From Stylophora pistillata (taxonomy: Eukaryota): 64,000 nucleotides of DNA. Shown piece by piece: positions 1 to 64,000 of the stretch. Position 1 is the stretch's first letter. The number at the start of each line of letters is the position of its first letter. The DNA lies in NCBI RefSeq assembly GCF_002571385.2, contig NW_019217796.1, positions 1,029,434 through 1,093,433 on the forward strand. The letters are read 5' to 3'. The translations under genes were made by a program, and so were the position numbers. Under the pieces are notes generated by a model. It searched no databases, was not told the DNA's origin, and saw nothing but the letters and a program-made list of their open reading frames with translations.

Positions 1-606
1 AAAACAATGGATAGGGATGATGGTGCGCTCTGATGATGATAGTCAAAACAATGGATAGGGATGATGGTGCGCTCTGATGATGATAGTGAAAACAATGGAT
101 AGGGATGATGGTGCGCTCTGATGATGATAGTGAAAACAATGGATAGGGATGATGGTGCGCTCTGATGATGATAGTCAAAACAATGGATAGGGATGATGGT
201 GCGCTCTGATGATGATAGTGAAAACAATGGATAGGGATGATGGTGCGCTCTGATGATGATAGTGAAAACAATGGATAGGGATGATGGTGCGCTCTGATGA
301 TGATAGTGAAAACAATGGATAGGGATGATGGTGCGCTCTGATGATGATAGTGAAAACAATGGATAGGGATGATGGTGCGCTCTGATGATGATAGTGAAAA
401 CAATGGATAGGGATGATGGTGCGCTCTGATGATGATAGTGAAAACAATGGATAGGGATGATGGTGCGCTCTGATGATGATAGTGAAAACAATGGATAGGG
501 ATGATGGTGCGCTCTGATGATGATAGTGAAAACAATGGATAGGGATGATGGTGCGCTCTGATGATGATAGTGAAAACAATGGATAGGGATGATGATGCGC
601 TCTGAT
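1..606. repeat. 44-bp tandem minisatellite, about 13.8 copies (runs off the left edge)
   Basis: Unit aaaacaatggatagggatgatggtgcgctctgatgatgatagt(g/c) starts at 1, 45, 89 ... 573; near-identical copies. Confidence 0.97.
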
Positions 607-880
607 CGGTTACTCCAACTCTGCATATTCTTTGGTCTTAACTTTCGAGCAACTCGCGCGGAATTTGTGCACCAAAAAATTGTAATCGTCACAAGAATAA
701 ATGAATCAAAATCCTCTCCTTGTGTTGTTTTATCTCACTGTTTTATAAAAGTTATACTGAAACAACTATTCACCTCAGCATTGGTAGCTAACCGTGGATA
801 TTAACCTCGCCGCTTCGTGGCTTGGCTAGTATCCACCACTAGCTAGCTGCTTCCACTTCAGTGAATAGTTGCTAATTAAC
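595..880 (-). mobile_element. Degenerate non-autonomous hairpin repeat, similar in layout to the 41733 and 15152 elements
   Basis: Imperfect inverted repeat aacaactattcacc...gtgaatagttg around a central gccgcttcgtggc; gcgctctgatcggtt motif at the other end. Confidence 0.45.
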
Positions 881-950
881 CGCTATTTAGGTTTCTGGCT
901 TGATACAACTGACTGATCAACCGGAAATTATTGTTTTCAAGTAAAATGTT

Positions 951-2069
951 TTACACAGCACTTGATTTGCTCTTTGCTAGTAATTCTAGAACTTCATTGT
1001 TAACAACCACTTCTTCTATCGTAGAACGTCGAGGCCTTTTCTGATTACTACTGTTTTTTCGTGAGCTGCGAATGTTAAAATAACTGGAGAATGAGTTGGA
1101 AAAGTTGCGTTTCTTTCGGCGGCAAATCTTTAGAAATACGCTTCTAAACTCACGACTTCTCCAGCAATAAATTATGGGATTCACAAAGGACGATGCAAAA
1201 GTCAGAACCTTTACCAGTGCATTAACAAGACTCTGTTTGGCTTTGAATGTTTCAGGAAAGCATTCCGGGCAAGTTTTCTGAAGGAAGTAATAAAAACAAG
1301 ATGGAAACCAGCACACCACAAAGACGCCAATGACGATCATTATGGTAATGTTTGCTCGGCGTTCCTTGTGATTCTTGGCGGCATTTTTATTATTGTGTGA
1401 TAGCTGCCTACTACTCTGTGACATTTTCTTGACGTGGGATTGTGCTGTTAGATACATGAAACTGTAGCAAATTACAATGACAAGAAATGGAGTCATTACA
1501 TTGGTTATAATGACCATGATGCTCCACCAGTGAGTCGGACTGTAGGTGCATTCCTTATAGGGATTATCTTGTTCCCATGGGAAAAAAGGAAGGGATGAAA
1601 CCAGTAGGGCGTCCACCCAGGCAAAGACCAGTGCCAGGACTACTCGACGACGTGAGACAATAGTTATATGGTTCAGCGGATTTCTTACTGCGATCAGGCG
1701 CTCTACGCTGATGACTGATAAACTTAGAATGGAAGCATAACCCGTCAGGAAATATGACGAACGAAAAATATCGCATACAATTGTCTGCGTTGGTTCATCC
1801 CATGTAAACTTTTTCAAGATATAACTTGGAATGGCAACCAGGCCTGCTAAAGAGTCCGCGATTGCCAGGCTGAAAATTGACAAGTAGGTCACGTGACGCA
1901 AGGCAGGATGATTGTAGATGGCGAAGCATACCACGCAGTTCCCGAGGACAGTGCCAAATGAAAGAAACGCCAATGTTATCACAAGCGGAGTTCTTGGGAC
2001 CTCAGTATAAACATTATCTGTTGTGAGGACTATGGGCGGGATGTCAGTGCTGCGGTTTGACATCTGCAT
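951..2069 (-). CDS. Class A (rhodopsin-like) GPCR, 372 aa, single coding exon, orphan
   Basis: Seven hydrophobic segments with GN (TM1), LAIAD (TM2), ERL (DRY-like), CWFP (TM6), NPIIY (TM7); ttttcag acceptor 12 nt upstream of the ATG implies a 5'UTR intron. Confidence 0.93.
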   Translation of the reverse strand: MQMSNRSTDIPPIVLTTDNVYTEVPRTPLVITLAFLSFGTVLGNCVVCFAIYNHPALRHVTYLSIFSLAIADSLAGLVAIPSYILKKFTWDEPTQTIVCDIFRSSYFLTGYASILSLSVISVERLIAVRNPLNHITIVSRRRVVLALVFAWVDALLVSSLPFFPWEQDNPYKECTYSPTHWWSIMVIITNVMTPFLVIVICYSFMYLTAQSHVKKMSQSSRQLSHNNKNAAKNHKERRANITIMIVIGVFVVCWFPSCFYYFLQKTCPECFPETFKAKQSLVNALVKVLTFASSFVNPIIYCWRSREFRSVFLKICRRKKRNFSNSFSSYFNIRSSRKNSSNQKRPRRSTIEEVVVNNEVLELLAKSKSSAV

Positions 2070-2279
2070 GCTGCTGAAGATCTGAAAAGAGAGGTTTAAA
2101 AAAAGGTTTCATAAGCTCATTAAAACCGTCCAACTTACAACAATGCACTCGATTGCTGATATTTTAAAACCATCAATTCAGTAAATTGGATTATAGAGAA
2201 ACAGAAACTCCTCAAGGTGTAAGAATAAGTATAGATTACTTTCAACGTTTGTACCAACTTTGATGACAAATCCCTTTAG

Positions 2280-2567
2280 GTTACAATGAAATATATGAAG
2301 TTCATATATTTTGAACTGCGGTTTTAGATACGTATGATGCACGATCCTCTCAGTAGATAGCGCTATTTAAGCAATAGCGAAAATCAGACCTGAAAAAAAT
2401 CAGGCCTGTACGGGATTCGAACCACTGACCTCTGCGATACTAGTGTAGAGCGCTGCACTAGTATCGCAGTGGTCAGTGGTTCGAATCCCGTACAGGCCTG
2501 ATTTTTTTCAGGTCTGATTTTCCCTATTGCTTAAATAGCGCTATCTACTGCGAGGATCGTGCGTCAT
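2280..2567. mobile_element. Palindromic tRNA-derived (SINE-like) insertion with 14-bp target-site duplication
   Basis: About 117-bp inverted arms 2332-2448 / 2453-2569; B-box ggttcgaatccc at 2478-2489; acaaatccctttag at 2266-2279 and 2568-2581. Confidence 0.85.
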
Positions 2568-4612
2568 ACAAATCCCTTTAGATTTGAATTTTAAACTGTC
2601 CAAGGAAAGATCTAAGAGTATATGTCTGTGTAGGTATCACTGAGTACTAGCGATATCATAATTTTAATTTCAGAGCATCTCAAAGCGTGCAACTTGCTTC
2701 TGGTTCAAAAGTTTCAGAGGTGCTTCGCAGTGTTTCAAATTAGAATTTAGGTACCTTCAGGCGATAAAAAATATGCGAGTAACAAAAATCTTAAAAATGC
2801 AGTTCATGAATGGAAGGACAGATTCGTCTCATGAAAATAAAAATTAAATAATCCATTCATCGATGGTGACTTCGATACTTTGCTTCGAAAGAATGTACAA
2901 AAAATGTTCAATTGCGTACGTAAATCTTCGTCGTCAAATTATCATGGAATGTTATAATCCGCTGTGTTTTAACGTGTCGATACTTAAAGGGTTTTGATCT
3001 AGAGTACCTAGAGTAGCCTTTAATCGTTCAATGATATGTGAAACAGAGATTTAAAGTTGTTTTCGGACAAAATTGATTCAGAAACAATGATTTTCTGAAT
3101 AAAACAAGTGTTTAAATTCAATTTATAGCCATCCCGGGGCTAATTGGCTTAGCGTCAGGCCCCAGTGTGCAGTTCAGACATGCCTCATTGCAACGTAGTC
3201 GAACATTTTTCAATGACTGAAATTTCTTAAGGATCATTTTAGTAAATTCGTACACAAACACTTTCAGGAGCGACTCTAACTAACTTGAATTGTACCGCAC
3301 TTACGATGAAGTCGATAAACGGTATTACAGCCACCCCGTACCTTAACCGGCTATCCGTGAATCCCTAGTTACTCTTCCCTTCTTGATACTGCCCAACGCA
3401 CCAGTAAATTGTTTTACCTGGAGATTTAAAGCAATGCGCTGAATCGTATCAAAAACGTGGAACGGTGTTCGTTCGACACTGGAAACTTTAATGCACACAC
3501 ATGTCAATAAAGTTTGACCTTTTGTTCTGTAAACGTGATAACCTGCAAACACTCTTGATTTGAGTATCGATTTCAAACACTAAAATGCCTTTGGTCATAT
3601 AGAGTGTTCCGGTAGTCAGCGATGATTGTGCCCACGTCTCACTTTCCTCTGGCAAACAACGCGCGAATTCTTGCTTGGTGGAACCAAAAATCTCATAAAT
3701 CGACGCACTGGAATCATGATTTAAATCTTTTAAGCAGACGAATGAATAAGCACTTGCTTTTTCTTTTCGTGAAGCGATAACTTAACCCGAGTGCTAAGGT
3801 GTATCACGAAATCTCATTACGATCCAGGCTGGTAACGATCTTCTTGCCACAAGGATGGCAATCTTCACTCATCAGATAAAGAGCAAATTGCAGAGATCGT
3901 GCCAGGAACGTGAGATCTTTAACTGTAATGTGGCTTTGTCGCTACTGAAACATAATCTGCAATATCTACAGCCGCGTGTATAAAAAACATACAGAATCTC
4001 CGAAGATTCTGCTTTTTAGCTGCCGTTTTACGACCTTCCAATTTTTATGGACGGTAATCTTGGAGATCAGGGTTGGAACGTGCCATTCACAGACTGTCAT
4101 CTCTGGAACACCAATTACGATACAAATTTCTCAACAATTGCGTCTGGGAGCGTGGTGAAAGTAACCAATCCTTTATTTGCTTGATTCAATATCATTAAAT
4201 TTAAAATTCGTAGCGTTTTCGAATGATGATGATCAATAATAACTTGACTTTTAAGTTTTATGTGCTTTCATTCTTAGTGATAAAGTTATGAATTTGAGCT
4301 GCAATAGTATGGTACTCTCAAACAGAATGTCACTAGAAAATCAAAATTAACATCCTGGTAACAATGTATTGATGGACCTCTATATGCTCATGAAAAGCTA
4401 GCATATAAATGTTAGAAATAGTTATAAAGATTACGCAAAACATTTCATTAAAAAGGCTAAAATTGAGGCTTAAATTGCTTGAAGTTTCCCACCTATTTTT
4501 ACGAAGTATCTGACTTGACTCGTTGAAGCTACTAACAGTCGCGTAATCAATGAAATGCAAACAGGAAAATGACTTGATTTGTCATAAACGGTGATTGACA
4601 AGTCAGATGAAA

Positions 4613-4705
4613 TAGTCTCCCTGCAGCGGTGATGTTTCGGTCACGCAACGCTCCCTCTCTGAGGGAGCGTTGCGTGACCGAAACATCACGGCTGCGGGGA
4701 GACTA
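4613..4705. mobile_element. TA-flanked hairpin MITE
   Basis: tagtctcc...ggagacta; near-perfect fold-back of about 45-bp arms with a tiny loop. Confidence 0.85.
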
Positions 4706-7219
4706 GGCACGGAACGGTATGACTTCAAAGCATGAAACTCAATAGTATCAAGACGCAAGGTGAGCTAGAAATTGTCAAGTGTAAAGAGAAGCTTTACGGC
4801 CGGATTGACTAGGATGTGAAGATGCTGTTGAAACAGAGCACTGATAACTTATGATGTTGGTCAAGTTAGTTGGCCGAAAATTCCCGCTCGTCTGACATTT
4901 AAAACCTTATTTTACCCGTCTTTTAGAATATATATCTATCAACTTAATAATTTCCAAAGTTTCCATCAGTTTGTACTTTTACTGCATTTGGCCTACAGGC
5001 AGTAAAAAAATACATATAATCGATTACAATGTCAATACCGCTCAAGACACACATGTTATTAAATTGACATAAGGGAGTCGTACAAGCGTTAGACAATAGT
5101 TTCATTTCTGAGGTCTACCATAATAATAACAAAAACAAAAAATGTACGACGGTTTGGTTATCCAACACTTGCAAGATCAAGGCAAATTTGTACAGTTTTT
5201 GAAGGTAAACAACTGCGATATGAGAGTGGATATGTCTATCTGCCGTTAATTTACCGTGCGCGTCGAAAAGGATTTAAACAAAGCTTACTTCAGTCACGGT
5301 GTTAAATGTTATAGCTGTAACAATCAGACTCAACTCGTGTCAACGCAAACTTACATTGTAGAGGTGTTAGAAGAACAGGTTTGGACTCAAACTCACAGTT
5401 TTCCACCTCAGAGGTTCGACTGCTCGTCTCTTAGATGATTTCAGACAAACTTGAGAATAAAAACACGACCAACCTCACTAGATTTTTCTAGCAGTGGGGT
5501 ATTGTCGTGTGTGGGATGTTCAGCGAAAATACATATCTGAAAATACTTAACTCAACAAGATTAGAAGAGGCCATTAGCTTCTTAATTATCGACTGAAATA
5601 TCAAAATATGATAGCTCGTAAACTATTTTTATGCATAGAATCCTACCATAACATTTAACTGTAATGTAAATCGCTAATGGCACAGCAATTTATTTGTTAT
5701 TAAATTGTGTTTGAAATAAAGCGTGTGCATTGTTTAAAGGTATTTTTTTGAGAAAACACCTCATTAACCTCGCTCTTATTTGACACATACTGAAAAAAAG
5801 TATTTCTGAACAGGACAGTACAAGTGCATTGTAGGACGAGTGCTGTCTGTCTGTCGTCTGGTGAGGCCATTGCCCATTTATCGCATCATCTAAAGAAGGT
5901 CAAAGGTTTCGTATCGGGGTTTCCTTCGAACATAACAACTCAAAGAAGATCAAAGAAGTGCTGACCGTCTAGGAATGTTCAAGAAAGATGTAGGGATAAC
6001 AAGCCGTTTTTTTTTTTAAATATGTCATACAGTAAACGCGGTTTATTTTAGTTTCATGCCCACAAAAAGACTAAAATGCTAGCGGTAATTGTTAGGTATT
6101 TAATTCCTGTTTATTGTAATCACTTAAAATAAAAAACGAATCTACAATACAATTTAACTTTTAATTTTGAGAGATTTAAGCCAAAGCTGAATAGAAGGTA
6201 ATTTCTAATATATTTATTTTTATCTTTCAGCCACAGACCAAAAAATATCGACACCTGCGATTTCCTGAATGTATCTAATTATTGTATTTTCAGTAATGAG
6301 TAATTCACGCAAAAGATCACCTTGAACTTCACCTTCACAGAATCTTATTACGAAGGCTTCACCCAATATCAAATTAATTCATAGACGCAGTCAAAAATGA
6401 TTTTAAAAACATGAATATGTGATGTTGTTTTTTTCACTCTGTGAAGAGCTCAACCTTTCAATCGGTCGCTACAATTTAATAGTCAGACGAGGGGCTTTTG
6501 AGCAGAAACCGAAATTGAAATCAAAATATATAAATACGAAGAGACAGCTTAACACTTTTTTTATGAAGACGCTTCTTTATGAATAAAAACTACAATGAAA
6601 ACAAACTTTTGAATTTTTGAACGGGATATAAAAATTTTATCGAGGAACTCCAGAAAAGTGGTGATATCGGAAAATTATACGAAGATATATATTTTTCTCA
6701 ACACATATCATTTTCCATAATATATCACTTTAGAATTAATTTGGGTGGTATTTTCCGCGAGGTAAAAATGCCAAATATCCACATGGGCTGTTCTCATTTG
6801 GTTTGTGACAGGATATCACGCTGTACTAACCTTCCACTAATTTAGATTCTGCTTACATTTTTCTGCCCTCAGCTGATTTAGCCAGATGCTTGCATCGATG
6901 AAATATAATTTTTTTTCCAGTTGTACTGTATGTTTATCACAGATGGTGACCATACCTTCGATAGCTGATTGTTCGCCGGTGATAAAAATTCCCTTCCTAT
7001 TAATTAATCATGTATGAACCTAACCATATTTTAAGACGGTGGATGATAAGTAACCAATTGATCCCAGCAGGTGAAGCGCAATTGACACATTTCTAAAATA
7101 AACCTTAATAAAGACATCAAGCTTCGTCGGAGCTTGAACTTTACGTCTCGCATAGAACGGGTTAGGCGTTATCACCAGCAGAGCAACGAAACCACAAGTA
7201 AACAACATGTTCCTTTAGA

Positions 7220-7528
7220 GGCATATGGTATTTCGAGGACTGGACTGGACTGGACTGGACTGGACTGGACTGGACCAGTAAAACGTGGACTAGTAAGGCG
7301 CGGACTAGTAAACGCGGACTAGTAAACGCGGACTAGTAAAACACGAACTAGTGAAACGACAACAACAACAAAAAACAATTTCATACGAAGGCGATCATAA
7401 GACTTAATGGCAAGCCAATTTAGTGAGTGACAATCCCTGTTTGACCTTTAAGCTGCAAATGGGTTTGACATGTGCCAGATACAAANNNNNNAGTCCAGTC
7501 CAGTCCAGTCCCCGAAATAGCATATGCC
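7220..7528. mobile_element. Mutator-like MITE with (GGACT)n subterminal arrays
   Basis: TIR ggcatatggtatttcg / cgaaatagcatatgcc followed by ggact repeats; 9-bp flanks tcctttaga / tcctctaga; 6-N gap inside. Confidence 0.75.
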
Positions 7529-10500
7529 TCCTCTAGAGCGCAATGCAACTGTTTTTAATGGGTTGTTGCCTGTAGAGTGCAGGAATCTTATCGTCACAAG
7601 TTGAAATAAAACATCTTGACCTGCGGATAATAACCATATCAGCTTTTGCTATTAGATACTGATCCTCAAACTCTAGACTGTTCTTGATTAACGTGCAAAT
7701 GTTTTGACCCAATTTACTAGTACTGCATTATTCATCGAAAATGAAGAGCAAACTTCGAATTCATTACCAATAAACTAAAACCCGTCACTGCGTCTCCTGA
7801 CTCGAAAGCTGGAATCACTCCGCCGGAAGAGAAAACGAAATAACTTATGTGACCTATAAAAAAAATTAGAAATAACTCGGTAAAAAAAGCTTCCTCTCCA
7901 GTGATTAAATACGGGCTCGGAAAAAAAATTATCACTTGCTTATACTATCAGTTCTTATTTTTAACGAAGAATATTCAATTCCAGCCAAAACTTATTTAGG
8001 CTAGAAATCCGCATAAACCCACACATGAAATAAAAATACTCTGCATATTCTCTGAATATTCCAATGAGCATTCCGATTAAGTACTGTCAAAATGAAACCG
8101 AACATGGTCTTTTTGGAGTGATACATGATTTTAAGAACTGACAATTTTTTGTAAGTATTATGGGATTTATATCTCTTCTCCCAGCAATCCATGTTGGCCA
8201 AATTATCATTTAAAATAGTAATAATGATCCAACGAAATTTGATATGACTGTCACGGTCTTTTTCTAAGTAAGATGTAATACTTTGAAGTGTGGATAAATC
8301 ATTATTTTACTTACCAGACCAGATTCCAGCTCTTGTTAACGGTTAAAACATATTTGAAAGTGGTGACTTTCTCGGTGGGGCCCGGAATCCCGATGATTTG
8401 TGATGCAGAAAAACTTGTCAATGATAAAAAATGTTTCAGAATCTTCTAGCTCGATGATCTTAGCAGACTAACTAATTCTCTGTAATTCTCTGTAATTCTC
8501 TTTCTAGCGTTGGTAATATCTCGGCTACTAAAGCCAAATTAAGACTAAAAGTGACCGCAAACAAAGTGGGTTGTACAACGTTGTTAATTTACGACAACCC
8601 TCGGATTAACTGCTCCCTGGCACAGTTCTTGACCAGCTGATAAAACTTCATCGCCTGAAATTCTCAATTCCGCTCCATCCTATCTCACTGTCGCGTTGGT
8701 TAAGTGCAAACTTTCAGATAGATTATGTAATGTCCGCGCATTACTGCGTCTGTTTCAAGTTCGCTTATCACAGAACAGCTCACTCATATTATAATTTATG
8801 TGCTTAATTGTTCCTAATTTGTATTGGCATCGATATCAGCGCCACTCTGCCTTAAACGTATTTCAATTTCACTTTCAACGAGGAAAATAGCCAAATGTAA
8901 AAATAATATGCCTACATTTTTCTGTGAAGACCAGCCGTAGCTCATCTTCTTTACAAGATATCTGTATGAAATGCTAGTTGCCAAACGAATACCATTTTGA
9001 AGTTCAATACATGTTAAATTCAAACTACATGTCATCATGTTGCAGTGACTGCATAATCATTTCCAAGCCCGTGGTCGCATTAAAATGCTGAAACAAAAAT
9101 TGCATTTACACCCCACTCACTATCTGGCAGTGGAAAAATAAAACTTCCACCTTTTTTTAGATTTTATGGAGCTGTTTGGTCAATCATAAGACGAAAAAAG
9201 AAAACAATTTTCACGTAAAATCATGGCCATCGACACAACATGATATTTGGAAGCTGTAACCGACTGATCTTTCGCTTTTGCTTGAATTAATATAGCATCG
9301 CTAGCAGAAGGATATAGTTGATTACAAGTGGCAACTTGAGCTTTATAGTCTTGAAATTTGAAACAGCACAACCATCGCCCAGGAACTCTCAGTTAACAGT
9401 TTTTGATGGTTGTGTAAAACGTTTTAAAAATACGGTTCCGGTCAATGATACCTTTAGCAGGAAAACTTGAAATGCTGCCTTATACGCGATGAACACTGAG
9501 AATAACTGACTGACAAGTCAGGATGATATTCCCAGTATTATGTGTTCAGCTGTCTTCCGTACTATAGATAAAGAATTATGTAAATTCATCTTCAGTTTCA
9601 TGCAGTTATTTTCATTATTACAGCGCACGGAAAACATTTGTTGATTCCGATCAATTATTATCATTTTTATCATCATGGTAAATTATCGTGTAATGAACAC
9701 TCCTCAAAGACGAGGTTTAAATTGCCGCTTTCAATCATTCGTTGCCACGGGCAACATTAGTGTTCAGGCGTGATTGACAACATTGATTGAAAGGGGTTTG
9801 TCGATCTTAGTGCATTTTTTTCTGTCTGATGTACCACTTTCAATTATTTGATATAAATCAAGAGAAAATAATGGAGCTTTTATATTTATGTGATCTCTTG
9901 ATTAAAATTGAAATTAAAATGTTAAGTGTTTTTTCCCTTCTTGGAACACCAGAGGAAAAGAAGAAAGCTCCATGACAGGTTGCACTTTGCGAAAGTCACA
10001 TTTTGTGACAATGAGGTTGCAGTTCAGCGAGCAAGACATTGAAATCAATACATGAGCTTGCATTGCATTCTTGTCTATGGCAGCTGTTTTTATTAACAAA
10101 CTAGTGAACACCGGATTTCGACGATCTCTATCTTAGGAAAATTCGCCGGTGTGGTTTCTTTAGCATAACAAAAATCAAACACAAATGTTTTAATTTCTTT
10201 TTCATGATCCAACCAGAAATTGAGTCAGTAGCTTCCAAATCGGTGCTATCCTTGTCAGTAAAATATATGTTTTCAGTTATTTATCGTAAAGTTTACAAAA
10301 ACCAAAGGGAATGCCTGAGGCTTGGGAGAGTGGGTTTGCAACTGATTAAAATGGAAACATTTAAAAAAAGTTATCTGCACTCCCGTTAGTCACGGAAACC
10401 AAAAAATCAGAGGTTGTGTTCTAGCGACAAATGTTAAAATTTGTCACCTGTATATAGCTTTTAGAACCTGCATTTGTTTATTCTTTAGTTGTCATTGCCT

Positions 10501-12049
10501 CACCAACGACAAAATGGAAGAACAAATTTTGTCTACATTTTAGTTGAACCGACTTCGACTGAAATTTTGAGCAAAGATCCTGTCCAAATTATACTAGAAA
10601 GAGAAGAAAACTATGCGTGGTATCCAAGGTTTATTTGTTTGCTTCCCCGATATAAAAAGAAAAAAGGAGGAATGCCATTCAAAAGGTGTGAAACTGAACT
10701 GATGTTTGTAGTATTTAGGTAATTTATTCAACAGGAGAACACGATATTCAGGCCTTTTTGAAGTTGTGTAACTCAGTTTTTATAAAGAGATAACGTTCAG
10801 CGTGGCCCCCTTTGCGTTTTATACAAGCATTCTTCCTACATAAGGACTTCAGTACTATCCAAGCCAGTTCACTCTTTGGCTCAAAACAACGCCCTTGTAG
10901 TTTTTTCAAGTAATGTATTCAAACGAAAAAAACATTAATTTTCTAGCCTTTTTTAATGTTACGTAATACTGGTGAAGGGATGTCCATCAGCCCTACTCTC
11001 TTGTGCGCTCGTTATTGGCATTCTCGCCGGCTACGCAGCCTCGTAAACCAGTTCGCTCTATATTTCCCGAGGGAAAGGAAGGTACAAGCTTGGAAATGGT
11101 TTCAACTCAAATTCTGGGTCTGTCTCCGTGATCATGCTGCACGTAAATATAATTATTAGTATCTAAACCTCCAGCCACACCCTAATATATCCGAGCACAA
11201 ATATATAACTGAGGGTTGAGAAAGGACGATTGAAATATGCATATGCAGATGAAATTTCCCTCCTCGAAAAGAGCCATTTTAAACATTTCCATGCTCGTTT
11301 ATAAACAATTCTTACTGAAAAAGGCTTCGCATGGCATTTTGTCTTAGTTAACGCACCAATATCGTTACTTTGAGGGTATTATCATATTTTTTTGATTCCC
11401 ATTTTTGAAATATGAAAATTTGAATAGAAAGACATGCTGAATGTTACATGTGAATATTTAAACTTTGCCTTATTGATTTCATAAATATACAAGAATACCA
11501 ATGTTAGTTACCGTCAGTTTGAGGAAATTTGAGCGGATGAATCCGTAAAACACTTTAATATTCTTGATTTTCATCCAAACCTGTGGTCACTATTTCTTTA
11601 AGTTAGCCCCAAAATTTCAAGTACAGCTTTGCTCGCCCTTAATGCATTAATTTCATACAGCTTTGTTAAAGTATATTAATTATTAAAAATTTGAAAATGC
11701 AAAATTTATCACACAAAGAGCAGAGAGAAGCGTTTGATAAAAATTACTACTTCAATGCCTAAAATCTTTGACAACATCGAGCTAAAAAATAAGTTATTTT
11801 TCTGTTCATGTTTTTTTCTAAGTACTCACATGTTTTCGTTGGTACGTAGTTTGATCCAAAGGAAGATATTGCCACTCAGCTAGCCACGCTATGTGATATT
11901 ATTAGTTCAAGTCAACTGTTATATTAAGTTTGCTCATAATCAGGTATGCGCAATTTCCGTCAATCTCGGTAAACTTCCCAAACAAGTGAATTTGATATTA
12001 GCTCTGCGGCCTTCTATCATCACGTCCGATCTAAGCTATGATGCATTTT

Positions 12050-12195
12050 CGCGACAATATCCAGAGTGGAAAACACTTGCATTTTGGTAGAGCTTCGAGC
12101 GAGGAATCCGAAGATCTTACCTTCAATTCCTCATAGGGACTTAAAATTTTTCCATTGTCTTACGCTCGTGACAAGAAGAAAAACATCTTTCTCTC
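12050..12195 (+). mobile_element. Degenerate tRNA-derived SINE-like repeat
   Basis: tggtagagc...ttcaattcctc (decayed A/B boxes) followed by cgctcgtgacaaga...catctttctct; family recognised from memory of coral repeats. Confidence 0.45.
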
Positions 12196-14967
12196 GCTTG
12201 CATTTTAACTTCCATTTAAGTGGGTGTTCAAGATGTTTCCTTGTGGCTCTATAAAAACTTCAATTCAATTACGAAAGGGTTGTTTTCTAAACAATAACTA
12301 TGTTTCGAGGTGTTGAACTCCTTTTGGCTTTTCTAATCTTGTAGAAAACAGACAATTGGTTAACGCACAAGGCCTCGGAGCGATATTACATTCACCACAG
12401 ATGCAAATAGAAAGTTAGTTTGTAAGTCGATTAAACGCGCGTTTTCCTGGATAGACTGAATTCTTTTTTTTTCTCCTGAAATTTAGCACCACTATCTCAT
12501 ACCTTTTCAACTTTATTTTGTACACATGAATATATTTTAATCAGTCATTTGAACGGTGCCATCCCAGTGCTAAAAGTTTTGACTGATGCGACAGGTTACT
12601 AAAATCCGTAGAAAATATAACTAGGTACGAAGTGAGGATTGTCAAAGGAGTTTCTTTTAAGCTTTTTACTTTACCTTTATTAGTCTGTTCGCTCTTTTGC
12701 CAATGTTGTTTTAAATTAAATAGATTACATTAACACACCTCAACAAGAGATCAACCTGTAATCGTTTTTATAGAATGGGACTATTTTCTAGCGCTCGGGA
12801 GAAAAATCACTGAGTGAACCGATGTAGAATGCGAGTAGGGATTCCACAACCACGCAGACTAAAGCAATATTGATATCTTTAGTAAGCAGCCAAGGTTTTA
12901 TCAAATTCAGCGTCAGTCGATGTTACTTATTTTGATCGAATATCAGTTTTAATCGGAGTTTAGATACACTATATAAACGTGTTTCTCATCTTTACCTCTT
13001 TTGCCAAACGTGAATTTTCAGCCGCATTTTTCACCAAACTACTTGTCTCTAATGACTAATCGATATGGGACATATATCATACTTATCTTGTTCGGAGTTA
13101 ATGTGTATAATTCAGTGTATGATTGTGATGTTTTTATACCCATATTTTATGGCTGCAACAGCAAAATGAATCAAAGAACGAGTGAAAAACATACCTGATA
13201 TGATGATTAAATTTTTTGAAGGATTTCTTTAACTGAGGACTTTCAATGGATTTCCCTTTCGCTTTTAAGGTCGCCTTTTCTCAGGTCTTTGTCAATAACC
13301 TAACAGGTGGCTCTGCTGTTTGAAGTTTAAAGCTCACCGACACAAACACACCTATGACGGGCTCACGTGTAAAATTTTTCAACAATGAAGGAAGTTTTTT
13401 GAATATATCAACAAAGTTGAAATGGTAAATTGGCCATCGTTACGATTAAAGGAAGTTAATCGCAACTGACAAGGGGCGTGTGGAAGTCGTTTAGTTGTCA
13501 ACGTTTACGGTTAATTGACGTAGACCCAAGGCTCCATTTATTTACACGACAAAACATCAACGTAAACACTTTCGTTTGTTTTTAGAGGGATTTTCACCAG
13601 ATCCAGCGCGCAACAAAGTAATGCATTGCATTCTGGCCTTTCTTACCGTCCGTTTAGCACCGTCAGTTTTTGTAATCCCTCTTTATTTGCATATAATAAA
13701 AGAACTAGTCAATTCACTACCTTTGCATCAGGTCTCTTAATAAATTTTACACCTTTCTCGAAAACGGAAAATTTTTACAATCTCATAGTATTGATTCTAT
13801 AGATAGCTTCCTGTATGCTTCCCGCCAATATCTTTATTCGTAAAAATTCAATTAGCCTAGCTCCCAGAAGTTTCTCCTGGTCAGGAAAGTTAGACTTTGC
13901 ACGTATTTTATGATTTAGGGAACTTCGTGTCTCCTTCCTCTTTTTTAGATAGATCTCGCCGCCGTTTTAGTCTAAGGTGTAGTTGTAAACATTATGTTAA
14001 GGTTAAAAATCTCTTATTAAGCCCTAGGTCTCGACCAAAACTCATTTCAGTTGTTGAGTTTCACAGACATAATGAACTGAAATGGATTTGCAACTTCTGT
14101 CGATAGCGAAGATTGCATTTATTTTTGAAGTCAGGGGCTTTTCCAGCGAAAAAGAGATATTTGGAAAATTCAATTTTAATAACAAGCGCATGTAGTGGCT
14201 GAAAACGTTCACGCATGGCTATCCACAATGTTACCGGCTAATTCTAAATGCTTTTGTTCCGAGAAAAACCATCGTGAGATGATTATCGCACAATTTTATC
14301 TACCGACAATAGCGCAGGTTGAACATTTTAAGTTAATTGACGAATTATTACGAATAAAAAATGTTTAACTCTTCAGTATTGCTTTTTCGGCTGTTCTTTG
14401 TTGTTTTTCGTTTGCTTTTTTTCTTCCTTTTTTTCCCATTTTTTTTCTTGTTTTGAACTTTAATTTAGATCATAAATTTAAAGCTACCGAACATAAAATG
14501 AAAGGATAAGAAATAATATACACAACAGCCATTAACCAGTTTGAAAAGACAAGGTTTGGAATGATAAAGAAATAATTACACGTAAAGCATTTAGATCAAC
14601 CCATCTGTGATGCACGCTAACAGCACCACCTAATACAACAACACATTATCAACACTTATAATCGATTTTTCACGGCCTGGTTTTTAGCACGAAAATGATG
14701 TTTTCGGTTAGATATTGATATGTATTTTAATCTTACCGCAAACTCCGGAGCTGGACCCAATAAACGAGATATTATCGAAAGTCGGTAACATCCGTTTTGT
14801 AGTTTTATTATATTTGCTTTGAATTAGCGAACGAACCGATTTACTGACAAGTAAATAGAATGTTATTTTAAAAAATACATATTGCGTTTGGTAACATGAA
14901 ATTCAAGTCACGTTGTGCTATAACGATTAACAACAGCAGGTGACTGTTCCTTTCACTTACATGAGTT

Positions 14968-15147
14968 ATTCTCCTTACCGTCTGCCATACTAGTCTTATG
15001 ATGTTAGTTGGGCGAATTTGGTATAGGATCCACTAATAATCCCCTAATTGATATTTTTCTTTATTCTCATCACTTGTCTGCTTGATCTTGTATTGATATT
15101 GTAAGGAGAAATTCTGCCTTGGTCACTCGTGGGAGTGAAAGGGTTAA
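14968..15147 (-). mobile_element. Partial TTAA-ended (piggyBac-like) MITE
   Basis: Ends gggagtgaaagggttaa; related in the opposite orientation to the 58732-58943 element. Confidence 0.55.
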
Positions 15148-15151
15148 TTAA

Positions 15152-15586
15152 TAATAATAATTGAACTGAATGGAGTGCAATTTGGGCTGAATTCATACGC
15201 GTGACTTCAAGATCGAACAAGCGCGCAGCGCGAGTTCGATTTGAAATCACAAGTATGATTTCAGACCAAAATTGCACGACACGAGGTTCAATTACCACTT
15301 TATTACATCTATTTTGAAATCGCCCAAATACAGGACTTGGTCAATTCAAATATTTTACTGATGCAGTACTGAGCCGGTTTTTAAATAAAAAGCGGAACCG
15401 GAAACGCTTTTACATCTTATTTTGTATGCAAAACAGAAAGACTTTGACATCATGTGTCAAAAACTCAGTCAAGCGTAAAATGATGCGATTTAGAGCAAAA
15501 AATGGTGCGATTCGTGAATAAATCGCACCAATTAGAGCCAATCAGTTTACAGGGACCACCAGTGATTTCAAAATAGATGTAATAAA
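15152..15586 (+). mobile_element. Non-autonomous double-hairpin element with internal antisense circle junction
   Basis: Left end aattgaac pairs with gttcaatt (about 15286); adjacent ttattacatctattttgaaatc (15299-15321) pairs with right end gatttcaaaatagatgtaataa; central gcgcagcg. Confidence 0.75.
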
Positions 15587-16429
15587 CCAAGAAAAGAACA
15601 CGTCTACGTTAACTGACTTCAATTCACTCACGCCTACCTTTGATTATTTAAAACATCCGAATCGCTAAGACGCACTTGGATTGGTAGACCACAATGTAAA
15701 TTTCACGAATTAAGATAGTATAGAAAATGGCAGACTAAGCGCGCAATGTTTTGTGGTTGATTAGGATAACCTGATCAATTTGGGTCTATCAATGCTACGG
15801 TTACCCTGGGGTTCATCTAACTGCCAAATGAAAGCTTTCTGGGAATCGGAATTTTTTTTTTTATGTAACACTGTTTTTTCTTAACCCACGCTGGTTAACA
15901 CGCATGGTTATTTGAAGAAAAATATTAACAGTTAAATCTCTCGTTAGCGGAAAAATTGGAAAAGTGTCCGATTGTAGAAATATCCGCCCAGGGAAATCAC
16001 TTTTCATTTACAAATTGGTTCCAGACTCAAGGAAGTTTGATATATATCATCGTTGACTTTTGAATTCAAAGTTCGTCATCTTATTGGTTTTCTTGTTTGA
16101 AAGGCAGAAAAAGTAATAATGGTATAACCTGTCGATTCATCTTGATAAGAGCAAATAGGTTTTATTTAGAATAAAACTGTTAACCCAGGTTGAATTTGAA
16201 TGACAACTCCTTCGCATAGAACGTCCAGGTGAAGAGTAAAATTTACAAACTAAAACTCATCATCTGGCTCCACGCTTGCTTCTTGCTCGCGTTCTGAACA
16301 CAGTGGCTTGGTTTTCCCGTTCTGTCTTGATCACATTTCGCTGTTTCGAGCCAACTCACAGATGAGAAAGTACAATTTGTCCTCTCAAAGTTAAGTTTCT
16401 TAAACCGTGACGACGACTATGCCAAAATT

Positions 16430-18810
16430 ATGCCTCGGAGGCGTTTTTTCTATCCCATTCTTAGAATGATGTGTATCTTGTGTTTCGGTCACGATAAAAA
16501 GGTGCTGAGAAAAATTCGGAAAGTTTTATTGAAACTCAACGTTTCTATCTACGAGTTAATCAGTCAGATATTACACGCCGAGCCTGTCCATGATGTCATC
16601 CAGTGCGGTGCAAACGTACTGCCTCAGAACATCAGGATGCCCGTCCTTCAATTTTAGACTAAGTGCAGAAGTTGACGGGGTTCACTTGTGTGAGTTACTA
16701 GCTTCAGACAAGTTCAAAAACCCAACGAGGTTTGAGCCAAGTGAAGAATTTCACCACTTCAGTATCCTATGCTCGTGAGAAACTTATTTTTTACTTATTT
16801 CATACTATTTTGTCTTCATTAATTTGATATGCTGTTCTATGGACCGCAAAGGTTATTATAAAAGAGCGATTTATAAATTAAACACTTACAGGTGGCCTTA
16901 CCTTATTTGAACGAAATGTCCATGAACCAGAGTCAGTTGACACATGGCCGCGCGGAGTGATGCGGATTTATTGTTTGAGCGTGAGCCGAGATACCGTTAG
17001 AACAAGAAGACAAACCTTTTCAAACGAGGACCGTGAGTGACTAAATAAACACGAAATCATAAACAGGGTGATGTTAGCGAGGAGAGAAAAAGGTTGGGTT
17101 GCGTAAAGGAGGGAACCTGGGACGGGATGCTACCCGACCCAGGTTTCGCGCCCTCGCTTTTTTCTCTCCTCCGTTTAACGAACCGAACGTATGAAATATT
17201 TAGATCCACGAAGGCTTGAACTGACACATTTCTAGGGCAACAAATGTTGTGATCACCTGCATGCAAACTCAACTCAAGAAAATGAATTTTCATCTCAACC
17301 TTAAATATAGAAATAAACTGAGACATCTCGTTTACGTTTCTTTTTCAGGCTGACAGATTACTTATATTTGTGTGTTTCATATAATTACAGTCGTTGTGAA
17401 CACGGGCCGTGTCAGTATGGCTCTGCCTGTGTACCACTCTATGAGACCCATAGTTTTGTGCGCCATTGTGTTCCTGGATACTACGGAGTCTTCTGCGACC
17501 AGAAAGGTTGGTGGGGGGTCTAATGTGACAATGCAATGCTAATCCCAGTATAGTAACATATTTTTTCTTGTTGATTCCCTTGTTGTTTAATATTGGTGAA
17601 CGAAGATGTTGTTCAGTGAATGACAGAGTAATAAGTAATTAGGACGCTCTGCTATTGGGCTATAGAAGACCCGTGGCAGGCTGGGTACTAGTCTAACTAG
17701 GTCCACAGTGACCAAACTCGTGCAGATTGCTTGGATGAGAATGACGATATGTGATGCTTGTGCACAATTATGATGTAAATAAAGATGGTAAATATTAAGC
17801 ATGGCGATTTAAGTGAAAGATGATGTTGTTCAGTGCATGACGCGGACATACTCGGGGAAACTGAAAGAACTGCGAGTCTGACCAGCAGTTCGGACGTTCA
17901 ACCATTAAGCTGTGGGAGACTGGTGGTAAGCTGGGCTCCAGGCTATAGCTATTTACTAGATTATCTGAAGAACTAATCTGAAGGTCATAGGTTCAACTTC
18001 TATTGGGAACACTTGGAATTTTATTTTCCGAGTTTGCTCGAGTCATTCACTGATTAACATCATCTTTCACCTAAATCCCCAGGCTTAAAATGAACCATCT
18101 TCATTTACATCATCGTGTTGCTACATTTTTCGAATAACTATTTTCTTTATCAAAACCTGGGCAGTTATAGAATTCCATCCTTCATCTCTAGGAATATCTA
18201 GCCAATCTGTCTTAAAAAAAAAAAGCAAGTGAAGTGTGCCGCTGCCCTGAACGCTCTCACGAGTATTATTTGCTTTCTTACTCAGTGCGCTAGCACCTGC
18301 TGCCAGACTAAATTAAAAAGATCATGATAGTTTTTAGTGTTTCTTCATCAATGAAATGCCATTTTTTTAAATCAATTTTCAGCCTTTCCAGTGCGGCGGA
18401 AGGTAAATAGAAGAGACCACTGTTTTGGAGCCCGAGATAATTCTTTTGGTTCATTCACAATACTGGTCAGTGGTTATATTCTGGAGTTCAAACTGGTCCA
18501 TTTAAGAGGCAAAGTCTCCGGCGTGAAGTACTGGGAGTAACTAGGGTTGCCGTAAAGAGTGTGCACTTTTTACATTTATCACTGATAATAGCAACACAGT
18601 TATTTTCCCACAGTTGTCGAAATACAACCATATCTACTTTCTGGAATGCACTCTGAATCCCCCGAGCTGATATTCGACCACCTAACCGTACCCCTGAGGG
18701 TAGCATCTGGCCAAGAGTTAAGAGTGTGGTATAGAGAAGATTTGCTGAATACTTTTGATAGTGATAATGATGGCGAAACATGCATGGACGCTTATGCGCT
18801 GTGCCCTTAG
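16430..18810 (+). pseudogene. Three-exon pseudogene of a secreted PAN/apple-like + EGF + CFGARDN-domain protein
   Basis: Exon 1 about 16430-16774 (C..CL..CPSFNF..CELLASDK..FHHFSI; frameshift near 16616); exon 2 17391-17506 EGF with the 4th Cys as CGC (Arg); exon 3 18383-18810 (CFGARDNSFGSF..KLVHLRG..SN*GC..ELIF..GQELRVWY.EDL..TC.DAY) with two frameshifts and TAG at 18542-18544; splice phases 2 and 1 match. Confidence 0.8.
17597..18110. mobile_element. Tandem plus inverted copies of a tRNA-derived SINE-like repeat (family of 46605-46880), in a pseudogene intron
   Basis: gatgttgttcagtgaatgac at about 17606 and a variant at about 17822; reverse complement gtcattcactgattaacatcatctttcac at about 18042-18070. 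Confidence 0.55.
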
Positions 18811-19504
18811 AAACGGAACGTTTGTTCGCTGAGAATTCGACTTGAAAATGAAATTCAGCAGATATGCTTAACTTGTAATCAGAACGCATGCTGCAAGGTC
18901 GTGTCTGGCAAAGACTACTTAACAGCTGGTTGGAATCATTGTGTCAAGAAGCTTAAGTAAGTAGGGTACTCAAGTTCGCCCTATGCGCTGACTGATTATC
19001 GCATAAGAAGATCGAAACCACAGCAAATGAAGGAGTTCTAAGTATGGTCATCACAAATTTTCTTTGGTCGGTAACAAAGAGATTAGAACATATGAAAGCT
19101 GTTTAGTTGCATCTCGTAGTATCTACAAGAGTTTAAAAAGATGGCAAAGTTTCCGCGCTTTTAATTCCATGTAAGGCGGAAGTAACGAACATAAGTCTTA
19201 TACTTTTTTTAAGAAAAAAATCAGAAATGAGAAACATGCAACCACAAGAAATTCCTAAAAACCTAATGAGTGTCTCATTTGGCGATTTAGCGTTGTGCAA
19301 GTGCTGATGTAATTACATTAGGAGACTGCATAGAAATGAGATCAAAGGCATTTTTTATTTACAAATGTGTACACTGATTAAGTCGTTTCTACTACCTCAG
19401 GAAAGTGATTCGTCACATGTCCCTGTGACCTAAAATGTTTTCGCTCGTGCCATTTCGATTTTACATTTTCATGCTAAGCAACATGATTTTTCTTTGATTT
19501 TTTC

Positions 19505-19704
19505 AGATATAATCTAAGACAGTCCAGGGCTTATGCCATGCCCCGTACACATACAAATCGTTTCAAGAACACTTTTATTCCAAGTATGTGTAAATAAATT
19601 TTTTTTAGACTAGTTTGTACAGAGTCACATATAGAGAGTTTTTCGCATTTATGGTTTTATTATAATCTCAATTTGTATTTGGAATTCATTTATTCCTAGT
19701 TCTA

Positions 19705-19750
<46 letters not shown>

Positions 19751-19775
19751 CTAATAAACTATCTATCTATCTATC
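19505..19775 (+). mobile_element. 3' end of a CR1/L2-group LINE
   Basis: Translates RYNLRQSRAYAMPRTHTNRFKNTFIPSMCK*, typical of an ORF2 C-terminus; then aataaa and a (CTAT)n tail. Confidence 0.75.
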
Positions 19776-20001
19776 TTTTCTAATAAGGGACCAGCAAAGT
19801 GTCTCGTATCCTTGTCTTTATTCTAGTTGTCTTTGACAGAGTTTAAGGGAGGAATATAGCAAATTGACTATGGGAGATAAACTTTACTCCCGCACAACTC
19901 AAATACTCAACCACCACCCACCCCCCCTACCAGCTTTCAGAGTATAAATAATAATGGTCCCTGATGAATAGTATTTACTCTCGATTCATGTTTTAATTAA
20001 T

Positions 20002-22661
20002 TCAAGTGACTTCAGGTATCGTAGTCACCGTGCAGTTCAGCTGTATCGTTCCTGAACTGCGGTCTAAGTTCAGTTCTTTCGAGCTGGCTTCATGTATGTT
20101 GGTAACCGTGCGCTCGATATCAGCAGACCGAGATAATGATGTACAGCGGATGATTGACACAAATGCACGCCTGTAGTCTGACCTGCGCACCGTGTAAATG
20201 AAGACATTCACAACCGAATTTAAATGTAACAGCCACACAACTGAAGTAGTTACTATTGGTGAGACGTAGATCTGAGTCAACGCCATGAATCCCCGCGTGA
20301 TCAGAAACGGGATCCATAAAATCAGAAACACAAAGATTACCACCAGAACAGCGACTGTAGCCTTGCCTTCAAATCCTGCACGAAGATAAAAACGATGTTT
20401 GTATCAGATGTTATTCAGCATAATATATTTTTCTTTGTTCTTCTCTATTTGAAGGCCTCAATGGGTTTAACCGTTCGCCGTAAAACGGTGCCGGCCGAAA
20501 AAAAGAATACCCTTTTCACAATTTGGGCGAGCGAGTGTTTATGTTCATTATTTTCTTAGCGAAATATGGCCGCCGTCCTTGAATTTAATGGAAGCGGAAG
20601 GCTGGAGAAGAGAATGAAATTTGTACTAAGGGAGGGAGTGCCAGCCAAAAATAATGAGAGGGGCTGGGGTGGGGGGTCTGAATATTACGTTTTCTCGCCC
20701 CCTCCCCTTACCGTCGACTCTGACACCAAATTAAACATGGCCGGTTCAATAACGATCGCGCGCTTCAAACGTTAACTTGCCATAATAAACACCTGCACTA
20801 CAGGCTACAATATGCTTATTCTCCATACTGTTCTCTATACGTTTCCTTAGGTGCTGACAAGGAGAATTTGTTCAACATNNNNNNNNNNNNNNNNNNNNNT
20901 AATCAAAAGAACCATAATCCTTTTGTAGCCTGTTGAATTTCGGTGGGAAAATAAGACCTAGAAGGTAAAACATTTTTGTCTCGTGTAAGAGGTGGTGTGC
21001 GATCTGGATGCCTAAGCTGCCTGCTTTGTCGCATTTTTAAACTATGGAGAGCGAGCCGAATTAACCGCCGAACTTTGAAAGCCCCAAACGAGTGATTTTG
21101 AAGCTTTTTGGCAGAAAAAAAGTAATGAACTATTAAGCTTTATTCGGAGCTGATTTTTTTTGAAGACTGACTGCTAGCGAAAGATTCTAGAGGCAATATA
21201 CTTGAACTACATTTATAACGGCCATGTAAATGCCACAGGACCCATTACCATAGAAACCCGAAACCACGGATATTTAAGATGGTAAGCCTGTGATTACAGG
21301 AGATAAATGTAAATATGATTGCGTAATCATGTGGGTATATACTTCCTAAGTTATTTTACATGTCCTAATGACTGATTTATTTTCTTCATCTTTATTTCTT
21401 ATGCATGAATTTATCATTTTTTATCATTCCACAGCACGCTTCATAAATTTAATTTTTCTATCAAATAATTCAAAACCTTTCTTGTATCAGCACAAATAGA
21501 AAGCCTTCTTTCTGAAAACACTTTTCGTAGTTTCTAGATCACTGCACCGGAACTTAGCAATTTGTGAAGCATGAGAACGTAACGAGATCTCTCACTTTCC
21601 GGTAGCAACGTAGGTACACGATTATTTCGGGGCTTTATCTATCGAGTTGATAAAGCAAATTGGCCTGTTTATAGAGTTTCTACAAAGCTGACATTTCGAG
21701 TGTTAGCCCCATGTCAGAGCGAAACATGTTTGTTTACGGTTTCTTGGCTCTATGAGAGAATTTTTTTCTTTTTTTTTCGAAAACAGGCAAACACTTCGTT
21801 TGATTGAATACAGGCAGTTCTCCGGTCAAACCGGCGGCGACTGCTGATTGATGAGAACAAAACAAACGAGAAATCAGAGCACAAAATGAGCACAAACATT
21901 TGCCTCAGGAGAATCATTAATAGGTGAACTTAGTAATGAATATGGTAATAAAAATTAGAGTACTTGCCTGTAAAAACACTCTTTTTCCTTCTTGTTCGGT
22001 CAATACTAAATCTTTCCGTGTCTATCCACTTTTTCTGCCGTATTGCTATGATTAGAACACGCAAACTCATAATAAGTAGGAGGAAAAATGGCAGCACAAT
22101 GTTAAACAGTAAAACCAAAATACTGAGCCATAATGGAGTTCCCTCCCACGCCACACCACAGTCTAAACTTTGTGTAGAAAACTCGATATTAGCCGAAAAC
22201 GAAACCAGCACAACGAAAACGACTCCTTGCGTCCAGCAGTACACGATCATAATGGTGATTGTTCGAGTTGTCACGCGAGAGATGTATCTCAATGGGTCGC
22301 TCACCGCAATATATCTCTCAATTGCTAACATGACAAGCGTTATAGTTGAGCAGATGTAGAACGGATACGACAATATTCCGCCAACTTTGCAGAGTAATCC
22401 ATTGTCCACAATAATGTTGAGATCCAACACGGTAGCTAATTGAAATGGCATCAAAATGGACGCCGTGAGAAAATCGCTTACCGCGAGATTTAGGATCAAA
22501 TAGCTGTTCACTGCTCGCCGAAGACGTTTGAATCGAATAATTGCGATTACGACAAGTACATTTCCACACACTCCAAATACGATAATTACCCCTAGCGTGG
22601 TTACTAGAATATATTTTTCTGTCGTTGTCCACCAATGCATCGGCGCAAGTGTTGTTTCCAT
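20002..22661 (-). CDS. Class A GPCR, about 355 aa, two coding exons (22661-21968, 20375-20002), GC-AG intron
   Basis: METTLAP start; GN, LAVSD, ERY, WIPF motifs; TM6-7 in exon 2; phase-1 donor AG/GCAAGT joins phase-1 acceptor tgcag/GA giving ...SVFTGFEGKATVAV... Confidence 0.88.
21623..21725 (-). mobile_element. Degenerate Penelope/retrozyme-type repeat with a decayed hammerhead core
   Basis: Minus strand cgctCTGACAtggggctaacactcGAAAtGTCagc followed by ggccaattt...tatcaactcg; related copies at about 35895-35938 and 57677-57860. Confidence 0.5.
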
Positions 22662-25600
22662 GATTAAAACAACACCAGCCTGGCGTCTGAAAGCTGCTCT
22701 TGTATACAAGATGGCGAATAGACTTCTCAGAGACACAAGATAGTTTGGCAATTGAAAAATGCTCTCACTCACTGTAACAAAAATGTAATACATAGATAAA
22801 CATAAGGTTATATTTTGATCTCTGATATCTTAAGAATGATATCAATATTTCCCGTTCTCCTAATCCATTTTGACCCCACGGATTAGTGGGGGAAAATTCT
22901 CGAATATGTTGAAATTCATAATCTTGCATTTTTATGCCTATGTTTAGGTAATTTCTATCCTCAGGTAATTCATAAAAGCAGCCGGAATAACATGGGCCCT
23001 TTTCGCTTCTCTCTTTTTTACTAAATTTCTTCCAAACAATTATGACGGATAAAATTACTCTACTGATTGGCCGTGATATCATGGACTTTGAAGCAGCAGA
23101 ACTGAGAACTGTCAAACAGAGGGTGAAATTCTTTAACGAGATTTAAAAGATATTTAGATGTCATTGTCCAGTTGATTCTCACATTATGTAAACAAAACCA
23201 GTGTTCAATGCATTACACAATTTTTGCAGCTAGATAACCTGATAAAGAAAAGATCAAGTTGTTATAATATTAATTTGTTTACCACGGCCAAATGGTTTAC
23301 ATTGTCATCCACACTATTAGATTAAATCTGATTTAAGAGATTGAATGATTTAAGCGTTTGATCTTTCGATGATTTCTTGAAGAAAATTTCATCACTTTGT
23401 AGAAATGTCAGCTACGCTGCGTACTTGAAATTCACTGAATGTGGTTAGCTTTAGTTAAGTTATTCATAGTACTTCCGCAAAAGCGAAATAAGCTTCTAGT
23501 TACGAAAAAGCTTCTAGTTACTTCATGCGATCGAGTTGAATATTCTTTAGGTTTAACAACATCTTCGCGTAAAAGTGTAAAAAGGAAAACACAATAAAAC
23601 TCACCAAATAAACAACAAATCTTATTCTCGTTTACCTTGAAATCTTGAAAATTTGATCAACAAAGCTTCATTCAGAGGCAGTCGATCCTTGCCGAACGTG
23701 CATATATTCAAGTCTATTTAATCAAAAGAACCCTGGGCTTCCTGAAACAATGTGAGTCACTTACTTACCAAAATTTCGGTCAGTGACGACATGTCACGAT
23801 TCTCATGAGAAATCTACTTGAATTAAACATTCATATGTGGAGTCTTTAACGGCCCAAGGATAAAAAAACTGTAAATGAAAATCAAGTTAGTCTGATAAAC
23901 AAAGTCGACGCGTAAACAAAGTATGACGCGTCACGTGGGATATGGCTTATTACTCTTTATCTAAAAATAAAGCGCGTGAAGTAAATGACGTAATGGCCTC
24001 TGTAAGTGAAACCTTGGGAATAAGCTAGAATTTTGGTCTACCCTTATCCAATTTTTTTCTGCTTCTTTCTCTTCTTCGGTTAAGAATCTACTCTAATTTT
24101 ACGTTTCCTGTATGAGGCATGGCGTAATTCACACGACAGGGAAACAATAATAGTAGTAATTGATATCACTTCAAAGACACCGCGCCCGTTAAGGCCTTGA
24201 ATAAAGTTATTCAATTCAAATTCCTGTCTTAGCATGTTGTGTGCATTGACGTGTTGCTTAGCCTTGGGTTTTACGTAGATATGGCAAATGTTTATATCTA
24301 AGTATCACGTACGGGTAAGTTGAGATGGCTATCAGCAGCTTTAAAAGATATATATATATATATATATATTTTAATTCACATCGTTTTATCAATTTCTCAC
24401 TGAGTCCTCATAATGAAATATTTGGCATGAGTAATAAAACAAACAAAAAAAAATTAGAGGAATAAATCTATTTTAGACTGTACATTCAAGGTACTTTCAG
24501 TTATGTCAAGGCGATATCGAGTACATCACCAAAAGAACTTTAAAAATCAGTTTAGGTAGTGATAAAAAGGGAATGGAACTTCGCATATGTATATTTCTCA
24601 ACAGTAAACAGGAAATAGAGGAGAGAAACAGAAAAAGAAGGGAAAAATCCCAGAGATTGACACGTTCACCTTTGAAGAGCTTCCTGAACACTCCCTTGGG
24701 TCATGATAGAAATAGCAAGGGCAAAAATAGCATCTCTTTCTTTAATATTAATCTTAACTTCCTTCATAATAGAGAAAAGAATATTGCAGAGATGCCGAGC
24801 TTGAAGGATGTTGCCTCACTAGTTCACCAGTTGACATGTGGCGCCAAGGATATCCAAAATGTAAAAATTTTATGGTCTACCAAGCATTTATCGTCCACAG
24901 GCGGAAGATCTCTGAAATAAACTTTTCGGATAATGTGTTTGAGGTGGTGGGATTATAATTTGTGTTGAAAATAGAGTTACTTCAAATTTCCTCATTAAAC
25001 TCGGACGGTATTAAAATTGTGGTCGAGGAAGCTGTGAAGAATATATGAGTTTATCATTTAATCTTGAGCATTCGAAGATTCAGGAGTTTAAATTGGATCT
25101 TTGCTGGTATGGAATGATTATCAAGAACTCATGGTTTCTTTAGAGCATTTCATCAGTAGCGCATAACTTTTGAAAACTTCAGATATTCGTATCAGTTCCA
25201 GCTACATAAATTTTGATCCGCCCTTCCTCCCCTCCCCAAGAACGCAGATAAAGTTATTACTTAACTTTCTAAATATCCTTTAAAACTTTCAATGGAACTT
25301 GTACTCTGATTGTTTGAAATATTCACCGTTCGTTATCAGAGCACAGAAACACGTTAAAGCTTAATCTATGCTGGTTTTTGGTAAGCATCATTCGAATAAC
25401 TTTATTACATGCCGTACGGGTACAGGCCGGTTTGGTGTTTCAAAACATTTTGCTTAGCTTTATCAGTAGCTTTTTTTCATTTTGTTTTCTAAGAATCTTG
25501 TTTGTTCGGCCTACAATGAGTTCTAATTTTTTCACTGACCAACTAGGTCTTTGCTCTTCTCTATTGAACAAGCTCTTACGGAAAGTGGCAAAATCTTCTA

Positions 25601-25702
25601 GATTATGGGAGAAAACACTCACTGATCCATCCTCTGACCGCGTCTTGTGTGCTTTACAACAGATCATTGCTCAATAGAGGCTTTTCCATTTGTTATATCA
25701 AG

Positions 25703-26176
25703 TAGTTGAAAATTATCCCCGAAGGCGAGTGAACATTGTTAATTGAATAATCACCGAGACGAAGTCGAGGGCATTATCCAACAATGTTCACTGAGCCTGA
25801 GGCGAATAACTGTTTTGGTACAATTGCCCGGGTGTTTCGAATTCTGTTGTAAATTCTTTAAATAAAGAAAGCATCGCACATATCTTGTTACAATTGTGTT
25901 GATTGCTCGTATCAACATAAACAGCTTTATCAGTCATCAAAAACTTCATTTCTTACTTTTGAAAAGTATTCTGCCATTTTGTACTCTTCGTAATTGAATT
26001 TTCCACTATCGCGTGGATCATTTCCTCAGAAACATTGACAAAACACGGAGCAGCTATTTTTAATTTAGTGCTACCTGCTGTAATTACCTAGCGTGATCAC
26101 CGCGAGATATGACGTAATCCTTCACTAATCAGAGCAGGCGCATCTCTATAATCATCAGAGAAAATTTTCTACCTAA
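25703..26176 (+). mobile_element. Degenerate double-hairpin non-autonomous element
   Basis: gtgaacattgtt ... aacaatgttcac arms around gacgaagtc; ctaatcagagc near the right end. Confidence 0.55.
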
Positions 26177-29100
26177 TATTCTTTTATAGATGGTCTTCCA
26201 GGCAACGAACAACAACAAAAAAAAGCTTTGAAAGACACATCGCAGTACTGACAACAAGTACTTAAAAAAGTCGAAATCAATTCATACTGAAGGACTTTTC
26301 CAACATTTGGCTGCTATGCGCGTTTCATTTAATTTTCGCTCCTCCTTGAGAGGCGATATTTTGAGAAAATAATTTTATTAACAATAGAGTTAGAGATTAA
26401 AACCCTAGAATAATAACTTGATTGCTCAGGCTTACAGCAAAAGGGATAAGCAGCCTATTTTTCTTTATCTTCCATAAATTTGAAAATATTCTACTTTCAT
26501 CGGACGTCATGCTAGGAAAAGTGAAGATTGAAATGAAAACTTTATTTTTTTCTTTCGAACCCAAATTTCGATTTGCTGAACCCCCATCATTTCTATAATT
26601 TGTAAAAAACCTTTGAAGGTAACCGGGTTTATCTTGTACACAGCTATGTATCAGATTGTGATTTTCTCTGTCTTGCATCAAAGCTACAAGATTGACTATT
26701 GTCGTATCTCTCATAAAATTGTAGATAATTTAGCGAAAGTTTTGATCCGAGAAGATTACACCGAAGTTTTTATCCGACAAGATTACACCGAAGAAATAGA
26801 AACAGAAAATTTATAAGGCCATTGGGAAAGGAAAAAAATTTCTTTGACCAAGGAATCTTGCACATTCTAACATCCAACTGTCACTCCGCTCTAACTAACT
26901 CACAGACATTTGAAACAAACCTTTTATAAAATCGAGAAATCTAAGCCGCTGTCCTTTATGTTGATTTCAAAACTTCCTGGTTTGTCCTATGTTAGATTTA
27001 ATTTGCAAATATTTCTTTCAGTGGGGATTCTTAGCTTCAAGCCCTTACAGGAGGGAATGTTTCTGGTTTTCTAGAAGATTGATTTTTTTTCTTTCCTTAG
27101 CTCATTCTACACCACTGAAAATTATCTAATTTTGTAGGCAACCGGCAGCTGCAGGTCAAATTGTTCGCAGTATTCTGCTTTAGATCAAAATCATGATGAC
27201 ATTTGTTAAAAATGCGGTATCTTACCTTGCTCGAATTCTTTTCAAATATTTGCGCTTTTATACAGCAATTCCATAGCAAGGTGATTGTTGTTGACGGAGT
27301 TCCGGCCGACTAGCTTAGTGATGTCTCACTTGAAAACAATCGATCGACACAGTTACGAAAATTCAATTGCCATACCACACATGTACAAAAATTTACAAGT
27401 GAATAAGATAGTTTCTGATGCTTCTCGAATAGAGCTGTCAAATCTGGTGCCTATATTCTCTCAAGAGTTTATTACTTTTTGTAAATTTTCATTATTTTTA
27501 TGTCTGTCTGACAAACCCATTCAATCACTTAAAAGACTTGTATACTTTAGCCCACAATTACAAGAATAGGAACGTCTTTCTAGAAATCTCGGTTTGAATA
27601 GTAAAATCTCAATTGACAGCGTAAATAAAAGGAATTCGAAATTTCCCTCCGGCGTTTTAGGATACGAAACTTCATAATAAATCTAGAATATCCGCATGTC
27701 CTTCCCTTGGTGGCGTAGTCAATAAATTTTCTGCCGTCTCAGTTGTTAGAAGTGGAAGCTGTAAGATTTTTATGGGCAAAGAGGCATCTGTGAGCAATTA
27801 ATGCAAATAGACATCACAGCAGTCAACAAATCACTGTGTCATATACCTAATATATATTTAGGAGTGTGTAGATTATTCGTTCTTAAATTCTAGTTTCTTT
27901 AACTGAAACGAAAAACAAAAAGTATTTTGAAATTATATTTCTTCAACCAGGGATGCATCACTTTCATCACTTTCAATGAACAACTTAGATTACAGCATTA
28001 TTTTCATTTGAATCAGTGCTTCCCTCAATAGTATCATTGTGTATTCATCTTTTCTTGAAAATATATCTCCCTTTCTGCCCTGACCTTTTACTGAACAGTT
28101 CTTTCTGAAATCATGCAAACTCATTAAGTCGACGCATTGAAAAAGTAAGAAAATATATATTTTATACCGGACCCAAATCTTCATGGTATACTTATTTGAC
28201 ATGATCGTTAGGGCATATGTGTAGACATCGGTAGCAATGCGTGTGTTGGATTAGGTAGAAAAGTATTACCAGTGGTCTTTTAGAGGCTTCACGGATTCGA
28301 ATTGTAACAAGTATTTCTTGAATTATTTCATGTTTTACAACACCTTCTTTACGAAAGTGTTGTAAGGTTAGTTTGAGAATATTCATAATCTACTTAATTT
28401 TCTTTCTTGTCAATGACATGTACTTACTTTATCCTATATTTGATCAGGAGTTTCGTGTTTTGAAGGAAAAAAAAGAAAAAATTAAATCAGATACACTTAC
28501 CAACACACTACTCAGTTCAATATGTATCGTGAACATCACTCAACGTGAAGAATCTTATCAATTCTAAATCAATTGAAGCCGTCCTTGTTTTTTAGTGTTG
28601 CTTTACAGACGGAACTGAATGAAATCTAATGGCCTCTGCAACCTGCGCACCATTTAATACATTACTGATGTTATCACCTTTTTGTTTTACTTGCTGTCTG
28701 TGGGGTAAAGCTCTACAACTCAAATGAAATTAAAATAATTTTAACGTTGAAATCTTCGATCCGGAATCCCAAATGATTTCCCACCCACATTTCACTGACA
28801 AGAAAAGAACTGCCCGAAGGATTTCCTATTTCAAAAGGAGGACTGATCACCAAAAAGCAAACTTGACAGTTGTCCAAGATTTCACTGAGAAATATCAACA
28901 ATGTTTTTCAGTCAATAGAAAATGTCGGAAGCAGCTTTAACGGTTTGTACAGCCCCAAATAGCAATGTTTCTATCACCGCGTGAGCTCTTTGTTGGAAAT
29001 TTTCAAATCCATCACCTTTTCTCTGCCCGAAAGTGCTTTCAATTTAGGGAAGTAATAAAGATGGATCAAAATTACTGTAATGAGCTTCTCTGTGTTAGTA

Positions 29101-32100
29101 TTGATTGCAGTTAATAGAAAAGTCGCCAGGTGTCGTATTTTCTTCTCTTTCAATAAGCTTACTAATTTTAAAACTTCCCCCAAAACAGAATGCCAAAGTT
29201 TCTCTTGTTTTGGTTCAGTTATGTTTTCTTTAGGACATTTTCTCTTTAATCGGGTGAAAAGGGGTAGGGAATTTGACAAATTAAACTGTGAAACAAATTA
29301 CCTCCTGGTTTGGAACCTTTTCAAAATATGTAATAACCCGACACAAGGAGTGGTTTCCAGAGAAATAGCTTCACGTGCTTTAAATTCTCATAAGTGCATC
29401 TAGGAGTTACGAAACTAATTTTAAATAAACATCTCCCATCAAGATCTGAAATTCCTAATATTTTTCTTAAAAAACTAACAATTTGAAATTCAGTGGCAAT
29501 TTTTTAAGAGTGAATACTACTGCCTGTTCTTCATTACGGGATTCTTGAACCACAAAGGCGAATTGTGTCATTTATCCATATGACTGACTTGGTTAAAGCT
29601 TTGATTACTTAACCGCCAAGCCCAATGAACTAAGAAACAGAACCTGATGATATTAGCCGCGAAATCAAAGCGGCAGCGATTTATATTTAAGTCAAAGCAC
29701 CATAGTAGTGAAACAAGGGCCTCCAGAATTTCTAATCAATTACAAGACAAATGGAAAACTCTTGTTATTAATGATCGCTTACCGTTTTCTCTGTGGTGTT
29801 CGATCTTACTCTTGGAAGTCTGTCAAAGTGACTGATTTAATCTTTTTACCTTTGTGCAATGCTCTAATGCAGCTCGAAAAAACACCTAACGTACGTTATT
29901 TTGCTCTTAGCAGAATGTTTTCTTCTGTGGAAAGCCGCCGTATGAAAAATCTTCATGCGATTCCGCTAGTTACATCGCTGATATCAAATCTGCCTGTCAC
30001 TTCTGTGTGTCACACCTCACTAGTTTCGTTAACTCCACTCTGTGCGAACTTCTTCTGCGACGCATGTAACCATAGCAACGTCACGAGTGCTTTTATCATT
30101 TTTTCAAATGCCTTATTCTGTCAAATTGCTTGAATTTCCTCAAGACAAAGGGTGTGAAGCTAAGAAGTCATGCAATAAAAAAAATGTTTCATTGATCCAT
30201 CGATGATGCATGGAAGTTTGTCAAAACATCAAATCTATTTAGAAACTTTGCACGGTACCGGCTTCACTCCATGAGAGCTCCGTGATCACTAACGAAAACA
30301 GAGCAGCAAGCCAATGAAAAAGAGACGCAACTGAGTCGGTTCATCAAGAGCTCCTTTAAAGCCCACAACTGTCACTTGTTTTAATCTGGCGGCATGCTAA
30401 TTTTTTTTTATTTTTATATAATACAAACAAAGCGATACCGGGATGAAATTAAAACCACTCAATTTTGAAGCGCACAGAAAATTTATACCGGTATCAAAGT
30501 GTGCTCTGTTATTTAATAATCGTACAAAGTCTTATTTGGCTAGGTGTTGTTTCCCTCGAGAAACTGTTATTTTGAATGAATTAAAAAATGGAAAAAATTT
30601 AAGAGACGTGTGTAAGATGGAGGGCATACCCAATCACCCAGTCATATAACATATGCGATACCATCTATTTTAGAATGTAATTTCACATATGATTTAAGTT
30701 GTACGAGCTTGACATTTTGACCAACTAACTACGCTCAATACGTTTTTTGTTGTAATGAGAATTATGCGAGAAAATCTTAAATTTGCATAAAAACCTTAAA
30801 TTTCAGTAAACATTTCTGTTGAGCTCTTAACTGCGTGGGTTTTGCCGATTACTTAACGCTTTATTTTGTTTAAAACTTTTACTAAGACATAAAAAGCTTA
30901 ATATTAAATCCAGCCCCAGGAAATTACTTTTAACCCTTAATTCTCTTGCACCCTTTATTGTAATCAGCGAATTACATGAACTCATTCGCCCAACAGCATG
31001 ATAAATGCTTATTTGAAAGAGGTGCGATGTCATAGCCTCGTGATAGCTTTTGAATAGTTAACATTCTCAATAACGTTTTGGCTAAAGTTTATTCAAGAAA
31101 TTATTTTTGAATAATTTGACATGATGATACACCAAAATAAAAATTATATAAACGTCTTTTTTCGGTGTCCTTGTCTTCTCAAAGTATCTGAGATAAAATA
31201 GATCTAAAGTGAAACAAACTATGAAAGTAAATGATTTTGAGAGCACACATTTGTGGCGTGGTTAGAATCCTTTCCAGTTTGCAGGGACTAATTTTCTTGC
31301 CATTCGAATTTGCTATTTCTTTTTTCTCTAATTTTCGAAAAATTGAAAGAATAACTTACCATTACCGAACTTCTACTAACTAGCGAAATGTTTTGACTAT
31401 GCAGACGATAAACTGAAAAGGAGAATCCACGTCGGTAAACTGCAAGAAAAGGCAACTGCTTATGTGCAAAATGTTGCTTCTCCTTTTTTATTTAAAAATC
31501 GATGATATAACTTGGTAACATTATAAACAAGTAATTTGAATAACAATCCATCCCCAATTTATTCTGAATTAAAGTGTAAATATACTGATTTTCTATTGCT
31601 AAATATCATTTAGCCTGTTTTTCTATCACTTTACAGGTATCTCATCACTGAGAATAATCACCCGAAAAAAATCTATTTACAGGAGACAAAGTAAATCAGT
31701 TTACAAAATTCATCATTCTGGTTTTGATTATCTTTTTCTACAATTCTAACAATTTGCTGAAATCACGTTACAAATTGATATCGCTCTGACAAAAGAAAAC
31801 CGATAGATTTCTTTCATTTAAAGGTAAAATAGCGCGCGTGAGAGAATGTCCGGGCATATTTTCTCGTTTTCCCACGAGAACAAATGCGGTAGCTTGTCTC
31901 AAGACGTTAAAAGGTCAAACTATTACCAGTTGATGGACATTAATATTTTGCTTGGCGACACGGCCGTTAAAAAATATTAATACCTACGATTTGTAGACTT
32001 AGAAGAATGGTTAACTAGCCTATTCAGATATGAAGCCTTAGGAATACCACAATCGATGTTTTGTAGAAGTTTGTTCTTAAAAAATGTTTTGTTATGACAG

Positions 32101-32825
32101 ATTTCACTGTTATTTTTTCCAGAGAGAAGTAAGGACAAGTTAAAGATTGAAAAAAGCGTTTATTTACATGATAGCTGTTTCCACATATGACGCTATTTAA
32201 CCAATCGAAGAAACCCAAATATGTGACTTATATCAACGCTTGGAAAACATTAGTCGTGTCATTAGACATGACTTTAAAACACGATCTGCAAGTCACAGTG
32301 ATGATGCGAATAAATTTAGAATGATATGGGAATAAGAACTTCCTTTCACTGATAAACTGCTCTGATTTGTGACCCTTCAAAGGGGACTGTTGCGTGACTA
32401 CTTAAAACGTCGACGATTTTTCAATATTCTGGATTCCTGTGTTTCCCCCTCTTGCATGTGTCTAAGAATCCCCTTTGTGTCATTATCTGTGTCGATACAG
32501 GGCTTTAACTCTTACAACGACTTCCGCTCGAGTTACGCAGGAAAGACTGTCTCCTGACGTCTAAAAGTCATTCAGGACAGTATAATACGGATGATAAGGA
32601 TGATAAGGTCACATGATAATCTGTAGCTCACGGTTTTAAACCTGCTTCTGTGATAACTTAAACAAGCCTAGTGATCTTCACAGAGAAATTTCAACGATGA
32701 AATATTAAAATGGAGGTGATCATGATTCAGTTTTACGATGACAGGTTAAGTTCAAGGCCATTAAACAAATGTCAGGAGGTAAAATTAATTGTATTGCCAA
32801 ATATTGTCTATCACGACAACCTTTA

Positions 32826-33073
32826 CAGGAGCGTAGCGTCCTCTACGCATATACGCACGTGCGTACCTGAAGTGACCAGAAAAATTTGAAAACAATGTTG
32901 TGTTTGCGCCAAGTTTGCTCAAAATAAGGGCAAGATGCTTTGTTCTTTGCTTGTATTCACACAACTTTTTCAAACAAGAAATAAAGAACACAGTATTTTT
33001 CGCTCAGTTTACTTAGGTTTCTAGATCATATGTACTTGTGCGTACTTGAAAAAATGACCACGCTACGCGCCTG
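32826..33073. mobile_element. 248-bp MITE with CAGG...CCTG termini
   Basis: TIR caggagcgtagcgt / acgctacgcgcctg; cttta on both flanks. Confidence 0.65.
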
Positions 33074-34997
33074 CTTTACCCATTAAAGCAAATTGGATGT
33101 TACTGCTTTTAACATACTTTGACACACAAACATTTTAAGTTCACTAAGTTGGTAACTAATCCCCTCTTAATGTGTGTTGGCAGAGGAGCTTGGATTCAGT
33201 GTCGAAGGCTACGAGCTACTACTACACAAAATTTCGCTCAGGCTAATAGAGCGATTGTACTTCAATATTTTGAGTATTTTGAAAATCACGCGAAACAGGA
33301 ACTTGGGATAGTACAGGTGCCAGAGGCTGGAACTCTTGGATCGAGTTGAAGAGGAATGACAATGTCATTGGAATATGCAAGGAAGACCAGTAGTGCAATT
33401 CCGCCTCAAAGTCTATCTTTAGTACATCATACTGACTTAAGAATCGAAGCTAGCGTGGGAACACTTGCGTTTTTCTAAACTAGGAATAAAAAAGATGAGG
33501 AGTTGAGTACTTCTCAAACTTGACATCCATTTTAATCCATTGAGAAAAATCTTATCGATTTCCAGCAGAAATTTCGAATATGAACATCAGGAGTGCACTC
33601 ACTCATTTTTTCAAATCCTCGAGGACGTTTTCAAAAGCAAGTACTGAGAGCTACGCAAATTTATTGGAGGAAAAGTGACTGTCCACTAATGAAAAGCATT
33701 CGTGTCCCAGGAAGGACTTGAAGATGGCTGCTCTTATATTGTTTTGGTAAACAATATGTCCACTGTGTCGTCATCAGAGATTGATCTACAGATGGCAAAT
33801 TTAAATTCTACTTGAAGGTGCTTGTCATTTCTAAATTCAACACGAAGTCATGGTATATTCACATTATTTGTTTACATCATTACAACCTGCCTGATATGAG
33901 TTTGGCTTTTTATGTGAGGTTAAAAAATGAGTAACTTAATGGTTGCCACCAGTTCTCCATCATGCCTCGGCACTTTTATCTTCTGCAACAGTTGTCCGTG
34001 AAAATATTCTTAATGTCCAGATTACCTTGCGTTTGGACGGCGTTGAACATTAGATTTCGTGTAAGATGTTTGACCTTAACCTAGAAAATAACAGTACTGT
34101 ATTTTGCTTGTGCCCACTAGTTCCATACTAAAAACTAGTGACATATTGAAGTGACGCGGTTGTTGACACGGATATCCTTCTTTCATATTTCTAAATGAAG
34201 TAATGACCAAATTGTAACAATACAGTTGTAGCGTCAGTTAGGCCGTGAGTCTTACGCTGTTAACGCACGTGCGACAGCGTGTGCGTAACTTCGGAGTCAG
34301 AGTTATTGTTTCTTTTTGTTGATTTTTCTATTTTGCAGAGTGTGAAATTACTGCAGTTAAAATTTGTCAAGCAAGACAGTCATTAAAATGAAAAGGACTA
34401 AGAAATTTCAGACCAAAATGTAGCACGAATGAGTGAGTGTAGATGTTATTGACAGGATTGCCAGCCAATGATAAATCATAACACTTAGCCTAAATACAAA
34501 ATATGACGTAGATCCTCTTACAAAAGATCTTCTAAAAATAGAATAAAATGGGAACTAATACTTCTTGACCTAGCTTAAGATAACCGCTATTTTGGTATCT
34601 GCAAATTTTTTACATTTATCACTGCGAGTTCAGTTTGATTTATAAAACTCCCCGACCAGAGAGAATAGAACTCGTGGCTAAGACCATGCTCTTGGTTTAG
34701 GTAACCAAACAAGCTTGATTATTGTTTTAGGTTGGTTCTGAAAAGGCGAGTATCAGCAATAATTGTCTCGCTTTCCAACTTTAAAATGGGGCCAAGAAAA
34801 TAATTTTTGTTACTAAACGATTCATATTGCTTCGTTAAGAATTCAAAATACAACCCTTCAATAATATAAATCTGGCATTTATAAACTCAAACTGAGAAAG
34901 TAGCTCTCACAAAATTATTTTGGGATTTTCGTTCAGAACCCTGCTTTGTTTTAATTTGTTCATTCAGTCTTGTTAATAACACCTTGTAATTATATCA

Positions 34998-35125
34998 GTT
35001 ATATAAAGCCTAAGACCGATATGGTAAAGAAATCATGTTCATACGAGTCAATTATTCGGTGGAATGCCCTGGAAAACCAAATGAGGTCTATTCGTGACAT
35101 TGACGCTTTTAAAACAACCGTGAAG
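34998..35125 (+). mobile_element. CR1/L2-group LINE ORF2 C-terminal fragment
   Basis: YIKPKTDMVKKSCSYESIIRWNALENQMRSIRDIDAFKTTVK matches the PxT..K.SF.Y....WN.L...R......FK pattern. Confidence 0.65.
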
Positions 35126-36475
35126 TGTGTTTTTAAGCCACATATATATTGTGATGATGTACAAGGATGTAGAATTTTATTTTAATTTTATAATTTTATT
35201 TTTGTGAATAAGCAGAATTTTACATTAGTCTTCCTGTGATTAGTTAGGAAGTTCAATTTTATTGTTATTTGCACGACCACATCAGCTTTGCTGTAGTTTT
35301 TAATCGTGTTTAAATAAATGCTAATATTATCATTCTTATTATTATTATTATATTTGTATTTAACTGTTGGAATTGCTTCCAACTTTATCTGTCTCTTCTA
35401 TTCCTTGACTAGTGTTTTATTATACTTAATACATGAAAATAACTGACACTTTCTAAAAATATCGAAAATGGTTCTTAAAATTCTCTTATTGACTGAAAAT
35501 AATTAAAAACAACGACTGAAAATAACTGTTCTTCAGTCCATATCGTTAATGCCTGGTGATTTCACTTTCGGTAGTATTTTGTGTAGTATTTAAAACAGGC
35601 TGAAATTATCAGTACTGAGTTTAATAACTTTGTCTCAAAGTAAGTGTAGTAACGTGAGGCTATTTCTAATCATCCAATCCTGTAACATAGCAAATGCTTG
35701 ATAAATTAGGCTCAACTGAGCTGAACGAAATGTTAAACTTTTTACGACGAATTTTGTTCTCTGAAGCATGAAGTTCTTACAATTCAATTTCATTCCGTAA
35801 ATTATGAGCAAATAAACAATGGTTGTTTTTTAAGATAATGTTTCTTTTTTCACTGAGTAGATAATCACGGTAAATTTGCTATCTTTAAGAGTTCCTAGAG
35901 CCGACTTTCCGAGCGTTGACCTTTCGCCAGAGCGAATGCTTTATTTACATTATTTTAACGATACGGAACTAGGTACCTTAAACCAAAGGTGTTTTAAGTA
36001 AAGTCGATCTATCCTGCATTACCATGACGCAAGCCAGTAAAAACATTCTAAATGTGGTAATATTGCTAGTTAAACGAAGCTGTATTGATCCTTGTGGGGA
36101 CTTCGTTATTGTTTATGTGGCTTTTACAATTATCGATAGATATAGCACCTTTAGTACCCTCATATATTTTTAATATATGGAAGAATTTGTACCATATCTG
36201 ATTGTGTCACAGGACGATAACACGACTTAAACGCCGGGATATTGTGAAAAACAAATCAGCGACCTTTTAGAAAGCTTGGAGTCTCTTTTATGGAAGTTTC
36301 TCGAAAAACAGTTTTTCATTTTCTTCGCAATTGGGGGACTGAGAATATTTTTCAGTTTTGATGTTCGTCGACTCTGGACTGTTCCGCTTTAGAATTAAGA
36401 CGATACACCATCAAACACTCACACAAGGAATTAGAAGACCTCTTCAGAACGTAAATCCCCTGGACAAAGTTTACG

Positions 36476-37543
36476 ATGTCAGAAAATCTAAGAAACGATT
36501 GCTGTAATGCATCTGACGTGGAGGATTTTTCCTTGGTGCCGTCAACCTGGCCTTTGGGAGTGGTAATTTTGACAAGCATTCTAATGATTGTTGTGAACAT
36601 TGTAACTCTGGTTGGTAACTCTTTTGTTATCGTGGCTATGGCGAAGATTAATTCACTGAAAAGTATGGCGAACAATCAAGCAGTCATTTCTTTAGCGGTC
36701 GCTGATCTTTTGGTGGGTTTACTAGTTATGCCTTGCACAATCGACGGTTTGTTATCGGGAAAATGGCGATGTGGAGCTCTATGGGGAAAACTAAACGCGT
36801 TTGGCAACTTTTCTTTCTGTATTTCATCTATTATGCACTTAACATTGCTATCTTTCGACCGATATATCGCAGTTACTCGTCCCTTAGCTTACAGATCGAT
36901 ATTTACCAAAACAAGGGCACAATATGGTTGTCTTTTATTGTGGATTTATTCAACTTTGTGGGCTCTGCCGCCACTTTTTGGTGTAAGTTCTTACGAATGT
37001 TTTATTCCTTACATCGGAAAATGTCTAGAGAAAGATTGGCTTCAGAGCGAAGTAGCGGTCGTTTTTACCGTTGCAGTAGTTTGTGGAACATACGGGGCTG
37101 CCGTTTTAGTTATGTGCTTTGTCTACATGAAGATATTTTTGACGATTTTCAAACAGTCGAAAAAAATTTCTGTGACAATGGAACAAGTACGAAGTAACTT
37201 TGATTTTGCAGCGAGAACACGGGCCTCGATCAGGAAGGGAGCCTTAACAGTGCTCATTGTTATTGGAATCTATATGGTTTGTTGGTCACCTTTTTGTGTT
37301 CTTCTCTTTGTACAAATGGCCTGTGGCAAATCCACAGGAGGCCCAACGGCGGATCTAATAACAATGTTTATTGGCTTTGCAAATAGTGCTTGTAATCCCA
37401 TCATATACAGCATACGATATAGAGCGTTTCGACAAACTGTAAAGCGTATATTTTTAAGAAATTATGACTGTTTACAATATTTCCTCAGCAGAAAGGAGCC
37501 AATTAATAACAGCATGCAAGCAATAACGGCCAATAAGATTTAG
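36476..37543 (+). CDS. Class A GPCR, 355 aa, single coding exon, amine-receptor-like orphan
   Basis: GN, LAVADLLVG..VMP, DRY, CWSPF and NPIIY motifs; N-glycosylation site in the N-terminus. Confidence 0.94.
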   Translation: MSENLRNDCCNASDVEDFSLVPSTWPLGVVILTSILMIVVNIVTLVGNSFVIVAMAKINSLKSMANNQAVISLAVADLLVGLLVMPCTIDGLLSGKWRCGALWGKLNAFGNFSFCISSIMHLTLLSFDRYIAVTRPLAYRSIFTKTRAQYGCLLLWIYSTLWALPPLFGVSSYECFIPYIGKCLEKDWLQSEVAVVFTVAVVCGTYGAAVLVMCFVYMKIFLTIFKQSKKISVTMEQVRSNFDFAARTRASIRKGALTVLIVIGIYMVCWSPFCVLLFVQMACGKSTGGPTADLITMFIGFANSACNPIIYSIRYRAFRQTVKRIFLRNYDCLQYFLSRKEPINNSMQAITANKI

Positions 37544-40251
37544 ATCGTTCAGTGTAAATATTTTCATGGGAAATTAGACAGCATCACTTGGTATTGAGTC
37601 AGTTGTACACTTGCTCTTCGGTGGTATATTTGATTACTCTTAAGATTATCGTTCTCCGGATCTGAAGAATTCAACTGAGTTAGAGACACGCAATCAATCA
37701 CAAAGTCTACTTTCAGCGAAGGTCGATCAAATAAGTAACATATAGTTTCGCGATTTTCGAGATGGCATGTCAGGGATGGAAATCCAATGGAAACTAAGCA
37801 ACGCAGTCCTTAAACAAGAAAACGAATGAAAGTTAAACAATGATTTAGAAGAAAATAACTCGGAGCGCAATTAAGTTTTTGTGTTGATGTGACCAAGTTT
37901 TCAAAGGAAGGGCTGCGTATGTGTCGACATGAAATTGTGTCCAAGAGCATCAGAGACAAACTGCACATAAATTATCAAGAAGAATAAATCAGTTCGTCAA
38001 ATACATTGGATAATGAGTTACTTGAGAGCAATCTTGTTATCAGTTCAAATATTTATAACAACAATATTAAAGACCAGACGCATACCAACTCATATTACGT
38101 GTGGGTGTTAGTTTTATTGAAAAACGTATTATAAGGAACAAAAGTCTAATATAAACTTGGCATACAGTTGAAAACAACTTAGTAAACATCCGTTCATAGT
38201 ACCGTTTTTATATGACTACCGGTCTATAGCAGTTTTGTGTGAAATGTAAAAAAATGAGGTCACGTTTTCGTGTTCTAAGTCCACACACTCAGCGTGGTTT
38301 AAATAATTGGTGAATAATACTTTATCCTGACGTTTATCAGCATAACGCACATTTCTCTCGTGTTGCACGCTTGATCACGCGCGCGATGCTGATAACATTC
38401 CCGCGGCAAACCATGGTAATGGCGCGTTTTCTGCGTTGAACACCTGTGGTATTCGCGCACCCTAACTATGGCATTAATCAAACAGTGGCCTCATTCTTTC
38501 AGTCGTGTTCAGACTGATTGGATTGCATTTAGTTTTAAAACAGTAAAATAAAAACGGCTCCATGGATGCTAAGTTCTGGGTGTGATTGCTACAATTACAA
38601 TAGCGACATGTTTTTACCAATTACATAACAATTGTAACGTCTGATGCAAACGTATTTGTTCTTTAATGTTAAAGAAATACCTTTAAAAAAATGTTATCAA
38701 GGTCTTTGTTATGGTTGTGCATGACAACTGATAGAAATGGAAAATCACAAATTCATGAAGTAAATCATTTTGCAAAAGCTCACACAGGACTGAGCTATAA
38801 TGCAGATCACACCAGCTTAACTTACTCGCCAATGTTACAACTACAAACGAATTTCTAACATCTAATATTAATTATAAAACCTAAACTAGAATCACAATGA
38901 TATCTCTGATTCTAAATACAGTAGAGACTTTCCCTTTTGGTCGGCTATGTGAAGCCTCTTTTTAATGAATAATGTTTTCTCTTGGTTGTGTTCGCACTAG
39001 CACCACCGATGAAAATGGATAATTCAATCTTGCTAATCTTTGTAAAATGTGAGACCAGCTAAAGAAAACCGCTTGGCATTTGAACAAAAATAAGTTTTGG
39101 TTCTTAAGAAATTTAATCTCTTTAATGGAATCGTACAAATCTTTTTTTCCACATATGAAGGAACGAAAAACTTCACAGTAAAAGAAATTTGTAAACTGCT
39201 GAAATGTGAATGTCTTTGGCTTATTTTTCATGAGTGAAAAATTAACCTCTGGAATTTTGGAGAACGTTTTATTTTTTCGTTCGCAGGAGTCGAACTTGCT
39301 TTGTTTAGTACAAGTGATGAGCCGAAAGATATCTTCCTTACAAATTGCGATGTTAGATTTTGTGTAAAATGTCCAAGTTTTTTTTATCAATGGAGAGTTT
39401 GACGACTTGAATTAAAGAGAGCTTAAACGAAAAGTTTATGATGAGGATACGTAAAGACGACAATGGTATAAAACAATCTTGATATAAAGAAAATGAACGT
39501 TAAAAAAATTTCTTATCAGGAAGTTGAAGTATATGTGGTTGACATAAACCATGATTTTAAAATATCGATGAAGTTGTTTGGATCCTTTTGCAAAGTACTT
39601 TCAAGCGGGCAGGTGTTGGCCGTTTATACATGTATGTACGATGTTTGCATACCGAAATCGCTGTTCACGTTATCTTCCTCAACAACTGTACTGTAACAAG
39701 TTCGGGCTACACATTCTAGTGGCATACACGAGGAATTAGATGACATAAAAAGCTATTCAAAGTAATCCACGAGGAAGTTTAAGTGTGAGTAAAACTGACG
39801 CATTTTTGGAATAAAAGTTGCTTAAAGAAGAAAGTGGATTTGAGATGTAAATTGTTCTTGGTGAAAAACCCGGCTAGGTTGTTAATAATCTTAAGAAGAT
39901 AACAAAAATTAGAGAGAAAAAAAAATGCTAAAACTACACAAAGAGCGGACCAAGTGGTCTAAGAATATTTACCGGAAAAGGCTGAAAAGACTGGCCTATT
40001 GAATAAAACGTCGTTGTTTTTTCGAGAGCTTTCTATAGTCTTCGAAACTTCCTATTGGACCATACAAGCAAAATTTAGAAATTGATTTCTCTGACTTCAC
40101 AGTTATTAATAACAACGGAATTATCTTTATCAATTGGCCAGTCTGTCAGTCAGTCCGCATTAGTGCATGGTAAAGACCCAAAGCCCTGAAGGAAGCATGG
40201 AATGTCATGGCTTATATCAACCTATACGTAGTAACTTTTCAAGTGTTTACT

Positions 40252-43200
40252 CTAATACATACAATCCTCCTCCAAGTTTGTGGCCAACTGATCGTTCGCA
40301 TTTGGCTCCGACCAAAAGTTCTCACCCGATGAACTAGCAATATGCAGGCTCATCTTGGCCACCACGTGAGTGATAACAATAGATACCAGGCTCCCATCGG
40401 CTCTTCCCAGATAAAGAGTGACCTCATACGAAGGATACTCGCAGTTCCCGTTTTGGCTCTCCCTGAGATTGGGAAGAAATTTTCCTTGATAATCAAATAC
40501 TTTAGTACGTTCCTCGCGAATGAGCTTTTTAGCGGCCTTTCTTCCGTTCGAATAGTAAACCTAAAGGAAAAAAAAAAGACATTTTAGCAAACGTAATAAA
40601 ATCAAAAACAGAAGGCATTATTTATTACATGAGATAAACGAGATGTTTATCTTTAAAAGTGTTCATATTGGTCGTTGTCGCACACTTTCTATAAGCGCTA
40701 ATACAACATAAAATAAAAGTGACACTGGGTGAACTTGCGGATATGCTGCGCTGAATATAATCACAGAATGCAGTGTTTGCACCAAAAGCCGCTGATCCTA
40801 TGATTCCAAGAGACAGAACCGAGCCAACATCCCCTCAATCAGTCGGCAATCATCAGTAAGATGCATGCTCCTCACAGACTTCTAAAGCCATGGTGGCAAA
40901 TTTACCATTTCAATTTTGTTGATATATCCAAATTATTTCGTTACTCCCACCGACGCAGCCCCAAGCAGTTTCTTTCGAAACTAACAGCCTTTATTCTAAA
41001 GCCGTGGTTTGTACATCGAATTCCCACATTACTCGTTCTTATGCTTCAGTATACACGCGTAAAAATGAACACAACTGCTTACCTTGGCGAGGCACAGACG
41101 AGTGACGAATATGTCATTGGACTCGTTGATTTCCAACAGAATGCCGCGTTTAATGAAATCCATCACTTTCAAGACTTCCTTGGAGTTGTTGTTGACAGCT
41201 TGTGGTAGCTCGATCTGTCTGGCAGTAGGAGGTCCGAACAGTCGACTCATCAAAGCCAACTCGAACTTTCGGGCTTCTATCATGTGATTTCCGTGGAATA
41301 TTCGGATGAACCGTTCACTTTCCGTCGGCTTAGTGTCAGTGGATAATACTTCAGAGCTCCCATAGAATACCCGGATGCGCAAAGCGGAATCTGAAAATAC
41401 AAATTGAACAATGGTTTTTAACTAACGGCAGGCACGGTACCCTTGTAATTACTCCTAACTGCATTTTAAGAACACTTGGGCAGACCTTTTACCAGATACA
41501 ATCTTTTGGATCGCATAAAGATAATATGATTATTTTACCCTGCCTGTGGCCTGGAGGGCAGATGAACAATATACTAATCGTGTGGTTAGAGACTTCACTT
41601 ACCACAGATATCTCCCGCTTGTTTCCCAGGCCTTGCGAACCCTGACCCTGGATTTTCATTTGATTGAGAGATGTTGGTGAGCTGGGAAAAGGGACGTAAT
41701 ACAGATATGAGCTTTTTTTGTAAGATGAATAAATATATCTTATTAACCAAGCGCGAGGGCCGTACTGGGAAAATATCGGCCCGAGGTCTTGACAGTACGG
41801 ACCGAGCGCAGCGAGGTCCGTACAAAAAAGAGCGAGGGTCGGTATTCTTCCAGTACGGTCCCGAGAAAGCTTGGTTAATAAGAGATTTATTATACGACTG
41901 AAGTTCAAAGGGACACAAGTGCGGTATCATTCGGGACCATTCGGGACAGTGCCCGGTCCAATACTTAGAGAATATTGGACCGGCAATAGAGCATTTTGAT
42001 TGGTTGATTTTAGTTATTGGCCCTCTGACTGCTCGAGTCGTGTAATAAAAATCTTTATAAGTGTGACAATTTACATACCATTCGGCCCATGCTCTCATCC
42101 TTATCCGAACAAGTTGGCTCTGCAAAGAAATTGTGTGGAAGGTCAGTTTCAATGATCGGTGCTGCGTAATTTAGCAGTCTTAATTCATCTACTGACACGT
42201 TACAGTGGGCGTACTACATCACGACCAGCTCCCAGTTGTCTTATTAGCTCAGCTGGTAGAGCGCTGCAACAGTATCGCAAAGGTCATGTGTTCAAATCGT
42301 AGTGTTCATTACTGCAAAGAGGCGCTAGTAAATTAGGGCCTCCTTGCAGGTTACCTTTGGCCTTTTGCTTGAGATATTTCTGATAATAATCTTACCTATT
42401 AAGTGTTTATCCAAATTGAAGTGAGTGCTGACAGACGATGATCCATCAGAAGACTAGAAACAAAAGTTGTGGCGTCAGAAACAACAGGTTCGAGCAAGAT
42501 TTAAGAAACAAGTGAGTGCTTTTAGCAAATGCAAAACAAATCTTCTTTCACTCTGTCTATCAGTCTGCTATAGTGAATACCAAAGAAAAAGACTGAACCT
42601 AAACAGTTACACCAAATGTACGTTTCAAAACAGGCTGATCATACCTGCAGCCAGAATTTCACAAGACTTGGATTGGTTGCCATGACATGCTGAAGAAATC
42701 CGTTTTCGTGAAATCCGTTTTCGTGAAATCCAACTTGGCCATTAGTTAAGCAAATGGCCTCCAAGATTTCCTTCCTGACGTTGTTGAAATCCAAACTCTC
42801 CAATCCAGGAGGGAGTTGCGCAGGTCTGATAAAGTTGTTACTTGCAAAATCTCCACCAAAAAAGGACTGGCCGTTGGAATAAGGAAATTGGAAAGGATTT
42901 GATGTTGGTTCGTCGGTGAGCATAGGTTCATAGCCATGGCTCGTTTATGGCGGAATTGTCTGAAAAATTCAATCAATACGGTCATTTGTCTGTCCCGTTC
43001 TTGATATGCTAAATAGCCAAGGTTCGCTATGCTAAGCTTTTGGGGCGTGATTGAAAATTGGATCGACAGCGTAACTTTCCAAGGGAAAAGTGAATAAAAA
43101 TTGCGAAAGGCAGTTTCTTTTTTAGGCTGTTACTAGTTTCGTGAACATTCCTCTTCCTCTTCATTAGTGCAATGACAGTAGAGGGAGAGCCTAGAAAGAG

Positions 43201-46200
43201 GGAGAGAGAGAGGGAGAGAGATAGGGAAAGCCGAGAGAGAGCCGAGGGAGAGCCGAGGGAGAGCCGAGAGAGAGGAAGAGAGAGAGACAGAGAGAGAGAC
43301 AGAGAGAGAAAGAGAGAGAGAGAGAGAGGGAGAGAGAGAGAGGGATAGGAAGAGGAGGAAAACTGTCTAAAGAACATGTGACTTATCTTTAATACGCCGA
43401 TAGATGATCTTTAAAGTAGAGTCTCCACGTCTCAAGTTTAAACATTTGTGTTTTGTTAGATTCTTATCCATATTACTAGTATATGTAGACTGTTAATTAG
43501 AATGGTATCTGAGCGAGTTGGTTATTCGACCAGTTTGTGTTTTTTTATAATCCAGTTGGGATGAAGCGTGTTAGGTTTACGCAAGAGAAAAGAAGTGAAA
43601 TCGACATATCTCGGATAACTTCTTGGTTCTTTCTCCCTGTCCCAATATCTTCTATTGGTTTTTAGTGAGGAGAGAGAAAAACGCGGCTGAGGTGGGGAAA
43701 ATGTTTAGGAGCAAAGTACGAGAGTGGAAGTCAATTCCACCCACCCTTAAAGGCAAGTTACACGCCACTCTCTCAGCNNNNNNNNNNNNNNNNNNNNNNN
43801 NNNNNNNNNNNNNNNNNNNNNNNNNNNNNNNNNNNNNNNNNNNNNNNNNNNNNNNNNNNNNNNNNNNNNNNNNNNNNNNNNNNNNNNNNNNNNNNNNNNN
43901 NNNNNNNNNNNNNNNNNNNNNNNNNNNNNNNNNNNNNNNNNNNNNNNNNNNNNNNNNNNNNNNNNNNNNNNNNNNNNNNNNNNNNNNNNNNNNNNNNNNN
44001 NNNNNNNNNNNNNNNNNNNNNNNNNNNNNNNNNNNNNNNNNNNNNNNCAGAGCGGACCTTTTTTTTTTTCTTTTAATCTGTTTTCTTTGTTTAATACCCG
44101 AGTCCTTCACAAATCAAATCGAACATTAATCCTCACCGGAGTAATACTATCTAAATCGTCCTCAAGTGAGCTGTCACTGCTATCGTGCGGAGAGTCTTGA
44201 AGCCGGCCATAACTCTGCGGTCCAGGAAAACTTGGATAGTTGTTGAAGAACACATTGTCTTTCGCTGACGGAAGTGTACGTATCACCGAGTCGCTCTTTC
44301 CACGGGACTAGAGATCAAACAAATAAAAATATAGTCTTTTTCAGTGCCTTAGGCCTAGTTTATAAGTCGCGCTACAGTCGAATTTAATTCAGACGAATTT
44401 AATTCCATTAAATTCGTCGTTCCGTCGACGTAATTCTTGGCGTGGTATTATGCGTCGAAATGAATACGATCGAAGATTTAATTCTCTTCCCAAATGCAGT
44501 GCCTCTGGTCAGAGGTGTCATTATGAAAAAAACATGGCGAGGGCTAAAGCTTTGAAAACAATTTTGCTCGAAAAAATCCACATCGCTCTGACAATCTTTG
44601 AGAAGCTTTTCTATACAAGGAGCACATTTGAGACAATACCCAACAAATTTATTTGGTTGCCAGCCGATAGCTTCTTTATTAACTTCAGGAATAGAACATT
44701 CCGATCGAACACAAACACTTTTACCACACGTTATACAAGAATACTTCATTTGTTTCTCACAATTACTGCAAGGAGATGAGAAACTTTTCGTCCAAAGCGC
44801 TAAAGCCGTAAACTACAACGTAAACTCGCGCGAGAAGTGCCCAAGACGAGCTTTAGCGCAAGCGGAATACTTGAAAAGGTCGCCACGGGTCACTGCGGGC
44901 TCGCCAAAATAAATTGAAATACATTAAGAAAATGTATGCATTTCATTCGATGCGACGTTAGTGCGACGTTAAAACTGAAGACGCGTTATCGATAATTTAT
45001 CCGTCTTATCCGTCTTACCAAGACGGATAAAACGTCAAGGACGAATTTAATTTACCAGACAAATTTAATTCGTTTTAGACGTCGCGCTATCGTCGAATTT
45101 AATTGCTTGTGGGACCTTGAATTAAATTCGACTGTAGCTCGACATATAAACTAGGCCTTACACTCTTGAAAAAACTAATTACATCTTCCGTTTCTCGACG
45201 AAGGGACTAAAACTTAACCATCATGCTCACTCTTGCTATACGTACAACAGTTTAATTTTGACATCGCTGATCCACCCAGCATGCAAGAAGAGTATCACAA
45301 ATGTACTTAATGGAGGCCTGGCTCATCAGCGAGTTATCAGTTCTCAGAGACATGCAGGGCCGTCGTGCTGCGAAAAGCGGAGGTCTGGGGCTTTATTATT
45401 TGTGAAAAACAAAAAGGATAATATATTTCTTACAATAAAATAATAAAAGATGTTAAACCTTTGTTGGAGAAACCGCATCCCCACGCGGAACAAAATGATG
45501 CATTGTCCTTACCATTGGGGGCTTGCCATTTTGATTCTCCTCTGCCCTCGGTGAACTGAAATTTTGTTGTCTTAGCGAGCAACCATCTGTAGAACACAAG
45601 AAAAAATGTTCACTGGAGAAATCATGGCTATCCATAGAGATACCAAAGCTGTAGCTTGTAATTGAGTTCCTTTTTTTTTTTTTTTTTTCACATGTATGAA
45701 ATGTGCAATGCAACTTCCCTCAATCGACTCCTTAATAAAAGGTCGAACTATCTTTCAACATATCCCTTTTGAGAGGAAGATGAATTGTCTTCCGCTTTGT
45801 AAAAAATCGTGTCAAATCTTATCAACTCTTCCTTAAAAGTGAACCAGGCGTCTCTCCTCATCACAGAAACGAAACACGGATTCAACAGCTGCAGTTGTCA
45901 GTTACCCCGAGTGACTGATCTAACTTTATTACATAAAAATCGAACGAAAAATTTCCAGCCTGCTCTGTTGCGCTAAGAGTAGATGCACTAGCTAGTAAAT
46001 GAAGGATAGTTCACATTTTTAGTGAAAAGATCTCAGAAAAGACAATGATATGTGCGATGTTTCTTGACGTTTCAAGCTTTCTTTATAAGCGAAAAATCAA
46101 TTAAGTGGTTTTCATTTCAAGTTTTTCAATTAGTAATGAAATATTTCATTAGGGCCGTTTATACTGGCGTGGATAAAAAATTCCGTGGCTTGCATAACCC

Positions 46201-49200
46201 GGGGCTGTGGAAGTGTACTGTTTATACAATGAGTTCGGTTCTAATACATGTCGCGGGTTATTTCCTTCTTATAAACTACCCCTGTTGATCTGTGTACGTA
46301 ATGAGTCTTGAGATAAGTCGAAGTAGTATGACCAATATAGTTCGTTTATTGAACTTGACTAAGTCCACTAAACTTTTGCCGCTAATAAATTAGATGAAAT
46401 AAATGAAAGGAGGAACAGATAGTCAAATAAAGTTGGTCAAGTTTATCAAACGTTCCTTTTTCTACTCATGCGATCAATAGGGAGCAATTTTAACAACAAG
46501 AATCACCACAAGCGTCAAGCGTTTTTTGTCTCAATTTTCCACGAAGTCCAGCTATTTCCTGGATTAAGTTTGTTTTTAATTTATAAGTTTTTCTTCTTTG
46601 TTTTCTCTTCGCGAAAGCATCACATGTCGACATTCCTATCTTAGCAGTGTGCAGAAAGTTTGTCAGGATGGATCTAGTTAAAGGATCGATCATGCCTCCA
46701 GTTTCCTCTAGCTCAGTGGTGGAGAGCACCTGAAATACTATTCGAAAGGTCGCGAGTCCGACTCCTATGCGAGTACACGGATTTTTTTTTTTTTTTTTTA
46801 GTATACCTGCGACATTCACTGAACAACATCATCTTTCACTTAAAACACCACCGTTTAAAATCCTTCATCTTCGTTCACACGATAGCGCAAAAACATGTAT
46901 AATTCCTTTTCACGATCGATAACAAAGACGATCTCCTCAACCGACAATTTTATTTCATTTATCAACTTTCAATGATCGTGAATATTCAGATCTCACGGCA
47001 AATTTGTCTCTCAGCGGGTCTTTCTTTGGGAAGTGGTGCCATGGAACGCTAAAGTTTGGCCGGGCTTCCCAAACTTAATTAAGTTTAATTATGCAGTATA
47101 TTTTGGCAAATAAGGAAATAAATACTTGTGTCTCCGAGGTGTGTCGTCAAATTATCGAATCGCCCTTCGCAGGCTTCACAATGGGTTTCATGAATAGTTG
47201 GCACAAAAAAGCTGAGCTCAATATTTTGTTTATCTTCCTATTCAAATTTCACAATAGTGTTACCAGATGAAACTGATAACGACGTTCTTGTCTTTCATCT
47301 TAAATCACTTAGTCACAACTTCCTTTCTCCCACGTGGTAATATTGGTGGTCGGTTACTTAACGGAAGTCTCTTTGTCTGAAAAGAACAGAAAAGTTGACC
47401 CCAAGTTTTTTTCTGGGGCAATGTGGCCTGAAAATTCAGCATAGCAAAGTCTCAATTCAAGAAGAGTTCGACCATTTTTATGTGCACAGGAAAAGAACAC
47501 TCGCTCAGATTTTAATGGAATATTAGCCATAAAGGTATAAAGTAACGATAAAATTTCTGTAGAGCCGCTGGCAAGTGACACAGTTCGCCGGTCTGCTTGA
47601 TAGCGTCAGGGTGTGTTCAGGGAGTGTCTGGGCGCAGTACTGAGATTTTTCCCTTCGCAGTCTACTTTCGATTTAGAATGCACAGCAAAATTAAGGTATA
47701 AGTTTGCTATAAAAAGAATAGACAAGAAGGGAACGAGAAAAAAAAAAACGGAAAAAAGAAAATCTATCTGACTAAAGATTTGATCGAAGAGGATCTTGCA
47801 CTAGTTTCAGTTTACACTGTAGTTTTTGTTTGAGGCCAACATTGGTCTTAACTAAGTTATGCTAACAAGGTCATCTTTGACTGATATTTTGATAAGCTTT
47901 TCAGGAAGGTGCGATCTAAAATTAGGGGCTGTGACGCGATTTTAATGTCTCCATAATGATATCCCAAATGATTTTATCTATCTGTCTTTTTGTCTTCTGA
48001 ACAAAGTGGAAGTGTACCTCCAATGCACTTTCACAAACAAATGACAAGGAATCAAATAATTTCATTCGATGTATGAAAAAATGTTTAGTATCGTATTTGT
48101 GTCAACACGAAGAAAAAGTTTCGAACGCTTTGCATTGAGTCCTTAAGTCAAAACGTGCAAAATAAAATTATCCGTGCGTCACCTCCAAAGAAGGTTCGAA
48201 CTTCGTAGATTTTCATACTATCTAAACAAGTGTTATCATGCTCCAGTTTCGTTTCAGTGGTTCAAACGTGGTTCGAAACGATCGACATCTCTGGGAAAAG
48301 AGAATACAAAGTCACGGAAACTCAAAACTTAAATTATGCAAAATTAAAATTTCACGCTATTCGACATTTTCGATTTAAGCGATACGCGAACCTTCGATGC
48401 CACTCAAAACGATATTTTTCCTGAAGTTTGTCGTTGTTTGCCGTAGCAAATTATAAGGCTGTGGCTACCAGAATTAACTTGTTTTGAAATTATTGTTTTA
48501 TCAAAAATAGGGAATTATTTTTAAACTGTTATGATGACGACTCGCTCGCAAATAAACCGGGAATCCCGACATTTTGTGATTTGTAAGCAATTCTTTCTGC
48601 GAAGTTCGTTTATTGATTTACAATCAATCTTGATGGAAGAAGCAACTTATTCCTGTTCTTACGGCCCAATTTTAACCAAATACCCGGGGGCCATGGTTGA
48701 TATCAATTGGTTTTTTTCGTTTTCTAGCACTTAACGCTCCTGCGACAAGATGACGTAAACTTCCTCGAAGTTTGATTGACAATACCTTGTGTGCGTTGAT
48801 AAAAACTTTTGTGTTCAGTAAAACCTTGATACATTTAGCCATCAAAATTTTGGTGAATAAATTGGAATAAGCCTAACCCAATATTTCTGGTGATCGACAC
48901 AAAACTACTTCAAAAGTCTACCCTTATTTTGTCTTTATTTTCCCTTTAATTCTCTGTTGTTGTTCGCCATGATTGGAATACAGCTATAAGTGTGAAAAAT
49001 TATCAAATTCAAATATCAGAGTGCCCTTCAGACAAGATAGTTTGCCCTCATTCCGCGTAAGACAAAGATCTCTAACTCAGTACTAGAACAGCAAGGCCGC
49101 ACCTGACTAAACACTAACAAGTTTTTTTACTTAGTTCTCGTTGAGTTAAGTTAAGGAATTCTGTTTTTACCACAACTTGAATACAGGTCGCACTCGAGTT

Positions 49201-49776
49201 GTTTGAACACAGGGTAACGTGCATGATGTCGGAAGACATCAGTGCAGTATTTAAATTGGCTACAATTTTTATTTCGCCTGTGCAAATAACTTTGATAGTC
49301 ATGGGTTATTTTTGCACTGACCGCGTGACTCAAATAACACATTCATGAACAAATCTGATTTAGTAGACTACGTTTCTCTTCTACTCGACTCGCGCCGTTC
49401 TTTCTCTTACCTTACACTTTTTTTCCTTACCTTTATCCTTGAAACGAAATACTCGGTAAGGTTCCTTTTCGTCCAAACTATGGGGAACTCTTACTTCTTC
49501 GACGTCTGGCATTTTGTGCAAGGCACATCGGAACCTTGTTTTCCACGTCGAGGGATCGGCAGATTCACCTGGGCGATATTTACCAGTATGCTCGGCCCAC
49601 AGCTTAAATAACATGGCATCTTTCTCAACAACAAAATCGGGTTTGCCAGCGTGTTTCCACGAGACTCGAAATTCTTTCTTTTCTTTATTGCGCCAACACA
49701 GTCCGGGCACTTTTCCGCTGTTTATTTTATCCTCTAACCAGGGTCGCAGTCGCTGCCGCTCTGTTGACAACGTCAT
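40252..49776 (-). CDS. IRF: Interferon regulatory factor, IRF4/8-like (DBD + IAD), 7 exons, about 533 codons with one in-frame TAA at codon 202
   Basis: Exons 49776-49431, 45586-45513, 44307-44137, 42959-42645, 41681-41603, 41390-41083, 40560-40252, all GT-AG and phase-compatible; five-Trp DBD (WKHAG, WAEHTG, WKTRFRCAL); IAD (LRIRVFYG..FGP..RGILLE..IFVTRLCLAKVYY..RTKVFDY). Middle exons 2-5 are less certain than the DBD and IAD exons. Confidence 0.88.
41733..42048 (+). mobile_element. 316-bp double-hairpin non-autonomous element (copy 1), IRF intron 4
   Basis: Near-identical to 56053-56368; internal 41869-41899 is the reverse complement of right end + left end. Confidence 0.88.
42220..42298 (+). 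mobile_element. tRNA-derived SINE head (same family as 2280-2567)
   Basis: A-box tagctcagctggtagagc then gctgcaacagtatcgca..ggtcatgtgttcaaatc; matches the right arm of the 2.3-kb palindrome. Confidence 0.65.
43180..43358. repeat. Imperfect (GA)n polypurine tract
   Basis: About 180 bp of gaga/ggga repeats in IRF intron 3. Confidence 0.9.
43778..44047. other. Assembly gap inside IRF intron 3
   Basis: Run of N. Confidence 0.98.
44352..45157. mobile_element. Non-autonomous PIF/Harbinger-like DNA transposon, IRF intron 2
   Basis: About 40-bp TIRs starting GGCC (ggcctagtttataagtcgcgctacagtcgaatttaattca, 2 mismatches); TTA on both flanks. Confidence 0.85.
46605..46880 (+). mobile_element. tRNA-derived SINE-like repeat, IRF intron 1
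   Basis: A-box tagctcagtggt at about 46709, B-box-like gagtccgactcc, T-run, then cattcactgaacaacatcatctttcac shared with 17597-18110. Confidence 0.65.
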
Positions 49777-49894
49777 GTCGCCCCCTTCAGTATCAGCACC
49801 GCTTTTCTTGAATCTACTTGCGAGGGAAATTCAAGTTGGGTCAGTTATGGATTCACAACAGGACTGTCTTCGAGAATACGCAAAGAGATGAGTT

Positions 49895-50393
49895 CTTTCG
49901 GTTTCTAACTTCCATGTGCTAATCGTAAAATACGATCGCAGCCAAACCCAATTCGTAATGTTGCCATTTTTAACCTGAAAAGTTCTGTTATTGAAGGGTT
50001 TTTCCCAGTAAATATATTCTTTATGTTCTTATTGGTCGAACCACTCAAGCGTGAGACTTCCTCTCCTTGAAATAACCACGTGTTGTATTCTATGCTAATT
50101 AGAGTTCCAATTTATTTTACTAAAAAAAAGCCTTTGGGCATAAAGACGGAAATGTTCCAAAGGAAGCTATCTTTTAAATTTGTACGGCTATGATACTAAA
50201 CACAGTCAAGATAAGCTGAATAGAAACGTAAGAAGGAAAGCGAATTAGTTAAGATGTACCGTCAAAATTCTGCTGGTCACACAACACAAACCTCCACATT
50301 CACACCCAATGTAGAAATTTGGAAATTGTTTATCATCAAAACCTGTCCTATTACAAATTGCATACGTCTCAAAACTCGTAAGTTTTCCCGGAA
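49895..50393 (-). promoter_or_regulatory. Putative IRF promoter motifs: ISRE-like, kB-like and GAS
   Basis: GAAACCGAAAG (49905-49895, minus), GGGAAAAACCC (50006-49996, minus), TTCCCGGAA (50385-50393); motif matches only. Confidence 0.45.
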
Positions 50394-51693
50394 AGAAGCA
50401 GAAATTGCTTTAAGGTAGCAATCAGGCGAGCATAAATTGACCAAAACGTAATAAACAATTGATAGGAAGTGTAAAGATCTGTATTACGGGCAGCATGACA
50501 AACAAATTGTGCGATGGCCAAAGTTATCGATATCGTCAGTGAGGAATGGCGAAATAAGAACTGGAAAATTCAATACTAAATACAGAGACCCTGTTAGGCG
50601 AGACATAAAGAAAACTTCAAAATATAATCGAAAGTACATGTAAATTTGACAGAATTACGTATGCGTAGCAAACATAACAAGTCCGTACGGGCAGGCGCCG
50701 ATGCGGAGCATCCACCGCATAAAGAGTAATATCATCACAGTAACAGCGTTATTTTCCGGAAGGAAGGGCTTTACTGGGAGCAACGATGCCCAAAGTGGCC
50801 CTGAACTACTGATTAAGGGTCATTCTCTAGGCAGGAGCCGGCAAATAGCATGTTTACTCTCTTTCACAGCGATAAAATGATATGATGTGTGCAAGACTTG
50901 AAAAGGAAACCGGTAAAGTCGGTGAATCTCTACAGCTCACTGAGTCCCAATAAATTTACTGACAAGGCGGAAGTCTATTTCTTGTTGTTCGTCAGAGACA
51001 CCTCTTACCATAGTTAATTTCAATATAGTAAAAGCAGTGTCGCGACAAATATTTCGTACGTTTTTAAATAGCTATTCCAATGTTCAACGGAATTTTCCAG
51101 GATCGTTCTGTAATTGTACTGACCACTTCAGTCCAACTACTGATCTCTGGTCATGCACTATAAACAATTCTCGATAAACTTTATTTGTTTCTCTGATACA
51201 CGTAAACTCCTGGAAGATTCCGTAAAATGAGTTATGTAAAAGAAAGGTCTTCTGTTCGAAGTCATAACCAATCGCCGAGTCTTCGAATTATTCCGATCAA
51301 TCCTGACTCTTTTTCTATTGTCTATCCTCTTCTTGTCCGAAGCATCAAATGACATTATTGCCGGCTGAGTTGTTTTCACTGCAAGGAGATAACTTGATCA
51401 AGTATTCCTCTCAAAGACAGGCCTAAACACAAACTTATTTCCAAAGGAAGTTGAAGAATTCCGACACACGGACAGAAGAATAATTTCGGAAAAAAAATTT
51501 GATACATCCTGGCATTGGCTGCGTTAAATCCTCACCATCTCCTTCCATTTTCCGGGATTTGTGGGCCTCGGTTTTCTCTGAGAAAAATCACTATTTATCG
51601 CCTGGGTGGGGTCGAAGGGTTTCTTTTTGGGAGATTATATAGTTTATAGGGGAAAATAAGGGGGATCAGTCGTCGCTAAAAGTATAAAGTGGT

Positions 51694-52440
51694 NNNNNNN
51701 NNNNNNNNNNNNNNNNNNNNNNNNNNNNNNNNNNNNNNNNNNNNNNNNNNNNNNNNNNNNNNNNNNNNNNNNNNNNNNNNNNNNNNNNNNNNNNNNNNNN
51801 NNNNNNNNNNNNNNNNNNNNNNNNNNNNNNNNNNNNNNNNNNNNNNNNNNNNNNNNNNNNNNNNNNNNNNNNNNNNNNNNNNNNNNNNNNNNNNNNNNNN
51901 NNNNNNNNNNNNNNNNNNNNNNNNNNNNNNNNNNNNNNNNNNNNNNNNNNNNNNNNNNNNNNNNNNNNNNNNNNNNNNNNNNNNNNNNNNNNNNNNNNNN
52001 NNNNNNNNNNNNNNNNNNNNNNNNNNNNNNNNNNNNNNNNNNNNNNNNNNNNNNNNNNNNNNNNNNNNNNNNNNNNNNNNNNNNNNNNNNNNNNNNNNNN
52101 NNNNNNNNNNNNNNNNNNNNNNNNNNNNNNNNNNNNNNNNNNNNNNNNNNNNNNNNNNNNNNNNNNNNNNNNNNNNNNNNNNNNNNNNNNNNNNNNNNNN
52201 NNNNNNNNNNNNNNNNNNNNNNNNNNNNNNNNNNNNNNNNNNNNNNNNNNNNNNNNNNNNNNNNNNNNNNNNNNNNNNNNNNNNNNNNNNNNNNNNNNNN
52301 NNNNNNNNNNNNNNNNNNNNNNNNNNNNNNNNNNNNNNNNNNNNNNNNNNNNNNNNNNNNNNNNNNNNNNNNNNNNNNNNNNNNNNNNNNNNNNNNNNNN
52401 NNNNNNNNNNNNNNNNNNNNNNNNNNNNNNNNNNNNNNNN
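51694..52440. other. Assembly gap between DUSP22 and IRF
   Basis: Run of N; smaller gaps at 7486-7491 and 20879-20899. Confidence 0.98.
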
Positions 52441-53304
52441 GGGGAGGGAGGGGGAGGTACTATAAAAACATTGACTGCCAGTGAGAGGCATTATTATAAG
52501 ACTTCAGAGCCTTCAAGGAGGCAAACCACTGCTACAGAAAATTTTCTTCTCCTCGTTTTATAATCAGTTTAATGTGTTATTTAATAGCACACGTTTCTTT
52601 ACAAAAATATAATCTCAAATATTAAACTCATTACAACGGCGCCTTATCGCTGCTCAAATGAACCCGTGTTGAGTCCCGTGAAACTGCAATTCTTACAGTA
52701 TTATGGTATGAAGAAGTCTGTCTTGGTTCATAAAATAACTTAGATAGTACGAGCGCTTTGACTGGTCAAAAACCTATCGTTTATTGCATCGGTAAACCCG
52801 TAGAAAATAAAATATTGTTTTTAATTTATTTCCCTGAAAGCAGTAAACCACACTTTCTATCGGTTTACCAGCGCAATAACCCACTTGAGAAGTTGGGAGG
52901 AATGGAGAAAAGTTTGTAAACCACTTCCCTCTGCCTTGTGATCTACAAACTTATCAAGTGTTCTCCTCTCATCCCGCGAGGGCTTTTACGCCGGTGAACA
53001 GATCGAAAATGCTTCAATAAAAAAATGCTTAATTAGCAACAAAACGAACATTTGAGACTAAGTTAAACCAAAAGGGTGGGAATTGGATTAAAATTGATGT
53101 ATAACTACCATTTGTTATTATTCTTGTTCCAATTCATCTAATTAGGAAAGTTTAAATTGGAAAATAACAAGCCGTTAAAAAGACAGACAGGAACTGAGGT
53201 CAATCGTTTTGATACTGTTATTATTTACGTTTCATATCCGTACAAGCAACAAACTCTATTGTATTTACAAGGAAAATACGATATAAATAAACTACCAAAA
53301 CATT

Positions 53305-56300
53305 TTAATTCTCTACAGCTGTATTCGGTGAGGTTTCCTCGCCTATTGAATCAATTGTTTCCTCGTTTTCCTTGTCGTATGATTGGATTTTAGTCCTCTG
53401 TGTATGTCTACATAAAGCGTCCATAACATCATCCGCGCGATCCTCTAAATCATCGTTGTTCATACTGTTCGCCATAATCTCTCGGAGATATTTCTCGTCA
53501 TCGAATTTTGAGTTAGGAAACTCTCTTTTTAATCTTTCACGTTCCTGATGTGAGGAATATAAAGTTTCATGGACGACTCAGAAAGCGAAATAACCACTTC
53601 CTTCTAAAGTTTCCCTTTCGACAGGGGAAGCTGTGAGCGCGGAGCGAGGCTCCCAAGTTTCCAAGTCCCCCTCTCCCCACCCCCGATCAAGAGCTGTGTT
53701 TAATTGTTTTCCTTCGAGTTCAACTCTTAGATAACACTTTTGCAAGTGGGGGGGGGGTGTCTTAAAATTTGGGTTCTATCTAAAATTTATGATCAAATAT
53801 TGAAGGGACAATGTCTCGGTTAGGCAGGAACAGATATGCCCACCACTCTTGTGATTATTTTGGTACCGTCTACCATTTTCATTATCCTTTGCAAATAGCC
53901 TGCGAAACAAGCCCTGGGGGAGGGGAGGGGGGATTGGGGCGAGCGGAACATTCCGCTCCCCCCAATCCCCCTCCTTTCCCCCAGGGCTTGGTTCGCAGGC
54001 TATCTGCAAACAGAGACTAGTACCTAACACAGGAAAGGAAAAAAATTAATATTGGGTAACCGAAATCTTCCAGGAAGAAACACTGGACAAGAAGTGCTGG
54101 TTGAATAGCAGCGACTAACATTAAAAGTCGGTTATACAGAACTGCCTAGAGTCAAACACTAAACTTAGCATGAACTAAATTTTCTAATTCTAGTTTATCT
54201 AATATAAAGTACGATACACGACTCGTTTCTAATTGAAAATTAGTGGCTTTTACAAATTGTGTATTACCTGAGGTGCCTGTAAGTTGCAGAAATCTTGTAG
54301 TTGTCTTTTAAATCCGTAATTTGGGTTGGCTATAGATCGTGCACATTTAATGGCTTCAAGAGCCTCTCTCCAATCAAGCTGAGTCACAACCATGATATAC
54401 GCTGCTACAAGTGATGTTGAACGAGACACTCCCGCCATACTTGAGAAAAAAAAAAACAACAACAACAGACAAGGGATGAAAATAAACTAGGAAAAAAAAT
54501 TCAGATGAACATGCCACATGTCTGAAGAATCTACAGCTATAGTTTACGACTACAAGCAACTTGGATAGCACAACTCTTTTATGCAGTCAAACCCTCTATA
54601 CGAGACCACTCAGAAAATCAAGTCTTCAACAACAGCCCCCTCCCTACTTGGGCAACGTTTGATAATCCCGGCAGAGATAGTCTCCTTGTCAGCCCTTGTT
54701 TATGAGTGGATCAGAAATTGCCCGCCACTGTCTCAACCAATCAAATACAAAACATATACCAATCGCTTCTTGGTCACCCGTGTTTTCCCGCGCTTCAGAC
54801 GGTTTTTTTTTTTTTTTTTTTTTTTTTATTCTGAGTTCTCATTGGCTCCATGTGATATTTCCTTTCTTCTGATTGGCTGTTGTGATTACTCTGGTTGTAG
54901 TTTTACGACACTCACTCGAGAGGCGCGCACATGATCGAACGTCCCTCAAAGTCAGTTACTAACGTACCTCACTCGTTTTGTTTTGCAAACACTTTTCTTA
55001 AAAAAAAAAAAAAAATCAATATTTGGTTTCTTTCTCAATAATACGTCATCATTTATTTTGGTTTTCTAAGATTAATATATATGCTTCGAAAATCATGTTA
55101 ATAATAACAGTAATAATGATACAAAGCCATTTAAGGCTTAACATCTTAAGCTTTAAATTCTCTGTCGTTCAAGTTGCCATCTTAGATATGTTCGAATATT
55201 CATTTGACATTCTCAAAGCAACTTCCTTAGTAAATTGTATACGTTGCATTTTCATTATGGAACTGTGGAAATCATTAGTCGTCTTACCAATGAACTAAGC
55301 ATACTCCATCGTTTAACCTGAAATTAAAATTGAAATTTGTTTACAAATAATTACAACTAACAACGCAGCTCACAGATTTATAATGTACATCATATTTTTT
55401 ATTTTTACTTCAGAATTATGTATGCAAATTTGCCTGAGCTGAAGGAAAATAAAATAAAACGGGTTTAAAATCAGTTTAACCCAAATTCATTTTAATCCAA
55501 CAACAACACATCCACACACCCACTAATAAGTGATGGTGATACGTGATCCGGAGGCTATGTTGGCACTTATAATTATATTTTACAAGAAGCAGTCAGCCAG
55601 CACTACTGTTGACAGAAAAGGTTCCTATAAAAATCATTTACCTGCAGTTGTGAATAAAATCGATGCTCTCCTTGAAGTAAACTGATCTGAAAGTTTGCAA
55701 AAGATTGTGCAAGTGTTGTTATTCCAAACACTAATCTGGCAACCACCATCTATGGTTGCACTTTATTGACAATTAAGCCTAAAATGTATTTTTGCTGCAC
55801 ATCTCAGAAATAAAAGTATACGCCTTCATGATAACACCTCGTGCAATTGTAAAGAGCTCTGATGACATTATTAAATAAGCATAACTCTAAATTTAGTTCT
55901 GCAACAACTGCATATACTCAAAGTCAAGATTAACCCACGGATCATCACAATCATTCATTTGACATACATCTGTACCATTGCCTGCGCATTTAAACTTGAA
56001 TTATTTTTCATAGTATCTTTTTCCACAACCATCGCTTGAAGCAGTTTTTTTCATATATCTTATTAACCAAGCGCGAGGGTCGTACTGGGAGAATATCGGC
56101 CTGAGGTCTTGACAGTACGGACTGAGCGCAGCGAGGTCTGTACAAAAAAGACCGAGGGCCGATATTCTTCCAGTACGGTCCCGAGCAAGCTTGGTTATTA
56201 AGAGATTTATTATACGACTGAAGTTCAAAGGGACACAAGTGCGGTATCATTTGGGACCATTCGGGGCAGTGCCCGGTCCAATACTTAGAGAATATTGGAC

Positions 56301-59300
56301 CGGCAGTAGAGCATTTTGATTGGTTGATTTTAGTTATTGGCCCTCTGACAGCCCGAGTCGTGTAATAATTACAATTATTGGACGATGTAACCTACATTTC
56401 TTGATCAGGAGAATCAGCGGCGTGAAAATACTTGTAAATTAGATTCTGAAAGAGTAAAAAAAATAAGCTTAAAGTGCACCTAAACCCCAAAATGTTTTTC
56501 ACTTAACGAAACAAGCGTATTTTTTGGAGTATTTCTGTGCAAAAATTTGTTTATTTGCTCAAATCTTCAATTTTCTGTGCCCAGTCAAAATACGGAAAAT
56601 CGGCCGCCATTTTCCCCTACGACGGAGTTTAAAGAGGAATGGCCCTAGCGGATAATGTGACGTCAAATCGAGAACACGAAAGTCTGCATTTCACACATTT
56701 TCACTTGTTTGGGAAGGTTGTAGTCGATATTGTCCGAAAATATGCCGACTAAGTGTGTTGTAGAAGGATGTAGCAACGTGCCAAATTTGCAAGAGGGTAT
56801 CGTGCTTCATACATTCCTCATACAACACACCTAGTCGGCATATTTCAGACAATATCGACGACAACCTTCCCAAACAAGTGAAAATGTGTGAAATGCAGAC
56901 TTTCGTGTTCTCGATTTGACGTCACATTACCCGCTACAGCCATTCCTCTTTAAACTCGGTCGTGGGGCAAGATGACGGTCGATTTTCTGTATTTTGACTG
57001 GGCACAGAAAATTAAATATTTGAGCAAATTGAAAATTTTTTGCACAGAAATACTCTGAAAACTAAGCTTATTTCGTTAAGCAAAAAAAAAAATTGGGGGT
57101 TTAGGTGCACTTTAATCTAGGGCTCTCAAATCCATTGCGAGTCTCAATGTGTTCAACCTAGATGTATCTACAACTCTTAGGCTCTTTTAGGGAGGCTGCA
57201 TAATGCATCAAAACATGAAACTACTCTGTTGAAAACTGAGTGATATTTTAGAAACTAAAAAACTTGGTGTGCAGCCTGGAGTGAAGTTAAAAATTCCTTT
57301 CACAGGCTCTTTAGAACATCATTAAAAGTTAAATAGCCCTATGCCATTTATTTTGTTTAGGTTGGGAGGTTTTTTTTTTTTTTTTAGATTATGCTATGCA
57401 ATCCAATCTTAGATATAATCACACTATCACTTAACAGCACTCAAGCCTTGTAGAATTAACTCAAAATGCATTTGTTCGAAAAGTTAAAAACAAATGCGAG
57501 TCAGTGAAATGAATGTATATTTTTACATCAAAGTAAAATACCTCATCTTGTGCTTGTGTACTATCATGAATGGACAGAACATGCGTTATTTTATTCTTTG
57601 CTAACTGTTCCTTGTCTTTGGCATCTGAAAGAATACATTAGAATACATTACAATACAGTCAGTTGTTAGGTCCATTGGGTAATTTTGGTTTTATCAACTG
57701 ACTTGATAATGTAAATTGGCCACTGTAGAGAGTTTCAAAGCTGACATTTTGAGCGTTAGCCCTTTGGCTATATCAACTCAGTTGATAAAACCACAGTTAC
57801 CTTGTTATTCTCCTCCACCAACACAGCACCACTGCAGTTTCTTTAGTAACTTACCCCCTTTTATTTTTTAGGTCAATTGATGGCGCACTGGGGTGGTGGG
57901 TTTGAGTCCCAGACAGGACCATCATTCTGATTTCTGATAAAGAACTAAAAATAATCTGCTGTCTTTTTGTTGACATCTGCAAATGATCAAAACTCATAGA
58001 TGAAAGCAATAACCCATGAGCCCTGTCTGTAGCATCTTGACTGAAAATTAGTTGGTGGGGGATGTTAAAAAATCCATTCAAACATTTTATACAAAGAGTA
58101 AGGCACAGAGCTGCAAGTATTGTGGTTTGGCCTTGCTTCAATGGTAGGTTCTTGATATAAGATAGAGTAACATTGCATCTTGCCCTCAAGAAAAATCACC
58201 AACGACCACTGACAATAAGAAGAATTGGATGGATCATGGTGGAAGAGAGGGGGCTGGGGGGGATATGGAGCATGTAAGGTATGAGGTTGAACTGTCAAGC
58301 AGGGCTAGAAAGATTTTAAGCTAATAATATTTCAGATTTTATTAAAGTACCAACCCAGGTTTCTCTAAATAATAGCTATATAATCAAAAAGATATTTTAA
58401 GTAAACTAAATATAAAAATTAAATGATCTCTAGAGAGGGTAAACATGAAATAGCTTTTAGAGTCTGTAATTCTCTTTTCAAAATAACTGCAGTTTTTAAT
58501 AACAATGTTAGATCACAAGGACATGTATGCTGCAGGGACCATCAACAAAAAGTGTGCATACCTGAACTTATACCCAAAATTTACATCAACCCATGAAGTA
58601 GTTAGAATTCAAAATACCTATATAAGATAATGAATTAAAAAATAATTAACTAGTAAATAAAATAATTGAAGTCATACCTCTGATATTGCCTAAATAAAGT
58701 CCAGGAAGGACCTGTTTGAAACAAAATGAAGTTAACTCCTTTCATTCCCAGAAGTGATGAATATGTAACTTCTCCCTATAATATCCATACATTATCCACC
58801 AAACAGGTAGTGAGAATACTCAAACTTATCCGGTAGAATTTGTTATCTTGATCTAACACCAAATTCTCATCACTAATTTACAAGGAAATGCGTAGCAAAC
58901 AGAGAAGAGAATTTATATTAGATGTTAGGAGTTTTAGGGTTAAATTCAAAGGGGGAACTGTGCAAGTAGCCATGAAATTTTTTACAGAGCAAGTATAATG
59001 CATGAACATAAACAGTCCATGTATTATTTTCACAAGTACATATGAAAGTGAAGATTATAGGCTAGGTAAATTAGATTTACTTTTACATGTTTAAGTGCCA
59101 AACGCTTTGTGTGCGTGCGTGTGTATCTGCAAGGGGTTAAGAGTCCATTAAAGGGCTTTTGAAAAAAATTTGCGTCCCAATACCATCTAAGCATCAATAG
59201 TATGTGATTTTTTGCCAAAGTTGGCTGTATGCTACAGGATTTTCTCATGATCTTTAACAAATTCTAATCAGTCTGTCAATAGATGGTTCCCAGCTATACT

Positions 59301-61089
59301 GAACTGCAGAGGGTTGGTGGATATATGTAACTAGCTAGGTTATGTATGCAGCTACAGGTTTATGTAAAATAAACAACAAACACACACACCAAAAAATCAA
59401 GATATCAAGGTTGAGAAAAGGACAATCACATTACTTTTGGAGGGCATATAGTTTTGTCAGTTAGAAAAGCGAGTGAGTTCGGTTAAGGAGAAACTACAAA
59501 GTCAACAACACAACATGGTCAGTCCAAAAGCACATGGTTTAATGAAAAGCGGGGGGTCCGAGCCCCCCTGAAACTACCTTAGACTTCAGTCCATGACGTT
59601 ACAAAAACGACAATGAGGTTCTAATTACAATGTGTCTGAAGCCTTATCTTATAGTGTAAAAAACGTGCAAACTGTCACTTTGTCTAGCTTCAAGAATCAA
59701 GTGCTAAATCTGACTTTCTACTAGTTTGTTTACGGTACAAGTTATTAGCGATTTATTCTTGAGTCAATTAGTTTTCTAATTTGTTCAATTTCCTGGTGGG
59801 AGGGTAACCTGCTAGGTGAAGCTGACTCAGGGAAACTAGCTCACAGTCTTAAGGATACTACAAGGGACACAAATAAACTATGTGCCTGACAAAAATCATG
59901 TGATTGTTTTTATATTATCAATACACAAGGCTAAATCATACAAATTCATTGATGAAAATCAGAATCAGGGTGGCAAATGCCATTTACAGCTTGCACTTTG
60001 ATGTTTGGCCTGTGAAAAGGAGTCTTTTAGAGAGGGCAATTTGTCATTTGGCCAGATGTAGTGGTAACAGTAGGTAATAACATAATTTTTTTTATCTACA
60101 TTATTACAGTGGAGTAGACAGTAGACATCTGCATTGGATCACAAGCTGCACTTTCCATCAATATTTTGGTAAGTTGCAAAATCCACAACTGTAGTTGATA
60201 AATATATATTTCTCTCTTCGAACCATTTATTATTCGTTTTATGCTTTTAAAAAATTGTCTCCTCTCTTAATTTTCAACATTTTTTCGGCCCTGATCTTGT
60301 CTCACCACTAAGGGTATACATGTATTCTGTGTTGACTTCATTTTAAAGCAGAAAAATAAAAAGCAACTCTCGACACCAAATTCCTAATCGCGTATCTCGA
60401 ACGTTCACGTATACACCAGCGCGCCTTGCCGGCTAGCCAGCTTTCCCTAACTAGCTAGCCTCCCTTGGCGAGTTTACCTCCCCAAGCGAACTAGCCTCCC
60501 CTTGCGAGCTAACCTTCCCTACTGAGCTTGCCTCCCCATGGCTGTGAGCTAGCTTTCCTGAGTCAGCGTCACCTAGTGAGCTTGCCTCCCGCTAGCAATT
60601 TGAACAAATTGAAAGACTAATTGACTCAAGAATAAATCGGTAATCACTTGTACCAACCTCTTGCTCGTAAATGATATATTGGAGATTCATCTAAGCGACA
60701 CTAAACCCAGTCATGCAACATACATCCGTTACTTAAGACCCGATCTGCTTATTTGATGAATTTAAGTACTCAGAGCTGAAATCATGACTGTTTGCCTTAA
60801 TTAGATAACAAAAACATCACATCCAGTCTTTGAAAGACAAGTGTATCAAGGATTCTAAAATGCAATTAAATCAAACATTTTTAAACTACTTTGTTGACTA
60901 CCCAATCTATATTAGAAGCTAAGAACACAGATCCATGCAGCGATCGACAGCTTTCTGGAATAAATTCCGCAATCCATCCATACCAAAGGTTCGGAAGATG
61001 TTATCCTTCGATGTGTTGCTGCTAGACACAAGAATATTACAAAAAAGAAACTAACACAAATTTTTTACCTTGTTCATTCCATTCCCCAT
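53305..61089 (-). CDS. DUSP22: Dual-specificity phosphatase DUSP22/DUSP15-like, 224 aa, 8 exons
   Basis: Exons 61089-61069, 58711-58678, 57624-57542, 56445-56396, 55686-55642, 55317-55288, 54439-54268, 53544-53305; MGNGMNKVLPGLYLGN.., AADSP acid loop, catalytic VHCMAGVSRS, ANPNYGF..QLQ; Gly2 myristoylation-type start. Confidence 0.93.
53896..54002. mobile_element. TA-flanked GC-rich hairpin MITE
   Basis: tagcctgcgaa..caagccctggggga / tcccccagggcttggttcgcaggcta. Confidence 0.8.
56053..56368 (+). mobile_element. 316-bp double-hairpin non-autonomous element (copy 2), DUSP intron 4
   Basis: Near-identical to 41733-42048, same orientation and length. Confidence 0.88.
56473..57111. mobile_element. 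Kolobok-like fold-back MITE containing the start of a THAP-domain ORF
   Basis: TTAA flanks (56469-56472, 57112-57115); AG...CT termini; about 300-bp inverted arms; ATG at 56742 gives MPTKCVVEGCSNVPNLQEGIVLHTF. Confidence 0.85.
57677..57860. mobile_element. Penelope/retrozyme-type repeat fragment with internal inversion
   Basis: ggttttatcaact...agttgataaaacc inverted pair; minus strand aagggctaacgctcaaaatgtcagc; shares sequence with 21623-21725. Confidence 0.5.
58732..58943. mobile_element. TTAA-flanked (piggyBac-like) MITE, DUSP intron 1
   Basis: ttaactcctttcattccca ... taggagttttagggttaa. Confidence 0.6.
60430..60596. repeat. Degenerate short tandem repeat (gagctagcctcccc-type units of about 20 bp)
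   Basis: About 7-8 imperfect copies of (g/a)ctagcctcccc / cttgcctcccc. Confidence 0.6.
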
Positions 61090-61789
61090 GTTTTGACGTT
61101 AAATTGGGGTCGGAGCAACGATGCTGCTGCTTTTTTTTTTCTTTAAAAAATTACAAGTACTGTGTGGTTCACATTAGTTTGATGTGAAAGAAGCTGATTT
61201 CCGCCAGAAGTTTTGTTGACGCCAGTCCCACTCGTGCACTGTGTTACAAACAGCTAGACGCCTGACGGAAACTTGCACTTTTATACGTCCGACTTTCATA
61301 TTCCTTTTTAACTCTTCTTTTCTTTTTAGGGGAAACCAGAGTGAGAATTGACTTCAAATCCTCTCTGTCTCGTTTTTCTATTGTGCTAAAAAAAAAAAAG
61401 ATAAAAAAGAAGAAAAGAAAACCTAGCATTGATGAAATAAGAAAGATGGCTTCCTTTTTTAGTTCTTTCATCGCACGCAGAAGAAAAAAAATTGTTAATC
61501 ATCGTAAGACCCTTCCGGTTCCAGTCGCGCTATCCCATAGGAAAGCATAATAAGGCTGAGGTGTGTAAGGCCGAACGGGTTGTGCGGCTTTGTTGCAAAA
61601 AAAAAAAAAAAAGAAAAAAAAAGAAAAGAAACATTGTTCGCTGTAATGGGAAAAAATGAGATTTTCTTGTTCTGACTCGAAATAATAAAGAAAAGGTTTT
61701 TGTCCTAGAATCCGCATTTTTGTGGTTTTCCCGCACGTGCCAGTCACCCGCTACGAACTTTACGAATTTTTCAAAACTTAGTTAGTGGT

Positions 61790-62075
61790 CATATGATAAA
61801 AAATGAGTTGGGTCGGGCCGGACGGAAAAACATTTGAAAATATTCGAAACAATTGATCCTCTTGATTCTTACCGAAGCGTAATATTGTTGCTGTATAATA
61901 AATCCTTCATTGATCAAGCTTGCTCGGTTAAGATAGCTGGATATTGGCCTTGTCGTCTTTTTTTTTTTTTTGAGTTTTAAATGACCTCGAATTCGTCTCG
62001 GTCCCAAACAAAGCAAGAAAAGAACCCAGCCAATATCTAGCCATCTTGACCTCACGCTTGGTGAATAACGCATAT
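61790..62075 (-). mobile_element. Diverged relative of the 316-bp element in reverse orientation, between DUSP22 and the iGluR
   Basis: Minus-strand start atatgcgttattcaccaagcgtgagg resembles atatatcttattaaccaagcgcgagg; junction-like tataataa/atccttcattgatcaagc at about 61894. Confidence 0.6.
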
Positions 62076-62311
62076 CTACTGCACGATTCACCAGGTGGAG
62101 ATTTATCCAATAGACACTACCTTTGGAACAGCGATTTTCCTGACAATTTCAAGATCGTTTCCGTTTCAATAAGTAAGTACATATTTATCATATAGGACCC
62201 GAACGGCGCTCGCGCGCGCGGGAAACCGAAAATTATATCACTGTTTGTGACGTATATGATTAACAACCGACAATTTACACTCGAACAAGAAAAAGTAAGT
62301 TGAGTATTTAG

Positions 62312-64000
62312 ATGGCAAAACAACAACTTTTACTTCTTTTTTTCTTCTTAATGTACTCTTTGAGCGTTTTCGGCTTGAACTTCGTGAAGATTGGTGGAAT
62401 ATTCTGCAACGAAGACAACTCGAAAGAACTCTTAGCTTTTAATCTTGGAGTGGAGTACGTCAACAACGATACAACATTGCTTCCGAACACTGATCTCGTT
62501 CCTTTGATCAATGAAACTGATTGGAGTAACAGTTTTTCCAATGTGGATGCAACCTACTGGCAGATTCAGAGTGGCGCTGTTGCAATTGTCGGACCAATTA
62601 CTTCGTCTACAGTTAAAGTCACCCAGCCACTATGCGCCGGTTTTCACATTCCGCAATTAGCTCCCTATGCAACGGATCCTACTTTCGACTTCTCTCCCAA
62701 CTCATATGGATATCTGTTACGCATGAGCAGTAGTGATGCAATTGAAAATCGTGCTATGGTCGATTTTGTGTCGCATTTCAAGTGGACAAACTTAGCATTG
62801 TTAACATCCCGCAATGATTTTGGACTTAACGGTTTAGTCGTATTCAAGGATATTGCTTCCCACAAGGGATGGACGTTTCTAGCCGTGGAAAGTTTCCAAG
62901 AGTTTAGAAACGCGTCGAAGGTAAACGCCACAAAACAACTTTTACACATTAGAAGCCGAGGTGCTCGGATCGTTGTAGTAAACTGCATGGCCAGCAATCT
63001 TCGTGCAATCCTGCTGCAAGCCAGTGATCTTGGAATGATTGATGGTTGGGTATGGCTTGTCACAAATGGAGCATTTGCCTTTGATGGACTTTATGACAAT
63101 GAGCGACCCATACCGAGGTATCTTCAAGGTATTGTGGGCATCAGAAATTCGTTCGGTGCAAGTGCAGAATACGAAAAGTTTAAACGTATGTGGGAAGGAA
63201 AAGGATACGATAAAGCACCTCTTGAAAGAGATTCTACTGTGGGACACGTCTTTGACTCAGTTATGGTTCTGGCTAAAGCAATCCACAACATGTTAGAAGA
63301 TGGTCGGAATGTAACAAGCTCAAAGGGCTTAAAGTTTGGTGCAGACAAAGGCGAGGAACCCTCATTCAGCGAAATTGGAGCCACTCTTTTAGATTACATC
63401 ACAAAGGTCAACACTTCTGGTGTCATCGATCGCAAGGTGTTTGGCACTAACCGCTCTCCCTTCGAAGCGAAATTTGACATCGTCAATTTGCGCTCGTATG
63501 GTTTCGAGACAGTTGGTCGATGGGACTCAATTAACGGGCTGGCCATGGACAAGAAAAAGGAGATAATATGGTCGTCTGGCAAAACGACTGCTCCTTTGGA
63601 CACCCCTGTATCTTTGGAAAATCGAACCATAACAGTTGTCACCATTGTGGAAAAACCTTTTATCGAGCGAACTTCGTCAACAGGAAAACCCTCATTCCAA
63701 GGCTATTGCATTGACTTACTGGAAGAACTTAAAAAAGTTTTAAAATTCTCCTACGAAATAAACTTGGTGCCAGACAATAACTACGGCTCGCAGGACGCCA
63801 TTTCTAAAGAATGGAATGGAATGGTTAAGGAACTCATCGAAGGAAGAGCTGACATAGCTGTGGCTCCGTTTACAGTTAGCTCAGAGAGACAAAAAGTCAT
63901 CGATTTTACCCAGCCTTACATGGATCTAGGACTGACAGCTCTCGTTAAATCTGTCAATGACGAGGTGAAGTATTATACGTTTTTCAAACCTTTTCACCTC
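62312..64000 (+). CDS. Ionotropic glutamate receptor subunit (signal peptide, ATD, S1 lobe), intronless over 563 codons, runs off the window
   Basis: MAKQQLLLLFFFL signal; KIGGIF, VAIVGP, PQLAPYATDP (ATD); VVTIVEKPF, GYCIDLL, YGS..WNGMVKELI..ADIAVAPFTVSSERQKVIDFTQPYMDLG (S1); FFKPF pre-M1. Missing from the ORF track because it has no stop. Confidence 0.93.
   Translation, partial: MAKQQLLLLFFFLMYSLSVFGLNFVKIGGIFCNEDNSKELLAFNLGVEYVNNDTTLLPNTDLVPLINETDWSNSFSNVDATYWQIQSGAVAIVGPITSSTVKVTQPLCAGFHIPQLAPYATDPTFDFSPNSYGYLLRMSSSDAIENRAMVDFVSHFKWTNLALLTSRNDFGLNGLVVFKDIASHKGWTFLAVESFQEFRNASKVNATKQLLHIRSRGARIVVVNCMASNLRAILLQASDLGMIDGWVWLVTNGAFAFDGLYDNERPIPRYLQGIVGIRNSFGASAEYEKFKRMWEGKGYDKAPLERDSTVGHVFDSVMVLAKAIHNMLEDGRNVTSSKGLKFGADKGEEPSFSEIGATLLDYITKVNTSGVIDRKVFGTNRSPFEAKFDIVNLRSYGFETVGRWDSINGLAMDKKKEIIWSSGKTTAPLDTPVSLENRTITVVTIVEKPFIERTSSTGKPSFQGYCIDLLEELKKVLKFSYEINLVPDNNYGSQDAISKEWNGMVKELIEGRADIAVAPFTVSSERQKVIDFTQPYMDLGLTALVKSVNDEVKYYTFFKPFHL

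What the first reader, a model, noticed from the sequence alone, without database searches (positions are those of the whole stretch)
40252..61089. DUSP22 directly upstream of an IRF4/8-like gene: candidate cnidarian-human microsynteny
Seen: a DUSP22-like gene (starts MGNGMNK, like human DUSP22) and an IRF with DBD+IAD are adjacent on the same strand, phosphatase first, about 3.5 kb from DUSP stop to IRF ATG. Established: human 6p25.3 has DUSP22 then IRF4 in the same order and orientation. Inference: the pair may predate the cnidarian-bilaterian split, possibly held together by IRF enhancers inside DUSP introns, which would also help assign orthology of this IRF to the IRF4/8/9/10 group.
Basis: partly seen in the sequence, partly recalled or inferred. 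Interest (0 to 1): 0.75.

Follow-up and report, generated by a model that had tools for sequence, protein, structure and literature searches.

The report
Coral DUSP-IRF gene pair, ancient neighbours
In this stony coral a small phosphatase gene sits directly in front of an immune gene-switch (IRF) gene, as in other corals, a sea anemone and vertebrates, so the two genes have probably been neighbours since before these animals diverged.

Summary
On the minus strand of this Stylophora pistillata window, an 8-exon DUSP15/22-type phosphatase gene (61089-53305, 224 codons) is followed by a 9-exon IRF gene with DNA-binding and IAD domains (49776-40252, 584 codons). DNA contigs of two independent runs bridge the 747-N gap between them, with 26 letters between the flanks. 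The join is therefore real, hides no gene, and the true stop-to-ATG distance is about 2.8 kb. The 270-N gap lies in IRF intron 3.

The same order and strand appear on contigs of two other unnamed corals. Consecutive accession numbers or locus tags, and shared scaffolds, point to the same adjacency in Nematostella, Oculina, Acropora and Porites.

In vertebrates, DUSP22-IRF4 and DUSP15-IRF10 were published in 2006, and DUSP22A shares a chromosome with IRF8. An inherited, pre-bilaterian linkage is likely.

- Sequence does not place the IRF in the IRF4/8/9/10 group.
- No conserved non-coding block lies in the DUSP introns that could be compared; only the IRF's own proximal promoter is conserved.

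The assembly also has an in-frame TAA in IRF exon 4.

The parts
53305..61089 (-). DUSP15/22-type atypical dual-specificity phosphatase gene. It has 8 coding exons: 61089-61069, 58711-58678, 57624-57542, 56445-56396, 55686-55642, 55317-55288, 54439-54268 and 53544-53305 (stop included). That is 224 codons, equal to XP_022802500.1.
   Evidence: Pfam DSPc scores 47.1 bits on exon 7. The catalytic motif VHC|MAGVSRS is split over exons 6 and 7. An RNA contig and 16 read pairs show the exon 7/8 joint at 53543/54267.
52570..53304 (-). DUSP 3' UTR. The RNA contig ends near 52570.
   Evidence: table 8: X15 record 11 covers 52570-53543 and is joined to 54267-54439. X21 raw-read depth is 38-57 over 52666-53226 and falls to 4.7 in bin 52479-52665.
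51694..52440 (.). Assembly gap of 747 N between the two genes. Its length is overestimated; the flanks are continuous.
   Evidence: tables 5, 5c and 8: X1 record 6 (2870 letters) and X2 record 18 (1138 letters) lie on both sides with 26 letters between.
49777..50100 (-). IRF proximal promoter and 5' UTR. This is the only conserved non-coding block of the locus. It holds invariant CACGTG, GCGGAAGT, CCAAT, GGGAAAAACCC and GAAA(G/C)CGAAAGA motifs.
   Evidence: 8 coral sequences, mean column identity 78%. The RNA contig reaches 49948.
40252..49776 (-). IRF gene coding region. It has 9 exons: 49776-49431 (DBD), 45586-45459, 44307-44137, 42959-42645, 42453-42396, 42119-42079, 41681-41603, 41390-41083 (IAD) and 40560-40252 (IAD plus stop). 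That is 584 codons.
   Evidence: The RNA loose end at 49431 leads into exon 2. Pfam on P0405 gives IRF 124.4 bits and IRF-3 64.4 bits.
43778..44047 (.). Assembly gap of 270 N inside IRF intron 3.
   Evidence: All P0405 residues are accounted for on either side. The gap was not tested with reads.
42945..42947 (-). In-frame TAA in IRF exon 4 of this assembly. The transcript-derived protein has Tyr at this position.

Best explanation
This is an inherited, very old gene neighbourhood. The single DUSP15/22-type phosphatase gene of the coral lies head-to-tail in front of the coral's only detectable IAD-bearing IRF gene.

Shown:
- Both genes are expressed as separate transcripts from the minus strand. 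About 1.9 kb of real DNA lies between the DUSP poly(A) region and the IRF start region.
- The same arrangement occurs in other hexacorals.

Inferred:
- The cnidarian-bilaterian ancestor already had DUSP15/22 directly upstream of an IAD-type IRF.
- The two vertebrate genome duplications copied the pair, giving DUSP22-IRF4, DUSP15-IRF10 and DUSP22A-IRF8.
- The coral IRF is then the positional counterpart of the IRF4/8/9/10 group, even though its sequence does not say so.

Why the pair stays together is not shown. My split is:
- about 45%: selection against breaks between the DUSP 3' end and the IRF control region (cis-regulatory constraint, of which enhancers inside DUSP are one form);
- about 35%: neutral survival of a very compact pair;
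- about 10%: functional co-regulation;
- about 10%: independent origin.
For: Coral locus:
- The adjacency and the real join are shown.
- The own genome has one DUSP15/22-type gene (the next best match is 47% identical).
- It has 5 IRF DNA-binding domains, of which only this one gives a PF10401 (IAD) match.

Direct DNA in other corals:
- L003/L004 hold DUSP exons at 719-3555 and then the IRF DBD at 6329-6670 on the same strand.
- L002 holds the DUSP last exon at 560-787 and then the IRF DBD at 5170-5508.
- 0 of 5 loci of IRF paralogues with at least 3 kb upstream hold a DUSP.

Record numbering and shared scaffolds (unless stated):
- Nematostella: EDO34919 (IRF) and EDO34920 (DUSP), both on the 417,570-base scaffold.
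- Oculina: locus tags G012527 (DUSP) and G012528 (IRF).
- Acropora muricata: XP_067053551 (IRF) and XP_067053553 (DUSP).
- Acropora palmata: XP_074617026 (IRF) and XP_074617028 (DUSP).
- Acropora cervicornis: both genes on the 2,699,576-base scaffold.
- Porites evermanni: both genes on the 839,514-base scaffold.
- Two unnamed anemone-like assemblies hold both genes on contigs of 1,258,774 and 540,832 bases.

Orthology:
- The Nematostella neighbour (full form P0463) falls in the same IRF clade as the window's gene (17 rows, SH-aLRT 98).
- The DUSP tree shows three vertebrate clades, DUSP15, DUSP22A and DUSP22/22B. The cnidarian clade lies outside them.

Vertebrates:
- PMC1634998 (passages) reports DUSP22-IRF4 and DUSP15-IRF10, and a dusp gene in the IRF8 region of zebrafish and Xenopus.
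- DUSP22A and IRF8 share a chromosome in Osmerus and Thalassophryne.
Against: - No invertebrate bilaterian, medusozoan, octocoral, sponge or placozoan locus could be inspected.
- For named species other than this coral, adjacency rests on accession order and equal scaffold lengths, not on coordinates.
- In Acropora the accession-adjacent IRF is a short 232-276 aa copy. The 554-aa copy has distant accession numbers.
- L006 has 3.6 kb upstream of the orthologous IRF and shows no DUSP.
- No Fox gene lies on this scaffold: 0 of 43 forkhead matches are on C13. The wider vertebrate paralogon is therefore not seen here.
- Sequence gives no IRF4-group signal.
- Two random gene orders are expected to share a few adjacent pairs by chance, and the scan could pick such a pair.
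- DUSP introns 4-7 and the spacer hold no conserved non-coding block.
- The two genes differ about 20-fold in RNA depth in one sample, with no read-through.
Confidence: 0.65

Rival explanations
1. Genomic regulatory block. Enhancers of the IRF lie inside DUSP introns, so the phosphatase is a bystander that cannot be moved away.
For: - The pair is retained over very long times in two lineages (PMC1634998).
- The IRF is a transcription factor and the DUSP is an unrelated enzyme with 7 introns. This is the layout described for such blocks in PMC3514665 (passages).
- Introns 1-3 (61068-56446) had no comparator and remain untested.
Against: - blastn of 61300-49400 against 9 coral contigs found, outside exons, only the IRF proximal promoter (50100-49777) and one reversed repeat. 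That promoter hit shows the method can see non-coding conservation at this distance.
- All DUSP introns are short, 0.3-2.4 kb. Bystander genes typically have long introns (PMC3514665).
Confidence: 0.2
2. Neutral survival. The pair is ancestral but under no selection to stay together. It persists because the free spacer is only about 1.5-2 kb and so is a tiny target for breakpoints.
For: - The true spacer is short.
- There is no conserved element outside the promoter.
- Expression levels differ about 20-fold and there is no read-through.
- The wider Fox-cluster linkage is not kept on this scaffold.
Against: - In vertebrates the spacer is tens of kilobases (recalled, no call), yet the pair persisted in up to three paralogous regions.
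- Survival in both hexacorals and vertebrates would need luck on two long branches.
Confidence: 0.3
3. Independent origin. The adjacency arose separately in hexacorals and in early vertebrates, and the match is a coincidence picked out by a scan of many windows.
For: - No invertebrate bilaterian evidence was obtained.
- The IRF cannot be shown by sequence to be the IRF4-group orthologue.
- A few shared adjacencies are expected by chance between any two gene orders (general reasoning, no call).
Against: - Both partners are the matching family members: the single DUSP15/22 pro-orthologue and the single IAD-type IRF.
- The coral and the two other coral contigs show DUSP first on the same strand. 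Human DUSP22-IRF4 has the same order and strand (recalled, no call).
- With 5 IRFs and one DUSP15/22 among roughly 25,000 genes, chance adjacency is of the order of 1 in 2,500 per genome. This is my estimate; the gene number is recalled.
Confidence: 0.12

Closest known systems
Vertebrate Fox-cluster paralogons: DUSP22-IRF4 (human 6p25.3), DUSP15-IRF10 (20q11 region), and IRF8 region with a dusp gene in fish and frog (Wotton & Shimeld 2006, PMC1634998; Huang et al. 2010, PMC2885996 figure legend)
   Same: A DUSP15/22-family phosphatase lies next to an IAD-bearing IRF. Several copies in vertebrates show that the pair predates the vertebrate genome duplications (passages). The DUSP tree gives three vertebrate clades that fit three such regions.
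   Different: The coral has one compact pair with a spacer of about 2.8 kb. No Fox, EXOC2 or MYLK gene was seen beside it: there is no forkhead match on the scaffold, and intronless GPCR genes flank it in the window. The published work, in the passages I read, does not look at invertebrates for this pair.
Conserved ancient microsyntenic pairs / genomic regulatory blocks (Irimia et al. 2012, PMC3514665)
   Same: A transcription-factor gene is kept next to an unrelated gene across phyla.
   Different: The predicted conserved intronic elements were not found in the part I could compare.
Human DUSP22 (JSP-1/JKAP) and DUSP15 (VHY), N-myristoylated atypical phosphatases
   Same: The N-terminus is MGNGMNK. 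The HCxxGxxRS loop and the AADSP acid loop are present, and there is no extra domain. The best solved relatives are DUSP15 (63.7 bits) and DUSP22 (60.4 bits), against 34.5 bits for the next DUSP.
   Different: The coral protein sits outside all three vertebrate clades and has its own acidic 80-residue tail. Myristoylation is recalled from the literature and was not tested.
Nematostella 'nvIRF5', the only Nematostella IRF with an IAD1 domain (Margolis et al., bioRxiv 10.1101/2021.05.13.443009, figure S3 legend)
   Same: Probably the orthologue. The Nematostella neighbour of DUSP (P0463, 574 aa) has IRF plus IAD and groups with the window's IRF.
   Different: I could not confirm that P0463 is the protein that paper calls nvIRF5. 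Its knock-down had no measurable effect on the cGAMP response there (passage).

Membership tests
DUSP15/22 subfamily of atypical dual-specificity phosphatases | DSPc catalytic domain with an HCxxGxxRS loop and an upstream acid Asp | tested here: met
   Pfam PF00782 scores 47.1 bits on exon 7 alone. VHC|MAGVSRS is read across the exon 6/7 split codon. HAADSPDQE lies in exon 4.
DUSP15/22 subfamily of atypical dual-specificity phosphatases | Closest to DUSP15 and DUSP22 rather than to other DUSPs | tested here: met
   PDB scores are DUSP15 63.7 bits, DUSP22 60.4 bits and the next best (DUSP5) 34.5 bits. The 120 best listed hits of P0185 that carry a descriptive name are called DUSP22, DUSP22-A/B or DUSP15; others are unnamed or labelled hypothetical or unnamed protein.
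DUSP15/22 subfamily of atypical dual-specificity phosphatases | N-terminal MGNGM myristoylation signal | tested here: inconclusive
   The sequence MGNGMNK is present. That it is myristoylated is recalled for the human proteins and was not tested.
Orthologue of DUSP22 specifically | Groups with vertebrate DUSP22 to the exclusion of DUSP15 | tested here: not met
   The cnidarian clade (SH-aLRT 99) lies outside the vertebrate DUSP15, DUSP22-A and DUSP22/22-B clades (quick tree, 42 rows). The gene is therefore co-orthologous to all three.
IRF family | DNA-binding domain with five spaced tryptophans | tested here: met
   PF00605 scores 128.2 bits. W13, W28, W40, W60 and W78 are invariant or nearly so in 29 sequences.
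IAD1-bearing IRFs (vertebrate IRF3-10 type) | C-terminal IRF association domain (PF10401) | tested here: met
   Exon 8 scores 35.1 bits and exon 9 scores 24.8 bits. P0405 as a whole scores 64.4 bits against a cut-off of 27. In this assembly the reading frame between DBD and IAD holds a TAA.
IRF4/8/9/10 group | Sequence groups with IRF4/8/9/10 rather than with IRF1/2 or IRF3/5/6/7 | tested here: inconclusive
   The DBD scores 125.8 bits against IRF4 and 124.9 against IRF2. The IAD matches only the IRF5 IAD, at 27.1 bits. In the tree, cnidarian IRFs form their own clade beside vertebrate IRF4/8/9. No vertebrate IRF1/2/3/5/6/7 sequences were available, so the tree cannot decide.
Ancient conserved microsyntenic pair | Adjacency of orthologous genes in at least two distant phyla | tested here: met
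   Coral DNA shows it. Anemone evidence comes from accession order and a shared scaffold. Vertebrate evidence comes from PMC1634998.
Ancient conserved microsyntenic pair | Presence in intermediate lineages (invertebrate bilaterians, other cnidarian classes) | not testable with these tools
No fused DUSP+IRF gene model was found among 14 long proteins checked, out of the 150 best hits. The one mollusc comparison involved an IRF1-like gene on another chromosome.
Genomic regulatory block | Conserved non-coding elements of the target gene inside the bystander's introns | tested here: not met
   None was found in DUSP introns 4-7 or the spacer against L003 and L002. The IRF promoter was detected as a positive control. 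Introns 1-3 were not testable.

The most novel reading that the evidence does not exclude
The DUSP15/22-IRF pair is a relic of the cnidarian-bilaterian ancestor's genome. That ancestor had a single IAD-type IRF directly behind DUSP15/22. Vertebrate IRF4, IRF8 and IRF10 (with DUSP22, DUSP22A and DUSP15) are its positional descendants, and IRF3/5/6/7 are copies that moved away. On this reading, gene position settles a deep IRF family history that sequence trees cannot. The unbroken linkage would also reflect a functional tie, either shared control DNA or the phosphatase acting in the IRF's pathway, in an animal without interferon.
Probability: 0.3. Interest if true: 0.65.

Novelty: new member of a known kind. 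Interest (0 to 1): 0.45.

Why it matters
IRF trees do not resolve how cnidarian IRFs relate to the vertebrate subfamilies. NCBI calls members of this one coral orthogroup IRF2-like, IRF4, IRF4-like, IRF9-like or 'uncharacterized'.

A conserved neighbour gives an independent, positional anchor. It suggests that the IRF4/8/10 loci keep the ancestral site of the IAD-type IRF.

It also offers a compact, roughly 20-kb locus in a coral and a sea anemone where one can test experimentally whether an immune transcription factor and a JNK/STAT-pathway phosphatase share regulation. Here the spacer is about 2 kb, against tens of kilobases in vertebrates (the vertebrate figure is recalled, no call).

The vertebrate side has been known since 2006. 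In six searches I found no paper giving the cnidarian side. Supplementary tables of microsynteny surveys, which I could not open, may list it.

Tried and rejected
Fused gene models. I looked for DUSP+IRF fusions as a proxy for adjacency in other species. Of the 150 best hits of the HMMER search, I Pfam-scanned the 14 longest candidates. None of the 14 has an IRF domain.

Wider paralogon. There are 43 forkhead matches in the genome and none on scaffold C13. The window's other genes are intronless GPCRs.

Classifying the IAD. Exon 8 alone against solved structures gave only IRF5, at E 0.053. The whole database protein gave IRF5 at 27.1 bits and no IRF3, IRF4 or IRF9 IAD.

IRF tree (quick method, SH-aLRT only, 50 rows). 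It lacks vertebrate IRF1/2/3/5/6/7, because my three word searches returned none. A Stylophora IRF1-like row on a very long branch fell inside the cnidarian clade. I therefore use the tree only for the hexacoral orthogroup.

Contig-length fingerprints. Many DUSP and IRF fragments have different 'longest contig' values. Only the longest contig is shown for each protein, so these non-matches say nothing.

Metagenome loci. The DUSP is found in 3 of 37 loci (L002, L003, L004). L003 and L004 look like one contig filed twice. A 26.9-bit hit on the opposite strand of L012 is taken as chance.

Orthologous IRF loci. There are 9 such loci (L001-L009). The three with more than 5 kb upstream have the DUSP. 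The six with 1.0-3.6 kb upstream do not, including L006 with 3.6 kb.

Joined models. I did not send a joined spliced model of either gene to any search. Exons were searched apart, and whole proteins were taken from the databases (P0185, P0405, P0274).

Supplementary files of papers were not opened.

Full report
WHAT IS THERE

The window is from the stony coral Stylophora pistillata. The phosphatase exons are identical to XP_022802500.1 'dual specificity protein phosphatase 22-like [Stylophora pistillata]' (P0185, 224 aa). The window lies at C13:1029434-1093433 of a 397.6-Mb assembly. Both genes of the finding are on the minus strand.

The phosphatase gene starts at 61089. Exon 1 encodes MGNGMNK and is followed directly by GT. 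It has eight exons with canonical splice sites that sum to 672 nt. The catalytic loop VHC/MAGVSRS is read across a split codon between exons 6 and 7. The stop is at 53307-53305.

The IRF gene starts at 49776. Its whole DNA-binding domain lies in exon 1 (Pfam IRF 128.2 bits; five conserved tryptophans). Eight further exons end at 40252. The nine exons sum to 1752 nt, exactly the 584 residues of the transcript-derived protein P0405. P0405 matches the window at 98-100% per exon and carries IRF (124.4 bits) and IAD/IRF-3 (64.4 bits) domains.

THE GAPS

I tested the gap between the genes with reads, as the scan's note asked. One DNA contig from each of two samples of a 2024 study lies on both flanks of 51694-52440, with only 26 letters in between (X1 record 6, 2870 letters; X2 record 18, 1138 letters, tables 5, 5c, 8). 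Other runs listed date from 2016. The join is therefore real and nothing is hidden. The stop-to-ATG distance is about 2.8 kb, not the 3528 nt of the assembly.

The second gap (43778-44047) lies in IRF intron 3. The residues of P0405 continue without loss from exon 3 to exon 4.

EXPRESSION

- A poly(A) RNA contig joins DUSP exon 7 to exon 8 (joint 53543/54267, GT..AG on the minus strand) and runs through a 3' UTR to about 52570.
- Raw stranded reads agree, with 16 pairs at the joint.
- An RNA contig covers IRF exon 1 from 49948 and continues into exon 2.
- Raw reads show zero depth over 50048-52478, so there is no read-through. DUSP depth is about 20 times IRF depth in that sample.
- About 1.9 kb of real DNA thus separates the DUSP 3' end from the IRF start region.

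WHAT THE TWO PROTEINS ARE

The phosphatase belongs to the DUSP15/22 subfamily. Solved relatives score DUSP15 63.7 bits and DUSP22 60.4 bits, and the next DUSP 34.5. Those of the 120 best listed relatives of P0185 that carry a descriptive name are called DUSP22, 22-A, 22-B or DUSP15; others are unnamed or labelled hypothetical. It is the only such gene in the genome.

In a 42-row tree, vertebrates form three clades: DUSP15 (support 100), DUSP22-A (99) and DUSP22/22-B (96). Invertebrate bilaterians and cnidarians (99) fall outside them. The coral gene is therefore co-orthologous to all three, not to DUSP22 alone.

The IRF is one of five in the genome and the only one with a detectable IAD exon. 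The PF10401 scan gave 1 match, though this is a lower bound because the scan works exon by exon. That fits the statement that only one of five Nematostella IRFs has an IAD1 (bioRxiv 10.1101/2021.05.13.443009, figure legend read).

Sequence does not place the IRF in the IRF4/8/9/10 group:
- The DBD ties between IRF4 (125.8 bits) and IRF2 (124.9).
- The IAD matches only the IRF5 IAD (27.1 bits).
- In a 50-row tree the cnidarian IRFs group together beside vertebrate IRF4/8/9. I had no vertebrate IRF1/2/3/5/6/7 sequences, so the tree cannot decide.
- NCBI names for members of this orthogroup range over IRF2-like, IRF4, IRF4-like, IRF9-like and 'uncharacterized'.

IS THE NEIGHBOURHOOD CONSERVED?

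(a) Direct DNA. A scan of JGI metagenome contigs with an IRF DBD alignment gave 37 loci.
- Nine loci carry the orthologous IRF (93-94% DBD identity).
- The three with more than 5 kb upstream hold DUSP exons on the same strand. L003/L004 are probably one contig filed twice, with DUSP exons at 719-3555 and the IRF at 6329. L002 has the DUSP last exon at 560-787 and the IRF at 5170.
- Their IRFs are P0406-like and P0402-like, which makes two other scleractinians that I cannot name.
- The six loci with 1.0-3.6 kb upstream show no DUSP. Five of these are too short to reach it if the spacing is as in the window; L006 (3.6 kb) is not.
- Five loci of IRF paralogues with at least 3 kb upstream show none.

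(b) Record numbering.
- Nematostella: EDO34919 (IRF fragment, same 90% cluster as the 574-aa P0463) and EDO34920 (DUSP), both on a 417,570-base scaffold and both on the 16,139,615-base chromosome.
- Oculina patagonica: locus tags ACROYT_G012527 (DUSP) and G012528 (IRF).
- Acropora muricata: XP_067053551 (IRF) and XP_067053553 (DUSP).
- Acropora palmata: XP_074617026 (IRF) and XP_074617028 (DUSP).
- Acropora cervicornis: KAK2559750 (IRF) and KAK2559755 (DUSP) on one 2,699,576-base scaffold.
- That consecutive numbers mean neighbouring genes is my knowledge of how such records are numbered, not a coordinate.
- In Acropora the accession-adjacent IRF is a short copy. The 554-aa copy is numbered far away.

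(c) Equal scaffold lengths.
- Porites evermanni: DUSP and the 557-aa IRF both on 839,514 bases.
- Two unnamed assemblies whose IRFs are closest to sea anemones: both genes on 1,258,774 and on 540,832 bases.

The Nematostella protein falls in the same clade as the window's IRF (17 rows, SH-aLRT 98). The pair is therefore conserved at least across hexacorals.

THE VERTEBRATE SIDE

This part is already in print. Wotton & Shimeld 2006 (PMC1634998, passages read) describe four paralogous regions: DUSP22-IRF4-FOXQ1/F2/C1, DUSP15-IRF10-FOXS1, IRF8-FOXF1/C2/L1 (with a dusp gene in zebrafish and Xenopus), and IRF9. Huang et al. 2010 list DUSP15 in the IRF10 locus (PMC2885996, figure legend), as does PMC5281639 (one passage).

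My lists add that DUSP22-A and IRF8 share a chromosome in Osmerus mordax and Thalassophryne amazonica. The three vertebrate DUSP clades fit three DUSP-IRF regions, so the pair predates the vertebrate duplications.

In the passages I saw, the 2006 paper does not examine invertebrates for this pair. Six searches found no paper giving the cnidarian linkage. The main text of Irimia et al. 2012 has no DUSP or IRF, and its supplementary lists were closed.

WHY THEY STAY TOGETHER

I compared 61300-49400 with nine coral contigs. Outside exons, the only conserved stretch is 50100-49777, just upstream of the IRF ATG. It is 71-74% identical in seven of the contigs, which shows the method can see non-coding conservation at this distance. 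In an 8-sequence alignment it holds invariant CACGTG, GCGGAAGT, CCAAT, GGGAAAAACCC and GAAA(G/C)CGAAAGA motifs.

DUSP introns 4-7 and the rest of the spacer hold nothing conserved. Introns 1-3 had no comparator. The intron-enhancer idea is thus not supported where it could be tested, and all DUSP introns are short.

I rate some form of cis-regulatory constraint on the DUSP-3'/IRF-5' junction as the most likely reason for retention (about 45%). Neutral survival of a compact pair comes next (about 35%). Neither is shown.

LIMITS

- No invertebrate bilaterian, octocoral, medusozoan or sponge locus was seen.
- No Fox gene lies on this scaffold (0 of 43 matches).
- The assembly has an in-frame TAA in IRF exon 4 (42947-42945) where P0405 has Tyr. 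Exon 4 is 315 nt and in phase 0 at both ends. Whether the TAA is an allele, an error or bypassed by skipping is open.

VERDICT

- The ancient-linkage reading is likely (0.65) but not proven.
- The IRF4/8 label and the intron-enhancer mechanism are not supported.
- Novelty: a new member of a known kind, namely an ancient microsyntenic pair whose vertebrate half is published.
- Interest: 0.45.

Noticed in passing
window 42945-42947 (exon 4, 42959-42645), minus strand: There is an in-frame TAA in the IRF exon between the DBD and the IAD. The transcript-derived protein P0405 has Tyr there and differs from the window at about 8 other residues, so it comes from another individual or lineage. The exon is 315 nt and symmetric, so skipping it would keep the frame. 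The same point is noted by s1-786339.
   Followed up: partly
window 49890-50085, minus strand: The IRF promoter and 5' UTR hold an E-box, an ETS site, a CCAAT box, a kB-like GGGAAAAACCC and an ISRE-like GAAAGCGAAAG. All are invariant in 8 coral sequences. The ISRE-like site lies inside the RNA contig, downstream of the likely start. The set resembles the NF-kB/IRF/CCAAT module reported for coral STING genes in note s1-791463. It suggests that IRFs and NF-kB switch this IRF on.
   Followed up: partly
window 51694-52440: The 747-N gap stands for only 26 letters in contigs of two runs. Gap lengths in this assembly can be large overestimates.
   Followed up: yes
window 41700-42170 and 56011-56391 (minus strand); also 53788-54161: The same repeat-like open frame (about 125 aa) sits in an intron of each gene. 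Separately, 53788-54161 in DUSP intron 7 reaches word depths of about 11,000 in a DNA run, against about 150 beside it. Both are probably dispersed repeats.
   Followed up: no
window 45459-45586, minus strand: IRF exon 2 has a second possible GT donor after ...CCAATG near 45510. P0405 uses the longer exon, to 45459. This may be alternative splicing in the linker.
   Followed up: no
window 50425-50969: Two weak RNA-library contigs (depth about 3) lie in the spacer between the genes. Raw reads of another RNA run show zero there. They could be a rare transcript or DNA carry-over.
   Followed up: no
window 954-2108 (-), 21933-22829 (-), 36455-37540 (+): Three long intronless open frames look like seven-helix receptors. 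One lies 2.7 kb beyond the IRF stop, on the other strand.
   Followed up: no
proteins P0481, P0478, P0482 (Acropora): Acropora seems to have duplicated this IRF. The A. cervicornis model of 777 aa has two DBD stretches. Short 232-276 aa copies are numbered next to the DUSP, while the 554-aa copy is numbered far away.
   Followed up: no
proteins: Teleost DUSP22-A forms its own clade, with a platypus '22-A-like' protein. It shares a chromosome with IRF8 in two fishes. It may be a third DUSP copy from the vertebrate genome duplications, lost in most mammals.
   Followed up: partly
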